NCBI GenBank assembly: GCA_041641305.1 | Contig: JBEPYN010000002.1 | Span: forward strand, 384,001-448,000 | Direction: 5' to 3' | Source: Nitrososphaerota archaeon | GTDB lineage: Archaea > Thermoproteota > Nitrososphaeria_A > Caldarchaeales > Caldarchaeaceae | DNA length: 64,000 nucleotides | Shown: positions 1-64,000 of the stretch, piece by piece | Numbering within the stretch: the first letter of the stretch is position 1 | Layout of the letters: the number at the start of each line of letters is the position of its first letter | Notes under the pieces: model-generated | What the model was told of the DNA's origin: nothing | Database searches by the model: none | What the model saw: the letters and a program-made list of their open reading frames with translations, nothing else | Position numbers and translations under genes: made by a program

Positions 1-2938
1 TCAGCGGGTACCCTCTGGTTAGTGCTATCCTTAGGCCTGAATCCATTATATGCTTCATATACTTGCCGTCGGGCTTGGCTCTCCTGCGGATGAGGTTGGA
101 TGAGAAGACTGCTAGGGTCACGACAACTATAACAGGCCCTGTTATCTCATCTATTTTGGAGAGTTCGCTGGCCGTTATGACTCGGTAAGGCGCGTCTGAG
201 AGCAGGTTTTTCATGATTTGGTCAGGCAGGGTCGGGGCCTTCGCGACGTCGTCGACGAGGTATGCGGTCCATTTCTGTGGAGTAGCCTTGAGAAGGTCTT
301 GGAGCCTCACCTTGGCCCTAGCCTGCTCAGGCCCCTTCTTCTCGGCCTCAGGTACTGGCTTAGGATGACCGGTCTCTCCTTTCTCACTGATAGTCTCCTC
401 CTCAGCCTGCTCAAGGGCTGCCCTGTATTCGTTTATCGCGAACGGGATTACGGAGCTTAGGCTTGTTATGAAGCTGGCGCGGTCCCCATCTGTTGGGAAC
501 TCGCGTCTCTGCGCCAGCATGTTGGCGGCCCTGTACGCCGCCTTGTCGACGTCAGGTTCATGGGCCACGCTTTCAACAGCCTGCCTCAGCTCATCTTCAT
601 CAACCAGCCCCTCTATGTTGTTTATTATCCACCTCGGTATCTCCCACCGCGGCTTTGTAGCGGCTTTGCTCTCGACTTGTTGTGTGGGCTCTGACTCGGC
701 ACGGCTTTCCACGGTCTCCTGAGTCGGCTTAATCGTCGGGAATTGGACTGGCATGGGCTGGATGATGTGCTCCTGAGCTGGCTTAGATTTTATGGAGTGT
801 GTCTCTTCTGTGTCGCCGACCTCAGGTGGCTTGGATGGTGTTGGCGGCTGCGGATGCTCTGCGGGGGCAGTCGGCGGCTCCTCATGTGTATGTATAGGCG
901 GCTTAGATGTTTCGGGCTTTGGCTGGGGAGGCTGTGGTTGTTGAAGTCGTGGTTTTTCAGAGGTCTCAGCGGTTGCCGGGGACGTGGGCTTAGGTATCCT
1001 CGTCCTAAGCTGCGTCAGCATCTCTCTGAGGTGTCTCCCCTCTGCCGCCGCCTCTTTCGCCAATGCTTGTCTCTCGATTAACGCGCCGCAGCTTATGCAG
1101 TACCTTGTCTTCGGAACCGTTTTGCCGCAGTGTGGACACACCGTGTTAACGGCTTTCTCCTCCTTGACTGGTTTGGGTTTCGATGTCTCAGCCTCCTCCG
1201 TCACTCGCCTTTCTTCGACCTGCTCAACCTCCACCTTGGAGGCATGCCGCAGAAGCCTAGTCCCGCATGATATGCAGTAGGCGCTGCCGGGTCTCACCTT
1301 GGCGCCGCATGACGGGCACCTGTTTGAAAGGATGGTTTCGACGACTTCTTCAACGAGCACCGCGATTGGTTTCGGCGGGTTCTGCATCACGTGTTCGACG
1401 CCTTCCACTCGGAGTTCTTCGGAGAGTTCTTCCAGCTCATGTTCCTGTAAAGCCTTCAGCTCCGGGTCTGTCCACAGTAGTTCTATGTTTCTGTCCGCTG
1501 ACTCGCTGCTGCTTACCACGGACATTTTCTTGACCCATGTGTTCAACACCCGCTGGCTCGCGGGAGCGTATCCCCTGTAGGCCAGCAGGGTTGTCAGGAG
1601 GTGTCCCGCCCACATTCCCTGGTTGAACGCCGTCTTCCTACCCATCGCCTCATACTCGTATATCAGGTAGAGCCGTTGGTGGATATCGCGTGCCGCGTCC
1701 AGCTCCTCGAGCAGCTCCGCCATCGCCCCCTCATCTACGGCCTTTAACAACGCCACCAGAGTCCCGGCAGAGAGCGGCCTGTAACGGTCTATCAGCTCGA
1801 GGAGGAGTTTGTAGCCTTGGCTCGCCCATGCGAGATTTGTTTTCAGCACATCGCTAACCCATTTCTCCTCCACCTCTCTGCGGCTCTTCTCCCTTTTCCG
1901 CGAAGACGTAACCATTCTGTAGACCACGGCTGCCGCGGCTGCGGCGCCTCCTCCACCGACCACAAGCGGCAGGTCGTTGAAGTGTAGTAACCGTGTCGAG
2001 CCTATGGCTATGTAGGGGCAGGGGTTCATTTCCTCGAACACGGCTTCTATGGTCACGAATCCCGCTGGCACGTTTATCGCGACGCTCTCTGTGTAAACGG
2101 CCTCCAGCGCCTTCAGCCCGGTCCACTTCACAAGACGGCCGCAGCCCTCGGGCACGGCCTCCAAGTAGACCGTCGTGTCAGGGGCTATCACACCTTCCCA
2201 GCGAGGAGTTCCCAAAACCTCCCCGGTTATCGGTTTCGTCGATACCACGACCTTGCCCGGTCCTCTAGCGATGACGGATAGGTAGGCAAAGTCTATTAGC
2301 TGGGGCGGTGGGCTGGAGCCTTTTCTCTCGGCTGAGAGCGTGAGCGTGCTGTTCTCCTCTGCCGTGAATATGTATACCTCGCTTTTTGACACGGCCTTGT
2401 CGCCCTGCATCCACCCCGCTATGTAGCACTCCTGTGCAGGGGTGGCTGATAGCTCTGCTTGGCTCCCCTTTCTCCACGGCCCGGCTATATATGAGCCGTT
2501 GACATAATTGACAGGCGCGTTTGCGGTCACGTTGGCGACGCAGCCGGGGTTGGTAGGGGTGATTGTTACGTAGACCGGCGGAGGCCTGCTGTATGCAAAA
2601 GTTATCCTAACAACGTTAACTCCTTTCTTCATGACTACGTCGACGTAGAGTTTGCCCGCCTCTATGAACGGGCTGCGGGCCAGCTCCCCCTCTACAGAGG
2701 CTCTGCAGCTAAGGTCTTTGAGCTGGATTATTATCGAGGCGAGGGCGCCGCTGGATGCGGCGACGTATCTGCCGGGCTCGGCCGGCGTCAACATGTTGCC
2801 GTCCACCACCACGTTTGCCACACATTCGGGCTCGTTGATTATTATCTCCAGCGATGTTTCCTGTGCATGGGATGGGAAGGTTATTACTGGGGCGGCTGCT
2901 AGGATGAGTGTTAGAAGCATTAGAAATATTCTATACAT
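1..2938 (-). CDS. Large bitopic membrane protein (>979 aa, runs off the window start): signal peptide, extracellular beta-rich InlB-B-repeat-like region, TM helix, cytoplasmic double zinc ribbon and Pro/Glu-rich linker
   Basis: Not in the ORF track; translated by hand as an open frame from ATG 2938 (MYRIFLMLLTLILAAAPVITFPSHAQ) to position 1. TM LPLVVGGGGAAAAAAVVY followed by RKREKSRR; zinc ribbons CPSCGAKVRPGSAYCISCG and CPHCGKTVPKTRYCISCG. Start overlaps the stop of the FtsZ-like gene. Confidence 0.85.
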   Translation of the reverse strand, partial: MYRIFLMLLTLILAAAPVITFPSHAQETSLEIIINEPECVANVVVDGNMLTPAEPGRYVAASSGALASIIIQLKDLSCRASVEGELARSPFIEAGKLYVDVVMKKGVNVVRITFAYSRPPPVYVTITPTNPGCVANVTANAPVNYVNGSYIAGPWRKGSQAELSATPAQECYIAGWMQGDKAVSKSEVYIFTAEENSTLTLSAERKGSSPPPQLIDFAYLSVIARGPGKVVVSTKPITGEVLGTPRWEGVIAPDTTVYLEAVPEGCGRLVKWTGLKALEAVYTESVAINVPAGFVTIEAVFEEMNPCPYIAIGSTRLLHFNDLPLVVGGGGAAAAAAVVYRMVTSSRKREKSRREVEEKWVSDVLKTNLAWASQGYKLLLELIDRYRPLSAGTLVALLKAVDEGAMAELLEELDAARDIHQRLYLIYEYEAMGRKTAFNQGMWAGHLLTTLLAYRGYAPASQRVLNTWVKKMSVVSSSESADRNIELLWTDPELKALQEHELEELSEELRVEGVEHVMQNPPKPIAVLVEEVVETILSNRCPSCGAKVRPGSAYCISCGTRLLRHASKVEVEQVEERRVTEEAETSKPKPVKEEKAVNTVCPHCGKTVPKTRYCISCGALIERQALAKEAAAEGRHLREMLTQLRTRIPKPTSPATAETSEKPRLQQPQPPQPKPETSKPPIHTHEEPPTAPAEHPQPPTPSKPPEVGDTEETHSIKSKPAQEHIIQPMPVQFPTIKPTQETVESRAESEPTQQVESKAATKPRWEIPRWIINNIEGLVDEDELRQAVESVAHEPDVDKAAYRAANMLAQRREFPTDGDRASFITSLSSVIPFAINEYRAALEQAEEETISEKGETGHPKPVPEAEKKGPEQARAKVRLQDLLKATPQKWTAYLVDDVAKAPTLPDQIMKNLLSDAPYRVITASELSKIDEITGPVIVVVTLAVFSSNLIRRRAKPDGKYMKHIMDSGLRIALTRGYPL

Positions 2939-3947
2939 AGAGCCTCGCGCCTCCAATAAGTACTGTTACGCTTGTCTTCTCGGCGTCAGGCCTCTTGGCT
3001 AGTAGCGTCTTCATTTCCTTGACCTCTGCTCCAAGAATCGTGGAGAGCTGGCCGGGTATTGCTTCTATGTGTTGTGGCGACATGGTTCCTTTTCCGGTTT
3101 CGATGAAGGCAATGACTCCTAGGCTTCCGCGGCCCCGTACGACGGAGACTAGGGAGCTGGAGTTGTGTTGGGATAGGCTGTGTATCTCGTCGGGTGTAGG
3201 TAGGAGCCACTGCATGGCTAAGACGAGCCCACGCAGCATTCTTCGCAGGTCGCTGCTGTCGATGTCTGTTATCGACCTGCCGCTGCTCATTGTTCGGAGG
3301 AGCGTGGACAATGGTTTAAGCATCTTCTCGTTTACTGTATTCAGCGCCTTGGTGATGTCGATGCTTTGTATCTCTTGGATGAGGTATGAGTTGCTCGCCG
3401 GGATGACCGGAGCATGTTTAGCCGCCTCCTCAAGCGCCTTCACAGCCCGTTTATACGTCTCTCTCCCCTCCCATGGGAAGGGAAGGGTACATATCCCGAG
3501 GATGCATGAACTGGGGTAGTGTTTGACGAGGTCCTGTATCAGGGCTGGTCCCGCGCCCGAGCCGCAGCCGAAGCCAGCCGTGAATATGACTGGTATCAGG
3601 TCTATTCTCTCCATTCCCTTCTCCTCCGCAACTTTCTTCGGCAGCTCAATTATCGCCCTGCGCGAGGGGTGGTCGAGATAATCTCTTCTACCCTTGTCAG
3701 GGTTCATCCCGCTTCCGGTTCCGTCTCCGATGACGTAAAGGTGTTTGTCGACGTAGGCTCTGAGCCTCTCTATGTCTGCTCTGCTGCTGCTTATGCAGAC
3801 GGGCTCGGTGGCTGGAAGCGTGTTTAGGAGGCGCCTGCCGCCGGGGGCGACCCCTTTCACAAGGACTGCCGCGAGCTTGCTTCCACCGCTTCCAACTCCG
3901 TAAACGACGGGAATGGTTAGAGGTTGGTGTGTTTCTCCAATGCTCAT
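2931..3947 (-). CDS. Divergent FtsZ/tubulin-superfamily GTPase
   Basis: T1 loop VYGVGSGGSKL, T3-like GTGSGMNPDKGR, T4 signature variant AGFGCGSGAGP (canonical GGGTGTG), T5 LPFPWEG, T7-like DIDSSDLRRML; 338 aa. Confidence 0.85.
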   Translation of the reverse strand: MSIGETHQPLTIPVVYGVGSGGSKLAAVLVKGVAPGGRRLLNTLPATEPVCISSSRADIERLRAYVDKHLYVIGDGTGSGMNPDKGRRDYLDHPSRRAIIELPKKVAEEKGMERIDLIPVIFTAGFGCGSGAGPALIQDLVKHYPSSCILGICTLPFPWEGRETYKRAVKALEEAAKHAPVIPASNSYLIQEIQSIDITKALNTVNEKMLKPLSTLLRTMSSGRSITDIDSSDLRRMLRGLVLAMQWLLPTPDEIHSLSQHNSSSLVSVVRGRGSLGVIAFIETGKGTMSPQHIEAIPGQLSTILGAEVKEMKTLLAKRPDAEKTSVTVLIGGARLYV

Positions 3948-4228
3948 TCGTCGAGCACCTCCATTAACTTGAGAAACGCCTCCAAGTGACCTTGGTAACC
4001 ATCCCTATACATCATCTCGGCCGCTTTCCTGAGAATATGGGAAGCGATGACGTGGGCTGTGAAGGGACGGCTCCGCTCTTCGTTGAAGAAGTGTTTTATC
4101 CGGGTTACCGCTTCCTCGGGCTTGGTGTGCTCCGTGATGTAAAGTATGTCTGGGAGCTTTGGGTAGATGCTTCTACATGCCTCGGCTATGTATGATGATA
4201 GGATGTTTTCATGCACCGGCTTCTGCAT
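3944..4228 (-). CDS. Hypothetical protein (94 aa), overlapping its neighbours between the membrane protein and the FtsZ-like gene
   Basis: ORF overlaps both neighbours; helical, charged composition. Confidence 0.6.
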   Translation of the reverse strand: MQKPVHENILSSYIAEACRSIYPKLPDILYITEHTKPEEAVTRIKHFFNEERSRPFTAHVIASHILRKAAEMMYRDGYQGHLEAFLKLMEVLDE

Positions 4229-6557
4229 GCAGGCTCACCCCCAGCTTCTGGAGCTTGTTGAGGAAGTTTCTCCAAGCGGCTTCGGGGTTGCCGCCGGAGG
4301 TCACCTGTCTATAGGCTGTGACGTAGAGGTCTCTGGCCTCGCCGTAGCTCATGCCGTTGACAATCTTCTTCGCTATCTCGGCCTCGAAGCCTGGGAAGGT
4401 TTGCCTGAACTCTATCGCCCAAATGCTGTCGAGCGCAAGTTCTGGCGGCGCCCCCTCCTCCAGCATCTCTATGAACGAGGTCACCGTCGCCGAGCCTCTG
4501 AACATCTCCGCCATGTTTACAAGCTCGGTGAACTGGCTGTAGTCAAGTCTCTGCAGCAGGTTCTTCTCCGCGAGCAGGCTAGCCACTATGGCCGGCGTCT
4601 TCGAGCTCGGTATCGGCGGGAAAGTTATCTCGCCTTTTTTGCCGAGGGCTACGATGAGCAGGCGAGCTGACGCGGCTGCTTGCGCAAGCCACGGCGAGCC
4701 ACGTGTCTCGATGACCACTGTGTCGGCACCCTTAGCCAGCTTCTTCAGCTCGGTTGCGGCGGCGTCGGGGCTTGGTGGAAGCACTATGTTTCCTATGAAG
4801 GCGGCTTTTCTCCCCGCTTCTCTGAGAGCCTGTTCAACAGCTCTGCGGGTCAGAAGCTGGTCTCCCACTGCCACGGTTATCAGGCCTACCTTGACACTGC
4901 TCGCAAGCCTCTGAAGCTGCTTAGCCTCTCTCATGTATATGGCCGGCTTCTCGTCCGGTTCAAGCTTCACGTATCCCTCGGCGACTGCGTTGAAGATGTT
5001 CTCGTCGAACCGGGTTAGCTGGAGAAGCGACGAGGGCGCTGTTATCCGCCTATGCCTCTCGACAGCAACCTTCTCCAGCTCCTCGACTTTATCGAGTGTC
5101 TCCAGCTCCTCCTCGGCGAGAGCTGTCTCCTCCTCGTCCGGCTCGCCCTCTTCAACGGGGTTCACCAGATTGACGTTGTCCATCATCTCAGCCAACGGCT
5201 CAGGCGCCTTGAACACCGCTGAGGCGGGCGGCTCGTTGCCCACTTCGATAATCTGTATAGCTGGTGGTCCTCTGTCAATTATGGGTGCGATGCGGCGCCT
5301 CAGCCCGGCAGCCGTCCTCACCCCGCCGGCCACCGCTGCGCGTAGACTGCTTGCCGAGGTTTTTCTCGCGAATATGTAGGAGCCTGCGGCTGCTGATGCG
5401 AATATGGCTATGGGCGACGCCAGCGCGAGGGGATATGGTAGTGTCATGGGCTGTGGGTGGAGCAGAGCCAGTATCCTGTAGCCCGCCTCCGCGAGGCTGT
5501 AGAGGGCTTCGCCGACGACGGGTATGTTCAGTAACGCGGCGTGTCCCTTCGGCTTATACATGAGGGTTATGTAGAGCGGTTTCTCTAGCTTAGCAACCAC
5601 GGTCTCCATCTCCTGTGAAGAGGGTGTGAACAGCCTGTCTCCAACCGATACAGCGGACATGTAGGCCTCCTTCATCGCCGTTGGAGCCTCTACCACGACG
5701 GTCTTCCCCTCTCTATCAATCAGCTTGATTTGGGAGGCTATCACCAGCTCTTTGCCGTTGACGATTACAGAGACCGGCACGGGGGAATCGGCCTCGAGGA
5801 TGTAGGGGACGTATGTGTAGTAGACCGGCTCGATGAGGCTGAGCAGGGGCTCGGGCACGGGCTGGATAGGCAGCGTAACGTTGTATCCCATTATCCTGAT
5901 GGCCTCGGCTCTTTGCACACGTCCATCCGGGAGCTGGATATCGGGGAAGACCGGTCTCTTGAACAGGTAGAGCGGATAGTACTCGTCTAGGAATTTCCTG
6001 TAGGCGTAGAAGTTGGCGACGAGGGTTATGCTCTTGTTCACTTTCATGGATGAGGTTGGCGAGTCTATCCTCAGCCCGTCTGGTCCCTCCCAGTAGAGAA
6101 AGATGTACTTCATGTCGCCTTCGAGCACCTCTCTCTGCACGCTGAACTCGACTGTTTCGCCGGGCCTGACTATCCTCGGCTTAGGCAGGTTCAGCATGGT
6201 AGACGATATGTTGGCCGCGAACGCCACGTACAGCCTCGGTATAACGCTGCCGTTTTCCCTGTAAAGCCTCTCGAAGACCGCGACAGCCTCGATGTTGCCG
6301 AAGACGTAGAAGGTGAACGGGTTGGCAGACACTTCTCTGGGAAGCCCGCCTCCAGAGAAAACCCACTTGGAGAACCGGCACTCGGTCGTCGGCCTCGCCT
6401 CAATCGTCGCCTGCACACCCTCTCTGTAGAGCCCGGCTCCGATGAGGGCGGCGGCGCACTCCGCCGGCGACGCTGAAAGGCTGACGCTGTACTGAGCCTC
6501 TTGCGCAGGTGACAGGGCCGTCGCAATCAGTAGAAGCACCAGCATAACATGTATCAT
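4209..6557 (-). CDS. Large bitopic membrane protein: signal peptide, InlB-B-repeat-like extracellular domains, TM, acidic cytoplasmic domain
   Basis: N-terminal hydrophobic signal; repeats such as IEARPTTECRFSKW...AVF and YIFLYWEG...LVANF; TM PIAIFASAAAGSYIF-ARK; 782 aa. Confidence 0.75.
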   Translation of the reverse strand: MIHVMLVLLLIATALSPAQEAQYSVSLSASPAECAAALIGAGLYREGVQATIEARPTTECRFSKWVFSGGGLPREVSANPFTFYVFGNIEAVAVFERLYRENGSVIPRLYVAFAANISSTMLNLPKPRIVRPGETVEFSVQREVLEGDMKYIFLYWEGPDGLRIDSPTSSMKVNKSITLVANFYAYRKFLDEYYPLYLFKRPVFPDIQLPDGRVQRAEAIRIMGYNVTLPIQPVPEPLLSLIEPVYYTYVPYILEADSPVPVSVIVNGKELVIASQIKLIDREGKTVVVEAPTAMKEAYMSAVSVGDRLFTPSSQEMETVVAKLEKPLYITLMYKPKGHAALLNIPVVGEALYSLAEAGYRILALLHPQPMTLPYPLALASPIAIFASAAAGSYIFARKTSASSLRAAVAGGVRTAAGLRRRIAPIIDRGPPAIQIIEVGNEPPASAVFKAPEPLAEMMDNVNLVNPVEEGEPDEEETALAEEELETLDKVEELEKVAVERHRRITAPSSLLQLTRFDENIFNAVAEGYVKLEPDEKPAIYMREAKQLQRLASSVKVGLITVAVGDQLLTRRAVEQALREAGRKAAFIGNIVLPPSPDAAATELKKLAKGADTVVIETRGSPWLAQAAASARLLIVALGKKGEITFPPIPSSKTPAIVASLLAEKNLLQRLDYSQFTELVNMAEMFRGSATVTSFIEMLEEGAPPELALDSIWAIEFRQTFPGFEAEIAKKIVNGMSYGEARDLYVTAYRQVTSGGNPEAAWRNFLNKLQKLGVSLHAEAGA

Positions 6558-6564
6558 CGCCGCG

Positions 6565-8403
6565 TCACCCGTAGTGGAAGATGCTCATCATGGAGTTGCC
6601 CACCGGCACTATGGCGTAGTAGCTGGCGGCGGTCACCAGCATCGCCACAGCTATCCTCAGCATGTTGTAGGGATGTCCGTCGACGGCCCGTCCTATTATC
6701 AGCATGTAGAACAGGGTACCCATGGCTATCATCACCATCCCGGCGTCGGCCATCATCATCATTTCCTCGGGGGTTGTCTGGGCTAGGCCTATTCCTGCTC
6801 CTGCGCCGCCGGCGATGGCGGCTCCCTCGCTCGGTATCTGGAGTATTGAGCCAAGGTTCGCGATTGGCAGAACCATCCCTATCGTGACAGCGGTTATCAG
6901 CGGCATGGCGAGGGCCAGCCATTTGAAGGGCGAGAGCCTGCCCACCATCTTCTCCCTCGCGAGGCTGTAGCCTCTGAGCAGCTCCACCAGCTTGTCCATC
7001 AGGTAGGGGCTGCCGCCGCCCGAGAGGTTTATGCTGTGTAGCAGGAACAGCGATATTCTGAGGAGCCAGCTCCGCGTGATGCCCGCGCCCGCCTCCCAGA
7101 TAGTGAACCCCATCGACATACGCGCCACTATTGCGTCGAGTATTTTCTTGAACTCAGGCGCATACCTGTGTCCTGCTGTCTTGAGGATGGCTGTTGACGG
7201 AGGGTTCCCCAGTCTCCTGAACTCGGTCACGTCCTTGAGCCAGCGGCGGGACTCCGTGTCGCATGCCTTGAGCTCCTTTATCAAAGGCCTCATCTGTATA
7301 TACACGCCTATACACGCCGCGGCGAGGGGTATGGTGAACATAAGCGTCATCGGGGCCTTTGCGAGCATGAGTGGGGGAAGCGTGGCCACAGCCATGGCTG
7401 CGCCAAACGCTACGGCTTTCGGTGTCAGCTTGATGTCGTCGAGATGCTTCGGGCTCTTGCTCCTCACGAAGAAGTACATTAGCATGCCGACCATGGGGAT
7501 TAGCCCGACTGTCATGAACGTGACGAGGGGAGCGGCCTGCGCCGGGCTTGTGACCGCTGTGAGCACTATGCCCATGGGGAGGAGGAGCAGAAGTATTATG
7601 AACGCCTCCATCACCGCTGACACGGTTGTCGCGAAGCGGTCGTATTTTTCCTCGAGGCTTTTAAGCAGCTCCGTCGCCCTGTCCTCCAGCACCGACACCA
7701 TGCTTCCACCCATCCGCCAGACGCTGGTGGCCGCGAACACTAGGTTCTGGAACCCATCGTGGGGGTGTGAGGAGGCGTGGACCTCTAAGCTCTCTATCAC
7801 GCCTCTGCCGGTGAGCTCGGCCATTCTCTGAACATCCTCGGCCTCCTGCGACATCTGGCTGAAGAGACGTTTACCGGTTTTGGTCAACAGCTTCATGCTA
7901 GCGTAAAGCGTGAGCCCGCAGTGTGCTAGAATCGAGGAATATACTGCGAAAAACGGGAGCTCCCACTCGGTCTTCTCCTTCCTCTCACTCGCTTTGCTTC
8001 TGAGAAGTAGCTGATTCATTCCTGCTACTGAGAGGGGTGCAGCGGCTAGGGATGCCAGCAGCATGTGCGGCCCAGGCCCGGCTATGAATAGCGTGTATAT
8101 GCATGCCGCGGCTATGGCTGCCGCGAGGGCTGTTGCCGAGGCTAGGTGGGCGGCCATCTCCTCCGCGACGTCGTAGGGGATGCGCTTCAGCCCCGCCTTC
8201 TCGCAGAGCGTCGTCGCCGTACGCAGAAGCTTCTCCGAAAGCCGGGGAACCGCGGCTGAGCCTGCGGCCACTGCTGCGAAGAAGAGCGGGATGGGTAGCA
8301 GGTATTCCGGGCCGCCGGGGCCAAGTATCTCCATGTAGATTATCCATATGGCGGCTGCGGCTGCTGCAACGATGAGGTAGATTATGCGTGGACTCATCTC
8401 CAA
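6565..8403 (-). CDS. Type IV pilus/type II secretion system F-family membrane platform (TadC/FlaJ-like)
   Basis: 612-aa polytopic protein with two T2SSF-like halves (ELPFFAVY..SIL..G; GGSMVSVLE; GGGSPYLMDKL); directly downstream of the secretion ATPase. Confidence 0.85.
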   Translation of the reverse strand: MEMSPRIIYLIVAAAAAAIWIIYMEILGPGGPEYLLPIPLFFAAVAAGSAAVPRLSEKLLRTATTLCEKAGLKRIPYDVAEEMAAHLASATALAAAIAAACIYTLFIAGPGPHMLLASLAAAPLSVAGMNQLLLRSKASERKEKTEWELPFFAVYSSILAHCGLTLYASMKLLTKTGKRLFSQMSQEAEDVQRMAELTGRGVIESLEVHASSHPHDGFQNLVFAATSVWRMGGSMVSVLEDRATELLKSLEEKYDRFATTVSAVMEAFIILLLLLPMGIVLTAVTSPAQAAPLVTFMTVGLIPMVGMLMYFFVRSKSPKHLDDIKLTPKAVAFGAAMAVATLPPLMLAKAPMTLMFTIPLAAACIGVYIQMRPLIKELKACDTESRRWLKDVTEFRRLGNPPSTAILKTAGHRYAPEFKKILDAIVARMSMGFTIWEAGAGITRSWLLRISLFLLHSINLSGGGSPYLMDKLVELLRGYSLAREKMVGRLSPFKWLALAMPLITAVTIGMVLPIANLGSILQIPSEGAAIAGGAGAGIGLAQTTPEEMMMMADAGMVMIAMGTLFYMLIIGRAVDGHPYNMLRIAVAMLVTAASYYAIVPVGNSMMSIFHYG

Positions 8404-10193
8404 CCGCGTCTAGCCTCCGACACGTAGTAGTGGAAGGCCGCGGCGTTCATCCCCTTTCTCACGCCCTCCTCGATTGCGTCGACTCGGTGGATGAGCTGTT
8501 TTGAGACGAACTCCTCGGTGAAACCGGTCGCCTTCATGAACCACTGCAGCTTCGGGCTTTTCCTCAGCACCTCGTACACGTCGTTCGGTGCGAAGCTGTC
8601 GTCGGATGCGTTGTACCTGAATATGTCGATGACGTCCATGCCCTCTGGCTTGGCTGGGTCGGGTAGTATCTCGGACACCGCTATGACGCGGCGCGCTCTT
8701 CCCGTGGGCGTGTCTTGGAAGCTGGTGATGCAGCAGCCCCATAGGAAGCTGAGCATCGCTTCCGACATGCCGGTTTTCCTGAGCATGAGGGCGAGGCGTG
8801 AGTAGAATTCTCTTGGGCTTCCCGCGTGGAAGGTGAAGCCTCCCCCGTGTCCGGTGAAGGCGCTTTTCAGCAGGTAGTAGACCGACTCGTCTTTCCTGAC
8901 CTCGCCTATGACGAGGTAGTCGGGCCTCATCCTCATGGCTATGTCTATGAGCTCGGACTCGCTTATCTCCATCTGCCCAGCCGCTATCATGGCCGACCTC
9001 CTGCCAGTGAGGGGGAGCCAGTGTCTCTGCGGTATGTTTATCTCGAACGTGTCCTCTATCGTGATTATCTTGCTGTTGGGGTCGAGGCAGGCTAGGAGCG
9101 CGGTGAAGAGCGAGGTCTTGCCGCTTGCCGTCGGCCCAGCTATCCCTATCAACGCCTTGTTCTCTAAGGCGAACCATACATAGGCCGCCATGAGCGGGGT
9201 CAGCATCTTCATGCTCACGAGTCTTGGAAGGCTCCAAGGGTCGGTGGGCCACTTTCTTATGGTGAATGTGGGGCCGAAGGCTGACAGCTCTCTGCCAAGT
9301 ATGCCGGCGAACCTGCTGCCGTCTGCGAGCGGGAAGTCGGCGTATGGTTTATGGAGCGTCATGACGGTGTTAGCCCTGTGGGCGTGCCTGTTCATGAAGT
9401 CGTTTATCTCATCATCGGTCTCGAAGACTATGTTGCTCCGCAGGTAGTGGAGGTGGCCGAAGTCTCTATGCGCTATCATGACCGGGATGCCGGGGCCTAC
9501 GCAGGAGATGTCCTCGACAGCCGGGTCGTTGACAGGCACGTCCACCGGCCCATAGCCGAAGACGTTTCTAGTCACGTAGTACTTGACCTCGAGTATCCTG
9601 TCCTGCGTAGGCTCGATACCGAGCCTCTTCAGCTTGTCGGCTATGATGCTGTTTACGAGCTGGTCGAGGGCGAGAGCCTCCGGCCTCTCCTCGGCCCTGC
9701 CAATCCTCATAGGCTGGCGCACGGACTCGACAGCAGGCAGCTTAGCCTCCCTGAATAAGCTGTCCAAGGTCAATGCATACGCGAGTCTTCCCTCGTTTGA
9801 GATGGGTGGCTCGGTGACGAGGTATAGCCCGAAGGTCCCCATCTCCGCTATCCGCACCGAGGCGAGGCCGACATTGTAACGCTTCAGGGTCTTAGCTCCC
9901 TTGACATCCTCCGGCTCCATGAGCGGGCTCGGGAGCGGTAGGTTGGCCATGAGGAACTGCTGGAGAGCCCTCAGAATATTCTCCGCCTTCAGCTCTCCCT
10001 TTACCTTCGGCTTCTCCGCTTTCGTCTTCACAGCTTTCTCAGGCTTCGGGGCCTTTTCCTTGACCTTTGCCTTCTCAGGTGTCTTCTCGGGGGCGGCGAG
10101 ACTCCTGCCACACGTGGGGCAGAAGCGAGAGCCCTCGGGAAGCGCCTCGCCGCAGGAGGGGCATTCTGTGAGAACGGTTTCTGCCCTGCTCAT
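8394..10193 (-). CDS. Type IV pilus assembly ATPase (FlaI/TadA/VirB11 family) with N-terminal zinc ribbon
   Basis: Walker A GPTASGKT, Asp box TIEDTFE, Walker B MRPDYLVIGEVR, His box TGHGGGFTFHA, DPAVEDISC; N-terminal CPSCG...CPTCG. Confidence 0.93.
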   Translation of the reverse strand: MSRAETVLTECPSCGEALPEGSRFCPTCGRSLAAPEKTPEKAKVKEKAPKPEKAVKTKAEKPKVKGELKAENILRALQQFLMANLPLPSPLMEPEDVKGAKTLKRYNVGLASVRIAEMGTFGLYLVTEPPISNEGRLAYALTLDSLFREAKLPAVESVRQPMRIGRAEERPEALALDQLVNSIIADKLKRLGIEPTQDRILEVKYYVTRNVFGYGPVDVPVNDPAVEDISCVGPGIPVMIAHRDFGHLHYLRSNIVFETDDEINDFMNRHAHRANTVMTLHKPYADFPLADGSRFAGILGRELSAFGPTFTIRKWPTDPWSLPRLVSMKMLTPLMAAYVWFALENKALIGIAGPTASGKTSLFTALLACLDPNSKIITIEDTFEINIPQRHWLPLTGRRSAMIAAGQMEISESELIDIAMRMRPDYLVIGEVRKDESVYYLLKSAFTGHGGGFTFHAGSPREFYSRLALMLRKTGMSEAMLSFLWGCCITSFQDTPTGRARRVIAVSEILPDPAKPEGMDVIDIFRYNASDDSFAPNDVYEVLRKSPKLQWFMKATGFTEEFVSKQLIHRVDAIEEGVRKGMNAAAFHYYVSEARRGWR

Positions 10194-10195
10194 GG

Positions 10196-10879
10196 CTACG
10201 CCACCAAGTAGATGTGTGACTCGTAGGCGGCTGCCATCGCGGCCACCAGCACCGCGTAGAGAAACAGCCTATGAGAGCCTCGGTAGGCCTGCGCCAGCCT
10301 TCCTAGTCCATATCCATCGCCGCATAGAGCTTTGGCGGCCACGTATGTCGGAAACGATAGGGACAGGGCCTCGAGCGCCAGCAGCGGAGCCAGTATCGGG
10401 TATTCGGCGCCTACGCCTCCCATGGTGAACCCGTTCACAGCCATGGGTGCGAGCGCTGATACGAGGATGAATTTCTCATGCCTCCTACCTATTGGCTTGG
10501 GGCGGCCTCTTCCCTCCATGACCATGGCGAGCGGCATGACCGCGTGTATCGCCGGAACCAGCGAGATAGGCCTCATGTTGCTGAGCAGTATGGCGGCGAC
10601 CATTGAGGGGGGCGAGGGCTTCGCCGGCTTCTCATATGATGGGTTGATTGCGGCCTCTATTGTCTCGGCAGCCGCCTCGACCTGCCTCGGCACGTCTGGG
10701 ACGATGGATACCCCTGGGGCGACTGTTGTTGACCTCGACAGCGACTGGACGAAGGCTGGAAAGGCTGTGGCGAAGCCTGCTCCGGAAAAGCTGGTGAGGA
10801 GGAGGCTGAAAACGGCTCCAGATGCTATGGAGCCGAGTGTGAGGAATGCTGTTAATATCAGCGCCGTATACAGAGGCAT
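10196..10879 (-). CDS. SpoIIM-like integral membrane protein
   Basis: Polytopic; ILLSN, AVNGF and C-terminal AAAYES pattern resemble stage II sporulation protein M-like proteins. Confidence 0.55.
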   Translation of the reverse strand: MPLYTALILTAFLTLGSIASGAVFSLLLTSFSGAGFATAFPAFVQSLSRSTTVAPGVSIVPDVPRQVEAAAETIEAAINPSYEKPAKPSPPSMVAAILLSNMRPISLVPAIHAVMPLAMVMEGRGRPKPIGRRHEKFILVSALAPMAVNGFTMGGVGAEYPILAPLLALEALSLSFPTYVAAKALCGDGYGLGRLAQAYRGSHRLFLYAVLVAAMAAAYESHIYLVA

Positions 10880-10897
10880 TCACCTCCGTGAATGCCT
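10874..10897. promoter_or_regulatory. Perfect 10-bp inverted repeat covering the RBS and start codon of the 10879 gene
   Basis: AGGCATTCAC-CTCC-GTGAATGCCT; on the minus strand the loop and 3' arm read GGAG-GTGAATG (SD plus ATG). Confidence 0.6.
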
Positions 10898-10941
10898 TAA
10901 CCGCCTAAGGTGTATTTATTGAGATAAGGCGTGGCCGTGTT

Positions 10942-10959
10942 CTGTCAACATGTTGACAG
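10942..10959. repeat. Dispersed palindrome copy (CTGTCAACATGTTGACAG)
   Basis: Perfect 18-bp palindrome, intergenic, about 22 bp upstream of an AATAAATA box. Confidence 0.9.
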
Positions 10960-10968
10960 CCCCGCTGT

Positions 10969-11577
10969 TTAGCTGACTGCCTCATATGCCTCGACCGCCG
11001 CCGACAGGGTTAACAGCAGCAGGATTATGGGCAGATACTTTCTAACCATCTTTCTGTACCTCTGTGCGAAGCTGTCGGGCTCCAGCTCAGAGGCCTTGTC
11101 CACGACCGCGGCTGCAAGGAGAACGTGTATGCCCTCAAGCAGCATGAAGGCTGCCGGGCCTCTTACGGCCAGTACCGCGGGTATCTGTACGGCGAAGCCT
11201 GCGACATACATGATGGCTATGACGGCCATCATCCTGCTGTAGAACCTCCATCCCACGTCACCGGACCACTTGTGAAAACGCGTCCCAGCCCATCTCCGGC
11301 TCAGCCGCATTCCGTATGCGGAGTGGATTAGGGGCGGCGACGCCAACACCGCTGCCAAAGCTATCGAGTTGTTGAACATTATTGCGGCAAATGCTGACAA
11401 CAACGTGTTCCCCGTGGCAGGGTACACTATGGAGAAGGCCATCATGGTTCTGCCGATGAGGACCAGCCCCTGGGGCGAGCGTAGTATGATGTCGAGGAAG
11501 TTGGGCGGCCCTATCAACATGCTGGCCGCAGCCGACGCCGCCATGGCGAGCATGAGGCATAGGATTAAGCGCTTCAT
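10969..11577 (-). CDS. SpoIIM-like integral membrane protein
   Basis: AIMFNNSIAL, LLEG and C-terminal LLLLTLSAAVEAY motifs. Confidence 0.6.
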   Translation of the reverse strand: MKRLILCLMLAMAASAAASMLIGPPNFLDIILRSPQGLVLIGRTMMAFSIVYPATGNTLLSAFAAIMFNNSIALAAVLASPPLIHSAYGMRLSRRWAGTRFHKWSGDVGWRFYSRMMAVIAIMYVAGFAVQIPAVLAVRGPAAFMLLEGIHVLLAAAVVDKASELEPDSFAQRYRKMVRKYLPIILLLLTLSAAVEAYEAVS

Positions 11578-12713
11578 GTTCTAAGCCTCTTGAGGATGCT
11601 GGCTATCTTGGGGATTAGCTCGAGCCGCGTCAGCCTGGGTTTCAGAAGCCCCATGGAGTAGAGCGACTGGATGAACATGGTCGACAGGGCTGCGAACCTC
11701 AGCAGCGCCATTGACTGGGTCAGGCTCCACGGCATATGGGGCGCGGGTGTTGAGAACCATGTCAGGAGTATAGCCGTGTTGGAGAGCTCCCATAGGGCGA
11801 AGCCGGGCATCAACAATCCCGAGGCTGGGAGAAACGGTAGGAGGAATATGTTTGTCTGGGGGCTGTACCTCGGCGTGAACAACATGTACGACATGGCGGC
11901 CAGCATCATGAACTTGCCCGGCTCCAGCCTGCTCCTAAGCACGTAAAGGTACAGGATGGATACGCCGATTAGCCCGAAGAGAATGGCTGCTCCGAGGCCG
12001 GGGGCTGTGTTGGGCCCCACGGGAGCGGCTGCGTCGGGGAACAGGTGTACGTACCACGCGTTCTCCAAACTCCATCCAGTCTGGGCCTCTACCACGGCTC
12101 TGTATGCCTCTGGAAAAGCGAGGATGGGTGGCAGGGCTACAGCCGCGAATGTTGCGAGATACTTCAGCCTCTCCCTGCCTTGAAGCCTCAGGATGGCGTA
12201 GGGGAGAAAAAGTATGCTGAGAAGCTTGGTGTGGAACCCTAGGGCTAGAAGAGCCGCTGAAACCGTATACCTGCCTCTGGCGAAGGCTAGGACGGACAGG
12301 GCTGTCAGGGCCGCGAGGAATACGTCATAACCGTATATCCCATATACAACCAAGCTGGGCGCGACTAGGTAGACGAGTGTGTATGCGCTGTCTCCGGAGA
12401 GCTGCGCCGCGGCATACGCCATAGCCACAGCCGACGTGAGCACCATGGCTGAGTAGGCGAGGTAGAACCCTACCATGTCTCCGCCAATGCGCCATGCTAT
12501 GATTGATAACGCTCCTGAAAGAAACGGGTACTCGAAGTGTTTCCCGGTATGGTCAGGCTCCACGTAGGGTATCCTGCCTGCTTCAGCGAAGTCACTCCAG
12601 AAGAAGCCCATGATGTCCGTGTATAGGCTGGGCTGGATAAATGGGGAGTGCAGTAATATGCCCAGCCCGATTGTCGAGCACGCCACCATTATCTGTAGAA
12701 GCGTCTCCCTCAT
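11574..12713 (-). CDS. GT-C fold glycosyltransferase (GT87/DUF2029-like mannosyltransferase)
   Basis: LYTDI...IPYVE...FEYPFLSG, YSPQ motif, many TMs. Start placed at ATG 12713 (ATGA overlap with the PMT stop); the track starts at 12764. Confidence 0.8.
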   Translation of the reverse strand: MRETLLQIMVACSTIGLGILLHSPFIQPSLYTDIMGFFWSDFAEAGRIPYVEPDHTGKHFEYPFLSGALSIIAWRIGGDMVGFYLAYSAMVLTSAVAMAYAAAQLSGDSAYTLVYLVAPSLVVYGIYGYDVFLAALTALSVLAFARGRYTVSAALLALGFHTKLLSILFLPYAILRLQGRERLKYLATFAAVALPPILAFPEAYRAVVEAQTGWSLENAWYVHLFPDAAAPVGPNTAPGLGAAILFGLIGVSILYLYVLRSRLEPGKFMMLAAMSYMLFTPRYSPQTNIFLLPFLPASGLLMPGFALWELSNTAILLTWFSTPAPHMPWSLTQSMALLRFAALSTMFIQSLYSMGLLKPRLTRLELIPKIASILKRLRT

Positions 12714-13969
12714 ATCCACGGGACCTCGCCTAGTCCTAGGCTTCCGAGGAGCTGTATCAGCCACTCGGGCTTGGCTGGGTAGAACATTATGAACCAGAGT
12801 ATCTGGGCTGCTAGGAATACCTTGAAGGCTATGGGTGGCAGGTGCTTGTCAAAGATGAGGGGAAGGGTTGCTGCGAGTATAGGCGATACTTGGAGGAAGT
12901 AGAAGCTGTATGTCCATCTCTTGGCGACATAGGCTAGGAACGCGAATGCTCCGAAGTTTACCGCGAACCATCCTAGGGAGATTGCTTCGGGGCTTGGGTT
13001 GTGTATCTTCGAGGATTTTATGACTCCGTACGCGATTGGGGCTATCAGCCAGATGCTCCACCAAAGCGGGCTAGAGACTCCCCAGAAAGCGACTGGATGG
13101 TATCCGGGCGGGGATACCGTGTTTACGAAGTATGGCGCAGGCTGCCTAGTTATGGGAGGTATAATCCATGAAAGGGGTAGCTCAACCTTCCATGGCTCGA
13201 AGTACCTCAGGTTTGTGTGGTAGCTCAGCATGAAGTCGAGGTGGTGCAGCGGCGTGGGGAACACATGTGTCTGCGAGTCCCAGAGGGCCACGCCCGCGAA
13301 GAAGACAAGCAGGGCTGGGAAAGCGTAGAGCCTCACACCCCTCCTCAAGGCCTCCACGGCCCTGTCAAGGTCCCTCGTCTTCCCGTACTCGTGTACGGCT
13401 TCCAGCGCCATCAGAGTGGGTATGATTAGTATGCCGCTGCTCTTTGACAGCAGGGAGAGGCCTGCGGCGACTCCTGAGAGAAGCTTCCTGCCCGACACGT
13501 AGAGGTAGGCGGAGAACACCATGAAGAAGATGGAGGGAGGGTCCAGTATTCCTATGCCTCCCACATTGAAGAACGTCACGTCGGTGAATAGCAGGAGCTG
13601 GGCAGCTATGGCGTACCTGTCTCCGCCTAGCCTCCTCGCGACAAGCCCCACCAACGCTATGGTCAGCGCAGAGAAAAGCACCATGGGAATCCTCCAACCC
13701 CACGGGTTGTCCCCCAAAGCCATGATGCCCAGCATGATTACCCACTTGCTGAGAGGGGGGTGCTCAAGGTTCACAGCCTGGCCCATCAGCATCTTCCTTA
13801 CGGCCGGTATGTAGTGGGCCTCGTCGAAGATGAAGCCGCAGCCGTCGAACGGCGGCTCGAGGCACTCTAAAGGATGTTTCAGTGGGCTGGCTAATGGTAT
13901 GAGAGATAGCCTAAGTCCTAGGTATATCAGGGGCACTATAGTCAACCGGATGAGTTGGTTTGGTTTCAT
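12710..13969 (-). CDS. Dolichyl-phosphate-mannose-protein mannosyltransferase (PMT/GT39-like)
   Basis: FDEAHY, EHPPLSKW, WGWRIP, ILDP, LSK.SG motifs; polytopic. Confidence 0.88.
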   Translation of the reverse strand: MKPNQLIRLTIVPLIYLGLRLSLIPLASPLKHPLECLEPPFDGCGFIFDEAHYIPAVRKMLMGQAVNLEHPPLSKWVIMLGIMALGDNPWGWRIPMVLFSALTIALVGLVARRLGGDRYAIAAQLLLFTDVTFFNVGGIGILDPPSIFFMVFSAYLYVSGRKLLSGVAAGLSLLSKSSGILIIPTLMALEAVHEYGKTRDLDRAVEALRRGVRLYAFPALLVFFAGVALWDSQTHVFPTPLHHLDFMLSYHTNLRYFEPWKVELPLSWIIPPITRQPAPYFVNTVSPPGYHPVAFWGVSSPLWWSIWLIAPIAYGVIKSSKIHNPSPEAISLGWFAVNFGAFAFLAYVAKRWTYSFYFLQVSPILAATLPLIFDKHLPPIAFKVFLAAQILWFIMFYPAKPEWLIQLLGSLGLGEVPWI

Positions 13970-13970
13970 G

Positions 13971-14699
13971 TTATCGTCGGCCTAAACTATAACCTATACT
14001 CCGATGATTTACTGCTGTAGTAACTATGGATGCTAAAACCGCTGGAACGATGATGGACGCCGCTAAATTCTCCAACGTGTAGTTAGGTATTCTGAGGGCG
14101 TAGGCAGGGCAGGAAATATCGCATTCAACTCGTTTAACCCTAGACAGCCATACAAGGTATACATCAGCGAAGGTTATGTCTAATATTGGCCTTGTTTCAT
14201 CCATCCTGTAGAGCATGAGGTACCTTTCCTTCCCATTCCCGAGGGGTGTGAGGTCGGAAGCTCCAAGTAGATGGCCGAATTCATGCAGGAGTACGGAGCG
14301 AAGCAGCGCGCGGTTGTCGACGATGCTGCTTGCTATTGATATGTTGGCCCCCTTCAACCTAAATGTCTCCTTATCGAAGGCAAGGTTGAACCCGCCGAGT
14401 TCGGGGGACTTGATAGCCCGCTCCGAGAAGTTTATGTTTGCGAAGCAGCCGTCCTTGACAACCTCGATGTAAATACCTTTCAGTTCTCTGAAAACGTTAC
14501 TGAAGGTCTCTAGTGCCTCGTTCCATTTGCTTGCAGCCCATCGTGCATCTTCCTGCACCTCCTCGGGAGCACATACAAGTATCCGATTTGGTATGAAATC
14601 TATGTTGATTTTGAGCTCAATTACGTAGGTTTCTGAAGATGCGTATAGTATGGAAACGGTTGACGGTATCAAGAGTAGGAGGAATGTCAATGAGGTCAC
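13971..14699 (-). CDS. Membrane-anchored zincin (matrixin/M10-like) metalloprotease
   Basis: Signal peptide, AASKWN, HEFGHLLGASD zinc motif, Met-turn LML, C-terminal TM. Confidence 0.8.
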   Translation of the reverse strand: MTSLTFLLLLIPSTVSILYASSETYVIELKINIDFIPNRILVCAPEEVQEDARWAASKWNEALETFSNVFRELKGIYIEVVKDGCFANINFSERAIKSPELGGFNLAFDKETFRLKGANISIASSIVDNRALLRSVLLHEFGHLLGASDLTPLGNGKERYLMLYRMDETRPILDITFADVYLVWLSRVKRVECDISCPAYALRIPNYTLENLAASIIVPAVLASIVTTAVNHRSIGYSLGRR

Positions 14700-14714
14700 T
14701 TGGCTAATGGCGGG

Positions 14715-15491
14715 TCACCCCCCTCGTACATCGAGTTCTACGTGGAGGGTCAGCGATACCGTGACAGGCCTGTTCTCTTCGGGATAGGAATACCAGTACC
14801 AGAATATGAAGTCGTCACGATATGTCGGGCCGCCAGCCCTGAAAGTGTACCCTGTGTAGTCGCTCCAGCCGTCAACATATCTAACGAGTATTGTATTGCG
14901 GTATTCGCCAGTCCGTATCCACCAAATAAAAGTTGTTCCAGCGGGGGTCATCCAACCGTTGAAGAGGAAGGAGTTCGTGGTTGAGTTCTCGCGGACAACC
15001 TGAACCTTTATCCAAGAGTTTTGGCTGACGGTCACAATCTGGTTCCTCGGGTCGGGTCTGAGGAAGAGAAGGTAGCATTGTATGTTCTTGTCCAATGTAG
15101 CGTTGTAGTCTATGATGTTGTGGCCGAGCTTGAGCTGGTAGACGCCGCAGAGCTGGAATCTCCCTCTCCTCGCAAAATCGTGGTAGGTTTCGACTGGTAC
15201 TGGGAACGGTTCGACGGCCATCACGTTCCAGAACACCAGCCCCGAGACCACCACCGCGAGTCCCGCGATGACGTATTTTCTCTCAGCCTTTCCTATAAAA
15301 ACTAAGGCTGCCAAGACGAGTCCTGGAAGGTTCCAGAATATGTAGATGTTGAACCATCCGGGGAGTTCGGGGAAGATGTGGTTAAGCGGGGCGAGGCGTA
15401 CAGTTCCTATAACCACGGCGATGGCGAACATGGCAAAGTACGCCAGCAACGCAAGCCCTACCTTTCTCAGGTTTTTCCTAACTCGGGACAT
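14715..15491 (-). CDS. Hypothetical membrane protein (three N-terminal TMs plus aromatic-rich domain)
   Basis: ORF track; hydrophobic segments. Confidence 0.6.
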   Translation of the reverse strand: MSRVRKNLRKVGLALLAYFAMFAIAVVIGTVRLAPLNHIFPELPGWFNIYIFWNLPGLVLAALVFIGKAERKYVIAGLAVVVSGLVFWNVMAVEPFPVPVETYHDFARRGRFQLCGVYQLKLGHNIIDYNATLDKNIQCYLLFLRPDPRNQIVTVSQNSWIKVQVVRENSTTNSFLFNGWMTPAGTTFIWWIRTGEYRNTILVRYVDGWSDYTGYTFRAGGPTYRDDFIFWYWYSYPEENRPVTVSLTLHVELDVRGG

Positions 15492-15537
15492 GGTCAGTCA
15501 CTAGGTTTTTTCCAAACATTTAATCATTTGAGGCCAG

Positions 15538-17286
15538 CTAGTCACCTATACAATTTCCCAGACAGGCCCCGTCAAGGACTCCGCAGGTGCAGGTGCGTAT
15601 AGTGGTCGCAACAGTAGTGCTACATGTTGTCCATGTCTCTGTTGTCCATGTGCTGATTATTTGAGTCCACGTGACTGTGTAGTCTGTCCATGTGGCTGTT
15701 TGCCAAATTGTTGTGGTAACTGTTGCGGTTGGGTTGTTGGTTACCGTTATGGTAACCCATGAAGTCAACGTCGTTGTGGTGTAGACATAATCGGCACGCG
15801 CCGAGGGGGTAAGAACTGAGATTACGGCCACCAGGTTCATATACAATATTAGCAGCATGATTGTCGCTAAAACCGTTAGTTGAAGCTTTCTAGAGCGCGT
15901 AGGATACGACATCATCAACAGTAGGCCTAGAAACATGAGGGATGTGGATGGAAAACCGTCATAAATAGGGGTCACCCCGGCAACCTCTGAAGCAAGTCGA
16001 GCATCAGGCCCGCTCGCTTTTTCTCCCAACTCATATCCTTGACATCCCTGCAAACTCTTCCAATAGACACCCTGGGCCGTCTGTGTACATGTTATGGATG
16101 TCCATGTGGTTGCCTTGGTGTACCAAATGTCTGTTGAGGTTATGGTAGAGGTCACTGTAACCCATGTAGTGCCTGTAGCGGTTTCTGTCACCGTGATCGT
16201 AGCGCCTATGTATATGAAGGTTGTCGATGTAACGGTCTCGGTTATCGTATACGTGGTCGTCCCATTTATTGTGGTTGGTGGCTGAGTGGTGGGCCCGGGT
16301 GGTGTGGGTGCTGTGGACGTTGTTGGCTGGTATTCGCAGCCTACGCCATATCCGCCGCTCCATTCAGCGGCTCTGCCCGCCGAGTCTACTACCCTCACGG
16401 TCCATCCATATGAGGCTGGGTCTGGGTAGGCTGACATGCCAACGGTCCAGCCGTAGGAGCCGGAGACGGTGTATGGGCCGAAGCTTCCGCTCGCAAGCTG
16501 CCCGCCCCACATGTTGGAGGCGCTCCATTGCCCTGTTATAATGTATGGTGGAGTCCCCCAGCCGTTTGGGTTGAAGCTGAACTGCACAGATAAGTATGTG
16601 CAATAATTTTCGAGGATTTGCCATGTCAGGGAGGGTGTGCCCCATGGAGGGGGAGCTGTTCTAGTGGTTGTCCACGTGGTGGTGTAGGATGTTGTCGTGG
16701 TGGTCCTGGTTGTTGTGGTGGCTGTCACCGAGGTTGTGGTTGTTGTCACCGTGTAGGTGTCCGTCCTCGTAGTGCCTGTTACGTACACGGCTGGCTTGTC
16801 AGGCCTTCCCCAGAGGCTTACGAAGTCGTTTCCAAGGCTTGTGTGGGCCTGTATGTACTTGATGGCGGCTAGGGCTGTGTAGTAGTCGTCCACCCCGGCT
16901 ATCCCCAGCTCCGACGGTGTGTAGGTCCTGTCCTCGCCTGCCCTTAGCCTTATCGATACCTGCTTCTCCTCAACCCTCCCATCCCTCCAGACTATGAGGA
17001 GGCTGTTTATGGTTGTTTCGCCGCTCCACTCACCTACGAAGCTTATCTTTGTCAGGTTCAGGTACCTGCCGGAGGGCTGCTTTACCGCGTCGAGTCAGAC
17101 GTAGACCCGAACCAGCTCCTTGGCCTTCAGCGCCGCTGTCTCGGCCTGCCCCGCCATCTGGGCCTGCTGCCTCGCGTTAAGCGCAACCATGTACGACATC
17201 CACACAAGGCTACCTATGAGAACCAGTATAATAGCCATCGTGGCCAGAGCCGTTGAAACACCTTTGTTAACACGTTTAGCAATCAT
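15538..17286 (-). pseudogene. Large Thr-rich pilin/adhesin gene interrupted by one in-frame TGA at 17095-17097 (pseudogene, readthrough or sequence error)
   Basis: Track ORFs 17095-17286 (class III signal NKG|VSTALA) and 15538-16893 share a frame; the 67 codons between them are open; the joined 582-aa product aligns with neighbour 17299-18303 (HTSLGNDFVSLWG vs HTSDGNSLYLSWG). Confidence 0.8.
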
Positions 17287-17298
17287 TGAACCACCTCT

Positions 17299-18303
17299 CT
17301 AACATGTTGCTGTTCTAGGGTTATAATATGAGCCGTACATTGTGCAATAGCTTGTCTCGGTTAACTGATCACCAGCAGAATCTCTTACAGTCTTAGTTAC
17401 TCGTGCTTGGAGCGGGTCGCCGTATCTTGAGAGTCCGCCTGAGCAGCTTCCGCTGAAGCTTGTTGACGATGTTGTTACTGATATTGTGCAGTAGCTTGTT
17501 ATGGTTATAGTATATGGTGGGGAGCCACCTTGGATGGAGCCCGAGCATGAAATACTCCAACCGCTCCAATACCATGTCGCATATAAGCTACTCCAGTATG
17601 AGTTGGCCTGTGCATCGCATGTGATTGAAAAAACCAAGGGCGGAGTCGTCGTCGTCGTCAGTCTTGGACAACCTGTGCAGACTGCGCTCGTCGTCGTAGA
17701 CGCGGCTCTGACTCTAATGACGATTGTGTCTGTCTGCGTTATCGTTGTTGTCGTGCTGGATGTCTGGGTGGTTGTCGTGGCTGTGTTGGTGCTGTATGTG
17801 GCTGCTATGGCGCCGGCCCATGTACCCCAGCTCAGGTATAGGCTGTTTCCGTCAGACGTGTGGAGTATGAGCTGCTTAATCTCTCTCTTCGCTTTCCAGT
17901 AGTCCCCGTCATAGGATGCGAGCCTTGGGTCGAGCTGGCTCGGAGCAATGGTTACGTTTTCCCCGGGATTGACCGTCAATATGTTGCCGCTTTTCTCCAC
18001 AAGTATCGTGTCGTTCTGAAGCTCGACCAGCAGGTAGTCCACGGTTATCGGCAGCTTTCCGGCTCCGTAGAGGTTTATCAGCGTCTGGTTGGACGGGCCC
18101 CTGAAAGCCGTTGCCCTGAGGTATTTCTTCCCCTCCTCAGCCGCTAGGCTGGCTTGGTTGAGGCCGGCTTGGTGAGAGGCGGTGGCTTGGATGTATGCGC
18201 TGAGCAGCAGCATGGATGAGAGCGCTATGACCGGGACTAGGATGGCGACGGAGACTGCTGCTGAGACACCTTTCTTAGCCCTTGTCTTCAAGGCTCCACG
18301 CAC
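17299..18303 (-). CDS. Minor type IV pilin/adhesin with Thr-rich linker and Cys-rich C-terminal domain
   Basis: Class III signal KKG|VSAAVSVAIL followed by a hydrophobic helix. Confidence 0.8.
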   Translation of the reverse strand: MRGALKTRAKKGVSAAVSVAILVPVIALSSMLLLSAYIQATASHQAGLNQASLAAEEGKKYLRATAFRGPSNQTLINLYGAGKLPITVDYLLVELQNDTILVEKSGNILTVNPGENVTIAPSQLDPRLASYDGDYWKAKREIKQLILHTSDGNSLYLSWGTWAGAIAATYSTNTATTTTQTSSTTTTITQTDTIVIRVRAASTTTSAVCTGCPRLTTTTTPPLVFSITCDAQANSYWSSLYATWYWSGWSISCSGSIQGGSPPYTITITSYCTISVTTSSTSFSGSCSGGLSRYGDPLQARVTKTVRDSAGDQLTETSYCTMYGSYYNPRTATC

Positions 18304-18818
18304 CTCCTATCCTCCGTTATAGTCACCACTGTCTCGGGCCTTGGAACAGCGTATCCGCCTATGAATAGGCCTCCTCTGGACGTGTGGACCTGTGCCTGTG
18401 CAAGCGTCATGTACAGCCCGCAGAAGGCTCCGCAGTCGGCTAGAGGCTGGACTATATACTGGCCGGGGAGGAGGCTTCTTTTCTCACTGCTCCGATACAG
18501 TATCAATGCGTCAACGGATACGACGATGCTGTCAACCTCGACGGGTACGTTGCCCGTGTTGACAACAAGCAGCTTCCAGGGCATTGTTAGCTGGGTCAGG
18601 TTTCCGCTGAGAAGCCTGCAGAGGCTGGAGTTGTATATGTATGCGGAGACAACCTCTGGCACCCTCGGCGCCTGCCCTACCTGCGCCTCCTGTTTGACTC
18701 CTGCTGAGAGCCTGTTCTGGACATTTAGGTAGGCGATTGCGTAGAGCATCGTCAACGTGAACGCTATCACGCCTACCACCGCCGCCACCGCGGCTAGCCC
18801 GGCTCTGTCAACGCTCAT
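18288..18818 (-). CDS. Pilin-like protein
   Basis: MSVDRAG|LAAVAAVVG hydrophobic N-terminus, VVNTGNVPVEV and HTSRG motifs; start 18818 chosen from the ATGA overlap. Confidence 0.7.
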   Translation of the reverse strand: MSVDRAGLAAVAAVVGVIAFTLTMLYAIAYLNVQNRLSAGVKQEAQVGQAPRVPEVVSAYIYNSSLCRLLSGNLTQLTMPWKLLVVNTGNVPVEVDSIVVSVDALILYRSSEKRSLLPGQYIVQPLADCGAFCGLYMTLAQAQVHTSRGGLFIGGYAVPRPETVVTITEDRRCVEP

Positions 18819-19519
18819 GGCGGTGGCACTCCGCTGCACTGGCTGTCACCTCCTAGGGAGACACGTAGCGATGATGAGGCTGTTGTGCCGTTCTGGTCTC
18901 TAATTGTCACCGTCGCAGTCACCGGGAGGGTTGAGTAGAAATGCTGTGTGAGAAGCACGTGTCCTAGGTAGGTCACCGACCCGCCGTCGCCGAAGTAGAG
19001 GGTGAAGCTGTACGGAGGCTGTCCGCCGTAGGCCAATGCTTGGAAGTATACTGGCATCACCGAGGGGGGGAAGTTGCATCTAAAGTCTACCTGTAGCCCG
19101 CCTCCCGCTCCGCCGGCAGGCGGGGCCGGTCTCTTAACCGTCTCGACCGCAACTGCCCCGTGTCCATCTACATCGACGGCCACTTTCTCGGAGAAGCCTA
19201 CGACGAACTCAGCCCTCTCACCTGGGCCGAGTGTGACTGCTTGAATAGGATGCTCGTGTCCATCGAGGTAGAGCTTGGTTATCTTCACCGGCTGTGTACC
19301 ATCGTTGCTGAGCATGATGACCGGTGGAACATGGTAAACGGTGCTGAGCCTGACGGGTATCTTTTTCTCTCCCTGCGACAGCCTCTCGGCCGCCGCCAGA
19401 GTGGTTGAAGACGCCCTGCCCAAAAGTATGGCCGAGGCTAGGGCTGATATGGCCAGCACTGTAGCCAGCGCCGCTATCGAGGCTACTGCTGTTGAGACGG
19501 CTTTATTATTCCGCGTCAT
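18815..19519 (-). CDS. Minor pilin with C-terminal PKD domain
   Basis: NKA|VSTAVASI signal; SNDGTQPVKI; PKD motif YSFTLYFGDG...HFY. Confidence 0.78.
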   Translation of the reverse strand: MTRNNKAVSTAVASIAALATVLAISALASAILLGRASSTTLAAAERLSQGEKKIPVRLSTVYHVPPVIMLSNDGTQPVKITKLYLDGHEHPIQAVTLGPGERAEFVVGFSEKVAVDVDGHGAVAVETVKRPAPPAGGAGGGLQVDFRCNFPPSVMPVYFQALAYGGQPPYSFTLYFGDGGSVTYLGHVLLTQHFYSTLPVTATVTIRDQNGTTASSSLRVSLGGDSQCSGVPPP

Positions 19520-20283
19520 GTGTTCCTACACCCTCCCGGTATGTTTAGTGTTGAGGAAACTGCTCTGCCCAGCGCGTCGGTGACTATTATCGACGCGGTG
19601 TATTCGCCGTTTTCGTATACGTGGTTGGTTGTGTATGCTGAGCCGTCCTGTATCGCTGTTTCAACGATTCCGTCTCCGAAATCTACGGTGAAGTTGTAGG
19701 GCCTCGCTCCCTGGTTAACGACGGCCTGAATGTTTACGTGAAGCCTTACCAGCTTCTTATTGCCTATCGACCTAACCTCGCATGAGAAATGTCTCAGCTC
19801 TGGCCCGCCGGGTCCACTGTCTCCCGAGTCTGAGTCACCTCCACCGCTGGGGCCCTGAGACTGTCCTCCACCACCCTCTCCGGGAGCCTCATCGTTCCCC
19901 GAGCCCCCTCCTCCGTTGGGACCCTGGGCGTCTCCCCTACCCGGTCCCGGAACCTGATATGCGAGCCTTACATCTCTACTCTCGCCGCATACGACGTTGA
20001 CGTACCTGCTTACTGCCGGGCCTGTGTAGGTGGCTATCCTGCCTGGAAGGATTTCAGCCGGGCCGGAGAGTAGCCTGTCGCCGGCATAGACTTGGCATCT
20101 GAGGACTTGGCTGGACGGGTTCCTGACGTCCACCAGCAGGTCTCCGCCGACCAGTAGAACGCTTTCAACAACGGGCTTGGGGGTCGGCATCCAGATGTTG
20201 GGCGAGACCGCCGAGGTGGCGAAGACCCCCGCCATCAGGAAGATGGCGGACAGCAGTATAACTAGTGCTGTATGGCTCTCCAT
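19516..20283 (-). CDS. Pilin-associated protein with Gly-rich linker and PKD domain
   Basis: N-terminal TM, VRNPSS, Gly/Ser linker, YNFTVDFGDG...NHVYENGEY. Confidence 0.72.
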   Translation of the reverse strand: MESHTALVILLSAIFLMAGVFATSAVSPNIWMPTPKPVVESVLLVGGDLLVDVRNPSSQVLRCQVYAGDRLLSGPAEILPGRIATYTGPAVSRYVNVVCGESRDVRLAYQVPGPGRGDAQGPNGGGGSGNDEAPGEGGGGQSQGPSGGGDSDSGDSGPGGPELRHFSCEVRSIGNKKLVRLHVNIQAVVNQGARPYNFTVDFGDGIVETAIQDGSAYTTNHVYENGEYTASIIVTDALGRAVSSTLNIPGGCRNT

Positions 20284-20284
20284 T

Positions 20285-21253
20285 CTAGCTCACCACCACC
20301 GAAGTTACAGTCACGGTGGCCGTGGTTGTTGTAGTGACCGTGGGTCTGATGCTTACGCTGGTTGATGTCAATATGTTCCACCAATAGGACATAGTTGTTG
20401 TGGTGTACGTTGTGGTAGAGTATGTTGGGAGTGTGGCTGTCGCAGTGTATGTCGTGGTGACTGTTGTTACGGAGGGTAGTGTTGTCGTTACCTTGGTGAC
20501 GTACCACATGGTCCATGGAGTCGCGAGGGTGTCAAGCGAAGTGGTTGTCGTCGAACCTATCTGCTTGGGTATCACAACCGTTGTAAGGTATGTTGCCGTC
20601 GCTAGGTTAGCTTGGTAGGGCGTATAGTAATAGTAGTAGATATAGGTTCTTGTTGATGTCGTGCCGTAGTAGCAGGATAGGCATAGGGTCAGTTTCTGGG
20701 TTATTGTTGTGGTCGAGTATGTCGTCTGTAGTGTCGGAGCCGTCCAAGTAACGTAGTACGGCGTGTATGTGGTGTAGTATACTGTGGTGCTCCTTGTCAA
20801 GACGTATCTGGTCGTGACGCAGCAGCTCGTCGTGTATGTCGCCGTGGCGACTTGGAGGCCCGGCTTCTCCTTGAGAACCAGCTTGAGGCTCCCCGTGCCC
20901 TCCAGCTCGGCTGCCAGTGCTTGGGCGTCGCCGACTAGGACCGATGCCTTCTGGCCGGGCTGTATGGTTATCGGCGGGTTGAGCACCACTTCCCCCGTCT
21001 CCGTGAAGAGCTTGGTCAAGGTAACCGGCGCCGCCCCGTCGTTGGCTATTATCGCTCTACCATCTATCAGAGCCACTAGGCTCAGCTTGGCTCCGGCCAG
21101 CTTCTCGGCTTCGCCAACCTCCTCAACAGCAGCTCTCTGGACGAAGACCGTGTTGGGCAGGTGCATGGATAACGTGAAGGCAACTATCATAACGGTGGCG
21201 GCTAACGCGACTATCGAGGCAGCCGACTGAGAGATTCCTCTCCTGCTCTTCAC
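20285..21253 (-). CDS. Minor pilin with long Thr/Tyr-rich tail
   Basis: RRG|ISQSAASIVAL class III signal; ANDGAAPVTL; C-terminal half dominated by T/Y. Confidence 0.8.
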   Translation of the reverse strand: MKSRRGISQSAASIVALAATVMIVAFTLSMHLPNTVFVQRAAVEEVGEAEKLAGAKLSLVALIDGRAIIANDGAAPVTLTKLFTETGEVVLNPPITIQPGQKASVLVGDAQALAAELEGTGSLKLVLKEKPGLQVATATYTTSCCVTTRYVLTRSTTVYYTTYTPYYVTWTAPTLQTTYSTTTITQKLTLCLSCYYGTTSTRTYIYYYYYTPYQANLATATYLTTVVIPKQIGSTTTTSLDTLATPWTMWYVTKVTTTLPSVTTVTTTYTATATLPTYSTTTYTTTTMSYWWNILTSTSVSIRPTVTTTTTATVTVTSVVVS

Positions 21254-21693
21254 CTCATGCTCACCTCCACGCTGCCTATGATGAATGTTGGAATGCTTCT
21301 ATGGGTCAGGGCTCTGGCCTCAACTATGTAGACCCCTCCCGAGGAAACGCCAGAGACTATGAAGGTGTCGCTCCACGATGTTGAAGGCTTGAGCGCCTCG
21401 TCAACTCCTCTAACGAATAGTTCGTTGGAGCCGCTGAGGAGCCTTATGCTCTGAAGGGTCACGGGCTCTTTACCGATGTTGTAGACCGTGACGGTCAGCA
21501 GCCCCCCGTCTCCGAAGGGCTCTAGATGAGCTGAGACGAGGAGTCCCGTTGATGTGGCGGCTGGCGCCGTCCTGAAGACGCCGGCCGCAAAAGCAACCGC
21601 CATAGCCACTATGGCGGCAAATGTGAGAACAACAGCCGCGATAACCTCGCTTAAACCATATCTCGGAAAAAAAGAAGAGGAGTTTTTCCTCAT
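21250..21693 (-). CDS. Archaeal type IV pilin
   Basis: RYG|LSEVIAAVVL; VYNIGKEPVTL. Confidence 0.85.
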   Translation of the reverse strand: MRKNSSSFFPRYGLSEVIAAVVLTFAAIVAMAVAFAAGVFRTAPAATSTGLLVSAHLEPFGDGGLLTVTVYNIGKEPVTLQSIRLLSGSNELFVRGVDEALKPSTSWSDTFIVSGVSSGGVYIVEARALTHRSIPTFIIGSVEVSMR

Positions 21694-21694
21694 C

Positions 21695-22162
21695 CTACAC
21701 CACCGGCACGGATGTCGAGTGCCTGATGGTTCCGCTGGAGCCTGTTCCGGAGGCTTCGATGACTATGAGGTCTCCCCGACCTGCGCCTAACCCTGTCACA
21801 CATGCCGATGCCGACGCTTCAGCCCCCGGCTGGAGGCTTCCTATCGAGCCCACGGAGGCGGTGTTAGTCCCCCATCTTGCGGTTACGGTTATCCCCGTGA
21901 TGGTTGTCGAGCCATCATTCTTCACCTTAGCGTTCACATAAATGCATGTGTCCTGTAAGTAGGACTGCGCCTCTATCACCCTGATGCTCTCAGCCCTAGC
22001 AAACACTCCAATCCTGGCCATGGTCAGGACGCCTACTATGAGTGCGAGAGCGGTGACAATCACGACGAGTATTATGGCTGCGACGGGCTGGCTGAGTCCT
22101 TTCCGAGACCTCCTGCTAGACCTTCCATAAAAAATATGGGAGGATGTTTTGATGAGGCTCAT
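21695..22162 (-). CDS. Archaeal type IV pilin
   Basis: RKG|LSQPVAAIILVVI; VKNDGSTTITGI. Confidence 0.88.
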   Translation of the reverse strand: MSLIKTSSHIFYGRSSRRSRKGLSQPVAAIILVVIVTALALIVGVLTMARIGVFARAESIRVIEAQSYLQDTCIYVNAKVKNDGSTTITGITVTARWGTNTASVGSIGSLQPGAEASASACVTGLGAGRGDLIVIEASGTGSSGTIRHSTSVPVV

Positions 22163-22172
22163 TCCCTCACCT

Positions 22173-22631
22173 CTAGATGTGGGCTACCGCCGACTTCTTG
22201 TCGACGACTTGGATGCCTCCTGGGCCTGTGCAGGTGACGATGGCTATGTAGATGTTTCCGCTGTTGAAGCCTGTTACGGCGTTTTCCGTGTAGCTGCCTG
22301 TCTGCCCTGGGTTGAGTGATGTTGGTCCAGCCGGTGTCGATAGGGAGGCTCCTGTCCCGTCCTGCACGTCGACCGTACAGCCGTTGAGGACGCTGCCTCC
22401 GCTGTTCCGGACGTCAACGGTTACGAAGCCGTTTCCGTTGACCGGGTCAACCAGTATGTCGACGCGCTCGATGGTCACCTTGGCCGCCGTCCCCCATCCG
22501 AAGAGGAAGCCGCCTGCCATCGACATGGCTACGATGGTTAGGGCGACTCCTGCTACGACGAGGATGAGGGCGAGGATTGGTGCGCTGAGTCCTTTTCTGG
22601 CGTTTTGTTTGATGCGTTTTTCCGTGTTCAT
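22173..22631 (-). CDS. Archaeal type IV pilin (first gene of the array; major pilin candidate)
   Basis: RKG|LSAPILALILVVAGV; VRNSGG. Confidence 0.88.
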   Translation of the reverse strand: MNTEKRIKQNARKGLSAPILALILVVAGVALTIVAMSMAGGFLFGWGTAAKVTIERVDILVDPVNGNGFVTVDVRNSGGSVLNGCTVDVQDGTGASLSTPAGPTSLNPGQTGSYTENAVTGFNSGNIYIAIVTCTGPGGIQVVDKKSAVAHI

Positions 22632-22664
22632 GGCGATAATCTCCGCTATACGGGTGCATATATT

Positions 22665-22695
22665 CGGATAACGGCTCGCATGCCTGCGTTATCCG
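22665..22695. promoter_or_regulatory. Inverted repeat in the divergent pilin promoter
   Basis: CGGATAACG-N13-CGTTATCCG, with an AT-rich TATA-like box just outside each arm. Confidence 0.6.
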
Positions 22696-22727
22696 CATAA
22701 ATATTTCAGAACAGCACCTGACGCGGC

Positions 22728-23144
22728 ATGGAGAAAGCGGTTCTAACGGTTATAATTCTTATTGTGGGGCTGGGTATGACATTGGCTGTCCTCGCCACGG
22801 CTTATGGATGGTTGGGGGTCTGGGGCACATCGGAACGGGTGGTGATAAAGTATGCAGACATAACAGTCAATCCCCAAACTGGTCTGAGTTACGTTACCGT
22901 GGAAATTCACAACGCCGGCGGCATCAGGTTGACGGGCTGCCGCGTAAGTGTTTTACCGAACATAGATGTCGACGACGTGTCTACATCCGACCTACCGCCC
23001 GGCGCCAGCGCCACGTTTTTCGAGTCACGTGTTCCCGGCCTACAGCCTTCTCAGGTATACGTGGTGGAAGCCGTTTGCCGGTCGACTAGAGGAGGCCCCT
23101 CGGTAGAAATAATAGACAAGAAGAGCGTTCAGGCTCATGTGTGA
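22728..23144 (+). CDS. Pilin paralogue of 22173-22631, divergently transcribed, with a very short leader
   Basis: GWLGVWGT/GFLFGWGT, VTVEIHNAGG/VTVDVRNSGG, DKKSVQAHV/DKKSAVAHI; two Cys conserved. Confidence 0.82.
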   Translation: MEKAVLTVIILIVGLGMTLAVLATAYGWLGVWGTSERVVIKYADITVNPQTGLSYVTVEIHNAGGIRLTGCRVSVLPNIDVDDVSTSDLPPGASATFFESRVPGLQPSQVYVVEAVCRSTRGGPSVEIIDKKSVQAHV

Positions 23145-23159
23145 AGTACCATAGCGCTT

Positions 23160-23173
23160 GTCAACATGTTGAC
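23160..23173. repeat. Dispersed palindrome copy (GTCAACATGTTGAC)
   Basis: Intergenic, 23 bp upstream of a TTTATCC box. Confidence 0.9.
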
Positions 23174-23217
23174 GGGGCCAGCTAGGCTATACTGATTTAT
23201 CCAGCTTTTTCTCATCA

Positions 23218-23457
23218 ATGGTTATGCGGTGCCAGTGGCTGGGGGGCGTCTGTGACAGAAGGGCTGATTATACGGTTGAGAACCTGACGAGAGCCGTCAC
23301 ACTAGAGCTGTGCAGGACCCATATGCGTGACTACTTGGAGGGTCTTCGGCTGGATATGGGAGCGGTTGACGTGCTGGAGTTCCGCCGCCGCGGAGGAAAA
23401 ACCCGAAGGCTTGTTGTCGGGAAGCGGGTGCCAGAAATCGAGGTGGCTACGGTTTGA
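23218..23457 (+). CDS. Small putative Zn-binding protein (C..C..CxxH); paralogue of 26841-27038
   Basis: MRCQWL...C...YTV...LCRTH...Y shared with 26841-27038. Confidence 0.7.
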   Translation: MVMRCQWLGGVCDRRADYTVENLTRAVTLELCRTHMRDYLEGLRLDMGAVDVLEFRRRGGKTRRLVVGKRVPEIEVATV

Positions 23458-23774
23458 CGGCTAAGGATGTTCACGTGATTCCGGTGGGGAGAAGACGGGC
23501 AAGCTTCTACGCATTGGGCTGCATAGCCGCGGTCGCCAGCGGCTACAGGTCTGTTGTGCTGAAGGCGCGGGGGGCTAGGATAGCCGACGCCGTGAACGTG
23601 TCCCAGCTTGTAACGCGTCTGGCGCCGCATATTCAGGTCTCGAAGGTGGAGATAGGCACCGAGCGGAGGAGCCGCGGCGACAGGGTGGTGGACGTAAGCA
23701 CCATGGAGATAACCCTAGAATCCAAGAGAGACGTTGGGACGAAAGAGGCTAAGAAGCCTGCGAAAAATAAGTAG
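23454..23774 (+). CDS. albA: Alba-family DNA/RNA-binding protein
   Basis: VVLKARGARIADAVNVSQ...KVEIGTE...VSTMEITL. Confidence 0.9.
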   Translation: MTAKDVHVIPVGRRRASFYALGCIAAVASGYRSVVLKARGARIADAVNVSQLVTRLAPHIQVSKVEIGTERRSRGDRVVDVSTMEITLESKRDVGTKEAKKPAKNK

Positions 23775-23799
23775 GTTATCTGGATAAAGCCATGCGTTT

Positions 23800-24378
23800 G
23801 TGATATTTTACGCGATGAGACGTAATAGTGTTTGGACAGCGGTTCTCACAGCTACCGTCGCCGTAGCAGTCATGCTCACAGCCTTCGCCAGTACACAGTA
23901 TATGCCGCTGGGTAACACGGGCACTAGGATAGTCGCCACTTTGACTCCGTTCGAGGTCGTGCCCCCCGTGTACAGCGGCGCCATGGCGCATCTAGATATG
24001 ACCGCTAGAAGAGTCAGAGGAGAAGACGGAAACTACAGCTACGAGGTGTACTACACGCTTTCGTGGATGAGGCTGAGCTCCCCGCCCACAAAAATCTACA
24101 TCGCAGTGGGTAGACAGGGGCAGACGGGGCCGGTAATCGTCTGGCTCTGCGGAGGCGGAGACAAGCCCGCCTGCCCGCCGAAGACATGGGGAGAAATAAC
24201 ATACAACATTGTTCCGCCGCTTTACCTGAAGGCTGAGGAGATACAGGGCGTACAGGGAGTTGGGGCGGGAGATTTCGAAGGATTCATGACCCTGCTGCTC
24301 AACAACGCGCTCTACATACAGATAGAGACTGAGAAGTTTCCAAATGGAGAGGTGAGGGCTCAGCTCACGGCTCGGTAG
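23800..24378 (+). CDS. Secreted CHRD-domain protein
   Basis: ATLTPFEVVPPVYSGA, G..GQTGPVI, LYIQIETEKFPNGEVRAQL; N-terminal signal/TM. Confidence 0.8.
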   Translation: MIFYAMRRNSVWTAVLTATVAVAVMLTAFASTQYMPLGNTGTRIVATLTPFEVVPPVYSGAMAHLDMTARRVRGEDGNYSYEVYYTLSWMRLSSPPTKIYIAVGRQGQTGPVIVWLCGGGDKPACPPKTWGEITYNIVPPLYLKAEEIQGVQGVGAGDFEGFMTLLLNNALYIQIETEKFPNGEVRAQLTAR

Positions 24379-24408
24379 AGCATCAAACCCTCCTCCCCAT
24401 TTTTTGAA

Positions 24409-24810
24409 ATGCTAAGCAGAGCTGAGCTCGTCAGGTTTTCCAAGTTCTGCATGGTCGGAGGCTCAGGAGTCCTAGTCAACACGGGTATTCTATACCTCTT
24501 AACAGGCTATGTCCTCGGGGCGCGGCTATACATGGTCGCCGCGGTCATAGGCCTAGAAGCCTCGATACTCAGCAATTTTGTTCTGAATGAGCGCTGGACG
24601 TTCAGAGACTTGACGGAATCGGCAGGGGTGCTTGAGAGGATGCTTAAGTTTCATGTATCAAGGGTTACTGGCTCAGTCATGTCCCTGGCCATCCTATACC
24701 TCCTCACAGAGCTGGGCATGTTTTACCTGTTTTCCAACCTTGTCGGAATCTTCGTAGGAACTATGGTAAATTATCTGACCAGCAGGCTCTGGGTTTGGAG
24801 AAAAAACTGA
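24409..24810 (+). CDS. GtrA-family lipid-linked sugar flippase
   Basis: KFCMVGGSGVLVN, NFVLNERWTF, NYLTSRLWVW. Confidence 0.9.
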   Translation: MLSRAELVRFSKFCMVGGSGVLVNTGILYLLTGYVLGARLYMVAAVIGLEASILSNFVLNERWTFRDLTESAGVLERMLKFHVSRVTGSVMSLAILYLLTELGMFYLFSNLVGIFVGTMVNYLTSRLWVWRKN

Positions 24811-24836
24811 TGACTTCGGCGTTTATAGCAAAGCCT

Positions 24837-25124
24837 CTAAAGAGATGGAGTAGCAGCCTCCATAGTTATCTCGATAGTGCTTATGCCGATTTCTCTTCCA
24901 TTCTTCAGCCTCCTTCTCTCTGTGTCGATTTTGATGGAGTCGACCCGTAGCCCTAGAATCCTTGAAGACACCTGCGAGACATCGACAGCTCTGCTGATAG
25001 CTCTTCCCCTAGCCCTTAGGATAATTCTCTTAGCACTATTATCGAGGCCTTTCTTCATCTCCTTAACATAGTACTCCGGATGATTATTGCCCACATACAC
25101 AACGTGCTCATCTGCCTGGGACAA
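24837..25124 (-). CDS. albA: Alba-family DNA/RNA-binding protein (second copy)
   Basis: VVYVG...IILRARGRAISRAVDVSQ...IKIDTE...ISTIEITM. Confidence 0.92.
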   Translation of the reverse strand: MSQADEHVVYVGNNHPEYYVKEMKKGLDNSAKRIILRARGRAISRAVDVSQVSSRILGLRVDSIKIDTERRRLKNGREIGISTIEITMEAATPSL

Positions 25125-25190
25125 TGCCTAATCAACGTAGAAAGAGAAGAGTATTAAGATTTCTATCTTTCTCCTAGAAGATAGTAGGCT

Positions 25191-25511
25191 TCAATATCTC
25201 CGGAGAATTGTTGTGAGAAGGCCGAGAACAGCTCCTGCTAAGAACCCCAGCGCCCCAAACTGGTTTCTCGAGAGAAAGGACGCCATCATCTGAATCCCGT
25301 TTATCATGAGGTCCACAATGTTCTCGGGGGTGATGGAGAACGGTAGGCTAACACCAAGCATCGGCAGCACAACTGGGGCTAGCAGCGCGATGATGAATGA
25401 TGCTAGGATGAGTTTCCAGAACCGTAGTAAGGCAAGCCCTGTCCCTAACCCTATCAGGAACCACATGACGGCCAGCAGTGTCTCCGCTTCCGTAAACGCT
25501 TCAGGCAGCAT
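25191..25511 (-). CDS. Small integral membrane protein
   Basis: Three hydrophobic segments. Confidence 0.6.
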   Translation of the reverse strand: MLPEAFTEAETLLAVMWFLIGLGTGLALLRFWKLILASFIIALLAPVVLPMLGVSLPFSITPENIVDLMINGIQMMASFLSRNQFGALGFLAGAVLGLLTTILRRY

Positions 25512-26028
25512 ATTTAGCGAGGTGGGCTACCGCGTAAACGGAGGCTACTGTAAGGGCTAAGCCCGTGATGAGAAAAATCATACGCATCCTCCTGCCCATG
25601 TACCTGCCGTCCAGTCCAAAAGGTGTGCCGATTAATGTGGCCGATAGGGCTAGCGCCGCTAGGCTGAGGTGCTTGAACACAGGCGACGCTGCTAAAGCAA
25701 TCGCCGCCATAACCATGGTCACAATCGGGCCGGAGGCTGCGCCTGCCGCTGAGAAGGTTGCGCCTTCCGGTACCTTAACGTCGCCGCCGAAGCCGAGTAT
25801 CCCTCTGGTGACAGCTATCTCCGCCTGAATGCCCTGTATTCTCATGACAGTCCTATGGGCTAGCTCGTGAAGCGGCACAGATGCGGCGAGCCAGAGCCAG
25901 AGAAGGGTGACGCCCACTGCGTCGTTGAGCCATGTAGTTGGCATGGCTGTGAGCAGGAGAGCCGTTAACAAGAAGCTGTAGAGCGCACTCGCGCCTACAA
26001 CTATTAACACGGCTAATGATTCGCGCAT
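25501..26028 (-). CDS. Membrane zinc metalloprotease-like protein (M50-related)
   Basis: HELAH next to a TM, ASGP (AGP-like), LDG near the C-terminus. Confidence 0.65.
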   Translation of the reverse strand: MRESLAVLIVVGASALYSFLLTALLLTAMPTTWLNDAVGVTLLWLWLAASVPLHELAHRTVMRIQGIQAEIAVTRGILGFGGDVKVPEGATFSAAGAASGPIVTMVMAAIALAASPVFKHLSLAALALSATLIGTPFGLDGRYMGRRMRMIFLITGLALTVASVYAVAHLAKYAA

Positions 26029-26086
26029 CTCGGGCTCCTACTATCGCGAAGATATATATAATGGTTTAAGCACTTTCGCGGTACTC

Positions 26087-26323
26087 TGTCAACAAGTTGA
26101 CAACACTACAAACCTTTTTGTAGCTACTCTTGCTTGGCGTTATTCTGTCAACATGTTGACGGAGCAGGTACCTCATTGTTTCTACGGTGGTTGTCAACTT
26201 GTTGACAGTTTGTTTTTTAGCTATTTATATGGAACTTTGTGTCAAGCCTGTCAACTTGTTGACAGAATATCCTTAAACATGAGTAGATACAAAAATCATT
26301 GTAGATTTGTCAACATGTTGACA
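26087..26323. repeat. Cluster of five GTCAACWWGTTGAC palindromes with 43-bp terminal inverted repeats
   Basis: Copies start at 26088, 26147, 26193, 26250, 26309; the reverse complement of 26087-26129 matches 26281-26323 at 36/43. Confidence 0.92.
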
Positions 26324-26348
26324 TGTCCCTCGGTTTTGACCCAACACA

Positions 26349-26834
26349 TTAGGTCGAGAACTCGATTCTGCTACCAGGGGGAGACATGACTGCTAGGCTT
26401 GTCTGGAGAACGTAGACGGGCTGCCCATCACTGTCATATCTACCAGTCAGCCTGAAAGCCATGTCAGAGGCGACCATCTTGGTCTTGAAGACGGGCCCCT
26501 TCGGCATGACTCTGTAAACATTATACCTCTCCTCGCCCTGTAGAACCCGCACCGCTACACCGTATCTAGCTGGATAGAGCACCTCGTCCATGGTTGGAGG
26601 CTCCGTAGCCTTTCCCCGGAGGTTAGTCGGTGCGCTTACCATTAAGATATTCTGCACATCCAGCGTCGTCTGGAACCTGCCCTGCCTGCTGTCCGGTTGC
26701 AGCCGTATCCTGAGAAGCACTGCCCGGGCCCTTATGACGGAGCCGTCCTCCATCAAGTAGGTGTTCCACTCCTCCTTCAGCACCTCGAACGGTATCTCCA
26801 CGTATTCGCCGCCTAGACCACTGTACTCCGACAA
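26349..26834 (-). CDS. Hypothetical protein with an apparent internal duplication
   Basis: EVLKEEWNTYLMEDGSVIRAR vs RVLQGEERYNVYRVMPKGPVFKTK; D.DGQPVY C-terminus. Confidence 0.65.
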   Translation of the reverse strand: MSEYSGLGGEYVEIPFEVLKEEWNTYLMEDGSVIRARAVLLRIRLQPDSRQGRFQTTLDVQNILMVSAPTNLRGKATEPPTMDEVLYPARYGVAVRVLQGEERYNVYRVMPKGPVFKTKMVASDMAFRLTGRYDSDGQPVYVLQTSLAVMSPPGSRIEFST

Positions 26835-26840
26835 GCATGT

Positions 26841-27038
26841 TCACCTCCTTCCCCAGACAACCAGCTTCACGGTTTTCTCACCAGCTCCCGCCGCCAGCCT
26901 CTCGATGTATTCCTCCTTATGCCTCTTGCAGAGGCGATGCTTTCCACGGCTGAAGATGTCGACTACTGTGTATTCACCATCCTCTTCGCAGCGTTTCTCT
27001 CCTCCTCCATGATTGTAGAGCCACTGGCACCTCATCAC
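26841..27038 (-). CDS. Small putative Zn-binding protein; paralogue of 23218-23457
   Basis: MRCQWL...C...YTV...LCKRH...Y...LVV. Confidence 0.7.
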   Translation of the reverse strand: MMRCQWLYNHGGGEKRCEEDGEYTVVDIFSRGKHRLCKRHKEEYIERLAAGAGEKTVKLVVWGRR

Positions 27039-27079
27039 CCCACGCTTTCCACCTCGCGGATAAAACGATATACCAGCTA

Positions 27080-27616
27080 CTATGTGGAAAACCTCACCAC
27101 CAATCCGGCATCTTCTCCAGCGAGCTTGAACAATGTGTGGAGAAGCTCAGCTGAGGGCTTCTTGACCGTCACCACCATGAGGCCATCGTCCACGTAAACC
27201 CCTAACACGTTATCAAGCCCGCTCGCGACCACGGCCATCGCATGGGCCTTGGAAACGTCGCCATATGTTGCCGAGTTTTTCAAGACAACCCACCTCGCGT
27301 CAACATCTCTTAGAACGTTCTCCAGCAACGTGAAGTCGAGCGCCGACCATGCATTGTTTACGTCTATGACTACGTATCCACCGGTCTCGATAGATGCGTT
27401 GAACCCCGCCGCCCTAACCCTCTCCAGCACAGGGTTGCTGCCATGGGGAGCTAGCGAACCGCTTATTGTCAGGAGAGCTACCGCCAGCACTGTTGCTACT
27501 AGGAATGGTGAGAGCTTTGTTATCACTCCCCGTCGGCGACCAACCCTAGAGCCGCAGCTATAGCAGTAAGCGGCGTCATGCGGTAGCTCGGTACCGCATC
27601 TGCTACACTTCTTCAA
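27080..27616 (-). CDS. Zinc-ribbon membrane protein
   Basis: CSRCG...CYSCG, then one TM and an external domain. Confidence 0.7.
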   Translation of the reverse strand: MKKCSRCGTELPHDAAYCYSCGSRVGRRRGVITKLSPFLVATVLAVALLTISGSLAPHGSNPVLERVRAAGFNASIETGGYVVIDVNNAWSALDFTLLENVLRDVDARWVVLKNSATYGDVSKAHAMAVVASGLDNVLGVYVDDGLMVVTVKKPSAELLHTLFKLAGEDAGLVVRFST

Positions 27617-29732
27617 CTCCCTCCTCCACTCTCTTCCTTCTCATTCTTCCCCCCCTCATCCTTCTCGCGAATACTGCTCCGAAGCCTGCTGCAGCGACAA
27701 CCATGCCAGCGAGCAGGATGAGGTCCATCAAGGCTGGAACCTGTATGGGGCCGCTTGACTGCGGCTGTCCCGGCCTCTTGACTGCTATGGGAATGGTTGC
27801 GAGCACCGTGTCACCCATCCTCATGATGATGGACGCCGCCCCCTCTCTGGCCTCTGGATAGGCTGAGACCCTGAACTGCACCATGGTTTTGCAAAGCGGC
27901 GTGACGGATACCTGGACCGTCGACGGATTCGTGGAAACGTATCCCGGCATGCCAGTGACCCAGAGCTGTATCTCCACCTTGCCGGAGAACCCGTTCCTCG
28001 GCGTCAGCTCGACTCGGATGTCTCTGCTCGAGCCGGCGAAGACCTCCAGACCCTTGGGCGCCGACGCCTCCAGCCGAGACGGCGGATAGCTTTCCTCCAC
28101 CAGCCTGTATATCGAGCCCGAGGTGACTACCAGAGCCTCCCTGCTGCTGAGCCACGCCACGGCTCTAACCGCTTCCGGTACGGCGATGGGTAGCAGAGTC
28201 GCGTTGAAGCCGTCATATAGCACGAGCTCTCCGCCTGACGTGGCGAGCAGGGCATAGGCGCCTCGCGGGTTAATGGATGCTGCGGTGAACCTTGTCTTGC
28301 CGAATGATGTGCTCCGTATCTCGTCCTGCAGGAGGTAGGCTATCTGGCCTGAGTCGCCTACCGCTATGCCTCCGCAAGCCGTGTCAACAACGTTAACCAT
28401 TCTCCCACTCATCTTGGCCACCCTCGGCTCGTCGCCCAGCCGCACCGCAACCTTGTCACCTACAGCGAAGCCGCCTGAGACCGAGTAGAGGTCCGCCGAA
28501 GTCGCGGAAACGACCTTGACCTCACCGTTCTCCGACACATCGGCCACTCTCCCGCCTTTGCCAACAAGCGTCAGCCAGTAGCCGGGCCTCCTCGACGGCG
28601 CCATGTCGTAGAAGTCGGTTGCCCGAACATCTGCCGCTGCCGGCCTGAAACCTGTTCCGTCGAAGACCCATAGCTCGCGGCCGAGGACAGCTACTTTCCC
28701 CAGAGAAAAAGCCACGCTCCTTATGTTGTCGCCGAGCGAGTAGGATGTGAAAAACCCGCTCCGGTATATGAGGAAGGTGCCGTCCTCCGCTGCGATGTAG
28801 GCTGTGCCGCCGCCGTCGGTGACCGCATCCACGTATCTCAGCGACGGGGCGAATACACGTCTGACACCGTTCTCAGAAACGGCTGCGGCGTATCCCTTGT
28901 AGCCCACGGCCATGATTGATGAGCCTTGAAGCACTAAATCCGTTGGAGACTGGTCTAGGTTCACCAAGGTGGACAGCTTTCTGTCATAGATGTCGTAGAG
29001 AAGGATAGACTGGCCCTGTGCAAGCAGAAACCCTCTTGGATGCGGCTTCATGAACGCGAACGCGCCCTGCTGAACAAGATTCTCTCCATTCATCAGACCT
29101 CTCTCAGTCAAGGCCCAGACCTTTCCCGCGAACACGTATATCTGGCGGATAGCGGCTTTAAGGTCTGCTACCGTGGAAACCTCGCCGCTGGCGACATCAA
29201 TTGATAAGAGCTTGGAGCCCGAGGCCGCATAAACCCTGTCGCCAGCAGGTGCTATGGATGAAAGCTTCCAGCCAGTGTAAACAGTTCTCTCCACCACACC
29301 ACCAGCCCTGTATACAGTGACGCTCTGGTCGCCTAGGATGTAGAAGCGGTCGCCAGATAGGCGCACAGCCTTGTAGTCCATGGTCGCCGGCCTGTAGGTC
29401 ACGAAGCTCAGCGTCTCAGGGTCTATCTCCACCACCGTACCAGACCTGCCGACCGCGACGCAGAGCCTTCCACATGCCACGCTGAACAGGTCCGATGAGG
29501 CGACGGTCAAAGCATCCGCGCGGCCGCCTCCCCACACCACAACCGCGCCCGACTTACCCACAGCCACCACTTTCTGAGCGGCCACGTCGACAGCGTAGAG
29601 GTCAGCCGATATTGTTAGCCGCTCGAGCCTGAAGCTGTAGCCGATGTCCTGCCCCTGGACTGGGAGGATGAGGGGCTGAACAAGGATTACCGCTGCCAGC
29701 AAGGCTAATGGAGCCTTCCTCACTACTCCCAC
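27603..29732 (-). CDS. Cell-surface beta-propeller protein with C-terminal Ig-like domain and membrane anchor
   Basis: Signal peptide; repeated AVG.SG blades (VAVGKSGAVV, VAVGRSGTVV, IAVGDSGQIA); C-terminal TM plus basic tail. Confidence 0.75.
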   Translation of the reverse strand: MGVVRKAPLALLAAVILVQPLILPVQGQDIGYSFRLERLTISADLYAVDVAAQKVVAVGKSGAVVVWGGGRADALTVASSDLFSVACGRLCVAVGRSGTVVEIDPETLSFVTYRPATMDYKAVRLSGDRFYILGDQSVTVYRAGGVVERTVYTGWKLSSIAPAGDRVYAASGSKLLSIDVASGEVSTVADLKAAIRQIYVFAGKVWALTERGLMNGENLVQQGAFAFMKPHPRGFLLAQGQSILLYDIYDRKLSTLVNLDQSPTDLVLQGSSIMAVGYKGYAAAVSENGVRRVFAPSLRYVDAVTDGGGTAYIAAEDGTFLIYRSGFFTSYSLGDNIRSVAFSLGKVAVLGRELWVFDGTGFRPAAADVRATDFYDMAPSRRPGYWLTLVGKGGRVADVSENGEVKVVSATSADLYSVSGGFAVGDKVAVRLGDEPRVAKMSGRMVNVVDTACGGIAVGDSGQIAYLLQDEIRSTSFGKTRFTAASINPRGAYALLATSGGELVLYDGFNATLLPIAVPEAVRAVAWLSSREALVVTSGSIYRLVEESYPPSRLEASAPKGLEVFAGSSRDIRVELTPRNGFSGKVEIQLWVTGMPGYVSTNPSTVQVSVTPLCKTMVQFRVSAYPEAREGAASIIMRMGDTVLATIPIAVKRPGQPQSSGPIQVPALMDLILLAGMVVAAAGFGAVFARRMRGGRMRRKRVEEGVEEV

Positions 29733-32236
29733 CTCATCCTAGACAAAGCCTTTCTACGAATCCTCGGAACCACGAGCGCAATCACTGCTGCAACCGCGAC
29801 AGCGACCGCCGGCGTCGCAATGAGCTGTATGTCGGAGAGCGAGAGATGGGCGCCGCCGAAGCTGAACGCCACAGGGATAATGATAGTGGTTTCTTCATCG
29901 CTCTGCAGGTCTATCTGTCTCTGAACCTGCTTGGTGGAGTATGAGACATAGAGCGTGTACACGCCGGCGGGCACTCGGTCAAACGTCAGGGTCGAGCCCA
30001 CGAGCCGCGCCACAGGCCTGCCGCCGCGGATGAGGTCCACATCCGATGTGAGAGGCTGCCCCAGCTCGCCGACGACCTTGACAGTTAGCGTCGCCAGCCT
30101 CAGCCTAACCGTCTGCACCTTGCCCGGCGTGAGGCTGCCTTCTGCGACCGGGACACCTCTATAGGTCAGCTTGTAAGGTATCTGTTTGACCGGGGCCTGA
30201 GGCAGAGTAGCTCTCCCATCTCCCCCGGTTACGGCCGCGCCACCCGGCGTCTCAACCCCGACCTGCGCCACCGGCACACCGTTCTGGTCGAGGACATAGA
30301 CAACCGGCCTACCGGCCTGCACAGTCAAGCTATACAACGAGCCGTTCACGTCTACAGTGCCACTATAAACCTCCTCATCATCTAGGAGCACGGATAAGCG
30401 GTAGGAGCCATGGGGCAGGAGTCCGAAAGACGCAGAGCCGTTGACAACCTCTGCGGAAACAGTCTGGCCCCCAAGCTTCAGGGACGCGGTCGCCCTCGCA
30501 AGAGGCTCACCATCCAATGTCAACATGTTGACAGCGAACCTGCTCACCTTCGCAGTCAAAGTTACCTCAGGCCCATCCACACGTATCTCCCCCTTCAGGA
30601 CAACCGCGCCCATATACTCCGCCTCGAACACGTAGACGCCGGCTGTGGAGTTGCTTATCACGGCCTTGCCGTCGATGACTTGGAACAATTTCTTCCATGG
30701 GGCTGAGGGGGAGTGGACGAGAAGCTCCTTTACTGGAGCAGGCTCCCCATCAGCGGTCAACATCTTCACAATCAGGTCGAATACAGATAGCCTGACCTCG
30801 TGTCTGCCATGGTTTTCAGGTATGGTGTATGAGAAGCGCCCGACGACGGCTTCTTCGCCGAGTAGGGAGTTGTAGAACCTAACCTCAACCGAGTAGCTCC
30901 CCCTCGGAAGCCTCTGGAACGCAACCTCCTCACGTGATGATGCTGAAAGCTCCTCCGGAAACAGGGTTGCCGTAGCGTTGGCGGTGAGCTTCTTTCCGTA
31001 AAAGTCTCTGAAGACTAGGATGATGTCGCCGACGTCTGCCACTGCTTCCAAGCGCCCTCCAGGGTCGGGTCTGGCGAATGGCTCATCCACTTTCACCCGC
31101 CCGCTGTAGACTTCGACGTCTTTCCAGAAGGCTTTGACAGGGTACTCGCCCCACGGCACGTTGACGAAGACAGCCCGCGCCTCGCCACCGTCGGCAGGAG
31201 CCGACGCCGCCGCAGCCACTTTACCCAGCCTCACCATAGCCTCAAGCGGCCTACCGGCAAGGTCCCTGACAACCACATGAACCTCTGCCACATTGCACTT
31301 CACAGCCGGGTTGGCCGCGAGGTCAGCCAGTATCTGGAAACGTTGATGGACTAGGTAGGTCTCACCATCATATGGCGAGGTGTAGTAGGCCCTCACCAAG
31401 TAACCGCCTTCAGGCACCCTCTCCAACACCGCGTATCCCGTAGAGTTTGCTCTGAAGGTGTACTGGGCCCCTGTCAACTGGCTCTCAAGAACAAGCGTAA
31501 CATTGGGGACGCCGTGGAATCCCCAGTAATCGATTAACTGGACCGAGGCCGTCCTATATGGCTGTATCAACACGTAGTCGAGGTCCACTTGAACCGTTAG
31601 AGGGCCTATACGCCTGCCATCCGGGTAGGTGAATATCGTCCTGAACCTGAGCTCGGCCATAACCCTCCCGGTCGGCGAGTCCTGAGGAGGCGCGACAGTG
31701 ATGTTGAAGAGCTTCTCAACCCTTTCAAGCCTCTCGCCACGCGGTATATCAGCCTCCGCCACAGGCTTCCCGAAGCCGGCCACCCATATCTCCAGCCTCG
31801 TCACGTTGAAGACACCGTCTTCAAGGTTCTTCATCCTCAGCATCGCCCAGCCCCTGCCGCCGGCGTGGATGTCGCCGCGCCACTCAACTATGTCGGCTAC
31901 AACCCTCCAGAAACCCTCCGTGGCCCTGAAGAGGCATGTTGTGTAAACCATGCCCGGGGAGAAGACAACCTCATCCGACCTGAGCCTGTAGCCGCTGGCC
32001 GAGACATAGTAGCGGTATGCTCTGGGAGCGTCGCCGCGGAGCTCGGCGTAGCCGGTAGAGTTAGTGACAGTGCTGAAGCTGTAGCCCACCGTCTCTATCA
32101 CCACGCTGGCCCCGATAATGGGAAGGCCGTTTACACAATCTAACACGCGGATGTAGAACGTCTGCTGCTGCGCATACGCGAGAGGCAGAAGTGCGACAGA
32201 TATGATGAAGGGTATGAGAAGCTGCAGCCGCCTCAT
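29723..32236 (-). CDS. Cell-surface protein with tandem carboxypeptidase-regulatory-like (prealbumin-like) domains and C-terminal anchor
   Basis: Repeated V.D..G.P...A.V and LP.G.Y.V motifs; signal peptide; C-terminal TM plus RRK. Confidence 0.78.
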   Translation of the reverse strand: MRRLQLLIPFIISVALLPLAYAQQQTFYIRVLDCVNGLPIIGASVVIETVGYSFSTVTNSTGYAELRGDAPRAYRYYVSASGYRLRSDEVVFSPGMVYTTCLFRATEGFWRVVADIVEWRGDIHAGGRGWAMLRMKNLEDGVFNVTRLEIWVAGFGKPVAEADIPRGERLERVEKLFNITVAPPQDSPTGRVMAELRFRTIFTYPDGRRIGPLTVQVDLDYVLIQPYRTASVQLIDYWGFHGVPNVTLVLESQLTGAQYTFRANSTGYAVLERVPEGGYLVRAYYTSPYDGETYLVHQRFQILADLAANPAVKCNVAEVHVVVRDLAGRPLEAMVRLGKVAAAASAPADGGEARAVFVNVPWGEYPVKAFWKDVEVYSGRVKVDEPFARPDPGGRLEAVADVGDIILVFRDFYGKKLTANATATLFPEELSASSREEVAFQRLPRGSYSVEVRFYNSLLGEEAVVGRFSYTIPENHGRHEVRLSVFDLIVKMLTADGEPAPVKELLVHSPSAPWKKLFQVIDGKAVISNSTAGVYVFEAEYMGAVVLKGEIRVDGPEVTLTAKVSRFAVNMLTLDGEPLARATASLKLGGQTVSAEVVNGSASFGLLPHGSYRLSVLLDDEEVYSGTVDVNGSLYSLTVQAGRPVVYVLDQNGVPVAQVGVETPGGAAVTGGDGRATLPQAPVKQIPYKLTYRGVPVAEGSLTPGKVQTVRLRLATLTVKVVGELGQPLTSDVDLIRGGRPVARLVGSTLTFDRVPAGVYTLYVSYSTKQVQRQIDLQSDEETTIIIPVAFSFGGAHLSLSDIQLIATPAVAVAVAAVIALVVPRIRRKALSRMRWE
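30518..30533. repeat. Palindrome copy inside a CDS (TGTCAACATGTTGACA)
   Basis: Perfect 16-mer within codons for VNMLT. Confidence 0.85.
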
Positions 32237-32290
32237 CGGCGGCGTCTATGAGCCAAAGATGGATAAAAGAAGATAATGACCCGGGGCATT

Positions 32291-33640
32291 TTAGCCCGGG
32301 ATATGTATGTAGGGAACAGGCGCGGCTACGCCTACTCCTTCCTCTTGGTCATAATACACTCCGCCCACAAACGTCAACGGCTTCGGCTTAGTCAAGAGGT
32401 AGATGTCAAAAGACTCCACACCAAGGGTTACGCTATCCTTCAACAGGTTGACTAGCAGGCCGTAGTCCATCAGCTCATTAACCGCCGGCCTCATTACGAA
32501 CGAGTCGAAGCCATAGGCCTCCGCAAGCCAGAGAAGCGGCGCCAGTTCCGCGGGAGCAGGTTTTTCCTCAACGAGGACGTCTGCTCCCTGAGGAGTCTTC
32601 ATGTAGAGGAAAAGGCCCTCGCCATGTTTTGAGATAAAGTCCTCCAGTATCCAGAAGGAGTTGCCCATAATCCTTGCCAATTCCCCTCTCACATGCTCGT
32701 TCAGGGGTAGCTCGTATAAGAACGAGCCCGAGTCATCTCGGTAGACTACACGTGCCAGAGACCTTAGAAACTCGGCCGCAGCCCTCACCCCCTCCGGCTC
32801 CATCTTTAGGAAGTCGGGGTAAAAATGTGGCGTTCTCTCCTGCGGCCGGCGCGCCGCCGTAAGCCTACCATATCCCGGGTCATAGGGCGTGAGTTCGCCG
32901 AGTAGCTTACCTGGCTGCATAGGAACCAGCGAGTCGTTAAGAGCTGCTATGACCAGCCGTGTTCCGATTGGCAGGTATGGGCAGAGCATCTGAATCGGAA
33001 ACCCTGTCATCGTATAAATCGACGCGGCGTAGCCGTTGACGCGTGCGGCCAGCTCAAGATATTGCTCAGGCTCCAGACACGTGAGGTACCCCACCCTATC
33101 CATGTATGGGTACTCCTCGCTCTCAAGCAGCTCGTCGAGGCGGCTGTCCCTGAAAGTGGAGAGGCCGCTGGTCAGCTTCTCCTCCACCTCGGCATCCGCC
33201 AGCCTCACAAAGAACTTTACAGCCTCAAAATGGGTCTCGAGAGGCAGCTCAACATAGTGCTGCCCCTTATAGACGTAAACAAGAGGAGTGTAACAATGCC
33301 ACGAGCCTCGTTTTGTGTAGAGATGGACACCGGCCTCGGCAAATGCTTGAAAAAGCTTGTAGATATCCGACCCGCGTACCGGCAGCCAGCCTTTTCCAAA
33401 AACCACATCCTCCCCCGGCCCAATGAGGAGGAGCTCTGCCAGCCCCTTAGTCTCAAGCATTCCCAACAGCTTTACGAGCCTCTCCAGCGTCACCAGCTCC
33501 TCATGAAGCTGCGTATGAGAGACACGGCCGGAAGAGGCCAGCGTCCTCAGAGTTCTCAAACGCTCCGAATAAACACGGTTAAGAGACTCCACATTAGCTT
33601 CCCGAGGCATAGCAACACATGTGAACCCACAGCCACGCAA
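32291..33640 (-). CDS. Hypothetical protein; paralogue of 42039-43286
   Basis: Shared YL.LA..VNGYAAS.Y..TG.PIQML.P, LG..TPYD and GEGL.L motifs. Confidence 0.75.
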   Translation of the reverse strand: MRGCGFTCVAMPREANVESLNRVYSERLRTLRTLASSGRVSHTQLHEELVTLERLVKLLGMLETKGLAELLLIGPGEDVVFGKGWLPVRGSDIYKLFQAFAEAGVHLYTKRGSWHCYTPLVYVYKGQHYVELPLETHFEAVKFFVRLADAEVEEKLTSGLSTFRDSRLDELLESEEYPYMDRVGYLTCLEPEQYLELAARVNGYAASIYTMTGFPIQMLCPYLPIGTRLVIAALNDSLVPMQPGKLLGELTPYDPGYGRLTAARRPQERTPHFYPDFLKMEPEGVRAAAEFLRSLARVVYRDDSGSFLYELPLNEHVRGELARIMGNSFWILEDFISKHGEGLFLYMKTPQGADVLVEEKPAPAELAPLLWLAEAYGFDSFVMRPAVNELMDYGLLVNLLKDSVTLGVESFDIYLLTKPKPLTFVGGVYYDQEEGVGVAAPVPYIHIPG

Positions 33641-33660
33641 TTAATGTTTATCCCTTCGGG

Positions 33661-33678
33661 GCGTCAACCTGTTGACGC
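33661..33678. repeat. Palindrome copy (GCGTCAACCTGTTGACGC)
   Basis: Lies between a TATTTATAG box (minus strand) and the start of 32291-33640. Confidence 0.8.
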
Positions 33679-33931
33679 TATAAATAGCCATGGTAGATGG
33701 GCTGTTACTGAGCCATGTTTTAGCATATTTTCGGGATGGGTCAAGGAAGCGCCACCGTCATATTGAAGAACCTCTCCCCCTCCAGCTAAGACCCATGAAA
33801 TATATGCAAAGCCATCACAGCAACAATGAAAACCAGGAGACGGGTCATCAAGGTTGAACAGCGTCTTCAGGCATAAAAACAGATGAGGCCTACTCTATAC
33901 CTGTCTATGGTTTAAACCAATCGGAGCAGCC

Positions 33932-34204
33932 CTATAAACTGTTATCCACATGCCTACGAGAGCTGCGGGCCTTGAAGAAATACTGGAGGCAAGGGATAAG
34001 GCCGGCTTGGAGACGCGGCTCATGATGCCAGAACGAGACGATGTCGCTGTATATGCTACCCTCGACCGTTGGATGATGGATGTAGAAGCTAATCAGCCAG
34101 CTAGCGAAAGCCATAGCCAATACAAGCAAGTCATCTAAGCGCCTCACCACGAATTCAAACAACCCCTCTTGCCCATTTAAGAGAAAAATACGACAAACTG
34201 GCAT
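33932..34204 (-). pseudogene. Remnant of a GT87-like glycosyltransferase (N-terminal fragment)
   Basis: IHHP...IYSDIVSFW...AGLIP resembles LHSP...LYTDIMGFFW...AGRIP of 11574-12713; the frame terminates near where EYP is expected. Confidence 0.55.
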
Positions 34205-34213
34205 TGTTTTGTC

Positions 34214-34435
34214 ATGGTTTTGAGGGCGCTGGCAAAGGTCTTCGGCGGGCTATTCCTAATATTGGGTCTGGCTCTGGCTGGATACAATGTTTACTGGCTA
34301 GTCTCTAGAATGCCGGAGCCGGGCGGCGGGTTTCTGAGTGGCTTGGGAGCCGGGTTCGCGGTCTTCTTCATAGCCATAGGAACAGTCTTCGCCGCTATCA
34401 GTGTAGTGCTGATACGTCTTGGAATGAAGAGGTAA
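34214..34435 (+). CDS. Small two-TM membrane protein
   Basis: Two hydrophobic helices and a basic C-terminus. Confidence 0.6.
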   Translation: MVLRALAKVFGGLFLILGLALAGYNVYWLVSRMPEPGGGFLSGLGAGFAVFFIAIGTVFAAISVVLIRLGMKR

Positions 34436-34437
34436 CG

Positions 34438-34728
34438 TTACGCCTGTTTACTGAGGATGCACCAGCATATTCTTCTGATTTTTCTAGTTTGAGGCGTGTT
34501 GGCCGTTTTTGTGTCAGACTTTGGCGTCAATAACTTCTCGGCTTCTTCCAGCAATTTTCCATGTTCAAGCGCCTCCTTTAGCTGATGGACTATGGTCTTA
34601 TTGTTTGCCATTTTTCTAAACTGTGCAGCTAACTCTATCCCTCTTTCTCCAGACTTCTCCAACGCGTCGTAGATTTCTTTTACGGTTTTGTTGGTCGAAA
34701 TCGGTATCCCCTCGATGGTTATATCCAC
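34438..34728 (-). CDS. Hypothetical protein or gene fragment
   Basis: ORF track only. Confidence 0.35.
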   Translation of the reverse strand: MDITIEGIPISTNKTVKEIYDALEKSGERGIELAAQFRKMANNKTIVHQLKEALEHGKLLEEAEKLLTPKSDTKTANTPQTRKIRRICWCILSKQA

Positions 34729-34787
34729 AGCATGATTCTACTCTAACTCTGCCTGAAGCTTACCCCCTACTAGCCTCTACGATCGTG

Positions 34788-35036
34788 CTATCTACGGGCA
34801 ACCCTGTCCATGCTGAGCCTACCCATGGAGTATCCGATGTTTATCAACGACTCAAGTATTCTAGGCCATGTTCCATCAACCATCCGCCTCTTAAGCCTCC
34901 TAAAGGCTGTAGAGTAATGACCGTAACGTACAGACATATCCATCCAGCAGCAGCCTGTAACTGGGACGTATAGTATACCGTTCAAAACCATCCTATCATC
35001 GGCCCTAGGAGGCAGTAGAGGCATACTAAGCCCCAC
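34788..35036 (-). mobile_element. IS5-family transposase remnant (N-terminal DUF4096-like domain)
   Basis: PRADDRMVLNGILYV..TGC.W.DM..RYG.YSTAFRRL.R....G.W..I; truncated, no DDE core. Confidence 0.8.
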
Positions 35037-35087
35037 TCAGCATCGCGAAGCCTTTAAATAGTTTTGCGACGAGTTCACTGTTAGTGA

Positions 35088-35360
35088 ATGGGGTTGGTTA
35101 AGAGACATGAAGAGCAGACAGCCCAGATAATTAAATTACTCGGAAACGATACTAGGCAACCTGGCAAGAATTTAGCTAATAAATTAGGAGTGAATAGAAC
35201 CTTCCTAGCTAGCTATCTTAAAGCTCTAGAAAGCCAAGGTTATGTTAAATCGAAGAAAATAGGACTAGCTAATGTTTGCTTCAAAGGAGATGTAAGGAGG
35301 TGGTTAAATGGTTCAACTAATACCAAAAGAATTCCCTTCAGCGGAAAAACTGAGACTTGA
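35088..35360 (+). CDS. Winged-helix DNA-binding protein (possible R-M controller)
   Basis: LANKLGVNRTFLASYLKALESQGYVKSKKIG; TTTAAATA box at about 35053. Confidence 0.7.
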   Translation: MGLVKRHEEQTAQIIKLLGNDTRQPGKNLANKLGVNRTFLASYLKALESQGYVKSKKIGLANVCFKGDVRRWLNGSTNTKRIPFSGKTET

Positions 35361-37626
35361 GTTTGGCCAAAAAAGTCAAATATATTCTGAAACTATTCAT
35401 AAGCTTAGATCACTCTGGGAAAAAGTAAAAAATAAAGAGAGTGTAGGGTTAAAATTTGGTCACTGGAAAAATTCTTTCAAACTATACGAGCCTGAACCTG
35501 AGTTATTTATCATTCATACATATCTTGCTTCATTGGTTAAATTAATAATCTACTCCAAATTGGAATCCCAAGTTGAAATCGATAAGGAGAGAATTAGAGA
35601 AGTTTTAGACGGGAATTATTTTATTTCATATGGTATATCTAATTTTGTAGAGGATGACTTTTTCACATGGGTCCTTCATGACGAAATAATTGATGCCAGC
35701 CTAGAATTGTTCCTTAAAATGGCAAAAAAACTATCAACTTATGATTTATCTCAAATAGATGAAGATTTTTTTAAAGAAATATATGAAGATATAATTTTGC
35801 GTGATGAGAGACACAAAGCAGGAGAATACTACACGCCAGAGTGGCTTTCTCAACTTATATTATTAGAAGTGCTAAAACTTTGGAACGAAAAACATCTGAA
35901 AATTCCAAAGATATTAGATCCAGCATGTGGTTCTGGTACATTTCTTTGCAATGCTATTCATCTTCTTCTAGAAAAAACCAAATTCCATTTAACATCCGAC
36001 AAACTTCTAGAGGTAATCTTAAATAACGTTGTTGGCGTAGACATAAATCCAGTCGCGACCTTATTGGCTAAAGCAAACTATGTAATAGCTCTAGGCGATC
36101 TCGTAAAAAGAGGCACTCCAATTACTCTTCCCATACACACAGGTGATGCTTTGAAATCGTTAAAAAACATGTTGGGAGAGTTCGACATACTTATCGGTAA
36201 TCCTCCCTGGCTAGTTATGAGATCCGTAAAGAACCGAGAGTATCAAGATTTTTTGAAAAATGAGATATTATATTATAAACTTCTAAGAAAGGACGATATT
36301 TATCTTTTTACCCAGATAGAAATGGCTACTTTATTCTTCTGCAAATGTGCTGATCTCTATTTGAAACCCAATGGGATAATAGGCTTTGTAATGCCCAAAA
36401 GCGTCTTAGCCGGAACAATCCAGCACATTAACTTCAGACGTTTTGAAACGCCACAATTGAATTTAGTAAAAATATTAGATTTGGAAAATGTAAGCCCTTT
36501 GTTTAATATGCCTTCATGCGTTCTAATAGCTATAAAAAGTGAGAACACGAAATATCCAGTTTTGACCGATATGTACGTAGGTGAACTTCTAAAGAGAAAC
36601 GCTAAGTTGAATGAGGTCAAAAATTTGTTTTCTGTCAAACGATATGATTACTCACCACCAGAATTCCCTACTAAGCCAAGCTACTACTTTGAGAAGTTTA
36701 AAGTTGGTGCTAGCATCTTTCCACGAACCCTTTATTTTGTCGATATCTCTACACAGATTGATAATACTTTTTTAGCTGTGAAGACTTCCGAGGAGATATT
36801 TCGTTTGGTTAAATACCCATATAAAGTCGAACTTAAGGGAAAGGTGGAATCTAAGTTTGTATACGCTACCGTGCTGGCTTGGGAAATTATTCCATTTGGT
36901 TACGTTAAGATGAGGCCTGTAATTCTCCCCATTCAACCAAATTCTAATAGTTTTAAGTTATATGACATTGATGCTCTAGAAGGATTTCTGGGCATCACGG
37001 AATGGTTTAAAAAAGCCCAAAAAATTTGGGAGGAAAAAAGGACGGAAAAATCTAAAAAACGATTTCCCAGGCTGATAGACAGATTAAACTATAATGAATT
37101 ACTAACATCTCAGAATCCGAGCAAAAGATATATAGTGTTATACAACGCCACAGGAACCAACGTTGTCTCATGTGTAGTTGATAGGTTATCTTTACCTAAC
37201 TTCGAAATATCGAATGGTGAGATAAAGCCAAGAAATTTTGTTGTTGATGTAAAAACATGGTTTTATGAAACAAGTGAAAAAATGGAGGCGTATTACCTTT
37301 GCGCAATCCTTAATTCAGAAATAATCAACATTCTTATTAAACCTTTGCAACCAAGAGGGCTCTTTGGTGCCAGAGCTATTCACAGAAGACCATTGTTCTT
37401 TCAAATACCAAAATTTGATAAAAATGAAAAGTTGCACATAGAACTTGCTAAAATTGGTGAGCTATGCGATAGAAAAATTAAGCAAAATAAACTGATTAAG
37501 AAAAATAATATGAGAAGCTATTTGAGGAATTACCTCGAAAAAGAAATGGTAAGAATAAATAAGTTGGTCTCGATACTTTTAGGTTTGGAAGTACCCAATG
37601 ATGATTTAAAATGTCAGCAAATATGA
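35308..37626 (+). CDS. N6-adenine DNA methyltransferase (gamma class, Eco57I/TaqI-like) with C-terminal target-recognition region
   Basis: GEYYTP, motif I LDPACGSGTFL, GVDINP, motif IV IGNPPW; YL.AILNS C-terminal motif; AT-rich. Confidence 0.92.
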   Translation: MVQLIPKEFPSAEKLRLEFGQKSQIYSETIHKLRSLWEKVKNKESVGLKFGHWKNSFKLYEPEPELFIIHTYLASLVKLIIYSKLESQVEIDKERIREVLDGNYFISYGISNFVEDDFFTWVLHDEIIDASLELFLKMAKKLSTYDLSQIDEDFFKEIYEDIILRDERHKAGEYYTPEWLSQLILLEVLKLWNEKHLKIPKILDPACGSGTFLCNAIHLLLEKTKFHLTSDKLLEVILNNVVGVDINPVATLLAKANYVIALGDLVKRGTPITLPIHTGDALKSLKNMLGEFDILIGNPPWLVMRSVKNREYQDFLKNEILYYKLLRKDDIYLFTQIEMATLFFCKCADLYLKPNGIIGFVMPKSVLAGTIQHINFRRFETPQLNLVKILDLENVSPLFNMPSCVLIAIKSENTKYPVLTDMYVGELLKRNAKLNEVKNLFSVKRYDYSPPEFPTKPSYYFEKFKVGASIFPRTLYFVDISTQIDNTFLAVKTSEEIFRLVKYPYKVELKGKVESKFVYATVLAWEIIPFGYVKMRPVILPIQPNSNSFKLYDIDALEGFLGITEWFKKAQKIWEEKRTEKSKKRFPRLIDRLNYNELLTSQNPSKRYIVLYNATGTNVVSCVVDRLSLPNFEISNGEIKPRNFVVDVKTWFYETSEKMEAYYLCAILNSEIINILIKPLQPRGLFGARAIHRRPLFFQIPKFDKNEKLHIELAKIGELCDRKIKQNKLIKKNNMRSYLRNYLEKEMVRINKLVSILLGLEVPNDDLKCQQI

Positions 37627-38363
37627 AATTGTTGGTTAAAACTCTTCAGAAAATGAAAATGGAGTACGAAAATGCTATTAGAAGTGGAAATTATACAGGA
37701 TTGATAAGATCCAAGAAACTTATCGAAATGTTACATAATTACGCAATTGAAGAGTTAAAAAGGAAGTTTACTCCCGAATGGATACACGTCGATAAACCAT
37801 TATATGGATATCCTAAAATTAAGACTCAAGACATCTTAGTACAGGCTCCACAGAATAGCAGAAAGGCATTATCTGTCGGTCCTCTTATTACTGTTAATGT
37901 TAGAAGTCAATTAAGTTCCATCGAAAAGAACTATGACACGCTTTTTGAGAGGCTTTTGGCTGAAGCTCTAAATTTGCATAACAGATTTCCTTATCTAGTT
38001 TTGGGGTATATCTATCTACTTCCCAAAACTGGATATGACGAAGCAGCTGCTAAAGAGGGTAAAGTAAAAATTGCAGAACGATACAATATGGAAAAATACA
38101 TTCTAAGTTTTTTATCTATTGCAAACAGACTAAGTCCTTATGATATTCCATGGAAATATGAAAAGATATGTCTCCTGATCGTCGATTTTGAGCGGGATCC
38201 TCCGCAAGTGATGGATGATATGCAAATTTTTGTGAAGGAGGGGTTAGTCAAAGAGAATTTTGCAAAAATCTTCAGTTTTGAGAGTCTTAGTGTTCGGAAT
38301 TTCTTTGATGATTTATATAAAATTATGTTAGAAAGATACTATCTACTGGGATTTGAGGAATGA
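37611..38363 (+). CDS. Putative type II restriction endonuclease
   Basis: Overlaps the MTase; KTQDI...NVRSQLSSIEKNYDTLFER..AEA.NLH pattern resembles PaeR7I/XhoI-like PD-(D/E)xK enzymes. Confidence 0.65.
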   Translation: MSANMKLLVKTLQKMKMEYENAIRSGNYTGLIRSKKLIEMLHNYAIEELKRKFTPEWIHVDKPLYGYPKIKTQDILVQAPQNSRKALSVGPLITVNVRSQLSSIEKNYDTLFERLLAEALNLHNRFPYLVLGYIYLLPKTGYDEAAAKEGKVKIAERYNMEKYILSFLSIANRLSPYDIPWKYEKICLLIVDFERDPPQVMDDMQIFVKEGLVKENFAKIFSFESLSVRNFFDDLYKIMLERYYLLGFEE

Positions 38364-38737
38364 TAATTAGGTGTTCTCATAAAATTCGCATATTTCATTA
38401 CCCTCGCGCAGAAGCTTCTACTAGGCAACCTATCAAAAACAAGAGCCGCCACCTCAACAAAATCATCCTTATACAGCAAGTAAGCCTCTCTAGCACTATC
38501 AGACGGCAGAACCCTGGTCCTGACCAGCGTATCTAAATCAAGTCTCTCTACACTAACTGGATACCTTCTCTCAGAAAAACACTGCTGCCAAAAACTCAGC
38601 CCAAACTTCACAAAAAACAAGACAAAAAACAAGTAAATAAGCTGTTTAGGCCAACGGTCCCAGACCTGATTTATGATGATGGATGACACGTAGAGGCCTA
38701 TAGCACCACTTTGTAGAAGCAAGTTCCGCCCCGACAT
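38339..38737 (-). CDS. Hypothetical membrane protein
   Basis: Two TMs; ORF track. Confidence 0.5.
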   Translation of the reverse strand: MSGRNLLLQSGAIGLYVSSIIINQVWDRWPKQLIYLFFVLFFVKFGLSFWQQCFSERRYPVSVERLDLDTLVRTRVLPSDSAREAYLLYKDDFVEVAALVFDRLPSRSFCARVMKYANFMRTPNYHSSNPSR

Positions 38738-38769
38738 ATTGGAGGCGGGCTCTATTGTCTATGAGGAGT

Positions 38770-39714
38770 TTATCTTCGGATAGGCGGCTGTCTCGGAGGC
38801 CGCCACACATCACCGGCACGGTCAGCCTCAACCACCCTATACCTCTCATCCACCCCCATAATCCATGCGAGGTGGTTGCCCAGCTTCAGCGGCAGAGTGT
38901 GAGGCGTCTGATGCAGCCACACCATACCGTTCACCTTCATTATGCCTAGAAGGCATGTTGACATTATGCGGAAGTAGGGGCTGTTGTCTACACTGCTGGC
39001 TAACCTGATTTTCACTGCTATTAGGTAGATTAGCTTGTTCTCATCCCCTCGGTCGGCCTTATCCAGTATCTGTACCCAGGCTCTCCTTATACGAAGCATC
39101 TTCTCCAGCTCCCTCGGAGGCCGGTAAAATATGAGCGTCCTCTTGGAGCTGTCGTACTCCAGCGAGTAAAACTGTCGAAACAGGGTCGTGTATTCGGTCT
39201 TAAGCCTAATCCCATAAAGTTTCAGCTCATTTGCAAACATTTCCCTGCTGAGTAAGAGAGGGTCGTTAGATTCTCTACCTATTCTCTCGATAAAGTTTTC
39301 ACGTAGAAGAAAAAGCAATTCGTCTTCAGTCACGGGAATAAACCTAAACTGCTTGCCACAGCAATCACAATGCACAATCCTGTAACATGTAAAGCCCACA
39401 ACATGCCCATCCTCCATAAGCAGCTTGTAGGGCCTAACTCTATAGAACGAGTGGAGGCCGACTGGATAAAGCCGCGTCTTCATCCATCTTCTCAAACTCT
39501 GTGTAGATAGTTCACCTGCAAGCCCACTAAACACAGCTATGACAGATATCAATATTATCGCCAAGGGTAAAGGAAGAACAGGAAGCAACATAGTCAAAGG
39601 TACAGGAAAAAGGACGTATATGAGAAAACCAACTGTGATAGAGGCTGCGAGCCATACATAAAACGGCGCCAGCATAACATACCATGGACGATGAGTGAGC
39701 TTGACTATGCTCAA
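38770..39714 (-). CDS. Membrane protein with a possible DUF6745-like C-terminal domain
   Basis: Two N-terminal TMs, CDCC, C-terminal WLH.TP...LAWIMG; paired with the YRQGD protein. Confidence 0.5.
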   Translation of the reverse strand: MSIVKLTHRPWYVMLAPFYVWLAASITVGFLIYVLFPVPLTMLLPVLPLPLAIILISVIAVFSGLAGELSTQSLRRWMKTRLYPVGLHSFYRVRPYKLLMEDGHVVGFTCYRIVHCDCCGKQFRFIPVTEDELLFLLRENFIERIGRESNDPLLLSREMFANELKLYGIRLKTEYTTLFRQFYSLEYDSSKRTLIFYRPPRELEKMLRIRRAWVQILDKADRGDENKLIYLIAVKIRLASSVDNSPYFRIMSTCLLGIMKVNGMVWLHQTPHTLPLKLGNHLAWIMGVDERYRVVEADRAGDVWRPPRQPPIRR

Positions 39715-40112
39715 TCAGAGACAGGCCTCCCGAGGTACCTGTCCAGGTTCATTATGAAATCCTCCCTATCAAACTCCCTAACACGCGACAATACATAGGC
39801 GCCGGGTGGAATGGTGAGAGGCAGGTGCTCAGGATGCTCCAAAACAGACTCCTCTTTCACCAAGACATAGACCTGCCCGTAGGCGGAGTATGCCTCATAT
39901 CTTCCGACCAGCCTGTGAACATTACCTGTCTCGCCCTTTACAGCCACCTCTTCAAGCCTTTCACCATTCCTTGGAACATGGAACGGGTGGATACGTCTCA
40001 AAAGAACATCGCCCTGCCGATAAACCAGCATACATCCGCAGACGACGCCACGCATATAAACAGATAAGGGCAGACGCATCATGTATGATTGGGTTACAGG
40101 TTTGAGGGACAT
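39711..40112 (-). CDS. Small virus-associated-type protein (YRQGD...GE.G..H...HPEH); real start probably about 40031
   Basis: YRQGDVLL, GETGNVHRL, LEHPEHLPLTIPPGAY...RVREF. Confidence 0.7.
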   Translation of the reverse strand: MSLKPVTQSYMMRLPLSVYMRGVVCGCMLVYRQGDVLLRRIHPFHVPRNGERLEEVAVKGETGNVHRLVGRYEAYSAYGQVYVLVKEESVLEHPEHLPLTIPPGAYVLSRVREFDREDFIMNLDRYLGRPVSD

Positions 40113-40194
40113 AACAATAAACCATTCTACAGCCGGCTAAAATCACTCACTTAAATTAATCAAATGCTTATATATCTACTGAAGGCTTGTAAGA

Positions 40195-40767
40195 TTGTTG
40201 AAGTTAAGCCTGATGAAGACTATTTTTCTATCTATCACATTAGTATTGATTGTTTTCGTCATTGTTTGGGTCACTCAATATAGTTATGAGTCGGTTGAAG
40301 TTAGAACATTTTCGGAGCCAATAACTATAACACAAACGACCTTCATTAGGACAAGCTTCATTAAAGAAGGACATGGCTCTGTGTCTGGAAGGGACCTGAG
40401 CGAAGTAGCCGAGGCGGTTCATTTAGGTCCTATCAAAGCAGGAAGTGAGGTTTCCGTTAAAGTTATGGCGTCGAATCCTGTATTGGTGCTCGTTACAGAT
40501 ACGGGTAGCGCCATCTTTATCGACCTTTTGGGGATATATAGTAAGGAAGATATCCTAGCAAGTGGATTGGGAACAGATGTGGATGTAAAATTGTTAATTA
40601 CTGAGGATGGGAATTACTCCGTTGTAATTGGAAAAACTGCAGGCAATTTAGGGGCCAGTTTTGTGGTGCAAGCCACGATTGTGGGGCTGCGCGAAACCAC
40701 TATAACTACAACCACAGAAACTATGATAACCACAACTATAACCACTACAAAGAAACTTTTCTCATAG
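40195..40767 (+). CDS. Membrane-anchored protein with Thr-rich tail
   Basis: N-terminal TM, beta-rich domain, poly-Thr C-terminus. Confidence 0.6.
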   Translation: MLKLSLMKTIFLSITLVLIVFVIVWVTQYSYESVEVRTFSEPITITQTTFIRTSFIKEGHGSVSGRDLSEVAEAVHLGPIKAGSEVSVKVMASNPVLVLVTDTGSAIFIDLLGIYSKEDILASGLGTDVDVKLLITEDGNYSVVIGKTAGNLGASFVVQATIVGLRETTITTTTETMITTTITTTKKLFS

Positions 40768-40840
40768 TAGACCAACGTTTCAACCCTCTAAAAGAAGGAA
40801 GGCAAAGTCGTCAGAAAAATATGATGGATAGAGCTTCTAT

Positions 40841-41476
40841 TTAGGTGACCTTCTCCACGGTGAGTTCCCAGTTGCAGTTGGCAGAGTTTACCTGTATATA
40901 CCAGTTACCACGGGGAATAGCCGCCACGTAGAACTCGAATGTCCCCTGCTCCTCGTAAACCGAGCCCCTCTTATAGAAGACATCTTCGCCCACTTCGTAT
41001 AGGTACCATAATAAGGCGACGTATTGTAGGTCGGCCCTAGCCCTTATAGTGATTTTTATCTTCAGGTCTGATGTCGCTTCGAGAGTAAAAGGCGGCGTAT
41101 CCTTGGAGCCGCTGCCCCTATCTCTAACCAACACAGTTCCAGAAACAGCAGGATAAACTGTTGACACCACTGTCGTGGTCGAAGTCGTGGTTAATGTGGC
41201 TGTGGTTTTGACGGTGGAGACGCTGGTGGTGGTTGAGGTCAACGTGGTCCGCATAGTGACAAAAAATGTGGTGGACCGCTGGAGCGTCTGGTACGAGGTC
41301 ACCGTTACAGGTAGAGTTGTTGTCAGGAGTTTGGTCTCTGTGCTTTTGCTTGTAACCGTATTAGTCTGGACTATAGTGCTGGTGGAGGTTACGGGAAACA
41401 GAGTCGAGCCGCTGAAGAAACCCGCCAACAATCCTATAACAAGTAATACGATAGGTAAAACCCTCACAGAGCTCAT
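40841..41476 (-). CDS. Membrane-anchored Thr-rich protein with C-terminal beta domain
   Basis: N-terminal TM, long T/S stalk, GSGSKDTPPF...W.L.V domain. Confidence 0.68.
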   Translation of the reverse strand: MSSVRVLPIVLLVIGLLAGFFSGSTLFPVTSTSTIVQTNTVTSKSTETKLLTTTLPVTVTSYQTLQRSTTFFVTMRTTLTSTTTSVSTVKTTATLTTTSTTTVVSTVYPAVSGTVLVRDRGSGSKDTPPFTLEATSDLKIKITIRARADLQYVALLWYLYEVGEDVFYKRGSVYEEQGTFEFYVAAIPRGNWYIQVNSANCNWELTVEKVT

Positions 41477-41684
41477 GATGTATAAGGAATTTTCTAAGAG
41501 TTAAGCTTTTCAAAAGGTAAATGTCCTCTCATCTCCTAACCGCAGCAGAGACACGTCGGAAGCTGTCGCTAAAGTATGAAAGTTATGAATTCCGTTATCG
41601 AGGTAGCTTATGAGTTATCGTGAATCTCTGGCTCTCCCATTCTGGCCTAAACAACTTTTATTCATCGGCTATTAGTTAAACTCC

Positions 41685-42038
41685 GTGAGCAGGAAGAGAA
41701 GTGTCCTCAAGGTGTTGCCTTCTCTGCCTCCGTCTGCGTTCTCAAGCCTTTTCCCAAACTTCTGTATACAGGTCTCGTCTTCTTCTCTCGAGGAGCTTTC
41801 GACCGACGCAAGGAAGTATGATGACGTCGTTGTCTATGTCCGGCATCCGCCGACGGTTAAACTGTTGGAGAAATGGTTGCCAAGGTTCATGGTCGGGGAT
41901 TCCGCGGAGGTTGGTGGAGAAAGGTTCTATGTTGTTTCTGCTCCGCAGAGGCCTCCGGTCTCGGGACAAGACGTTCCAGTAGACGAGAAAAATGTACTAG
42001 TTCTGAAATGCGTGGCCGCGAAAGGTATCTGGCTTTGA
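41685..42038 (+). CDS. Possible DUF1874 (STIV B116 / AcrIII-1 / Crn2-like) protein
   Basis: 117 aa; VRHPPTVKLL aligns with the IGH.ST..L motif and FYVVSAPQRPPVSG with LYVVQ..QRL.EG of DUF1874 proteins (alignment from memory). Confidence 0.5.
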   Translation: MSRKRSVLKVLPSLPPSAFSSLFPNFCIQVSSSSLEELSTDARKYDDVVVYVRHPPTVKLLEKWLPRFMVGDSAEVGGERFYVVSAPQRPPVSGQDVPVDEKNVLVLKCVAAKGIWL

Positions 42039-43286
42039 CTATTTTTCGTCAAGGTAATCTAGGGGCAGGGCGAACCCTGAGCCTGTTTCAATGTCTAGGT
42101 ATATTTTTTCTCCGCTCCATTTTCTGGGCTCAGTCCCGATGTGGATTATCGCTCTTCTGTCCCCTAGCCTGATGCTTTTTTTTCTGAGTAAGAGCAGGTG
42201 GTTAGGCCCCTCGCCCCAGACTTTTCCGAGCATTTTTGCGAAGAAAGAGTACGACCTCGCTGCTAGAATGGCTGGGAAAAGGTTTTGGGGCGGGAGGATT
42301 CTTCTGTATCTCGGCCTCTCCCCCTCATACCATAGCCAGAGATAGAGGCCTTCACCGCATAGGTTTGCGGCTCTTATCAGTAGTAGATAGTATTCTCCGA
42401 GCAGCTCTTCCAGAGCCTGAAACGCTTCCTCACTCTCTATTCTGTAGAGGTTTTCGCCAACTTTTGTGCCGTAGGTCTGTATCTTGACTATTGCTGCTCT
42501 GCCTCTGCTGTCGGGGACCACCCCATCACGTTCTCTGTATACGCTGAGCACTTCGCCGAAACGCTGGTCATACGGGGTAATGTATCCCAGATGCATATGT
42601 GTGGCTGGAGTCTTCGCGCCTGTGCTGAAGTACACGCCTAGTGTTCCCGGCAGAAGCACCGGGGACAGCATCTGGATAGGGTATCCTGTCCTCCTGTAGA
42701 CAGAGGCCGCGTAGCCGTTCACGAGCCCCGCAAGCCTCAGATAATCGCCGTGAGATATTTTCCTGAACTTCTCAGCCATTTTCTCGGGGATACCGAGATA
42801 ATCCACATCAACTCTATCCGGTTTCTCGAGATTGACATAATCTGTGAACCTGCCGCCTTCCTCCGCGTCGTCGAGCCTGATAAAGACGGTATGATAGGGG
42901 CTTACTGGGTTTACCCAATAAGACATCTTGACATATATCTGCCCCTCTATGCGGTAGAGGAGAGGCGTTGGATTATTCATCCAATAGACTGGGTCAGGCG
43001 CTTTAACCACCTCGCCCGAGGCTTTCATGAACCTGATAAAGTCCTCGCCTTTGACGGGGAGTTGGCTCTCCTCCTCACCAAGGTCTTCGAAAAACTTGGC
43101 CACCAGAGCGTCCTCAAACCCCTGGTCGATAAGGGACCCGATAAACCTGACGGCCTGCGTCAGAGCTGCAAGGTTCATGGCATGATACTGTGCACCGGGA
43201 TATCCTTGTCTAAGAGTATCCTCATACCATCCCAGCTCCTTTTGATGCATTCGGAGTAATCTGGTGAGCTTAACCACAATAGCCAA
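42039..43286 (-). CDS. Hypothetical protein; paralogue of 32291-33640
   Basis: YLRLAGLVNGYAASVYRRTGYPIQMLSP, LGYITPYDQRFG, GEGLYLW. Confidence 0.75.
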   Translation of the reverse strand: MAIVVKLTRLLRMHQKELGWYEDTLRQGYPGAQYHAMNLAALTQAVRFIGSLIDQGFEDALVAKFFEDLGEEESQLPVKGEDFIRFMKASGEVVKAPDPVYWMNNPTPLLYRIEGQIYVKMSYWVNPVSPYHTVFIRLDDAEEGGRFTDYVNLEKPDRVDVDYLGIPEKMAEKFRKISHGDYLRLAGLVNGYAASVYRRTGYPIQMLSPVLLPGTLGVYFSTGAKTPATHMHLGYITPYDQRFGEVLSVYRERDGVVPDSRGRAAIVKIQTYGTKVGENLYRIESEEAFQALEELLGEYYLLLIRAANLCGEGLYLWLWYEGERPRYRRILPPQNLFPAILAARSYSFFAKMLGKVWGEGPNHLLLLRKKSIRLGDRRAIIHIGTEPRKWSGEKIYLDIETGSGFALPLDYLDEK

Positions 43287-43329
43287 TTCACATAAACCAT
43301 CTCATACCAACGTAAAAATGCTTTCTGGC

Positions 43330-44454
43330 CTAGAAGCTAACGAGGCCGAAGCGTCCATAGCTCATACCCACGTTAGCGACAAGTAGCGCTATCGAAAGGC
43401 CCGAGAGGTAATAGATAGCTGGGTTGACGTGTCTGAAGCCCACATGCTCAAGCAAAGCCCTCAGCATCAGCTCGCCGTCAAGCATCTTTATCGGCAGCAT
43501 GTTGAAGACCGCGACCCCGAGCGAGACAAGCTGAAGCCAGAAAAACAGCTTGAAAACAGCATGGGATAGGCCCGGTGGGGCTCCAAATCTAGGCTCTACA
43601 AAAGGCTCCGCGTCAACAACACCAAGAGACCTGAGGACGCTTGCGAGGCTCATCTCACGCCCGATGTGCTGCGGGCCGACTTTGTATGAGCGCTCTCCGC
43701 CATCGGTTACAAGGTTTATCTCCGCGGTGAGAGTGACTGTTCTCGCGATGGTTGCGCTGTTCACAGGCACCCCGTTCAGGCTCTTCACAACCTCACCCAC
43801 CCGGACAACCGAATCATCGTCAACCTCAGTTACATAGAGGCCGGTCTCCACCATGGTGAAGAACGATAGAAGACAAGCTACTGCTACGAGGCCGACGGCT
43901 AGGTTGGCAAAAGAACCTACCGAGGCTATCCTCATCCTCGAACCAGGGCTAGCTGATTTGAATGCTTTCTCATCTGGCTCAACGAAGCCGCCTGGGAACA
44001 CGAAAGCGAGAAAAACACCCGCTGACTTGATGGGTATGCCCTCCAGCCTCGCGACTATCCCATGCATGCCTTCATGAGTGACCAACACAACCACTAATGC
44101 TAGAAGCATGTAGGGTATGTTCTGAAGCTTGATGGTTATGCCCGGAATGAGCGGAACTACTACGTTGCGGACAGAGGCCTCCGCTGGCCTTAGCAGGTAG
44201 ATGGAGAGATTGTTCAACAAAATGTAGAACGCGAAGAACATCATACCGAAGCCGAGCACCACGGCAAGCTTAGATACCAGCCTCCACAGCCTCGGCGCCT
44301 TCAACGCCATGCTGTCGAAGACTCCTTCAACCCGCGAAAACCTGTAGATGGCTAGGAAGGGGTAGATGGAGGCTTTCTTCGGCTTAACCATCTTAGCCAT
44401 GAGGTAGAGCGCAAGCCATGAGCCCACAAGTCCTGCTAGAAATTGCTCCATCAT
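43330..44454 (-). CDS. Site-2 protease (peptidase M50) with PDZ-like insert
   Basis: HEGMHG, GFVEPD, SVGSFAN, FNMLPIKMLDG. Confidence 0.92.
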   Translation of the reverse strand: MMEQFLAGLVGSWLALYLMAKMVKPKKASIYPFLAIYRFSRVEGVFDSMALKAPRLWRLVSKLAVVLGFGMMFFAFYILLNNLSIYLLRPAEASVRNVVVPLIPGITIKLQNIPYMLLALVVVLVTHEGMHGIVARLEGIPIKSAGVFLAFVFPGGFVEPDEKAFKSASPGSRMRIASVGSFANLAVGLVAVACLLSFFTMVETGLYVTEVDDDSVVRVGEVVKSLNGVPVNSATIARTVTLTAEINLVTDGGERSYKVGPQHIGREMSLASVLRSLGVVDAEPFVEPRFGAPPGLSHAVFKLFFWLQLVSLGVAVFNMLPIKMLDGELMLRALLEHVGFRHVNPAIYYLSGLSIALLVANVGMSYGRFGLVSF

Positions 44455-44503
44455 CGGGTTTCGAGAAACTCTGATGGATAAAACCGGTTAAAGCCCTTTT
44501 CGC

Positions 44504-45097
44504 CTAAAGCCCTGAAAGAAGCTCCTCCATTGTGCGGCTCAAGACATCGTATGACTGCTCCCCCTCCAGTTTACGCATTATTGTCCCGTCTGGCCTGATG
44601 AAGAAGTATGTGGGGGTGCCCCTTACGCCATAGTCCAGAAACACCTTCATCGTAGGGTCATAGACCGCGGTCCAGCCTATGCCATGCTTCTTCAGGAACT
44701 CGGCCGATTTCTGAGGTGTTGTGCCCTGAGAACCCAGCACAGTCAGGAAAAACACCTTGTCGCCGTAGCGCTCGTGAAGGGCCTCTACCGTTGGCACCAT
44801 CCTGTTACAGTGTGGGCACCATTCGAAGACAAACTCTATGAGGGTTGGCTTGCCCTTTAGGCTGGTGGATGAGAAAACCCTGCCGGTCAACCCGTCCGCG
44901 TTAATCTCTTCTAACGAGAAGGGGGGAGCCGCTGTGCTGACCACCACCTTGCTCTGGGGGCTTGGCGGCGTAAGGGTTAGGAAAAGCACTAAAGCGACTA
45001 AGGCCACGGCTGGGACGGCTGCTAGATAGCGCGTATGTCCGGCTTTCTTCTTCATAACAACATGCCAGTAATCGGGGGAATTTATCGGGATAGACAC
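44504..45097 (-). CDS. Membrane-anchored TlpA/ResA-like thiol-disulfide oxidoreductase
   Basis: APPFSL, LKGKP, WCPHC, YGVRGTPT. Confidence 0.9.
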   Translation of the reverse strand: MSIPINSPDYWHVVMKKKAGHTRYLAAVPAVALVALVLFLTLTPPSPQSKVVVSTAAPPFSLEEINADGLTGRVFSSTSLKGKPTLIEFVFEWCPHCNRMVPTVEALHERYGDKVFFLTVLGSQGTTPQKSAEFLKKHGIGWTAVYDPTMKVFLDYGVRGTPTYFFIRPDGTIMRKLEGEQSYDVLSRTMEELLSGL

Positions 45098-45125
45098 AGG
45101 CTTAAGCCGCCGTTTGCTGATGGCT

Positions 45126-45262
45126 CTGTCAACAAGTTGACAGCTCGGGCCCTATTAACTACTTATATGGAACTTTATGTCAAGCCTGTCAACTTGTTGA
45201 CAAAACCCATGGAATATAAGTAGCTACAAATGAAATTTGTGGGACTGTCAACATGTTGACAG
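45126..45262. repeat. Cluster of three GTCAACWWGTTGAC palindromes; direct repeat of part of the 26-kb cluster
   Basis: Copies at 45128, 45188, 45247; 45163-45202 matches 26225-26264 at 39/40. Confidence 0.92.
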
Positions 45263-45359
45263 CAGTTAACCACAACCACCATTATAGGTTCGGCCTCCAT
45301 ACTTTTCACCACGGTCGGATTCGACTACGCTGTCACCCGGTTGAGGTTCATAGACCATG

Positions 45360-46151
45360 CTACCTCGTTGGCGGCTTTCTGCGACTCATTATCGACAGTA
45401 CGGTTAGCGCCTGTCTCATGTCTCCCTGAGAGTATCTTGCAACTCTTAACACGTCTCTGGCGCTCCTGAACCCGTTGCTCCACATGGTTCTTCCCAAATT
45501 TCTCGCCGAATACTCGTCGAAGCCATACTCGGTGAAAATCCTGACAGCTACTTTCTCGAAGTCTCCTGAATCATACTGAGGCAGGTACAGTATCATGAAC
45601 CTATCCAGAACCTCGGCGGGAATCTTCTCAAGGTAGTTGGCAGTCGCTATGACAGTTGCGAGACATGTCCGGTCAGCCTCGATGTTTCCCTTCAAAACGC
45701 TTATCCGACCGGTCTGCATCAAGCTAAGCAGCACGTCATAGTCGGTCTTAGCCATTTTATCGAGCTCGTCTATCAGAACCAGCTCAACCCTCTCCCCCGC
45801 TTCCAGCAGCTTGTTGCGGAGTCCTGCTTTGCTGACCTGGCTGCCGAGCAGAAACAGCCTGTTCTCCGCTGGAACCTCTTTCTCAACCGATAGAATAAGC
45901 ATTGTCTTGGCTATGCCGGGCGGGCCGGCGAGCAGCACATGTATCCTATAATCTCTTCCAGTAAGCTTGGTGCGCCTCATCATCTCGATGCTGCGCTCCA
46001 GCACCACTTTTACGTCGTCTAATCCCTCGACCATCCTAAAGTTGTCCCCCTCATAACGTATCTGAAGATGAGGCAGGGTGCTGGCTCCTGACGCTGGGGC
46101 ATCCTTGTCAGCTTTCCTACCTTTCCTGAGGAAGTCAAATAGCGGCGGCAT
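45360..46151 (-). CDS. Minimal MCM-like AAA+ ATPase (no N-terminal Zn/OB domain)
   Basis: HVLLAGPPGIAKT, GSQVSKAGL, LIDELDKM, MQTGRISVLKG, TVIATAN, LDRF and SARD parallel MCM motifs GDPGTAKS, GKGSSAAGL, IDEFDKM, MEQQTISIAKAG, AAAN, LSRFD and T.R. Confidence 0.72.
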   Translation of the reverse strand: MPPLFDFLRKGRKADKDAPASGASTLPHLQIRYEGDNFRMVEGLDDVKVVLERSIEMMRRTKLTGRDYRIHVLLAGPPGIAKTMLILSVEKEVPAENRLFLLGSQVSKAGLRNKLLEAGERVELVLIDELDKMAKTDYDVLLSLMQTGRISVLKGNIEADRTCLATVIATANYLEKIPAEVLDRFMILYLPQYDSGDFEKVAVRIFTEYGFDEYSARNLGRTMWSNGFRSARDVLRVARYSQGDMRQALTVLSIMSRRKPPTR

Positions 46152-46737
46152 AGACGACCTCCTCCACGTCTAACACCTCCTTTCCGACAAGCGTGTCCAC
46201 GGATTTCTCCAGATATACGGTCAGGTATCTACCGCTTCTGCTGGTTCTGAGGACGACCGCCGGGTCAAGAGTCTGACCAAAATACCCCCTTAGCTGCCAC
46301 GACGTGATGAGCACCGTCGCGCCCTGCCCGGTCAGAGAGCGGATAAAGTGGTTGAAGACGGCGTGTTTCTCACGCGCGTAGCCCGGGTTCTCGAGGTATA
46401 GCAGGTGGAACGGGGCTGAGGCGCTGTCTACAACCACGAGGACTAGAGGAGGGTTTAGGTAACGGAGTCTGCTGTTTATCTCTGCGAGCTTCTCTAGGAA
46501 CGGGTTAACCTCGTGGCACTCGTAGTAAGCGACGCCCTTTGGAGGCGATGTAATCTTCGACTCCGTGTCGAGGTAGAAGACCACGCCTCCCCGCGAAGAA
46601 AACAGCTTAGAAGACGCTATGCAGATGCTTGTCTTGAGGCTGGCTGGAGGGCCGTAGACGATGTTAACCCTTCCTACGGCCCATCCGCCCGGCAGTAGAT
46701 TGTCCAGCTTCTCTATTCCCGTCGGAATCCTGAGCAA
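46135..46737 (-). CDS. Short RecA/RadB/KaiC-fold ATPase (degenerate Walker A)
   Basis: IPTGIEKLDNLLPGG, YGPPASLKT, YLDTE, VVVDS. Confidence 0.8.
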   Translation of the reverse strand: MLRIPTGIEKLDNLLPGGWAVGRVNIVYGPPASLKTSICIASSKLFSSRGGVVFYLDTESKITSPPKGVAYYECHEVNPFLEKLAEINSRLRYLNPPLVLVVVDSASAPFHLLYLENPGYAREKHAVFNHFIRSLTGQGATVLITSWQLRGYFGQTLDPAVVLRTSRSGRYLTVYLEKSVDTLVGKEVLDVEEVVYAAAI

Positions 46738-47632
46738 CCGCAGCCTCCTCCTCGCTCAATAGCCTCCTCCTCATCTCGCTCTCCAGAGGCATGGGCTTCG
46801 CGCCGTCGACGGGCACTAGGCCCTTTTCCGTGAGCCTCATGTAAATGCCTATGTTGTCAGGCTTCTCACGATGCGCCTCGACGACGAAGAACCTGAGGTC
46901 TCCCTGAAGCCTCCATATCCTCGCTATGACCTTGGCTATGTAGCCTAGAAACCGGCCGCCGATATAATCCTCGCCATATGTTCCTAAGACGATGTCAACA
47001 TCCCTTATATCTACAATCCCTTTCCTCGCCGACTTCTCCAGCTCCCGGATTTGGTGCTGTTCGAAAGCCTTCTTCGCCTTCGAGGCGCTCCACGAAGTGA
47101 AGATTATGCAGGCCCCTGTCTGGGAAGCGTAGTTCAGCAACGTCTTGGCCTCCAGCTCAAGCTTCCCCATTAGCTCGCGGGCGATGCTGCCGACATGCTC
47201 CGGCGGAGCGCCCATGACGCGCTGGTGATAGTGCCATGCAACGGAGTCGACCACATATAGGCCTATGTCATGTGTTTTCCTGAGCTGGTCCCAGTCCTTC
47301 ATTATCACGGCATGCTGTTCAGAGAGCTCGTTCGCCTTGAATATCTGTATCCGCGAGATTATACGGGGTATGTCGGCTTCGTGTACGCCGCTTGCAGAGG
47401 CGAGGTTGTAGAACCTTAGCTGGCTCACGCCGCCGCTTTCTGTGTCGAGGTATAGAACAGCCTTATCCTCATCCATAGCAGTGCGGAGAGCCGCTTGCAT
47501 AGCGAACGTGGTTTTACCCGCTTTCTGGCTACCGTAGACAAGCATGATGCTTGAGCGAGGTATTCCATACATCAGATCGTCGAGGGCCTTGACGCCGGTG
47601 CTCATGTAGAGTTTGCGTATTAGCGCCTCCAT
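46664..47632 (-). CDS. RadA/RadB-family recombinase-like ATPase (no N-terminal HhH domain)
   Basis: STGVKALDDL, YGSQKAGKTT, YLDTE, VVDSV, IGG..L.Y; start placed at ATG 47632 just after the parB stop (track 47686). Confidence 0.82.
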   Translation of the reverse strand: MEALIRKLYMSTGVKALDDLMYGIPRSSIMLVYGSQKAGKTTFAMQAALRTAMDEDKAVLYLDTESGGVSQLRFYNLASASGVHEADIPRIISRIQIFKANELSEQHAVIMKDWDQLRKTHDIGLYVVDSVAWHYHQRVMGAPPEHVGSIARELMGKLELEAKTLLNYASQTGACIIFTSWSASKAKKAFEQHQIRELEKSARKGIVDIRDVDIVLGTYGEDYIGGRFLGYIAKVIARIWRLQGDLRFFVVEAHREKPDNIGIYMRLTEKGLVPVDGAKPMPLESEMRRRLLSEEEAAVAQDSDGNREAGQSTAGRMGRRKG

Positions 47633-47633
47633 T

Positions 47634-48641
47634 TCACGCAGGCCTCCATACATCGCTGTTGGGGAAACCGCATTCAAAGCAGACAACCGCAGAGCCGTGA
47701 GACACGCCGCGGAGCGGGGCTAAGCAGTTGGGGCAGAGCAGGACCTTGATGTGTTGAAACGGTGGGTCGAGAGAGGTTACGGGAACCAGAGCGCTCACGG
47801 GGTCGCCTACACGGGCCCATTCATGAGATAGCTTAGCCGTGCTCTTATCAGGTATTGCGACTCTCGCTTCGGGAGAGGCCAGAATCTCGTGGAGAGGTCT
47901 TGAGTTCTTGGAGCTCTTGAAAACCTTCGGCCTCCAGTCCAGCTTCTCAGCTACGTCTCTTATCGTGGGCTGGGCCTCGCTGGCCTGTTCATCGGGTCTG
48001 GAGTCGGCCTCCTTGTCGGGTTTTTTGCCGATTTCGCCGAGCTTCTTGAGGACGCGGGCGGCCTCGCGCGCAATCTTCTTTGAGACCTGCTTTTTCTCTT
48101 GGCCTCCCCCGCCCCCCGCCTTGTCCACGCCGCCAGCCTCTTTATTCTCAGGCTCCCTCTTCTTTCTGCCGTCGACGACCTCTATGTCGTCGGATATATC
48201 TATCCCGGCGTAGAAAAGCACCCGCCTTATCTCCTCATGGGAGACTCCAAGTAGCGCGGCTGCGGCTCTATACGAGCCAGCAACCTGACGGGCTTTCTGG
48301 TATACCGCAGCCTTCTCATGCTCATTAAGGGTTTTCTGCGTCACGTTCTCGGTAAAACTGGTAACCAGAGCCTTCTTGTCATTATATTTTACCACCTTGC
48401 AGGGCACCTCATTCCAGCCGAGGGCTCTGAGAGCATATAGCCTGCGGGAGCCGCAGATTACTCCATATTTGCCGTTTTCAAGGGGCCTCACGATGAGCGG
48501 GTTAAGCAGCCCAACCTCTTTTATGCTCTCCATAAGGTTGGAGACATCTCCTATGTCCACCCGAACATTCATCGGGTCCGGGGTCAGCTTATCTATCGGA
48601 ATCTTTTCCTGGACTATTTCCTCCTTTTTTTCCTCGCCCAT
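47634..48641 (-). CDS. parB: ParB/Srx-family partition protein with HTH and C-terminal Zn finger
   Basis: IPIDKL.P...NVR, LMESIKEVGLLNPLIVR, CGSRRLYAL, TEN, HTH SYRAAAALLGVSHEEIRR, CPNC...CFEC. Confidence 0.88.
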   Translation of the reverse strand: MGEEKKEEIVQEKIPIDKLTPDPMNVRVDIGDVSNLMESIKEVGLLNPLIVRPLENGKYGVICGSRRLYALRALGWNEVPCKVVKYNDKKALVTSFTENVTQKTLNEHEKAAVYQKARQVAGSYRAAAALLGVSHEEIRRVLFYAGIDISDDIEVVDGRKKREPENKEAGGVDKAGGGGGQEKKQVSKKIAREAARVLKKLGEIGKKPDKEADSRPDEQASEAQPTIRDVAEKLDWRPKVFKSSKNSRPLHEILASPEARVAIPDKSTAKLSHEWARVGDPVSALVPVTSLDPPFQHIKVLLCPNCLAPLRGVSHGSAVVCFECGFPNSDVWRPA

Positions 48642-48730
48642 CCTTACATCACTTCCTCATAAAAGATGTATTTAACCAGAGAAGGCCCTGAAAGTGCGGA
48701 CACCATTAACCAGTTATAAGCAACATTTCC

Positions 48731-48746
48731 TGTCAACATGTTGACA
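48731..48746. repeat. Palindrome copy 90 bp upstream of parB (TGTCAACATGTTGACA)
   Basis: Perfect 16-mer in the hel308-parB intergenic gap. Confidence 0.9.
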
Positions 48747-48753
48747 CCCAGAA

Positions 48754-50808
48754 TCAGCCAACACCTCTCCTCGAAGCCTCGACAATCCTAGCCGCGACCG
48801 CTGCACCTATCAGCGGTATTTTCTCCAGCCGCTCGACGCCTGCCGCGGCCACGTCGGCGATGCTCCGGATGCCTGCGTTGTAGAGGGCCCTAGCCCTAAC
48901 CCTGCCGATGCCCGGCAGCGAGCATAGCGGCAGCAGCTCCTCCCTGACACCGTGCTTGATTCTCTCGGAAAGAATGAGAAACACCTTTGACGCCTGACGT
49001 CGTCCGACCATTACGGCAAGCTCAGAAGCCGCCTGAGCTATCCACGAGCCAGACTCGCTTAGGACATGGATGTCCCCCGGCGCGGCGCCAAACCTGCTAC
49101 CTATAGTGGCCTCGCTAATCTCCTCAATCCACGCCTTGAGGACGCTGGCCTTTGCGATGGCTGGGCCGTCGAAGTCGTCGTAGTCCCTGAACCAGTCGAG
49201 GGCAGGCTGTATATGGGATAGAAGCTCGATGTCGGGTGTGGAGCAGATGGTCAGGAGAGCAACGTCGTCAGCCTTCGGACCTGCTTTCTCAACATCCTCA
49301 AGCCTCGAAAGGATTATGCGGGCCGACAGCGGGTCGATGTAGAGGTCTGCAACCCTCTTGCCGAGTCGGGTAGCCGCCCACCCACCTTTCTCATGCTTGA
49401 TGAACTTAGCCGCCTCGAGGTATGAGACGGCGCTCTCCACCTTATCCATCAAGCCACGCTCCTGTCTATATGCCAGAGTCCTCTCGAAGAAAGTTGTCAG
49501 CTCTTGGTGACCCGAGTAGCCGCTCGCCACGAGGCCGAGGATGTGGAACCTCAGCCTCCTCTGGTCAGGCAATGTGCTCACAACCGGCTCAAGCTCCCCG
49601 TTGACATACCTCTGCAGAAACGCGCTCCTCTGCCTAGAGTTCTTGGCGACTATCACTGCGAGCCCCTCTCTATCGAACCCCGGCCTACCAGCCCTGCCGG
49701 CTAGCTGCTTATACTCCATGACAGTCATGTCCTCGGCGCCCCTCTTAACATCAGGCACTATGACCGCGCGGGCGGGGAGGTTTACGCCCGCGGCAAGTGT
49801 TGGCGTCGCGACTATGGTCTTTAGAAGCCCTTTCCTGAATCCGCTCTCGACAGCGGCCCTCTGCTGAGGCGATAGGCCGGCATGGTGGAAAGCCGCTCCC
49901 TGCCTGATGCAGCGGGCGAGACGTGATGAGAAGTCGCCTCCGTCGTAAACCTCCTCAGCCAGAGAAGCTAGATGCTCAGCCCCGCTGCAGAAAGGCCTGA
50001 GGGCTGATGCGATGCTCTCCGCCAAGCTCTCCGCCACTCTCCTGCTCGAGGCAAAAACCAGAGCCTGGCCACCCTCTGAAACAGTTTTCAGGACAAGGTT
50101 TTTCACAGGGTCGCCGCTCAGCCTCGGCAGCTTCTCAGTAGAGCCGTCGGCGTAGTGGAGCTCGTCTCTATCATGCTGGTACACGGCCTCCTTGAGCGGG
50201 ACAGGTCTCCAGCTAGTGGCCACCACGTCAGCGCCCGCGAAGTCGGCAAGCTCCTCAACATTTCTGATTGTGGCGCTGAGTAGAAGGAGCTGGGCGCCGG
50301 GAAGCTCGGCGAGTATGCGGGTCACAAGCATCTCAAGCGTCGAGCCCCTCTCCTCGGCTGCAATCAAGTGTACCTCGTCCACGACCGCGAGCGACACAGA
50401 CTTTACCCACGAGGCTTTGTGTCTGAGGACGCTGTCCATCTTCTCATTGGTCGAGACGATGATGTCGTAGCCGCTTAGCCACTCTTCTGGCTGGTCATAG
50501 TCCCTGCTTACGGCGGCAACCCTGTAGCCTTCTCCGAAAAGCTCCTCGAAATACTGCCTCTTCTCACTCGTTATAGCTCTCAACGGAGTGAGGTAAACCA
50601 CCTTGCCTCCTTTCTCCAAATGCTTAGACGCCGCCAGCGCGGCTAGCAAAGTTTTTCCGCTCGCCGTAGGAGTCGCCACCAACAGGTTGCGTCCGTCGAG
50701 CAGCCCCTTAGAGACCGCCTCGGCCTGAGGCGGGTAGAGCTGCTTGATACCCATGGACGTCAACTTCTCAGCCAAGTAACGGGGGATAGGGAGCTCGCTC
50801 ACCATCAA
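48754..50808 (-). CDS. hel308: Ski2-like SF2 DNA helicase Hel308/Hjm
   Basis: LYPPQ, TPTASGKT, DEVH, LSAT, FHHAGL, TLAAGVNLPA, QLAGRAGRPG, LYIDP, C-terminal HhH PGIGRVRARAL. Confidence 0.93.
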   Translation of the reverse strand: MMVSELPIPRYLAEKLTSMGIKQLYPPQAEAVSKGLLDGRNLLVATPTASGKTLLAALAASKHLEKGGKVVYLTPLRAITSEKRQYFEELFGEGYRVAAVSRDYDQPEEWLSGYDIIVSTNEKMDSVLRHKASWVKSVSLAVVDEVHLIAAEERGSTLEMLVTRILAELPGAQLLLLSATIRNVEELADFAGADVVATSWRPVPLKEAVYQHDRDELHYADGSTEKLPRLSGDPVKNLVLKTVSEGGQALVFASSRRVAESLAESIASALRPFCSGAEHLASLAEEVYDGGDFSSRLARCIRQGAAFHHAGLSPQQRAAVESGFRKGLLKTIVATPTLAAGVNLPARAVIVPDVKRGAEDMTVMEYKQLAGRAGRPGFDREGLAVIVAKNSRQRSAFLQRYVNGELEPVVSTLPDQRRLRFHILGLVASGYSGHQELTTFFERTLAYRQERGLMDKVESAVSYLEAAKFIKHEKGGWAATRLGKRVADLYIDPLSARIILSRLEDVEKAGPKADDVALLTICSTPDIELLSHIQPALDWFRDYDDFDGPAIAKASVLKAWIEEISEATIGSRFGAAPGDIHVLSESGSWIAQAASELAVMVGRRQASKVFLILSERIKHGVREELLPLCSLPGIGRVRARALYNAGIRSIADVAAAGVERLEKIPLIGAAVAARIVEASRRGVG

Positions 50809-51461
50809 TCAGCAACCACCTCGGGCTTTGACCATCCCAGCTCCGGAAGCTCCGTGACCTCAACCATCCTAGCGTCTACGCTTTCGCCGGGTAGGAATGA
50901 GAGGACCCTGGCGTATAGGTTGCCCAGCATGTCCCTAGAGAGAGACACCACCTCGCCGACGTAGTAGGTTCTGCCACCGCATTCAAGCCCTCCTACCCCG
51001 ACCCTACACGGGCCCACGAATACTTCATGGCTGTATGCATCCCTCCAGAAAACGATAGGGCGCCCCTTCCCACCGCATTCCTGACAGGGGGAGCTGCCTT
51101 GAAGCCCTGTCTCGAGATAGGTGCCGCAGCTTCTGCACCTCATTGACCAGAGGCAGGGCAGCCGCCGCCAGATGCTCGGCTTCCCGCGGAAATGTTTAAC
51201 GAGGTCGTACTCCTTGCTGCTTATGAGGAGCCACAGGGCACCGTCCCTGTCGACATACGCCCGCTCCAGCTCGTATAGAGGAAGCCCGAGCACCGGCTGT
51301 ACACCGTAAGAGGCCAGCCTCTCCCTCATCCTACGCCCCTTCACCACGAAGTCCACATAGGTGACTCTATGCATCCATGAGGTGAACGGCCCTACCATGA
51401 AGCGACCCAGCCTAGCCACTTTCCTCCACCCCGCTGTCAACATGTTGACGGCTTTCCTCAC
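50805..51461 (-). CDS. Hypothetical protein with a Cys4 zinc-finger-like motif
   Basis: CRSCG...CQECGG; overlaps both neighbours. Confidence 0.6.
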   Translation of the reverse strand: MRKAVNMLTAGWRKVARLGRFMVGPFTSWMHRVTYVDFVVKGRRMRERLASYGVQPVLGLPLYELERAYVDRDGALWLLISSKEYDLVKHFRGKPSIWRRLPCLWSMRCRSCGTYLETGLQGSSPCQECGGKGRPIVFWRDAYSHEVFVGPCRVGVGGLECGGRTYYVGEVVSLSRDMLGNLYARVLSFLPGESVDARMVEVTELPELGWSKPEVVAD

Positions 51462-53658
51462 CGGCTCCCTCGGCTATCGACTCTGAGAAGGCTATCACCC
51501 TCTCAGCCAAGCTTATCAAGAGCTCGGCGGCGTCAGCCATCCTCTTCCTATCCTCCTCCGAAACCGGTTGACCATCTGCCGCCTGTTTCGACAGTCTCTT
51601 CGCCTCTATGTTGGCGGCATAGAGACGCCTAGCCTCCTCCTCGGATATCTTCACCAGCCCCTTTTCCGCGGCTTTTTCCGCGAGGTCTGGTAGATGCCCC
51701 TTCTCCACGCCTGTCAAAGCTTTGAGAGCCGATACAGCGGCTTTGTAGGCTATACCGACCGCGGTCACGCTGTCGCCTCTAAGCAGCCTCATCCTAGCCC
51801 TCTCGACCAGCCTCATGGATTCGCTGAAGTCCCCATCCTTAGTCTTCTCAGTTACCTGCCGCGAGAAGGCTGAAAGCCCTGTCTGTAAACCAGCAGAAGG
51901 CTGCGGAGGCTGCTGCTCCTGCTCGCCCGACACATGCTTCTCCGTCCTCGACTCCCAGTCCTTGATGGCGTGTTCTCCCAAGCTGGTGAGTCCAAGCACC
52001 CCGGCTGGGTCTCTGACGGCGTAGCCTTTTTCCAGCAATAGAGCAAGTACCCTCTTAGCCCCCTCCCCGGCGTAGCTTTCAACAGCGTCGTCGGTGGGGG
52101 TCTGCAGCCTCTTAACAGCTTTCAACACCCTGTAGCCTGTTTCAGCCAAATCGCCGAGCTCCGCGTAAAGCAACGTGTCCCTAAAAGCCGCTAGAAGATG
52201 CTCCCTCAGGAGCTGCGCATCCCTCTCAGCCTCTTTCCCCAGTGCCTCGAGGTCAGCGACAGGGACGGAAAGCAGCTCTCCCTCGAACACAGCCGGCCCC
52301 TTCCCCGCAATGGCTCTGGTGTAGACCAGAGCATGTCCAACAGGCATCTCAGCAGGGTTAACCTCCAGACCCACCCTCTCAGCCAACGCCCTCCTTACAT
52401 GCGACGGGCCCCGGGTCACGATATAGGTGTCAGCGAGATCCATCAGCTCTGGAGCCAATAGCCCGGTCGATGAAACCATCACGAACCCCGTGCCCCTCAT
52501 CCTCTCAACAGCCTTTATGGTCCTTAGCCATACATGTCTAGCGTCGTATGGAAGTATCTGAAGCTCCGGAAGCCCGAGCTCGGCGCTGTCGAAAACAACA
52601 ACGCAGCCCGGGAAGAGGTTCGCCGACTCGTAGAGCAGGTACATGCCTATGAAGAGCTGGCTCGAGGGGCTTAGGTGGCCGAGGTCGATTACGAGCTGCT
52701 GCCAGTTACCTGAGAAAAGCTTCTCAGGCTCTGGATTTCCTTCGCCGAACAGCGAGGACACCATTCCAAGAGCGTCTTTGAGCCGCGCCGACCCGGTTGG
52801 CCCATACTCTGCCACAAGCTTGTCCACGTCGTCGGGTTTCATCTGGGCCCCGCCGAATTTCTCGAAGAACCTTATCAGCATCCCTGCCTCGGCAGTATCC
52901 AAGCCGGCTGCGACCGCGAGCGGGACCGCGATGTTCTCCGCCCATCTTCTTACGGCAAGCCTGTCGCTGGACGGGGGCTTCAAGATGTTCATCGAAATCT
53001 TCCCGAAACGGATAAGCTTAGCCCTCTCCACAGCCGCCGCCATATACGGCGAACCTATCGATACAATCCTGAGCCCGGCCTTTACAGCCGACCAGATTAC
53101 TGTCCTCGCCGCGATTATAGACTCCTCTCCAAGGACGATGACCCCGCTCCTGAGCGCTGATACGGGTAAGCCGGCTTCCCCGCCTCCAAAGAGCCAGCCT
53201 CTCCCGGTTTTCACCACGGCTATCGGCCCCTTCGGCACATTTTTGGAGAGTTTTCTTGTCTCTCTCACACCAGTCTGCGTCACGGGCCTTGATAGAAGGC
53301 TGGCCCTAGGCCGCGGGTTGCTCCGCCACAGTAGCCTGTTAACCACATAGACGCCGGCGACCCCGCCGACTATGAAGGAGAAAACGGAGGCCGCCAATGG
53401 TGAGGACGATGCTATTGCGAGAGAGATTAGGGCAGCAAGCATGATGGCTATAACAGGCGCGATGATGCCTCTGAGAAGCCCCATGAACGACCTGACGCCG
53501 AAGAAGAGCAGCCAACCGCCCGGGATAAGCATAGCCACGACAAAGATTATGACGAGCCCTATCAGCGTTACAACTGCGATGGAGGCCAGCACAGGCTGCA
53601 TGAACATGAACAGCAGCCCGCCCACTATGAAGCCCGCACCATACTTAATCGTCGACAA
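51412..53658 (-). CDS. Membrane protein with degenerate VirD4/HerA-like ATPase core, wHTH and HEPN/PaREP1-like tail
   Basis: Four N-terminal TMs; no Walker A, but SMNILKP, LVIDLGHL and VVVFDSAE (Walker-B-like); LTSLGE wHTH end; ARMRLLRGD...AYKAAVSALKAL...H. Confidence 0.55.
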   Translation of the reverse strand: MSTIKYGAGFIVGGLLFMFMQPVLASIAVVTLIGLVIIFVVAMLIPGGWLLFFGVRSFMGLLRGIIAPVIAIMLAALISLAIASSSPLAASVFSFIVGGVAGVYVVNRLLWRSNPRPRASLLSRPVTQTGVRETRKLSKNVPKGPIAVVKTGRGWLFGGGEAGLPVSALRSGVIVLGEESIIAARTVIWSAVKAGLRIVSIGSPYMAAAVERAKLIRFGKISMNILKPPSSDRLAVRRWAENIAVPLAVAAGLDTAEAGMLIRFFEKFGGAQMKPDDVDKLVAEYGPTGSARLKDALGMVSSLFGEGNPEPEKLFSGNWQQLVIDLGHLSPSSQLFIGMYLLYESANLFPGCVVVFDSAELGLPELQILPYDARHVWLRTIKAVERMRGTGFVMVSSTGLLAPELMDLADTYIVTRGPSHVRRALAERVGLEVNPAEMPVGHALVYTRAIAGKGPAVFEGELLSVPVADLEALGKEAERDAQLLREHLLAAFRDTLLYAELGDLAETGYRVLKAVKRLQTPTDDAVESYAGEGAKRVLALLLEKGYAVRDPAGVLGLTSLGEHAIKDWESRTEKHVSGEQEQQPPQPSAGLQTGLSAFSRQVTEKTKDGDFSESMRLVERARMRLLRGDSVTAVGIAYKAAVSALKALTGVEKGHLPDLAEKAAEKGLVKISEEEARRLYAANIEAKRLSKQAADGQPVSEEDRKRMADAAELLISLAERVIAFSESIAEGAGEESRQHVDSGVEESG
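51436..51449. repeat. Palindrome copy in the overlap of two CDSs (GTCAACATGTTGAC)
   Basis: Read as VNMLT in one frame and RQHVD in the other. Confidence 0.85.
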
Positions 53659-53989
53659 ACCTCAACCTCCTCGGTTCCCTTCTACTCCCACGTTTAGCCA
53701 ACGACAGGAACGAGACGATGAACACGGTTAGCGGCAGAGAGTATAGCAGCCACGACGGGTTCAGCGCGGCTGTGGCGAGGCTTGAGAAAAGCACCAAGGC
53801 GAAAGCTGTCTTAGCGGATATAAGCCCCTTAGGAGAGTCGTAGTCAGGTTCTCCGCCTGCGGCGCTACGGCCCCTCGGGCGAGGCGGGGCCACCGGCTCA
53901 CGGCCGCCTTGGCTCGCTAAGCTGTCGTAAAGCCCCTGCATAGATATGTAGTCCTCGATATAGTTGTCGTCCTCAGCCACTTCCACCAC
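53645..53989 (-). CDS. Small membrane protein (acidic N-terminus, two C-terminal TMs)
   Basis: Overlaps both neighbours within the T4SS string. Confidence 0.6.
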   Translation of the reverse strand: MVEVAEDDNYIEDYISMQGLYDSLASQGGREPVAPPRPRGRSAAGGEPDYDSPKGLISAKTAFALVLFSSLATAALNPSWLLYSLPLTVFIVSFLSLAKRGSRREPRRLRFVDD

Positions 53990-56207
53990 CTCGTTGCCCA
54001 GAATGTTTTATGAAAAGTTGACCAAAGATGTCAGGCTTCACCCTATCCCCCACCTTTTTCAACAAACCGTAACTCACCATTTTCTCGACATCATTCTTCT
54101 CCAACCCATCCAAACCACGTTGATGAACAACAACATTGTAAAACCTTTCCAGAAGGTCTAAAGGAATACTCTCAAACTTTCTCCTAAGCTCCTCGCTCCT
54201 GATGCCCTGTAGAGTCGCCTGCCTAATATTCTCCAACTCGACCGAGGCTGATGGAGCCTCGGCCCGCTGCCCAGACTCATCTCCGTCGCTTTCCACAACT
54301 CCATTAGCGAACCATGCCCCGGACGTTAGATTGATAGACTGAAGTAATGGGGGTTTCGCGGCCTCGTCCATAGACATACCTGTCCCTGCCGCTGTGCGGA
54401 CTCGGTGGGTTAGACATTTTCCCGTAGACGCTTTCACGTATCCGCAGCCGCAGACGGGGATGTTGATTCCGCCTTTGCCCTGCTCCTGTGTCAGAAAAGC
54501 TCTCCTCATCCTGAAGATGTATCCCTCGACTATTGCCCGCTCGCTTTTCTCTATGTACTGCTTGTACTTGTCCGGGGTGGGCATCTTTATGTAGGCCTCG
54601 CCCTTGTCGAGGTCGTTGATTAGCCTGACTATGCTGGACGGCGCCACTCCCGAGAGCACATGCACATCCTCTGGGCTTGGTGTGTTGAAGACAACCCATC
54701 TGAAGCAGCTCTGCCTTATTCCGTCGGAGAAGTCAGAGAGCCTCTGCGTGGAGAGTATAAGGGCGACGCCGTAGCTCCTGCCTGTGCGAACAATTTCCTC
54801 CAGCTTGCTCTTGCTGGAGGCGTCCCTGCCACCCCATCGCTGTGTGGGCCTCGTCACCAGATATGCTTCGTCGACCACGACCACTACCGGCTTGCTCGAC
54901 AGATAGGCGAGACTCGACCTTTTCTGCATAACCTTGTGAAGCTTCCTAAGCAGGAGCTCGAGCACAATTGCCCTCATTTTCTCGTTAACCCATGCAAGGT
55001 TAACCACTATCAGCGGCATGTGCTGCGACCCCTCTACAAGAGACGCGTAAACCTCTGCCGGCTCGACTCCGGATGACCTGAACACCTCGCCGAGGTCGCT
55101 GAGCTTAGCAGCTATTCCCTGAAGAGCGTCCTTGGTCTGGGGCCCGTACTTGACCTTTCCAGCGAGAACGTCGGAGAGCAGTTTATTGATTTCCACGACG
55201 AGTTTCTCGTAGGTCAGCGGCTTCCCAGACTCCTTTATCTTAGCAGCCGCCTCGCGTATGAAGTGGGCCTGCTTGGCGCCGACCTCCTCGATGACCGAAA
55301 TGCTGTCCATCAGGTCCTCCAGCATCTCATTCGGAGTCTCGTTGGAGGCCCTAGCAAAGGGGTTGACGCCGGCAACAGAAGCGACTAGGATGGAGGCCTT
55401 GCCGCTGTCGATTAGCTTTCGCTCGTAAATGGCCTCGGTAAAGTCACCCTTCACATCGAAGAGTATGATGGGGTAATGCTCCATCAACTGCGTTACGAGG
55501 CTGTAGACTGTGGTTGTCTTACCTGTGCCGGAGCTGCCGGCTATAATCAGGTGAGGGTTGAAAACATGTTTGCTGACGGTCGGCGAGTAGCATACCTCTA
55601 CCGGTACAGGGATGTTTTTGACCACTAGGTGGCGCCTAACATCTGCTGAAGAGCCTCCGCCCCTGACCACCTGCTCAACCATCATCACTGTCTTGACCGC
55701 GTATCCGAGTATAGCTACTCCCCCCTCAGCGCCATCCCCGGTGTAAACATCGTTTCTCACACGGTTGATGGTGTCCCGCTGCTCCTTGTACGCGTACAGG
55801 AGCGCCGCCAAGTTCACAAGCGGCACGTAGAACACGTTGAAGATGACGAAGAGATAGGCCTTGTAGAACTCGAGGCTCAGCAGCATCAACGCAAGCACTA
55901 TGTCAAGCACCATCATGAAGACAAAGTAGCCGGGGCCGAGGAGCTTCAACGCCCCTGTCACCGGTCCTATGATGGCCGAGAAGAACGAGGCCCCCTCGGA
56001 GGAGGCGATGAGGTATAAGATGAACGCCACAAGCACCTTGACTACCCAGGCCGCCCTATAGCTCGTGGATGGAACATGAAGGGGGGCGTTTCCCCTCCCT
56101 ATGTAGAGGACGAAGGCCGCGATTACCGCCACCAAGTTTATGCCGATTAGCGCCATGCCCAGAGGCGTAACAAGGCCGAACATGTCTATCGGAAGCCCAC
56201 CCAGCAT
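53973..56207 (-). CDS. VirD4/TraG/HerA-like coupling ATPase with N-terminal TMs
   Basis: NPHLIIAGSSGTGKT, FDVKGDF, GVNPF, VVVVDEAY, RTGRSYGVALILSTQRLSD, GEAY; start placed at the TGATG overlap (track 56288). Confidence 0.85.
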   Translation of the reverse strand: MLGGLPIDMFGLVTPLGMALIGINLVAVIAAFVLYIGRGNAPLHVPSTSYRAAWVVKVLVAFILYLIASSEGASFFSAIIGPVTGALKLLGPGYFVFMMVLDIVLALMLLSLEFYKAYLFVIFNVFYVPLVNLAALLYAYKEQRDTINRVRNDVYTGDGAEGGVAILGYAVKTVMMVEQVVRGGGSSADVRRHLVVKNIPVPVEVCYSPTVSKHVFNPHLIIAGSSGTGKTTTVYSLVTQLMEHYPIILFDVKGDFTEAIYERKLIDSGKASILVASVAGVNPFARASNETPNEMLEDLMDSISVIEEVGAKQAHFIREAAAKIKESGKPLTYEKLVVEINKLLSDVLAGKVKYGPQTKDALQGIAAKLSDLGEVFRSSGVEPAEVYASLVEGSQHMPLIVVNLAWVNEKMRAIVLELLLRKLHKVMQKRSSLAYLSSKPVVVVVDEAYLVTRPTQRWGGRDASSKSKLEEIVRTGRSYGVALILSTQRLSDFSDGIRQSCFRWVVFNTPSPEDVHVLSGVAPSSIVRLINDLDKGEAYIKMPTPDKYKQYIEKSERAIVEGYIFRMRRAFLTQEQGKGGINIPVCGCGYVKASTGKCLTHRVRTAAGTGMSMDEAAKPPLLQSINLTSGAWFANGVVESDGDESGQRAEAPSASVELENIRQATLQGIRSEELRRKFESIPLDLLERFYNVVVHQRGLDGLEKNDVEKMVSYGLLKKVGDRVKPDIFGQLFIKHSGQRGGGSG

Positions 56208-56725
56208 CACCACATCCCCCTCCGCATAGCGTAAATCATGGAGGACAGCATTACCGAGAACGCGGCCACGGAGGCGAGTGTGAACCATCTGACGCCCAGT
56301 GGAAACTCCCTCTTAACGGCCTCGTCGCCGACGTATACCTCGACCCTGAAGGTCGCGGATGGGTATGTGAATATCCTCCAAGAAGAGCTGGCCACTCCGT
56401 CTTCGCCGGTTACTAGTTCAACGCTCTGCAGAAGCTCTGCATACGTCACCCTTAGCCGAGTGTTCGCCAAAGGCCTGCACCTAGTATAGTCCATCGCGAC
56501 GGTACCGTTTGGAAGAGTTACCCAGCACTGTCCGCCGCTTCCGACAAGGTCCTCGACCACCATCACCCTGAACTCGTAGGGCCATAGGATGTGGGGCTGT
56601 TGCCTAGAGTCGTAGAACACTATGATACGCGTCGGGCTGGGCGCATCACCTTGGACGTCGCCGTGAACAATCAATGGAAAGACCGCGGCTAGGAGTATGA
56701 CCAGAGCCAGTTTAAGCAGCTTCAT
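56207..56725 (-). CDS. Membrane-anchored protein in the T4SS operon (signal peptide, Ig-like domain, C-terminal TM)
   Basis: ORF track; both termini hydrophobic. Confidence 0.65.
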   Translation of the reverse strand: MKLLKLALVILLAAVFPLIVHGDVQGDAPSPTRIIVFYDSRQQPHILWPYEFRVMVVEDLVGSGGQCWVTLPNGTVAMDYTRCRPLANTRLRVTYAELLQSVELVTGEDGVASSSWRIFTYPSATFRVEVYVGDEAVKREFPLGVRWFTLASVAAFSVMLSSMIYAMRRGMW

Positions 56726-59522
56726 ACAGCATCTCCCTCCTGCTCATCCTCCTTCTCACAAGAGCTCTCTTGTCAGGCTCTATGCGGAAGAACAGGGGCC
56801 TCGGGTCGACGCTCCACTTGAGGAAGGCCTCGCCTGTCCCGAAGCCTTCCAGCCTTCTCCTCTCCTCGTCTGTCAGGTTAAGCAGCTTCTGGGCGTTCAG
56901 GGCCTCGCCCGGGTTACCGTAGCCGAAGGCAATCGTTGTAGAAACGAGGGCCGCCACGGTCGGGACACCTCTTCTCTTAGCCATGTCAGCTTCCTGAAGC
57001 AGGTCATCGAGCAGATGGGTTATCATGACGTAGCTTGTGCCGAACTTTCTCTCCTCCCTGAGATGAGTACCGAGAGGGACTTCGCCGGCTTTTCCAAGCA
57101 GGAACTTGTGGCCCTCGTCGATTATCACCATAAGCCTCACGCCCTCCTTGACCTCTTGGCTGAGCATGTAATCATGTATGTGCTCGAGAATGCTCCAAGT
57201 GATTAGCCTCTGCATGTCGTCGCTCATACGCACCTGCCCGCCGCCCGACTGGGCGCGGAAACTCACTATCACTACACCCCCCTCCACCAGCAAATCCTTC
57301 AGCAGCACATCGGTCCTATCGAGCGCGAAAGCGCCCTCCGCATAGGGCCTCAGCCTCCGCTCTAGGTCAAGCAGCAGCGTCACCGCGGCGTCGAGCTCAG
57401 GAGAGCCTCCCCGCGAGATAACCAGCTTCTCAGCCTCTCTTCTCCTCCACGCAACGTATGCATAGAGCTGGGCCATTGTGCATTTAGACAGGTTCTCATC
57501 CCTCCATGTGGAGGGGTCCGAGTCATCAACTCCGCCTATCCTCTTGTACATCAGCTTAAGCCCTTGGTAGAGTATGCTGGATTGGGTGGGCTGAAGCGGG
57601 ATAGCGTTGGGCAAAACCGCGTCCACGAACCTGCTTATCCTCTGCTCAGGGGCTAGGCCTGAGAGAAGCAACGGGTTGTATTTCTTGTTGCAGAGGTCTA
57701 TGACGGTGACCTTCAAGCCCATGGAGCTGAGCTCGTCAGCCTCGGCGGCGTATTCTCCGGCCGGGTCTATTATGATGACGGCGGGAGGCTTCCCCGTGCC
57801 AGAGTATTTGCTGAGGCCATCTATCCTGAAGAGCAGCGTCTTTATCAGGGTGGATTTGCCGGTGCCGGGAGAGCCTAGAACAAGCATATGCGGGTTATGA
57901 AGCATCGATGGGTTCCAGTACACAGGCCTGCCATACTCGTCTCTGCCGAGGTATACGCCGTCCTTGGGCATTATTGGCCGGCGCCTGAAAGCCAGCGGGC
58001 TGACGGCGACAAAGTCTCTCGTCAACGCTTTGACAACCGGTATCGGGTTGGGGTCGAAGATGCCTCTCCGCGGCTGAGGCAGGTACATGAACCTGTGGCA
58101 AAGAGCAGCTCCCCAGCCGTCCCCCACCTCCTTAGTGGAGAAGTTCATCGTGTCCAGAAGGCTACGCGCCTCGTGAACATGTTTATCCAACATGTCGAGC
58201 TCTTTCCAAGACATTGCGGCGCTTCTGACCCTCACTTCAACCACTATGCTTATCACGTAAGGTCTCTCACCATGGCTGATTCTCTCAGCCACGTTCATGC
58301 TGCGCCCGGCCTTGAGGTAGCCGGACACAGCACCGCCTACCTGTGCATCCATTCCATAGAGGTCGGCGCGCGCCATCGCCATCCTCATGACGTCGCCGGC
58401 CGACTGCGGAACAATGTGTAACGCTATCCTGAAGTCCTTGAGCGAGTATATCAGGCTGTTAAAGGTGGCGAGGTACATGGGAAGCCTCCTGTCTATGTCA
58501 CGCATCTCGAGGTCGCGGTTGTTGTTGCCCGTCACCGAGACATACCTCGACGCCACCCACTCGCCCCCCTCGCGCCTCAGCAGCACACCTTTCTCCAACA
58601 GCCTGTACTCCCCGTTGCCCAGAGACCAGTGCATATGGGTTAAGCCGGAGAAGCATAGCGGGCATGACGCCTTCTTCACCATCAACGCAGCCCTAACAGC
58701 AGCAACCACCCCAATCAAGCTGCTTAGAAACATGGTGAAACCTAGGGTGCCCAGCCCCACGCTGAAGAAGGTGGCCACGGCCGAGGCCGCCGACGCGGCT
58801 CCGAGGATTATGACATGCATTATGTTTGGCTTCAGCGTTACCCTGTCACCCATCACCGGCTTGTGGTTCATGTAGCTGCTGTCATCTATGAGCACCATGC
58901 CGATGCCTTCGAGGGTTGTAGCCAAGGTTTTCGCCGCGGTTTCGACGCTGTGTGCGGCCCCCTCCTCGTCGCCTTCAACAACCTCTGAATAGAGAATTAT
59001 GTAGGCATATTCTCCCTGCGGCGACCTGTCTATGACGAGCTTCGCCTCCACGTCAGATAACCCCTCAATGGCCTTGACCATCCTATCCAGCAGAAGCATC
59101 CGCTCATGCTCCGTCGTGGTCTCGAAGTTCTTCTGAATATCCGCTATCTTGAGCACTTTCACGGCATAGCCCCTGCTCCTAGACCTGTCCTCAAAAATCA
59201 GCGTCAGCTCCTCAGGCCGCCTAAGCCCGTCGATAAGCCTCACAGCAGGCTGGACCTTGATGCTCACAGGCAGCTCGGACGCAACCGCATGCCAGAACGC
59301 CGGAGACTTCGTGTAGCGTTTAAGGTAACACACCGCGGCCGGATAGGCCCTGCGCCAGACAAGCGACCCAAGCACCAGCGACGGGAAGAATATGGCTAGG
59401 TAGGGCGTATAAGGGGCCAGCGAAGGGCTGAAGGAGAAGACCGCCAGCGTCACTATTATCAAGCCGCCGAAGAACACGGGGCCGATGCCGAGAATCTTGG
59501 CGAGGATGCCCATCGCCTTCAC
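56712..59522 (-). CDS. virB4: VirB4/CedB-like type IV secretion ATPase
   Basis: GVYLGRD..GRPVYW, NPHMLVLGSPGTGKS, IIDPAGEY, YNPL, IIDEGH, REERKFG; N-terminal TMs; 936 aa. Confidence 0.88.
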   Translation of the reverse strand: MKAMGILAKILGIGPVFFGGLIIVTLAVFSFSPSLAPYTPYLAIFFPSLVLGSLVWRRAYPAAVCYLKRYTKSPAFWHAVASELPVSIKVQPAVRLIDGLRRPEELTLIFEDRSRSRGYAVKVLKIADIQKNFETTTEHERMLLLDRMVKAIEGLSDVEAKLVIDRSPQGEYAYIILYSEVVEGDEEGAAHSVETAAKTLATTLEGIGMVLIDDSSYMNHKPVMGDRVTLKPNIMHVIILGAASAASAVATFFSVGLGTLGFTMFLSSLIGVVAAVRAALMVKKASCPLCFSGLTHMHWSLGNGEYRLLEKGVLLRREGGEWVASRYVSVTGNNNRDLEMRDIDRRLPMYLATFNSLIYSLKDFRIALHIVPQSAGDVMRMAMARADLYGMDAQVGGAVSGYLKAGRSMNVAERISHGERPYVISIVVEVRVRSAAMSWKELDMLDKHVHEARSLLDTMNFSTKEVGDGWGAALCHRFMYLPQPRRGIFDPNPIPVVKALTRDFVAVSPLAFRRRPIMPKDGVYLGRDEYGRPVYWNPSMLHNPHMLVLGSPGTGKSTLIKTLLFRIDGLSKYSGTGKPPAVIIIDPAGEYAAEADELSSMGLKVTVIDLCNKKYNPLLLSGLAPEQRISRFVDAVLPNAIPLQPTQSSILYQGLKLMYKRIGGVDDSDPSTWRDENLSKCTMAQLYAYVAWRRREAEKLVISRGGSPELDAAVTLLLDLERRLRPYAEGAFALDRTDVLLKDLLVEGGVVIVSFRAQSGGGQVRMSDDMQRLITWSILEHIHDYMLSQEVKEGVRLMVIIDEGHKFLLGKAGEVPLGTHLREERKFGTSYVMITHLLDDLLQEADMAKRRGVPTVAALVSTTIAFGYGNPGEALNAQKLLNLTDEERRRLEGFGTGEAFLKWSVDPRPLFFRIEPDKRALVRRRMSRREMLYEAA

Positions 59523-59836
59523 CTTCTCAGCCGCGCCACAATGACGATGAACAGGGTTGAGCCGGCCACGAGAGCACCCGGAATTAGCTGTCCGCTCAGG
59601 AGCAGCGCCCCGGAGAAAATGGTCCCTAAAATGATGAATTTATTGAGCTGAGGAGCAGGTGCGTTCCTCGTCCTCCTACCGGCGCCTCTTCTAAGTATGT
59701 CGACAGGCCTGCCATTTTCGTCCCTAACGTACTCGTCATATTCATCGGCCTCGGAGAAGTTTTCCCTAGGTAGCTCAGGAGCTGTGCTAGCCCTCTTCCT
59801 AACCCCAGACTTTAGTCTGAACTCTTCCTCTTCCAT
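59519..59836 (-). CDS. Small two-TM protein immediately upstream of virB4 (VirB3-like position)
   Basis: Charged N-terminus, C-terminal hydrophobic hairpin; overlaps both neighbours. Confidence 0.6.
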   Translation of the reverse strand: MEEEEFRLKSGVRKRASTAPELPRENFSEADEYDEYVRDENGRPVDILRRGAGRRTRNAPAPQLNKFIILGTIFSGALLLSGQLIPGALVAGSTLFIVIVARLRR

Positions 59837-62800
59837 TCATTTTCACCTCCATTTTTTCCAGACTCGGCCCCAGCCTGCCCCCATTCTGGAGGCATCTGGG
59901 ACTCAACCGTATCGCCCACATCATTCTCCTTTTTTCCAAAGTCTCCCCAACTCATGTGCTCCGAGACATCCTCTCTTCCCGCAGCCCACCACGGCACCTT
60001 GAACTCTCCATCTGATTCGGAGCCGACCCGTTCAACAAAAGAGGCGGCGTCCTCCCTCTTCCCCAGAGAATCGGCTACGCTGAAGAGCTCGTCCAGAGTC
60101 TTCGGGTCATCGGCCCCAGAGATGATTTTCTCCCGGAGGCTATCCATGTACTGCTGCTGGAGCTCGGACACTCCGGGGCCCGGCTGATAATCCGCTGGAG
60201 AGACGTCGTAGCCTTTCGCCGAAGCAGCATGGGCACGCGCACCCATCTCCTCCATCACCTTCATGAACTCGTCCAGCTCGTTCTTCGACACCTCATAGGT
60301 CCCCATGCTTGTCTCCACGACAATCCTGTCGCCGCCGTCCATGAGGTTGGTGAGCCTGAAGTCCGGGTCATACGGGTTGGCGACAATCCACATGTATTCC
60401 TCGAATCTTTCCTGGAACCTCTTGTAGTCCTCGGGGGTGCCGTAGGACCTGTGCATGTCGTAGGCATGCTTCACGTCGGAGGGGTCGCCGCCGTAGTCGT
60501 GCTGCCTTATCAGCGGCTGCTCAGCCGACCCCGCTGGATGGAGTATGCCTGTCCTGAACTCGGGCACATAGGCCGGCGTCACAAGAGGCTTCACACCCTC
60601 CGGCGAGAAGGGGTTGTTGTCGGCGGCGAGTGTGAAGGCGGCTGGAGCCCTTATCCTTCCGTCGAGCTGGTCCGAGACGTATCCGAAGAAGGCGCCGGCG
60701 CTCGCGTGGCCTGATGCTGACAGCCTCATACTCATCCAGCCAGCGGCCTTACCCACGGTCGGGGAGAGGATGCCCTCGATAAGGGCTGCGCCAACAACGT
60801 GTTTGCCGAAGTCGCTTCTCGCGAAGCTGTCAACCAAGGTAATCCTCTGCGACATCGTGGAGGGCTTCAGCATGTTTGCGAAGCCTTGTGCAACCTTCTC
60901 TGGACGCGCCTCAACAATCCTGCTCTGCTTAGCCCACCCGATGAGCAGGTCCGCCTTACGCGTAGCCTCTTCCAGCGAATAGCCCTTCATAGTCAGCCTC
61001 TCGGCGTAGGCGTTTCTCACGCTTTCGGCGAACTTCGGGTCGCTCCTGACCGCCGACATGGCGACGCGGACCGTGTAGCTCCTCGTCATGACGCCGAGGG
61101 CCAGCCTCTCGGCCCTCGCGACGATGCCGCCCCTGCCCTCAAGCTCCCGCCTCTTGTCCAGCATCCGCTCCATGATGCCTGAGAACCTTGTCCTCTCAGC
61201 GACCTTGTCCCATGTCTTTCTGTTCTTCTCCCTGGCCTCGGTGGCGGCTTTGAGGAGCTGGTTCTCCTGCCTCCTCTGCGCCCACCTCGCCAGCATATCG
61301 ACACGCGCCATCCTCCGCACGGCGCCGGTGAAGGTTGTCATGAACTTGGCCGCGTGGGTTATGTTGCCGACCTTCCCGACCACGTACTTCATCATCACGC
61401 TCTGGCCACCGACGAGCGACTGGAAGCTGTCTATTATGATGGCTAGTAGGCCTATGGCGAGGCCTATCGCGAACGACTGCCCAATGAGCTCTGACAGGGG
61501 CTTGAGTATCCTCACGCTGCCGACATCGGTCATGAGGATGGGGAGAACGGATATCTGGATGTCACTGCCCGCATAGGTGCCCTTAGCATACTTGTATAGG
61601 ATGGTGGAGACGGATTTCGCAAGCGGTATGCTTGTGTTGAATATTGTGGCGTTGTTCTCCCAGTGCTCTTCCCTATACCTGAGGAGCTCCGCGTTTATTC
61701 GCCTTGTCGCCTCGTGGCTCGGCCCGTCTCTGTACAGCCCTTGCCTGAAGTTCTGGTACCTAGCCCACTCGCCTCTAAAATTGTCCACGGAAATGCCTAG
61801 AATATTGTCGGGCACGTAGCCGCCTGAGGCAAGCTCACGCGTATACTCCCTGTCCTCGTCAAACTTATGCCACTCGACGGGGGGCAGGTAAGGCATGGAC
61901 TCCGAGGCCGTGAAGATGACCCTGAAGCTGTAGCTGAGGCTGTCGGGGACCTCTGGATAACCATCATAACTGTCCCTGATTATTGTCTGGTTAGCGGTTA
62001 CGAAGACTTTCTTCTGCTGGGTTGGGGCATTCAGCTCAAGAGGCTCGTTGCGGTCGATTGCTTCCACGCTCTGAGGCAGAACGTAGGGGCCGTAGCCGTC
62101 TATGAAGCCGGCTGCCTGTATCTCTGCGAAGCTCGAGTCCATGACGGTGTGGTTCCAAGAGGGTGGGTTTGATGTAAACGGTCTGAACTCGTAACTCCAT
62201 GACGGTGTTCCAAGGCGTCTCTCGCAGATGTCTGTGCCGTTGACAGGGCCTCCATGTATCGGGTCTATGTGCCAGCAGACATCGTAGTCATCCATGTTGA
62301 GGTAGACGAAGTAGACGCTCTTGTTTCCGCTATAGTCTCCTCTTGTGTAGTAGTGCCATCTCCAGCAGGTTTCAACGGTTGAGGAGTTTCCGTCGGTCTC
62401 GCATGTGTAGGTCTCGTTTACCTGCCATCTGGTCTCCCTGACCTTGGGAAGGGTTATACCATATATGTTCAGGTCCTCTTTCTTGGTGCCCCAAGGCTGC
62501 TCCGTGAACCAGACGAAGGTTGTGTTCCTGTTGGCGGCGACCATCCACAGGCTCGTCTCGTTATAGAGGTTGGAGGCTTTCCAGAAGCTTTCCCACCTCT
62601 CTTTCCAAATCAGGTACGGGTTGCAGGAGATTGAGCCATCGTCCCATCCGCCGAAGAAGAACTCCCGGTCAGGGTCAGTTCCGGTGCAGGCCATGGCGCT
62701 AGGGTCAGGGTCCTCGGGAACCTTGTGAACTGTTATGTTGCGTGGAGAAGTGTCGTAGAGGGTCACCCACATGTTCAGGAACCAGACGCGCCTCGCGTAG

Positions 62801-63798
62801 GTTCCGTTAATCAAGGACATGCGGTAGCCCTCATCATAGGCGTTGTAGTATCCTCCGCCACCTGTGTCAAATATGGTCTTCTGAGGAGTCTTCAAAACAT
62901 CTCTCATTATTTCTATTATTTGTTCGCAGGTCAGGTTGCCTCCGCGGGGCAGGTTAGCGCATACCTTGTCCCTGTCTATCTCGGGAGGCTGCGTAAACTC
63001 AGCAATGAGAAACGGGTACCACAACGTGTCGTTCTCCCTGTCATAAACCGTGTACCTCACGCCTCCCTCCATTTCGCCAACGGCCCTGCTGGCTATGCTA
63101 AGCTTCTGGATATCAGCGGCCTCCATGATGCTCTGTTCCACATAGCCCGGCGGAGGAGATGCCGCCACTATCGCGACCGGGAGGGCTAGAGTCAAAGCCG
63201 CTCCCAGCACCATCATTGTCTTCCCCGCTGTTCTCGCGAAAGGAATAGCGAAGAGCGCCGCTCCTATAATAAAGAGGGTTGGCGCGACGCCTTTAGCCAA
63301 GCCCACGAAGGCGACCACACCCTCCATGAAGACAACAACCCCCGACAACAGCTTGGCAATGAATATGAGCAGGTTGAAGACGGCGCCGAAGATGAAGCTC
63401 GCTATCGCGGACAGAAGTATCCCCACGCCCGAGAGCCAAGCCGGCAGAAGAGCAAGCATCACGATGGATTGCAACGTGCCGAGACTCATCGCCGCAAGGT
63501 TCACCGCCTTGAGCCACTCGAACGCCATGTCCCTGCTCGCATGCGCCGACGCAATGGCGTCGTCGAAGGTGGCCGTCAAGGGCAGGCTAACTCCCATGCT
63601 CTGCAGGTAACCTGCTAACACAGGCTTGAGCAGCGCGATGCTTCCGACGATAGACAGGATGGCAGCCGTTGACCAGCTATGCATCATCGCTGTCCACCCC
63701 CATCTCCTGAACTGGGGGAGCGGGAGGCTGAAGAGAACTAAGCCGGCTCCGTATACGAGGGCCGCAATCCCGAAGGCAATCTCAGCTTCGTTAGCCAT
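59812..63798 (-). CDS. Giant CedA/TedA (VirB6-like) membrane protein with large extracellular and cytoplasmic extensions
   Basis: N-terminal AALVYGAGLVLFSLPLP..RRWG and GAALFAIPF..RTAG match the CedA pattern; 1328 aa; upstream of virB4. Confidence 0.72.
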   Translation of the reverse strand: MANEAEIAFGIAALVYGAGLVLFSLPLPQFRRWGWTAMMHSWSTAAILSIVGSIALLKPVLAGYLQSMGVSLPLTATFDDAIASAHASRDMAFEWLKAVNLAAMSLGTLQSIVMLALLPAWLSGVGILLSAIASFIFGAVFNLLIFIAKLLSGVVVFMEGVVAFVGLAKGVAPTLFIIGAALFAIPFARTAGKTMMVLGAALTLALPVAIVAASPPPGYVEQSIMEAADIQKLSIASRAVGEMEGGVRYTVYDRENDTLWYPFLIAEFTQPPEIDRDKVCANLPRGGNLTCEQIIEIMRDVLKTPQKTIFDTGGGGYYNAYDEGYRMSLINGTYARRVWFLNMWVTLYDTSPRNITVHKVPEDPDPSAMACTGTDPDREFFFGGWDDGSISCNPYLIWKERWESFWKASNLYNETSLWMVAANRNTTFVWFTEQPWGTKKEDLNIYGITLPKVRETRWQVNETYTCETDGNSSTVETCWRWHYYTRGDYSGNKSVYFVYLNMDDYDVCWHIDPIHGGPVNGTDICERRLGTPSWSYEFRPFTSNPPSWNHTVMDSSFAEIQAAGFIDGYGPYVLPQSVEAIDRNEPLELNAPTQQKKVFVTANQTIIRDSYDGYPEVPDSLSYSFRVIFTASESMPYLPPVEWHKFDEDREYTRELASGGYVPDNILGISVDNFRGEWARYQNFRQGLYRDGPSHEATRRINAELLRYREEHWENNATIFNTSIPLAKSVSTILYKYAKGTYAGSDIQISVLPILMTDVGSVRILKPLSELIGQSFAIGLAIGLLAIIIDSFQSLVGGQSVMMKYVVGKVGNITHAAKFMTTFTGAVRRMARVDMLARWAQRRQENQLLKAATEAREKNRKTWDKVAERTRFSGIMERMLDKRRELEGRGGIVARAERLALGVMTRSYTVRVAMSAVRSDPKFAESVRNAYAERLTMKGYSLEEATRKADLLIGWAKQSRIVEARPEKVAQGFANMLKPSTMSQRITLVDSFARSDFGKHVVGAALIEGILSPTVGKAAGWMSMRLSASGHASAGAFFGYVSDQLDGRIRAPAAFTLAADNNPFSPEGVKPLVTPAYVPEFRTGILHPAGSAEQPLIRQHDYGGDPSDVKHAYDMHRSYGTPEDYKRFQERFEEYMWIVANPYDPDFRLTNLMDGGDRIVVETSMGTYEVSKNELDEFMKVMEEMGARAHAASAKGYDVSPADYQPGPGVSELQQQYMDSLREKIISGADDPKTLDELFSVADSLGKREDAASFVERVGSESDGEFKVPWWAAGREDVSEHMSWGDFGKKENDVGDTVESQMPPEWGQAGAESGKNGGENEWKRKSSD

Positions 63799-63804
63799 TT
63801 CTCA

Positions 63805-64000
63805 TCACCCGAAACCAAGCGAGGCTGCTACCCCGCCTATACCCTTGCTCAGGGCAGAGGCAGCCGCCATCACAATACCCCATCCAGCGAGCGAGCCCAA
63901 GGCGAACCTCCACATCCGCATGATGGTGTTGTCCTGAGCGTTAAGCAGCCAGCCCACGAGGTCGAAGACATTTTGAAAGGTTCTACCGAGGTCTGTGCTG
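63805..64000 (-). CDS. 3' end of a membrane protein (partial), possibly another T4SS membrane component
   Basis: Open frame STDLGRTFQNVFDLVGWLL...IVMAAASALSKGIGGVAASLGFG-stop ends 6 bp before the CedA-like start. Confidence 0.6.
   Translation of the reverse strand, partial: STDLGRTFQNVFDLVGWLLNAQDNTIMRMWRFALGSLAGWGIVMAAASALSKGIGGVAASLGFG

What the first reader, a model, noticed from the sequence alone, without database searches (positions are those of the whole stretch)
1..64000. Archaeal mega-element combining a Ced/Ted-type T4SS, a glycosylated type IV pilus, a tubulin-family GTPase, ParB with candidate parS sites, and its own recombination/helicase kit
Seen: one co-oriented gene string with CedA-like, VirB4, VirD4-like, Hel308, ParB, two RecA-fold ATPases and a mini-MCM, plus a full T4P locus. 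The same palindrome recurs from 10.9 to 51.4 kb, which argues for a single genetic unit. Known: Sulfolobales Ced imports chromosomal DNA after Ups-pilus aggregation, and pNOB8-type plasmids use VirB4/VirD4 ATPases. Inference: a self-contained attachment, DNA-transfer, recombination and segregation system unlike the small Sulfolobus conjugative plasmids.
Basis: partly seen in the sequence, partly recalled or inferred. Interest (0 to 1): 0.85.

Follow-up and report, generated by a model that had tools for sequence, protein, structure and literature searches.

The report
RNA-targeted giant conjugative element in archaea
The window is the middle of a 117-kb mobile, conjugation-type DNA element in a hot-spring archaeon; it has no ordinary integrase, but a small guide RNA at its end spells out the exact chromosomal site it occupies, which suggests RNA-guided insertion of very large DNA.

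Summary
The observation mostly holds. The window lies inside a 116.7-kb insertion (window -37,204 to +79,472) in a Caldarchaeum genome; two relatives have the empty site. All 18 copies of the palindrome lie inside it. T4SS + type IV pilus + ParB + TFB is the known make-up of thaumarchaeal ICEs, so that combination is not new, and nothing supports Ced-type import. There is no ParA, so the parS reading is unproven. The surprise lies outside the window. No tyrosine or serine recombinase was found in the genome. The right end instead encodes an IS110/TasR-fold protein lacking the catalytic serine, followed by a hairpin RNA whose two 10-nt guides match the two chromosomal flanks 116 kb apart and spell the empty site, a likely TATA box. 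A sister element with 98%-identical ends has another guide and sits at another, matching site. The rule holds in 11/14 family loci versus 5/180 with swapped guides. Junction repeats vary (3-7 nt) and both orientations occur, which fits a guided cut plus microhomology joining rather than bridge recombination. This scan found the small (about 1.5-kb) form earlier; its link to a whole conjugative element is new here. Chemistry and transfer are untested.

The parts
1..64000 (.). Central 64 kb of a 116.7-kb element (C2:346,796-463,472; window-relative -37,204 to +79,472). Parts beyond the window, in window-relative numbers: left junction TTTAT at -37,204..-37,200; left filler -37,199..-36,928; tRNA-Ala-like gene -25,903..-25,798; TFB, HerA, NurA -8,778..-4,888; direct-repeat/AT-rich ori or oriT candidate 65,240-65,566; XPD-like helicase and primase large subunit 73,490-76,512; 282-aa RuvC-Nop gene 77,971-78,819 (+); guide RNA 78,820-78,965 with guide A 78,840-78,849 and guide B 78,878-78,887; captured gatD 5' fragment 78,985-79,463; right junction TTTAT 79,468-79,472
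   Evidence: Flanks joined in G009 and adjacent in G011; outer parts
63805..64000 (-). 3' part of the CedA/VirB6-like membrane protein gene (284 aa, runs to 64,659 beyond the window)
   Evidence: weak CedE/CedA hits; sister ortholog PF27251 weak
59812..63798 (-). 1328-aa polytopic protein with a CedA-like N-terminal part
   Evidence: atlas hit below 0.8 is a lead only
56712..59522 (-). VirB4-like ATPase with N-terminal membrane segments
53973..56288 (-). VirD4/HerA-like ATPase with N-terminal membrane segments (coupling-protein candidate)
51412..53658 (-). 748-aa membrane protein conserved in the transfer string
48754..50808 (-). Hel308 helicase, second copy (45% to the host copy)
47634..48641 (-). 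Orphan ParB (CTPase-type boxes, HTH, C-terminal Zn ribbon); among the most divergent genes of the string (35-43% to sisters)
46664..47686 (-). RadB-like RecA-fold ATPase
46135..46737 (-). Short degenerate RecA-fold protein
45360..46151 (-). Mini-MCM (AAA core only)
45127..45261 (.). Palindrome cluster, 3 copies at 59-60 bp spacing
26087..26323 (.). Palindrome cluster, 5 copies
10943..51450 (.). Single palindromes at 10943, 23159, 30518, 33662, 48731, 51435 (four more left of the window)
35308..38363 (+). Low-GC N6-methyltransferase/restriction-type cargo inside the variable 26-45 kb region
15538..23144 (-). Pilin-like genes with class III signal-like N-termini (one pilin-like gene, 22728-23144, is on the plus strand)
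11574..13969 (-). GT87 and PMT-family glycosyltransferases
6565..10193 (-). T4P ATPase and TadC
4209..6557 (-). 782-aa surface protein
2931..3947 (-). Divergent FtsZ/CetZ-like GTPase between two large surface proteins
2..2956 (-). 1110-aa surface protein with Zn ribbons (runs off the left edge of the window)

Best explanation
The window is the core of an integrated conjugative element of Caldarchaeum. Its pilus and surface proteins attach to a recipient, and the VirB6/VirB4/VirD4 machine exports element DNA (inferred from homology). In the recipient the end-encoded RuvC-Nop protein, loaded with its two-guide RNA, opens a 16-bp chromosomal target centred on a TATA-like core and cuts it in a staggered way (target match shown; cutting inferred). 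The incoming element is then joined into the break through 3-7 nt of microhomology, in either orientation, probably helped by the element's own HerA-NurA, Hel308 and RadB-like proteins (inferred). Insertion splits the target, so the occupied chromosome is immune while any empty allele is cut. Release from the old site is imprecise, which leaves stacks of earlier right-hand flanks at the ends. Exchange of the 3' half of the gene plus guide with other family copies retargets the element. The palindrome is the binding site of an element-encoded dimeric protein; ParB is only one candidate.
For: Empty site joined in G009, 19/19 nt, unique among 12 genus genomes. Guide B equals the left flank and guide A is the reverse complement of the right flank. 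No PF00589 or PF00239 recombinase in a 99%-complete genome. Fold matches IS621, ISCro4 and TasR (TM about 0.6, pLDDT 92); acidic RuvC residues invariant, no conserved serine loop. Own-guide half-site within 1.2 kb in 11/14 loci versus 5/180 swapped. Guides of five G009 copies predict syntenic empty sites in G000: three with 1 mismatch in 16, one exact 15-mer, one 13/16. The sister element on a 206-kb contig has the same transfer string, tubulin block and about 98%-identical end blocks, another guide, and another host locus whose junction matches that guide. Junction repeats of 3-7 nt, both orientations and unrelated donor ends. Fillers begin at TATA-like cores.
Against: No read data, so no excised circle, empty allele or expression was seen. 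The RuvC-Nop gene is mosaic between sisters (100% upstream, 55-67% in the 3' third), which equally fits recombination of the backbone into resident small copies. Related T4SS blocks occur without this gene (G030 and G002; G030's block lies near a tRNA-Glu). A bacterial survey found no whole-unit mobility of IS110 loci above 20 kb (10.64898/2026.08.14.744561). The sister's left junction is seen only as a 9-nt match at a contig end. No relaxase was identified, and family loci are related, so the 11/14 count is not fully independent.
Confidence: 0.55

Rival explanations
1. Piggy-back by homologous recombination. Small RuvC-Nop elements do the RNA-guided insertion; the conjugative backbone, whose two ends are homologous to the two ends of the small elements, later recombines into a resident copy and inherits its guide, fillers and site.
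For: The backbone boundaries coincide with sequence shared with small copies; identity between sisters falls inside the RuvC-Nop gene; the family is multi-copy, up to 29 matches per genome; the element carries recombination genes.
Against: Only one RuvC-Nop gene and one left end are present, so a double crossover from linear DNA is needed; no small copy was seen at the polB site in the two relatives examined; small copies may be deletion derivatives of the large one.
Confidence: 0.22
2. Direct RNA-guided strand transfer. The RuvC domain uses a donor 3'-OH as nucleophile (DDE-like) or an unrecognised residue replaces the serine, so the protein is an integrase needing no host repair.
For: RNase H-type fold with conserved acidic residues; guides overlap by 4 nt at the core as in bridge RNAs; several junctions have a clean 5-bp repeat.
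Against: Repeat length varies from 3 to 7 nt, donor ends share no sequence, the RNA's second part does not match any donor junction, and no Ser or Tyr is at least 90% conserved in the loop.
Confidence: 0.13
3. Retention or promoter control only. Another, unrecognised enzyme inserts the element; the guided protein merely cuts empty alleles (TnpB-like retention) or binds promoters.
For: TasR drives plasmid loss rather than integration (PMC12045711); targets are TATA-like; several small element ORFs have no known function.
Against: Minimal family elements of about 1.5-2.5 kb bounded by their split targets carry little besides this gene and RNA; no recombinase was found; a guide would have to be rewritten after each move.
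Confidence: 0.08
4. Domesticated Ced/Ted-like import locus that is part of the chromosome.
For: The best NCBIfam hits of VirB4 and the small membrane protein are CedB and CedA/CedE; HerA-NurA and recombination genes are nearby.
Against: Scores are far below the cut-offs; found in 3 of 60 relatives; precise empty site; sister at another locus.
Confidence: 0.02

Closest known systems
Thaumarchaeal (Nitrososphaeria) integrative-conjugative elements, e.g. NCAV2-E1/E2, NitEve-E6 (PMC6563490, PMC5797428)
   Same: VirB4 + VirD4 + VirB6, TadC, pilus ATPase, pilins, TFIIB homolog, ParB-like protein, helicases/primase, no recognisable relaxase; chromosomally integrated
   Different: NCAV2 ICEs sit in tRNA genes with 21-24 bp att repeats and the class median is 64 kb; this one is 116.7 kb, has no tyrosine integrase, sits in a TATA-like site with a 5-bp repeat, and carries a guide RNA matching that site
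TIGR-TasR (PMC12045711)
   Same: RuvC-coiled coil-Nop fold without the IS110 serine loop; tandem guides that read opposite strands
   Different: One stem-loop unit rather than an array; guides overlap by 4 nt; the natural target is the element's own insertion site; TasR has no reported role in integration
IS110/IS1111 bridge recombinases (IS621, ISCro4) and expanded IS110 loci up to about 100 kb (10.64898/2026.08.14.744561)
   Same: Fold; downstream non-coding RNA with left and right target guides; large plasmid-like cargo; end extensions homologous to host DNA
   Different: No catalytic serine or D102 equivalent, no donor-binding loop matching the ends, either orientation, variable junction repeat; two sister elements above 110 kb at different guide-matched sites
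Ced/Ted DNA import systems (PMC9905601)
   Same: VirB4-like ATPase and VirB6/CedA-like channel; nearby HerA
   Different: Ced/Ted are chromosomal and domesticated; this machinery is element-borne, scores one tenth of the CedB cut-off and has a VirD4-like partner
pNOB8-type Sulfolobus conjugative plasmids (PMC9899855)
   Same: TrbE/TraG-type ATPase pair; can integrate
   Different: Only 27-28% identity over about 200 aa to Sulfolobus plasmid ATPases; no ParA, no tyrosine integrase; carries a T4P locus

Membership tests
Thaumarchaeal-type ICE | VirB4 and VirD4 ATPase pair plus VirB6-like membrane protein | tested here: met
   (VirB6/CedA and VirD4 assignments rest on weak hits and synteny)
Thaumarchaeal-type ICE | T4P components, TFIIB homolog and ParB-like protein on the element | tested here: met
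   prepilin peptidase not on the element; TFB not adjacent to ParB
Thaumarchaeal-type ICE | Integrated, with an empty site in relatives | tested here: met
Thaumarchaeal-type ICE | Tyrosine integrase and long att repeats at a tRNA gene | tested here: not met
Thaumarchaeal-type ICE | Excision and cell-to-cell transfer | not testable with these tools
Ced/Ted import system | CedA/CedB orthologs above family cut-off | tested here: not met
   CedB 69.7/700, CedA 19.7/330 bits
Ced/Ted import system | Chromosomal, vertically inherited locus | tested here: not met
   3 of 60 relatives, empty sites
ParABS partition system | ParB with CTPase boxes and HTH | tested here: met
   TIGR00180 above cut-off; closest structures Noc and Spo0J
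ParABS partition system | Cognate ParA | tested here: not met
   the only PF13614 hit is outside the element
ParABS partition system | Palindrome is the ParB loading site | tested here: inconclusive
   Variant palindrome at homologous positions in G002, whose ParB is the closest (43%), and absent near more distant ParBs; but it persists in a G009 remnant without this ParB and a sister with the divergent ParB has two copies in its left arm
IS110 bridge recombinase | RuvC + Tnp/Nop fold with tandem target guides in a flanking RNA | tested here: met
IS110 bridge recombinase | DEDD tetrad plus catalytic serine in the C-terminal loop | tested here: not met
   D6, D47, D92 kept; third position A/T; loop shorter than in IS621 (comparison from memory) with no conserved Ser
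IS110 bridge recombinase | Donor-binding loop matching fixed element ends; fixed core and orientation | tested here: not met
TIGR-TasR | RuvC-Nop protein without serine loop and with dual opposite-strand spacers | tested here: met
TIGR-TasR | Array of repeated guide units | tested here: not met
   single unit in all 14 loci aligned; no tandem array at the right end
TIGR-TasR | RNA-guided DNA cleavage | not testable with these tools
   needs biochemistry

The most novel reading that the evidence does not exclude
A single 282-aa serine-less RuvC-Nop protein with one short two-guide RNA directs de novo insertion of an entire conjugative element above 110 kb into chosen TATA-like sites, with no integrase and no fixed donor ends, and the element changes its chromosomal address by swapping the guide module: an RNA-guided ICE.
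Probability: 0.5. Interest if true: 0.92.

Novelty: new variant of a known kind. Interest (0 to 1): 0.8.

Why it matters
It would give TasR-like nucleases, whose natural targets and role are open questions, a demonstrable job: placing mobile DNA. It would also be a natural case of whole-unit movement of more than 100 kb under guide-RNA control, which a recent bacterial IS110 survey did not find above 20 kb. The protein is compact and comes from a thermophile, and its target can be read from the guide, so the claim is directly testable and relevant to large-cargo genome engineering. Separately, it extends archaeal ICEs to Caldarchaeales and provides a defined candidate DNA site for an orphan archaeal ParB.

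Tried and rejected
Tyrosine and serine recombinases: none in the genome. tRNA att site: no long repeat between the two boundary zones; the tRNA-like piece at the left end is a filler relic and has no partner at the right end. ARAGORN with introns and a lowered threshold gave mostly noise. G030:C2 as a free element: it is chromosomal beyond 25 kb and not circular. Palindrome in viral contigs: 15 single hits, not followed up, consistent with chance. Co-varying palindromes near distant ParBs: no recurrent replacement motif found. Host CRISPR spacers: no match to the element among 64 extracted. One search used a structure I mis-registered on the alignment and is discarded; one search is the valid covariation result. 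Record-level searches of metagenome contigs were unavailable, so the pilus ATPase itself was not seen on the sister's 206-kb contig (its tubulin and a large upstream ORF were). A VirB4 tree against CedB/TedB/TrbE was not built because those sequences were not in hand; profile scores were used instead. The paper on a recurring motif in Sulfolobus conjugative plasmids was not held, so that comparison rests on memory only.
Full report
Observation. The 16-bp palindrome has 14 core matches in the window and 18 in the 1.66-Mb genome, all within 81 kb around the window. Chance predicts 0.007 in the element, and 16 of 18 copies are outside ORFs.

Host and limits of the element. Homologs of element proteins are labelled Candidatus Caldarchaeum, and the closest relative G009 has the length of Ca. 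C. subterraneum, 1,680,938 bp. In G009 and G011 the polB-like gene left of the region is followed directly by the gene that lies 116.7 kb further on in this genome. Base-level alignment puts the ends at C2:346,796 and 463,472 (window coordinate = C2 minus 384,000), each with TTTAT; the empty site reads CCAACC TTTAT AACAT. VirB4 was found in 3 of 60 relatives. The host has separate Hel308, RNR, T4P and archaellum loci. So this is an inserted element, about 7% of the genome.

What is known already. Thaumarchaeal ICEs carry VirB4, VirD4, VirB6, TadC, pilus ATPases, pilins, TFIIB and ParB and lack relaxases (PMC6563490). FtsZ-like genes occur in archaeal T4P loci (PMC4858521). The VirB4 belongs to a group of about 930-aa proteins, far below the CedB cut-off and 27-28% identical over short stretches to Sulfolobus plasmid ATPases. 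The gene mix is therefore that of an ICE, not evidence of Ced-type import. The modules are separable: the T4P block occurs without tubulin beside a host gene, and the T4SS block occurs without ParB in G030. They recur together in G002 on separate contigs; on the sister's 206-kb contig the T4SS string and the tubulin end of the pilus block were both seen.

Palindrome and ParB. ParB passes TIGR00180 and resembles Noc/Spo0J, but there is no ParA on the element. Related elements in G002 and G003 have a variant with the same arms and an AT-rich centre at homologous positions, so the site is a real cis element under selection. It survives in a G009 remnant lacking this ParB, and no matching motif was found beside more distant ParBs. 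I put parS at about 40%, an operator for another element regulator at about 40%, and a recombination or replication site at about 20% (judgement).

How it got there. No tyrosine or serine recombinase was found in this 99%-complete genome, and there is no tRNA att repeat. The last intact gene of the element (window-relative 77,971-78,819) encodes a 282-aa protein that folds like IS621, ISCro4 and TasR. D6, D47, K87 and D92 are invariant in 62 homologs, but the loop that carries the catalytic serine in IS110 recombinases is short and has no conserved serine. Behind the stop codon lies a conserved RNA with a covarying inner hairpin and two open loops. One loop equals the left flank of the element and the other is the reverse complement of the right flank; together they spell the empty site with a 4-nt overlap.

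Test of the guide rule. The gene family is multi-copy in Caldarchaeales. In 14 loci whose RNA could be parsed, 11 have an exact 8-nt own-guide half-site within 1.2 kb downstream, against 5 of 180 with swapped guides. Guides from five G009 copies predict empty sites at syntenic places in this genome. A sister element with the same transfer string and about 98%-identical end blocks carries a 76%-identical protein, a different guide and a different chromosomal neighbour; its right junction matches its guide A at 10 of 11 nt, and the corresponding empty site here matches its guide B over 10 nt.

Mechanism. Across nine elements with both ends visible, the junction repeat is 3-7 nt and overlaps the core, both orientations occur, and the inner ends share no sequence. 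Between the conserved backbone and the junctions lie fillers of tens to hundreds of bases, several of them 5' fragments of host genes that start at TATA-like cores, such as 479 bp of gatD here. This does not fit bridge recombination, which needs the serine and a donor-matching loop. It fits a guided staggered cut followed by microhomology joining, with imprecise release from the previous site. Shown: boundaries, guide-target match, fold, missing serine, junction pattern. Inferred: expression, cleavage, role of the repair genes, conjugative export. The main rival is that the backbone recombines into resident small copies; the gene is mosaic between sisters, which fits both that and retargeting by module swap.

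Novelty. As an ICE it is a new member of a known class; its insertion system is a new variant relative to both IS110 and TIGR-TasR. A 2026 preprint describes bacterial IS110 loci up to about 100 kb with plasmid cargo but no whole-unit mobility above 20 kb. In the paper searches run here I found no description of a serine-less guided protein placing a conjugative element. Earlier notes of this scan described the small form of the RNA-guided element and its promoter matches; I had derived the guide-target match before reading them, and took the TATA-box reading from them and then checked it. Interest 0.8.

Noticed in passing
L005:18097-18202 and L005 about 6950-7045 (left of the window): The element carries a tRNA-Ala(GGC)-like gene with an insert in the T-arm region, and the left filler holds a degenerate tRNA-Arg-like relic with an insert at the same position.
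   Followed up: partly
G009:C1:899,000-934,000 (L075, L028): Ca. C. subterraneum holds a remnant of a related element (primase, XPD, SMC-like and phosphoesterase-like ORFs, helicase, TFB, HerA-NurA, 4-5 palindromes) without VirB4 or this ParB; it is not among the two elements listed for this genome in the PMC6563490 supplement passages retrieved.
   Followed up: partly
G000 C1:440-454 kb, C1:516 kb onward, C2:517.8-519.3 kb: Three more RuvC-Nop copies: one brackets a CRISPR-Cas locus with its split target about 14.6 kb apart, one borders restriction-modification cargo, one is a 1.5-kb minimal element.
   Followed up: partly
G030:C2:1-25,700 (L029, L030): The same T4SS block in another Caldarchaeales family, without Hel308/ParB or the RuvC-Nop gene, ending near a tRNA-Glu: probably the same transfer module on a differently integrating element.
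   Followed up: partly
L008:5240-8400 (just right of the window): Repeat-flanked AT-rich stretch followed by about 3 kb of GC-rich, apparently non-coding DNA shared with other family islands; the repeat type differs in the sister element.
   Followed up: partly
L006:2528-4783, L005:14053-15270, L006:6996-9338: Second ribonucleotide reductase-like gene (56% to the host copy) and two further SF2 helicases on the element.
   Followed up: no
G003:C27 and C41; G004:C36: Close homologs of the element tubulin (54-64%) occur twice in one genome, once away from the pilus operon, and as a broken gene in another.
   Followed up: partly
window 23454-23774 and 24837-25124: Two Alba-family genes in the cargo next to the pilins (Pfam calls on the identical contig).
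   Followed up: no
window 32291-33640 and 42039-43286: Two unannotated paralogs of about 420-450 aa (27% identical) in the cargo; the first has a palindrome directly upstream.
   Followed up: no

Follow-up and report, generated by a model that had tools for sequence, protein, structure and literature searches.

A palindrome confined to an integrated conjugative element of Candidatus Caldarchaeum most likely serves as a docking site for a regulator encoded by the element

The palindrome GTCAACNNGTTGAC occurs 18 times in the 1.66-Mb genome of its host, a hot-spring Ca. Caldarchaeum, and because it is found only in one island and almost always just upstream of predicted promoters, its most likely role is that of a docking site for a regulator encoded by that island. 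The island is an integrated conjugative element of 116.7 kb (7% of the genome), whose limits were set from the empty site mapped in a sister genome, that of Ca. C. subterraneum (G009, one complete contig). A first-pass annotation of the sequence had proposed that the motif might delimit the element. A scan of the replicon against the chromosome bears this out: all 18 copies span C2:354026-435449, within the island, and the other 1.54 Mb contain none, so that the motif is far from equally frequent genome-wide. For Caldarchaeales genomes and MAGs, the motif also provides a practical marker by which islands of this family can be delimited.

In the window, which is the whole stretch of 64,000 nucleotides that was analysed, an exact search recovered every one of the 14 copies listed in the first-pass annotation, with starts at 10944, 23160, 26088, 26147, 26193, 26250, 26309, 30519, 33663, 45128, 45188, 45247, 48732 and 51436. 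Its estimate that almost none would arise by chance agrees with the 0.00 matches per shuffle obtained in 100 dinucleotide-preserving shuffles. The central pair is AT, AA or TT in 13 of these copies and CT in one. When the 18 genome copies are compared, the full conserved site is 18 bp long, CTGTCAACWWGTTGACRG, with a T at position -1 in 17 copies, a C at -2 in 12 and a G at +2 in 13. Both near-matches reported earlier, at 2787..2800 and 58021-58034, are genuine sites with one mismatch, and the window holds a third at 32439-32452; the one at 2787..2800, inside a large ORF (2-2956), is possibly a decayed site. Genome-wide, copies with one mismatch number 3 in the island versus 10 in the remaining 1.54 Mb. 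The AT-rich cargo lacks copies as described, with no palindrome between 33676 and 45128. A host regulator was also considered as the reader and dropped, with three matches to TGTCAA-N4-TTGACA outside the island; all three lie within ORFs or at ORF ends, and one recurs in many relatives.

Ten of the 12 independent loci are intergenic, whereas intergenic DNA makes up 8.5% of the island (P about 1e-9). At promoters predicted from sequence alone, a TATA-like box lies 9-26 nt downstream of the end of the palindrome, consistent with the earlier remark that several copies precede such boxes, the predicted BRE position follows the palindrome by 2-19 nt, and the centre of the palindrome is 23-120 bp upstream of start codons. 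The single site at 10944..10957, upstream of the type IV pilus operon, is 11 nt past the stop of a 202-aa gene and 65 nt ahead of the ATG of the 227-aa first gene, with a TATA-like box (AATAAATA) 21 nt downstream on the minus strand; the pilus-operon promoter of the MAG G003 has a variant-class site in the same place (L058:8520). The site at 23160..23173 is 45 nt upstream of a plus-strand ORF (23218; based on ORFs, not gene calls) that heads a CHRD/GtrA gene group, and a TATA-like box lies between the two. The copy with the central CT, at 33663..33676, is 23-43 nt upstream of the start of a 449-aa ORF, again with a TATA-like box, about 9 nt downstream on the minus strand. Between Hel308, whose stop comes 8 nt before it, and a ParB-family gene, whose ATG follows after 91 nt (about 90 bp had been given), stands the site at 48732..48745; elements with a ParB of 79% and 68% identity have this site in the same place. 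Two copies are within coding sequences, as annotated: 30519..30532 in an 837-aa ORF (29723-32236), and 51436..51449 in the last 13 codons of a 748-aa gene, that is in its variable C-terminal tail, 17 nt before the start of a 204-aa gene.

It is also evident that sites occur at syntenic positions in related islands, and that in one lineage a variant motif, GTCAA-WNNW-TTGAC, occupies those same positions, with the GTCAA/TTGAC half-sites kept and inner W positions that are A or T and often not complementary. Three orthologues of the 748-aa gene keep the tail site unchanged despite different flanking codons, and in G002 the tail bears the variant motif in another reading frame, overlapping the stop codon. 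Since the tail site is kept with different codons and in a different frame, selection appears to act on the DNA itself. One might instead see in the palindrome a 3' stem-loop or processing signal of upstream transcripts, as 6-7 sites lie 8-26 nt past an upstream stop codon and the 18-mer can fold into a 7-bp hairpin (about -6 kcal/mol). Such a role at the RNA level is highly improbable: more than 30 copies are invariant and show no compensatory changes, there are sites within divergent promoter regions and coding sequences, and the non-pairing inner positions of the variant class fit a protein that reads DNA and not an RNA hairpin. To our knowledge, hairpins are not required for archaeal termination either. 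Elements with a ParB of 100%, 79% or 68% identity carry the canonical motif, and the element with a ParB of 47% identity carries the variant motif at syntenic positions, its recognition helix being changed (SHEEIRRVL versus SHETIRLAL). Compared at the sequence level, the motif classes point to a DNA-protein site co-evolving with its reader.

The best candidate for the reader is the product of the ParB-family gene (47634..48641, minus strand, 335 aa), because it has a ParB-CTPase fold with an HTH, the island has no ParA, and a conserved site lies just upstream of the gene. Its layout comprises a ParB_N CTPase-type domain (PF02195, Pfam E 1.3e-15), an HTH, a disordered linker and a Zn-ribbon C-terminal domain, and residues 7-150 are modelled at pLDDT 74-91. 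Matches to Noc and Spo0J (E 1e-14 to 1e-12) extend through the HTH; this HTH, already claimed before, has helices at 107-121, 124-131 and 135-144 that line up with the first part of its Noc/Spo0J counterpart. Foldseek matches include Noc (7nfu, at 1e-10), ParB structures, the KorB co-complex 8qa9 (rmsd 3.0 over 149 columns) and, as a weaker fold match, 5k5d (pNOB8). The nucleotide-binding GxxRxxA motif is present, with GSRRLYA aligned to GERRWRA of Noc, and S65, R66 and R67 are invariant across six homologues; in box III (ENVTQK versus ENLQRE) the E-N is kept and the Arg is replaced. Judged by its sequence and modelled fold, the island protein is a bona fide ParB-CTPase/HTH protein. Its C-terminal domain of ~110 aa, with a conserved CPxC...CxxC Zn ribbon, is modelled at pLDDT 72 and had no significant structural match in the fold search. 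A search for this ParB in species genomes outside the genus gave only an unrelated match, in Patescibacteria.

We tentatively favor the ParB-family protein as the reader, working like KorB or BisD and not in partition, a reading that its sequence and model make quite plausible if still short of probable. A dimeric protein encoded by the island would bind the palindrome as a common cis-acting site, through which the promoters of the 117-kb integrative conjugative element would be joined into one regulon comprising the pilus operon, the operon for the T4SS and DNA processing (with parB in it), the glycosylation/pilin group and several small-gene units. ParB would load at the 18-bp sites that immediately precede BRE/TATA, singly or stacked on arrays of three or five sites, and would then repress or activate the adjoining promoters, its own included. 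Both the CTP-dependent clamping or sliding of ParB and the sign of regulation are what we infer.

The first-pass annotation had left the choice between a parS and a master operator, of which the operator is well supported by the exclusivity to the island, the proximity to promoters and the syntenic conservation. As a true centromere, the palindrome would serve only the segregation of the excised circle, with the arrays as the partition complex and the single sites as accessories. The F plasmid sopC is an array of regularly spaced sites, which the arrays here recall, and a palindrome of 16-18 bp together with a ParB-family gene on the element, with a site adjoining it, would also agree with a centromere. 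Such a pure partition role is unlikely and we give it very little weight, as the element is integrated, the placement of sites is tied to promoters, and the island was not found to encode a ParA or another Walker-type partition ATPase. A search for the ParA-type Walker motif (KGGxGK[ST]) in ORFs of at least 55 aa in C2:340-470 kb returned none, and the only P-loops found there belong to HerA, pilus, RadA-like and T4SS ATPases. Moreover, a survey of archaeal canonical ParB proteins found them to be rare and rarely linked to ParA, and judged a role in segregation unlikely (PMC12704722). The likeness to bacterial parS that had been pointed out holds for the size and the TGT...ACA ends and does not extend to the sequences, which are unrelated.

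Eight of the window copies are grouped in two arrays. Array 1 (26088..26322) has five sites with start-to-start distances of 59, 46, 57 and 59 bp and lies between the stop of a 161-aa ORF and the start of a 175-aa ORF; its spacers are of type A, with GAGTAGMTAC and an inverted repeat, or of type B, with a conserved TATA module. In array 2 (45128..45260) there are three sites, with start-to-start distances of 60 and 59 bp, that alternate with spacers as site-B-site-A-site; the array is flanked by the mini-MCM stop (45360) and the start of a thioredoxin-like gene (45097). Each array, of five or of three sites, contains its own conserved TATA module. The regular spacing of 57-60 bp, the conserved inner modules and the position of array 2 after the mini-MCM gene could also be taken as signs of an iteron replication origin, or of a transfer origin or clt-like site, whose reader would be the mini-MCM or the FtsK/HerA-like T4SS ATPase, with the single copies as by-products; this would also agree with the fact that no relaxase is known for such archaeal ICEs (PMC6563490). 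We give this reading little weight, for ten single sites stand at predicted promoters over 81 kb, and what precedes the cluster in orthologues is the last gene of the operon, whichever that is, and not the MCM gene. As an origin, the arrays are without a long AT-rich unwinding stretch and a far better origin-like structure is present elsewhere in the island (C2:449,190-449,600); as a transfer origin, a palindrome would offer a translocase no direction. In this structure, about 230 bp of AT-rich DNA are flanked by two clusters of four 9-bp repeats that recur every 13 bp.

A control circuit of the kind favored here, with the ParB-family protein acting on an operator network, has so far been described only from bacterial plasmids and islands. 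By analogy, the closest counterparts are KorB with its OB operators on the IncP-1 plasmid RK2 (PMC11790492) and BisD-bisS on ICEclc. Twelve binding sites are given for KorB (Kostelidou & Thomas 2000, as cited in PMC11790492). The island shares with KorB-OB a single short palindrome that is repeated about a dozen times, confined to the mobile element and placed at the predicted promoters of several operons at variable distance as well as inside genes (two intragenic sites here), and a candidate reader that has ParB-CTPase/HTH domains, a long flexible linker and a separate C-terminal domain, in keeping with the match to 8qa9. Unlike RK2, it resides in an archaeal host with TATA/BRE promoters, has no IncC/ParA partner and no recognizable KorA, and holds arrays of three and five sites with predicted internal promoters; the C-terminal domain of its ParB is a Zn ribbon without structural match, and binding is here only proposed. 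BisD uses two bisS sites, from which 11 promoters are reached by sliding, has an activator domain and acts with BisC (PMC12409273). Like BisD, the island ParB is a ParB-like protein that belongs to an integrated conjugative element and would have no part in partition while integrated, and loading at palindromic sites and control of transfer-gene promoters are proposed for it as well; unlike ICEclc, the island has a site at almost every regulated unit, and neither an activator domain nor BisC is seen. In the account of thaumarchaeal ICEs (Krupovic et al. 2019, PMC6563490), a ParB-like gene is coupled to a TFIIB homologue, and its passages on ICEs, ParB and TFIIB mention no cis-acting site. By that account, the island is an element of the same type, with VirB4/VirD4-like ATPases, a FlaI/TadC-type pilus, pilins and no relaxase, and it likewise has both TFB-like and ParB-like genes, although these are 56 kb apart and not adjacent. 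Noc and bacterial ParB-parS are what the N-terminal domain and HTH match best in sequence and fold, and they have multicopy palindromes of 14-16 bp, but their site sequences are unrelated, the island protein has no membrane-targeting helix and no ParA, and a mobile island, not a chromosome, is marked. The Sulfolobus pNOB8 AspA-ParB-ParA system likewise comes from a conjugative element of an archaeon and includes a protein with a ParB-N domain; there, in Schumacher's work of 2015 (cited in PMC12704722), AspA is reportedly the site-specific binder and ParA is present, whereas neither AspA nor ParA was found in the island. A conserved multi-copy motif may also occur in Sulfolobus conjugative plasmids, to which we give no weight.

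Several observations weaken the case for ParB as the reader. The complete contig of G009 has five perfect sites, four in an array and one further, yet no orthologue of the island ParB or of its C-terminal domain, and no ParB remnant was found beside the array. G003 has 18 variant sites, and orthologues of ParB, the 748-aa protein and mini-MCM were not found in it, although it is a MAG, where absence is weak evidence. As to the co-variation of motif and ParB HTH that the first-pass annotation had put forward as a check, the motif class changes where ParB is most divergent, and in these two genomes sites occur with no ParB found. Furthermore, the parB promoter of G002 bears a different, single-copy palindrome. 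The DNA-binding region of the island ParB is modelled as a three-helix HTH core only, followed by the disordered linker, and is shorter than the canonical ParB DNA-binding domain. Within the genus, a 204-aa TFB-like gene tracks the canonical motif class, being present only in the two genomes with canonical sites (G000 and G009).

The network and its regulatory role would be kept if another element-encoded factor were the reader, which we regard as possible but doubtful: an unannotated small regulator, the HTH and Zn-ribbon family of G003, or a factor acting with the truncated TFB paralogue, with ParB itself having a separate job in DNA processing or transfer. Besides the persistence of sites without ParB, this is suggested by a 266-aa protein of G003 that joins a different N-terminal HTH-like region to the same C-terminal Zn-ribbon domain, by arrays of four or five sites 0.4-0.6 kb downstream of the TFB-like gene (G009 and MAG contigs L073-L075), and by a 105-aa island protein present in 5 of 5 site-rich genomes of the genus and not found in 7 site-poor ones. 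However, the same co-occurrence is expected of any island core gene. The TFB-like protein is the sole such candidate with a recognized DNA-binding domain; it would bind BRE as a monomer, while the palindrome lies upstream of the BRE position, and variant-class genomes without the TFB-like gene still have networks. A pattern scan of the species genomes gave no TFB-like relatives. Pfam assigned no DNA-binding family to 20 small ORFs adjacent to sites or to the ORFs flanking the arrays; most small island ORFs are without family assignment, so an unrecognized regulator is still conceivable.

The present analysis supplies a map of cis-elements that covers 18 sites and two arrays, distinguishes two specificity classes and shows syntenic conservation, and a candidate function for this archaeal ParB that, if true, would extend KorB/BisD-type clamp regulation to TBP/TFB-type promoters. 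There is a minor but real chance that archaeal conjugative islands have private transcription, with a ParB-type CTP clamp, a truncated TFB paralogue and motif classes for specificity or immunity. ParB on palindromes upstream of BRE/TATA and the TFB paralogue would then switch the transfer, pilus and DNA-processing operons together, and GTCAAC..GTTGAC versus GTCAA-WNNW-TTGAC would represent specificity or immunity groups by which related islands could coexist, or by which small ParB-less elements such as those in C. subterraneum could use the regulator of a helper island. In metagenomes, the only match to a three-site pattern was a high-GC bacterial tandem repeat. A two-site pattern search of species genomes and viral contigs gave mostly bacterial operator pairs, together with an archaeal contig (L042) that is homologous to the end of the G009 mini-island.

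An exact search of the window recovered the palindrome GTCAACNNGTTGAC at all 14 coordinates listed in the first-pass annotation, and its negligible chance expectation was upheld by 100 dinucleotide-preserving shuffles of the window, which gave 0.00 copies. With up to two mismatches allowed, three extra copies of one mismatch each were found: those at 2787 and 58021, already noticed as near-matches, and a third at 32439. In the whole genome (1.66 Mb in four contigs, 52% GC), of which the window covers C2:384001-448000 (C2, contig 2), 18 exact copies are present, all within C2:354026-435449, and none in the other 1.54 Mb; the motif is thus exclusive to one island, a point left to such a scan. 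One-mismatch copies show only mild island enrichment (3 versus 10 in the rest of the genome), and when the 18 exact copies are aligned, conservation extends over 18 bp, CTGTCAACWWGTTGACRG.

DNA comparison with the complete sister genome of Ca. C. subterraneum (G009; one contig, 1,680,938 bp) reveals an empty site, at which C2:344006-346800 on the left flank is matched by C1:312706-315500 of G009 and C2:463468 onward on the right flank by C1:315496 onward. These junctions place the island at C2:346,801-463,467 (116.7 kb). It encodes VirB4-like and VirD4/HerA-like ATPases, a type IV pilus operon with a tubulin-like gene, Hel308, ParB, two RadA-like proteins, a mini-MCM, HerA-NurA, Hjc, further helicases and a TFB-core paralogue of 204 aa. 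In predicted gene content it matches the thaumarchaeal ICE type, whose published hallmarks are a ParB-like gene together with a homologue of TFIIB, and for which no relaxase was found (PMC6563490). An element copy from another sample is 99.4% identical to the window over 16.9 kb and diverges past window 41781, from where its cargo is different and includes a helicase and a PLD-like gene; this divergence marks the AT-rich 35-42 kb stretch, in which the palindrome is absent as first reported, as an exchangeable cargo slot.

When each array is counted once, the sites form 12 independent loci, 10 of which are intergenic, although genes called across a 64-kb part of the island leave just 8.5% of the DNA non-coding (P ~1e-9). 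In the direction of transcription, the palindrome is usually reached 8-26 nt past the preceding stop codon, a TATA-like box follows 9-26 nt downstream, and the next start codon is 23-120 bp from the palindrome centre. Sites of this kind precede the pilus operon, a CHRD/GtrA gene group, a 449-aa gene, a thioredoxin/M50 unit, parB, several genes of 70-80 aa, and the unit of Hel308, parB and a second, distinct 204-aa gene, the first after the 748-aa gene. Because the distance to the TATA box varies, a BRE-like element and an activator dependent on fixed helical phase are both disfavoured; such spacing would suit operators or loading sites. The motif is most probably a master operator of a mobile element, and this half of the original proposal stands, whereas the other half, a classical parS, does not. 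That the sites act purely as a partition centromere is unlikely, since the element is integrated, site placement is tied to promoters, and a ParA-type Walker A motif was absent from every island ORF searched. By analogy, the palindrome network would be a new archaeal variant of element-wide control of the KorB/BisD kind.

Two arrays, of five sites (window 26088-26322) and three sites (window 45128-45260), have spacers (26102-26308 and 45142-45246) in which two kinds, A and B, alternate. Type B spacers contain a conserved TATA module, which would initiate transcription at the next palindrome. In type A spacers, GAGTAGMTAC is always 18-20 nt ahead of the next palindrome; behind it comes a short inverted repeat, CTACAAA...TTTGTAG, whose loop is variable and which may represent either a second site for a protein or a small structured transcript. 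The same composite architecture is seen in a 4-site array of G009, in a 5-site array of three MAG contigs and, condensed, in a site pair of another related locus (L055). This recurrence indicates that the arrays are conserved composite control regions, each predicted to combine one or more promoter-like elements with a second motif. It is unlikely that they are instead a replication origin or transfer site, because single sites occur at promoters over 81 kb, the gene adjoining the cluster differs between orthologues, and a far more origin-like structure lies at C2:449,190-449,600 of the island. The latter, 1.2-1.6 kb past the window end, consists of two inverted clusters of four GGTCGGCCA repeats each, with a 13-bp period and ~230 bp of very AT-rich DNA between the clusters; its layout recalls iterons on either side of an unwinding element, and it is a candidate for the island's replication origin or for a control region.

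Homologues of ParB (window 47634-48641, - strand) share 79% (L053), 68% (L055), 47% (a contig of the related genome G002) and 36% identity (L056), and the operon around each of them is of the same kind. L053 and L055 bear the identical palindrome at three places matching the window: the ~750-aa gene tail (window 51436), the Hel308-parB gap and the operon end. At the gene tail the 14-mer is intact among orthologues although the flanking codons wholly differ, and G002 has there a variant, GTCAA-WNNW-TTGAC, in another frame and overlapping the stop codon. The variant is strongly enriched in G002, G003 and G004 (8, 18 and 5 copies; ~0.4 expected, 0-1 in controls), appears to form a second specificity class, and is found at syntenic positions, for example before the pilus operon and downstream of a 158-aa gene. 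Conservation across differing codons and frames and at syntenic positions suggests selection on a DNA site. In the variant class the half-sites GTCAA/TTGAC are fixed, and the inner A/T positions are often non-complementary, which makes an RNA hairpin unlikely and favours a protein dimer that would read two half-sites one helical turn apart.

Variant copies are often paired, 72 bp apart, in a conserved ~100-bp module that has a TATA box immediately next to the second site. At least six such modules of G003, a MAG, lie beside IS110/TasR-like genes near element or contig ends. In G009 and one MAG contig, ~190 bp separate a degenerate three-site array from the end of a 4-kb mini-island that has an IS110/TasR-like gene at its boundary. 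These reader-less elements may be relics, or small elements borrowing the putative regulator of a larger island.

In the scanned parts of the island, only ParB and the TFB-like protein have a recognised site-reading DNA-binding domain. In ParB, whose best matches are Noc, Spo0J/ParB and KorB, the ParB_N fold is confident and is accompanied by GSRRLYA, a box resembling ENLQRE and an HTH; a 70-residue disordered linker then leads to a conserved Zn-ribbon domain, for which a fold search gave no structural match. We consider it slightly less than an even chance that ParB reads the palindrome. In its favour, the site noted ~90 bp before parB lies 91 bp upstream and is conserved in three elements, the motif class switches together with recognition-helix substitutions in the lineage of the most divergent ParB, and KorB and BisD offer precedents. 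However, G009, a complete genome, keeps five canonical sites in perfect form plus two near-sites, but it encodes neither an orthologue of ParB nor any relative of the C-terminal domain, and a ParB remnant next to the array is likewise absent. In G003, with its 18 variant sites, orthologues of ParB, the 748-aa protein and mini-MCM were not found, and a 266-aa protein shares only the Zn-ribbon domain with ParB; moreover, the G002 parB promoter bears a different, single-copy palindrome.

That another protein reads the same network is a somewhat less likely alternative. The TFB-core paralogue (C2:375222-375836, outside the window), which lacks the N-terminal Zn ribbon, was found within the genus only in the two canonical-motif genomes, the present one and G009, and arrays lie 0.4-0.6 kb downstream of its gene in G009 and the three MAG contigs. 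All five site-rich genomes also share an island protein of 105 aa; both co-occurrences may simply mark island lineages.

In G002 the Zn-ribbon domain also has a gene to itself (128 aa; L020:3404-3790), which belongs to the ParB operon and has a variant site ~100 bp upstream. In the G003 266-aa protein (L061:3744-4544) it is fused to an unrelated HTH-like N-terminus, a homologue of which, with an in-frame stop, is found in G009. Six-frame translation of L061:5500-6500 (G003 contig C43), adjoining the gene of this protein, gives short strings of peptide that recur in the manner typical of CRISPR arrays.

Follow-up and report, generated by a model that had tools for sequence, protein, structure and literature searches.

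Arrays of an element-specific 16-bp palindrome, a predicted protein-binding site, in a conjugation-type island of Caldarchaeum

Palindrome-binding systems and the host island

The ParB-family protein KorB of plasmid RK2 loads as a CTP-dependent sliding clamp at OB, with 12 palindromic operators across this conjugative plasmid (PMC11790492). In the bacterial ParB-parS and Noc-NBS systems a dimer reads a palindrome through the HTH that follows the ParB N-domain, at sites that are both clustered and scattered, and mostly intragenic. In Archaea the only case studied is pNOB8, where DNA binding by ParB is non-specific; there the palindrome, a single 23-bp site upstream of the partition cassette and not an element-wide network, is recognised by AspA, a small wHTH adaptor (PMC5120986). 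Integrated conjugative elements of Thaumarchaeota (ICE-1 and ICE-2 of Ca. Nitrosocaldus cavascurensis) are described, in the available part of the source, as carrying VirB4-/VirD4-like ATPases, a ParB-like protein, a divergent TFIIB homologue, DNA-metabolism genes and a deviating GC content, ICE-2 being without an integrase; that part mentions no operator or palindrome network (PMC5797428).

The stretch of 64,000 nucleotides analysed here (the window) is part of an integrated island of 116.7 kb, of conjugation type (T4SS/Ced-Ted-like), in a genome of Caldarchaeum, a hot-spring archaeon. Compared with a complete congener (G011), synteny is lost at C2:346800 and C2:463468, and the congener has an empty site (G011:315496-315500); the palindrome described below thus belongs to the inserted element. 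The gene repertoire, which includes VirB4/VirD4-like ATPases and DprA, matches that of the Nitrosocaldus elements (PMC5797428), here in an aigarchaeotal host, and as in ICE-2 no integrase was found in the island. No relaxase is present in the element, and a search for tyrosine recombinases (PF00589) found none across the whole genome.

The island shares with the KorB-OB system of the IncP-1 plasmid RK2 a ParB-family protein on a conjugative element and about a dozen dispersed copies of a short palindrome, many beside promoters of transfer or maintenance operons. It differs in its archaeal host and TATA/BRE-type promoter context, in having no ParA/IncC partner that could be found and no recognised KorA-like partner, in a C-terminal Zn-ribbon in place of the KorB C-terminal domain, and in that its sites, at which binding is predicted, also occur in phased arrays of three and five. 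As in ParB-parS and Noc-NBS, the palindrome is of the same size class, is predicted to be read by a dimer through the HTH, and is both clustered and scattered; Noc and Spo0J/ParB are the best sequence and fold matches of the protein. Unlike those systems, the island has no ParA, its sites are strongly promoter-associated and it is an archaeal integrated element. With pNOB8 AspA-ParB-ParA and Sulfolobus SegAB it shares the setting of an archaeal (conjugative) element or chromosome and palindromic sites upstream of partition genes (PMC5120986), and pNOB8-like ParB-N (5k5d) is among the fold matches; no AspA or ParA homologue was recognised here.

We conclude that the palindromes probably constitute a network of protein-binding sites. 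With moderate confidence, we further propose that the two clusters are arrays of the element's own 16-bp palindromic, predicted protein-binding site, belonging to an element-wide regulon of the KorB/ParB kind.

Structure of the two palindrome arrays

The arrays and their internal repeats are as follows (a strand is given where the feature has one).
26087..26323, cluster 1, five palindromes (26087, 26146 with one mismatch, 26192, 26249, 26308)
26104..26128, minus strand, second inverted-repeat motif (CTACAAA-N5-TTTGTAG), inverted copy adjoining palindrome 1
26225..26264, plus strand, conserved 40-bp block, cluster 1 copy
26282..26306, plus strand, second inverted-repeat motif, adjoining palindrome 5
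45127..45261, cluster 2, three palindromes (45127, 45187, 45246)
45163..45202, plus strand, conserved 40-bp block, cluster 2 copy
45219..45243, plus strand, second inverted-repeat motif, cluster 2

The first-pass annotation had described two palindrome clusters that share further conserved blocks, and this description was borne out. All five and three palindromes were recovered at the claimed spacings; those of cluster 1 (59/46/57/59) and of cluster 2 (60/59) match TGTCAACNNGTTGACA. The whole window holds 15 matches with at most two mismatches, whereas shuffling predicts 0.10, and none of 100 shuffles gave as many as 15. Recomputed identity of the 40-bp block is indeed 39/40; the block consists of a TATA-like TTATATGG, an extra half-site TGTCAAG and palindrome 4, in this order. 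The three units of cluster 2 align with the first, fourth and fifth of cluster 1, from which it follows that the clusters are paralogous and a two-unit indel apart. The mini-hairpin noted previously is likewise present three times, once inverted (26282 on the plus, 45219 on the plus and 26128 on the minus strand), and its core TACAAA-N-TTGT has no other copy across the 1.66-Mb genome. The 43-bp terminal inverted repeats ascribed to cluster 1 do exist at its edges, although they are imperfect (36/43); 15 of the 36 matches are trivial, being the palindrome itself, and outside it 21/27 positions match. Cluster 2 has no inverted arm, so that this feature is confined to cluster 1.

Cluster 1 lies in a gap of 320 bp upstream of the leftward gene 25501-26028, and cluster 2 in one of 262 bp that separates the start of a thioredoxin-like gene from the stop of the mini-MCM gene (45360); this stop is 98 bp away, in agreement with the earlier estimate of about 100 bp. 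Both clusters are AT-rich, as had been stated (38% and 42% GC, against 56-59% in the flanks), and occupy two of the element's longest and most AT-rich gaps; this composition is only mildly unusual, since the intergenic gaps of the element have a median GC content of 45%. The array units are divergent, with no tandem repeat detected by TRF, and the palindrome spacing of 46-60 bp is uneven, does not correspond to whole helical turns and is unconserved (69-72 bp in relatives). Plasmid centromere arrays and iterons (of the sopC and TubR-tubC types) also place short binding sites at regular intervals in an AT-rich non-coding gap, usually as many near-identical tandem units at one locus. The clusters resemble them in having spaced short sites, with predicted binding, in such a gap, but differ in their divergent units, uneven spacing, two loci and many single sites. 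From the candidate functions put forward earlier, a centromere, together with the implied protein-binding sites, fits the evidence best, whereas a replication origin and oriT are weak possibilities.

An origin of an episomal form, with the palindromes as iteron- or ORB-like initiator sites, an AT-rich unwinding region and the mini-MCM nearby, is improbable in our view. The AT-rich gaps and the proximity of cluster 2 to the mini-MCM gene agree with it, and cumulative GC skew does show a local maximum at about 25-26 kb, but the skew is noisy and mostly follows gene content, and the AT-richness is modest compared with other gaps. No Orc1/Cdc6, Rep or primase gene adjoins either cluster, Cdc6_C is absent from the element (the two hits, at C2:65 kb and 660 kb, lie outside the island), and in the related elements G009 and L017 a gene for a 402-aa DnaJ-domain protein lies between MCM and the nearest palindrome. 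Two arrays whose positions are not conserved, plus about nine dispersed single sites at operon heads, also fit poorly. The arrangement that an archaeal ORB- or iteron-type origin would show, an initiator gene adjacent to repeats around an AT-rich unwinding element, is not seen here.

As a single strand, cluster 1 is predicted to form one long hairpin from either strand, in which palindromes 1 and 5 pair, as do 2 and 4; the folding energy is -92 to -98 kcal/mol (z about -9). This fold, the 43-bp inverted repeat and the VirB4/VirD4-like ATPases and DprA would suit a single-strand-active element in DNA transfer (an oriT-like site, single-strand origin or hairpin promoter). We regard such a function as very improbable, because the strong fold is a trivial outcome of several copies of one palindrome, the inverted arm is missing in cluster 2, there is no relaxase, and the dispersed single sites would be left unexplained. 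A stem of 7 bp with a 2-nt loop makes a poor RNA hairpin, which favours recognition of duplex DNA by a protein dimer. No Rfam family reached its gathering score anywhere in the window; a structured RNA family was rejected on this ground and because the palindromes account for the fold. A CRISPR array was also discarded, as the repeat, at 16 bp, falls short of the 23 bp or more of CRISPR repeats, the spacers are not unique but common to both clusters, and single repeats stand at operon heads.

Distribution of the palindrome in the element and its relatives

The single sites of the window and the genes discussed here are the following.
10943..10958, single palindrome, 64 nt upstream of a 227-aa gene at the head of a pilus-assembly operon (T2SSE/T2SSF ATPase genes)
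23159..23174, single palindrome with one mismatch, 44 nt upstream of gene 23218-23457
25501..26028, minus strand, membrane protein with HExxH motif, first gene downstream (leftward) of cluster 1
30518..30533, single perfect palindrome within the 837-aa ORF, the only clearly intragenic copy
33662..33677, degenerate but symmetric palindrome with two mismatches, 22 nt upstream of a 449-aa gene
33668..43600, nested island of low GC content (33-48%), which includes a wHTH gene (35088-35360) and a 772-aa gene of the N6-methylase/Eco57I-like type
43330..44454, M50 peptidase, following the thioredoxin-like gene, leftward of cluster 2
44504..45097, minus strand, thioredoxin/AhpC-like membrane-anchored protein (probable start 45055), first gene leftward of cluster 2
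45360..46151, minus strand, mini-MCM, AAA+ core only
47634..48641, minus strand, orphan ParB-like protein (ParB N-domain, HTH, linker and C-terminal Zn-ribbon), leading candidate binder
48731..48746, single palindrome, 90 nt upstream of the ParB-like gene
50805..51398, minus strand, 197-aa Cys-rich (Zn-finger-like) protein directly behind a position-conserved site, alternative candidate binder
51435..51450, single palindrome with one mismatch, 37 nt upstream of the Zn-finger gene

The palindrome occurs in 12 exact and about seven one-mismatch copies, about 19 together, all within 81 kb of the element (C2:354025-435435), and none with up to one mismatch was found in the remaining 1.66-Mb genome. 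Four further places lie upstream of the window. There are at least 11 independent loci, nine of 11 being intergenic although 93% of the element is ORF (binomial estimate about 2e-9), mostly 20-90 nt upstream of gene starts and with AT-rich TATA-like boxes 14-26 nt downstream; behind the site at 51435 no TATA box is visible. The operons headed in this way are those of the pilus, ParB-RadA-MCM, Zn-finger-Hel308, thioredoxin/M50 and HExxH-protein genes, and the degenerate site at 33662 precedes an operon of 449-, 837-, 709- and 178-aa genes. A dyad-symmetric, multi-copy and element-specific site of 13-16 bp is what a ParB/KorB-type network would use, and the 16-bp palindrome agrees with this. Among the order's 74 other genomes, 73 are without the palindrome and the last has a single hit, and among 400 genomes of the phylum TGTCAA-N4-TTGACA exceeds two copies only in the window's genome (15) and a congener (G007, 11).

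Two other Caldarchaeum genomes, as well as hot-spring metagenomes, contain related elements with variant palindromes (TGTCAAW-NN-WTTGACR) in two-palindrome modules, 71-72 bp apart. The G009 and L017 elements, which carry this variant, have an MCM 69-71% and a ParB 43-48% identical to those of the window; the 11 palindromes of G007 are in modules of the G009 type. The site in front of the Zn-finger gene stands at the same place in these relatives (L017:1607 and G009 C32:9259), where position 7 and its mirror partner have changed together, leaving the arms symmetric, which reflects selection on dyad symmetry. Array positions, on the other hand, are not conserved between the window's element and G009.

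The earlier interpretation of the clusters as borders of a 19-kb exchangeable cargo was not upheld, as the palindrome is element-wide, with at least 11 independent loci, and not a border pair. Cluster 1 has backbone genes on either side, since homologues of the 837-, 709- and 178-aa genes inside the interval and of the 175-, 106- and 95-aa genes outside it are all on one G009 contig, which has no array at the place corresponding to cluster 1. Only 33.7-43 kb, the low-GC nested island, looks like imported cargo; other contigs of the same samples carry it at about 10x higher depth, and its boundaries lie apart from the clusters.

Deletion, exchange or inversion of DNA between the clusters, or their transposition as a mobile MITE-like unit, accordingly appears most unlikely. 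In its favour, the arrays are directly oriented and share the 39/40 block, two direct-orientation modules in G009 bracket 6 kb with genes for a SWIM-helicase and a PLD nuclease, inversions relative to G009 and L017 affect the thioredoxin gene and the 175/106-aa block beside palindrome sites, and module homology stops exactly at the outer palindromes. Against these stand the lack of any PF00589 match in the genome, the backbone nature of most of the supposed cargo, and the foreign island ending elsewhere. A joint of cluster 1 to cluster 2 was not seen in contigs of four metagenome runs, in which rare variants are dropped. The MITE proposal in particular was rejected, as neither the clusters nor the G009 modules have duplicated flanks, the inverted repeat is in cluster 1 only, and the copies differ in structure, by two units.

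Candidate binding proteins and possible roles of the arrays

The ParB-like protein combines an N-domain with GxxR box and EN motif with an HTH, as expected on an element with such a network. It matches PF02195 at 1.3e-15, and its residues 3-137 match Noc and Spo0J at 1e-14 to 5e-12 (phmmer). In the AF2 model the fold of residues 10-145 matches Noc, CTP-bound ParB, pNOB8-like ParB-N and the KorB-KorA-DNA complex (8qa9; TM 0.55 on the target, 153 columns). The GSRR and EN motifs are kept in nine orthologues and the HTH is canonical; it differs between the window's protein and those of G009 and L017, as do the palindromes. The C-terminal Zn-ribbon domain has no informative sequence or fold match. 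No ParA/IncC ATPase, the partner that a partition role would require, was found in the element (all PF13614 matches lie outside the island, and Pfam scans of the ORFs gave no CbiA/ParA), and the protein is thus an orphan, which would suit a regulator or loader better than a member of a classic ParABS partition set.

This protein is a possible, though tentative, binder of the palindrome. G007, with its modules, has no full-length orthologue, only a 266-aa ORF sharing the Zn-ribbon domain. No recurrent palindrome was found in 12 kb of L018, which has the ParB orthologue, nor in the G283 contig; L019 and L022 are without ParB, yet have 69-bp tandem units with other 14-bp palindromes downstream of the MCM gene.

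The sites could instead be operators of a different element-encoded factor or adaptor (AspA-like, the 197-aa Zn-finger protein, or the shared Zn-ribbon domain), with the clusters as strongly regulated promoters of the HExxH-protein and thioredoxin/M50 operons, portable as cassettes in relatives and without a centromere or loading role. We consider this rather unlikely, notwithstanding the promoter-proximal sites, the G007 modules, the pNOB8 precedent, and the Zn-finger gene behind the only position-conserved site. In G009 and G007, moreover, the modules have a strong TATA box adjoining the right palindrome and lie upstream of paralogous genes. However, Pfam revealed no small DNA-binding protein adjoining any site, the element's only wHTH belongs to the low-GC restriction-modification island, the Zn-finger protein, like the Zn-ribbon domain, has no informative sequence or fold match, and three to five sites over 135-240 bp exceed the needs of a normal archaeal promoter.

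In the proposed KorB/ParB-like network, a dimeric element-encoded DNA-binding protein would recognise each palindrome. Single sites, located upstream of TATA-like boxes, would act as operators, putting transcription of the whole island under one regulator, and the three- and five-site arrays would be high-occupancy nucleation or multi-operator regions. A nucleation or centromere-like function of the arrays, possibly with a part in segregation, rather than purely local promoter control, is put forward as a tentative suggestion. Should the ParB-like protein be the binder, it may load at the palindromes as KorB does at OB of RK2, or as ParB and Noc do, and might then act as a CTP-dependent clamp, for which the arrays would be the principal places of loading or of partition-complex formation.

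More speculative, and in our estimate doubtful, is an archaeal counterpart of KorB, in which an orphan ParB-CTPase with a new Zn-ribbon domain would load at arrays and operators and control transfer, pilus and recombination operons. The arrays would then be portable promoter-operator cassettes, duplicated and reshuffled between islands, with protein and palindrome specificity co-evolving. If true, it would give Archaea their first sequence-specific global regulator of the ParB type.

Two arrays of one palindrome in a conjugation-type insertion

The two repeat clusters are best explained as arrays of a putative palindromic protein-binding site that belongs to the island itself. As described in the first-pass annotation, cluster 1 contains five copies of TGTCAACNNGTTGACA (at 26087, 26146, 26192, 26249 and 26308; spacings 59, 46, 57 and 59) and cluster 2 three copies (at 45127, 45187 and 45246; spacings 60 and 59), and the clusters share a conserved 40-bp block with 39 of 40 positions identical. 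A TATA-like box lies within this block. A second inverted-repeat motif, CTACAAA-N4-5-TTTGTAG, is present three times, one copy being inverted, and a genome-wide search gave no further copy in the rest of the genome. Over the window, TGTCAACNNGTTGACA has 15 matches at up to two mismatches, against 0.10 expected from dinucleotide shuffles. The units of cluster 2 align with units 1, 4 and 5 of cluster 1, and therefore the arrays are paralogs, a two-unit insertion or deletion apart. The gaps in which they lie (320 bp and 262 bp for clusters 1 and 2) belong to the island's longest non-coding gaps. Two further descriptions held in part: the 43-bp terminal inverted repeats of cluster 1 are present but imperfect (36/43; 21/27 outside the palindrome itself), and the clusters are AT-rich (38% GC in cluster 1, 42% in cluster 2), albeit in an island with an intergenic median of already 45% GC.

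The clusters are undetected as tandem repeats by TRF. A CRISPR was rejected since its defining features fail, and an Rfam-type RNA since there is no Rfam match. As a single strand, cluster 1 forms one long hairpin (-98 kcal/mol, z -9), because it holds several copies of one palindrome and inverted ends. This hairpin would suit a transfer or replication element active as single-stranded DNA, a reading to which we assign a small probability.

Synteny with the complete congener genome G011 (83-88% identity) breaks at C2:346800 and restarts at C2:463468, and both ends abut at an empty site in G011 (315496-315500), so that 116.7 kb, including the whole window, which spans G000:C2:384001-448000, represent an insertion. 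Its ends show neither a tRNA nor a clear direct repeat; tRNAs are absent from the window and from 94 kb of scanned flanking stretches, and no tyrosine recombinase or PF00589 integrase was matched anywhere in the genome. The reading of the clusters as att sites is considered unlikely. The right end of the insertion contains a multi-copy IS roughly 1 kb long (L100:13923-14989).

The island encodes two HerA/VirB4/VirD4-like ATPases, a Hel308 helicase, a ParB_N protein, two RadA/KaiC-like proteins, a mini-MCM, a type IV pilus set including a tubulin-like gene, DprA, NurA, a PLD nuclease, two Alba proteins and a truncated TFB. Neither Orc1/Cdc6 nor ParA was found in it. Integrated conjugative elements of Thaumarchaeota are reported to carry ParB-like and TFIIB-like genes, one of them being without an integrase, and the genes of the island match that repertoire, including the ParB-like and TFIIB-like members (PMC5797428).

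Island features named in the text
G000:C2:346801-463467 (window -37200 to 79467): insertion
G000:C2:375222-375836, minus strand: truncated TFB, 204 aa, Zn-ribbon and one cyclin repeat
2931-3947, minus strand: tubulin/FtsZ-family gene, last gene of the pilus-assembly operon
29723-32236, minus strand: 837-aa protein with CarboxypepD_reg domain
33668-43600: low-GC nested island (33-48% GC) with a wHTH gene and a 772-aa N6-methylase/Eco57I-like gene

A chromosomal paralog of the 837-aa protein (C1:531825-534203, 44%) is found in nearly all congeners, and the island gene is an extra, diverged copy of a probable cell-surface protein.

Distribution of the palindrome and its gene context

All palindrome copies, 12 exact and about 7 with one mismatch, lie within C2:354025-435435, with zero copies in the other 1.57 Mb of the genome (1.66 Mb, 52% GC). 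Nine of the eleven independent loci are intergenic, though ORFs make up 93% of the island (binomial estimate about 2e-9). Read towards the nearest gene, the palindromes have the start codon 22-90 nt downstream, and at most sites a TATA-like AT-rich box can be read from the sequence 14-26 nt downstream of the palindrome; the copy at C2:382487 is flanked by two divergent TATA-like boxes.

Palindrome sites in the window
10943: single site, heads the pilus-assembly operon
Cluster 1: heads the HExxH membrane protein gene
30518: perfect copy, intragenic
33662: degenerate site, heads the operon for proteins of 449, 837, 709 and 178 aa
Cluster 2: heads the thioredoxin-M50 operon
48731: single site, heads the ParB-RadA-RadB-MCM operon, 90 nt upstream of the ParB-like gene
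51435: single site, heads the Zn-finger-Hel308 pair

The arrays would form part of an element-wide operator or loading network, which may work like KorB-OB or ParB-parS, here without ParA, a feature of ParB/KorB-type networks that the island lacks. In the literature searched, no such network was found described for Aigarchaeota or for an archaeal ICE.

A replication origin was also considered. It is unlikely, since the island is without an initiator, two arrays occur together with dispersed sites, and the position of the array relative to the MCM gene varies between relatives. In the GC skew a local maximum does occur close to cluster 1; this peak was not used as evidence, the profile being noisy and dependent on gene content.

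Small ORFs beside the single sites gave zero matches to DNA-binding families. Metalloprotease-like membrane proteins are encoded downstream of both arrays, i.e. the HExxH protein (25501-26028) and an M50 peptidase (43330-44454) behind a thioredoxin-like gene; the array may have been duplicated along with the type of operon that follows it.

Related elements and the interval between the arrays

The exact palindrome is missing from 73 of the 74 other genomes of the order. A related element is spread over several contigs in the congener G009 (MCM 69% identical, ParB 43-48%, pilus ATPase 74%), and also occurs on the metagenome contigs L017-L022. Among genome contigs, the mini-MCM alone retrieved no match and an alignment query retrieved the G009 contig only; viral contigs matched neither the MCM alignment nor the two-palindrome pattern. 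In G009 and L017 the palindrome type of G000, the host genome of the island, is replaced by TGTCAAW-NN-WTTGACR. The site before the Zn-finger gene keeps its position (window 51435, L017:1607, G009 C32:9259), and there position 7 and its mirror position are altered together between the relatives, which is direct evidence that dyad symmetry is under selection.

In G009 a ~90-bp module occurs three times; it consists of two palindromes 71-72 bp apart and a conserved spacer, with a strong TATA box adjoining the right palindrome. Homology stops exactly at the outer palindromes, and the modules are without target-site duplication; the proposal of a MITE-like unit is not borne out, as its defining features fail. 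The module family is shared by the congener G007, where it forms a 219-bp unit in two copies (94.5% identical) upstream of paralogous genes; this genome has 11 palindromes in all. By blastn, the G007 and G009 modules show no similarity to the G000 genome. The more distant contigs L019 and L022 are without a ParB gene and carry a tandem duplication about 1.5 kb downstream of the mini-MCM gene:

L019:7890-8025 and L022:1975-2110: 69-bp tandem duplication with one 14-bp palindrome per unit, TGATACCGGTATCA or TGGTACCGGTACCA

No recurrent palindromes were found in L018 or in a contig of another genome, G283. From the arrays of G000, G009, G007 and L019/L022, the element family thus repeatedly carries palindromes in pairs or larger groups, 57-72 bp apart, with turnover in their sequence, spacing and location alike.

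The suggestion that the clusters bracket a cargo region, possibly for exchange, is not supported. Genes on both sides of cluster 1 have homologs on G009 contig C36 (the 837-, 709- and 178-aa genes inside the interval, the 175-, 106- and 95-aa genes outside), and so these genes are backbone and not cargo; on C36 they are rearranged, and the HExxH gene is without an array upstream. Between the clusters, the one clearly foreign segment is at 33.7-43 kb, and its ends lie away from them. A copy of it, 5-8% diverged, occurs at about 10x island depth in contigs of four hot-spring runs, with 34461-38769 either missing (a 20-nt filler instead) or replaced by a different 5.5-kb insert; this makes the segment a nested mobile piece that a more abundant genome also carries. 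Joints between clusters 1 and 2 were not seen in contigs of the four runs (Logan assembled contigs were used for all runs, for joints and depth alike), although assembled contigs may miss rare recombinants. The island occurs in hot-spring samples from 13 runs in 6 studies, and the RNA runs X15 and X17 contain only small shares of it. Metagenome contigs break at 26235-26261, which a 39/40 repeat would lead one to expect. A joint from 27470 to 43841 was discarded as unreliable: it comes from one contig, in which one side spans only 20 letters, and lies away from the clusters. Some rearrangement breakpoints do adjoin palindromes, namely those of the thioredoxin gene, inverted in L017 and G009, and of a 175/106-aa block inverted in G009, and a minor recombination role is therefore kept as a reading.

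Candidate binders and their implications

A candidate binder of the palindrome is the ParB-like protein (47634-48641, minus strand). Its residues 3-137 align with Noc and Spo0J, a stretch that takes in the GSRR motif, the EN motif and the beginning of the HTH, and its AF2 model (overall pLDDT 70; 80-91 at residues 10-145) has matches to Noc, CTP-bound ParB, a KorB-KorA-DNA complex and a pNOB8-like ParB-N. Nine orthologs, the closest being P0006 (79%) and P0007 (68%), share an architecture of ParB-N, HTH, variable linker and a conserved C-terminal Zn-ribbon domain. In the helix that putatively makes the recognition contacts, G000 reads SHEEIRRVL and G009/L017 read SHETIRLAL, the one contrast in which protein and palindrome covariation was compared. 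With ParA absent from the island, the protein counts as an orphan ParB. In function its nearest analogue is RK2 KorB, a CTP clamp of the ParB family whose 12 palindromic operators are distributed across a conjugative plasmid (PMC11790492).

Several observations argue against this candidate. G007 carries the modules, yet the C-terminal domain is found there only in a 266-aa protein; G009 has in addition a stand-alone C-terminal-domain protein (none in G000), and L018 has a ParB ortholog and no visible palindrome. Furthermore, the palindrome of pNOB8 is read by the adaptor AspA instead of ParB (PMC5120986). The C-terminal domain, of about 100 aa (W-PK-F ... LHE-L ... CPNC ... C-ECGFP), occurs in three contexts:

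Window 47634-48641: fused to ParB-N/HTH
L013:3404-3790: stand-alone 128-aa protein, adjoining the MCM gene in G009
L108:3744-4544: on a different N-terminus, in G007

Fold matching of this domain was uninformative (weak AF2 model, pLDDT 60; best match Z 2.7), and the 197-aa Zn-finger protein P0005 (50805-51398, minus strand) had no sequence match in the PDB.

To our knowledge, hardly anything has been established on how archaeal conjugative or DNA-exchange islands are regulated and maintained, and nothing for Aigarchaeota, for which we know of no cultured genetic system. The island offers a compact cis-element network, with about 19 palindrome copies, two arrays, co-varying variants and few candidate binders. 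If the ParB-like protein binds, gene control of the CTP-clamp type would reach beyond bacterial plasmids into the mobile elements of archaea, and this would account for orphan ParB genes being common on archaeal ICEs; if another protein binds, the Zn-ribbon domain family or the Zn-finger protein would acquire a function.

The tubulin/FtsZ-family gene, with a G009 counterpart that is 62% identical and in the same position, is a candidate for either a pilus-related function or a TubZ-like partition motor. Finally, about 18 kb to the left of the window, at G000:C2:365740-365960 (L098:15740-15960), there are two 120-bp tandem units, each ending in an 18-bp palindrome, TTGACC-ATATAT-GGTCAA, with the same GTCAA/TTGAC letters as the cluster palindrome in the opposite arrangement; these units are a candidate for another binding array of the island.
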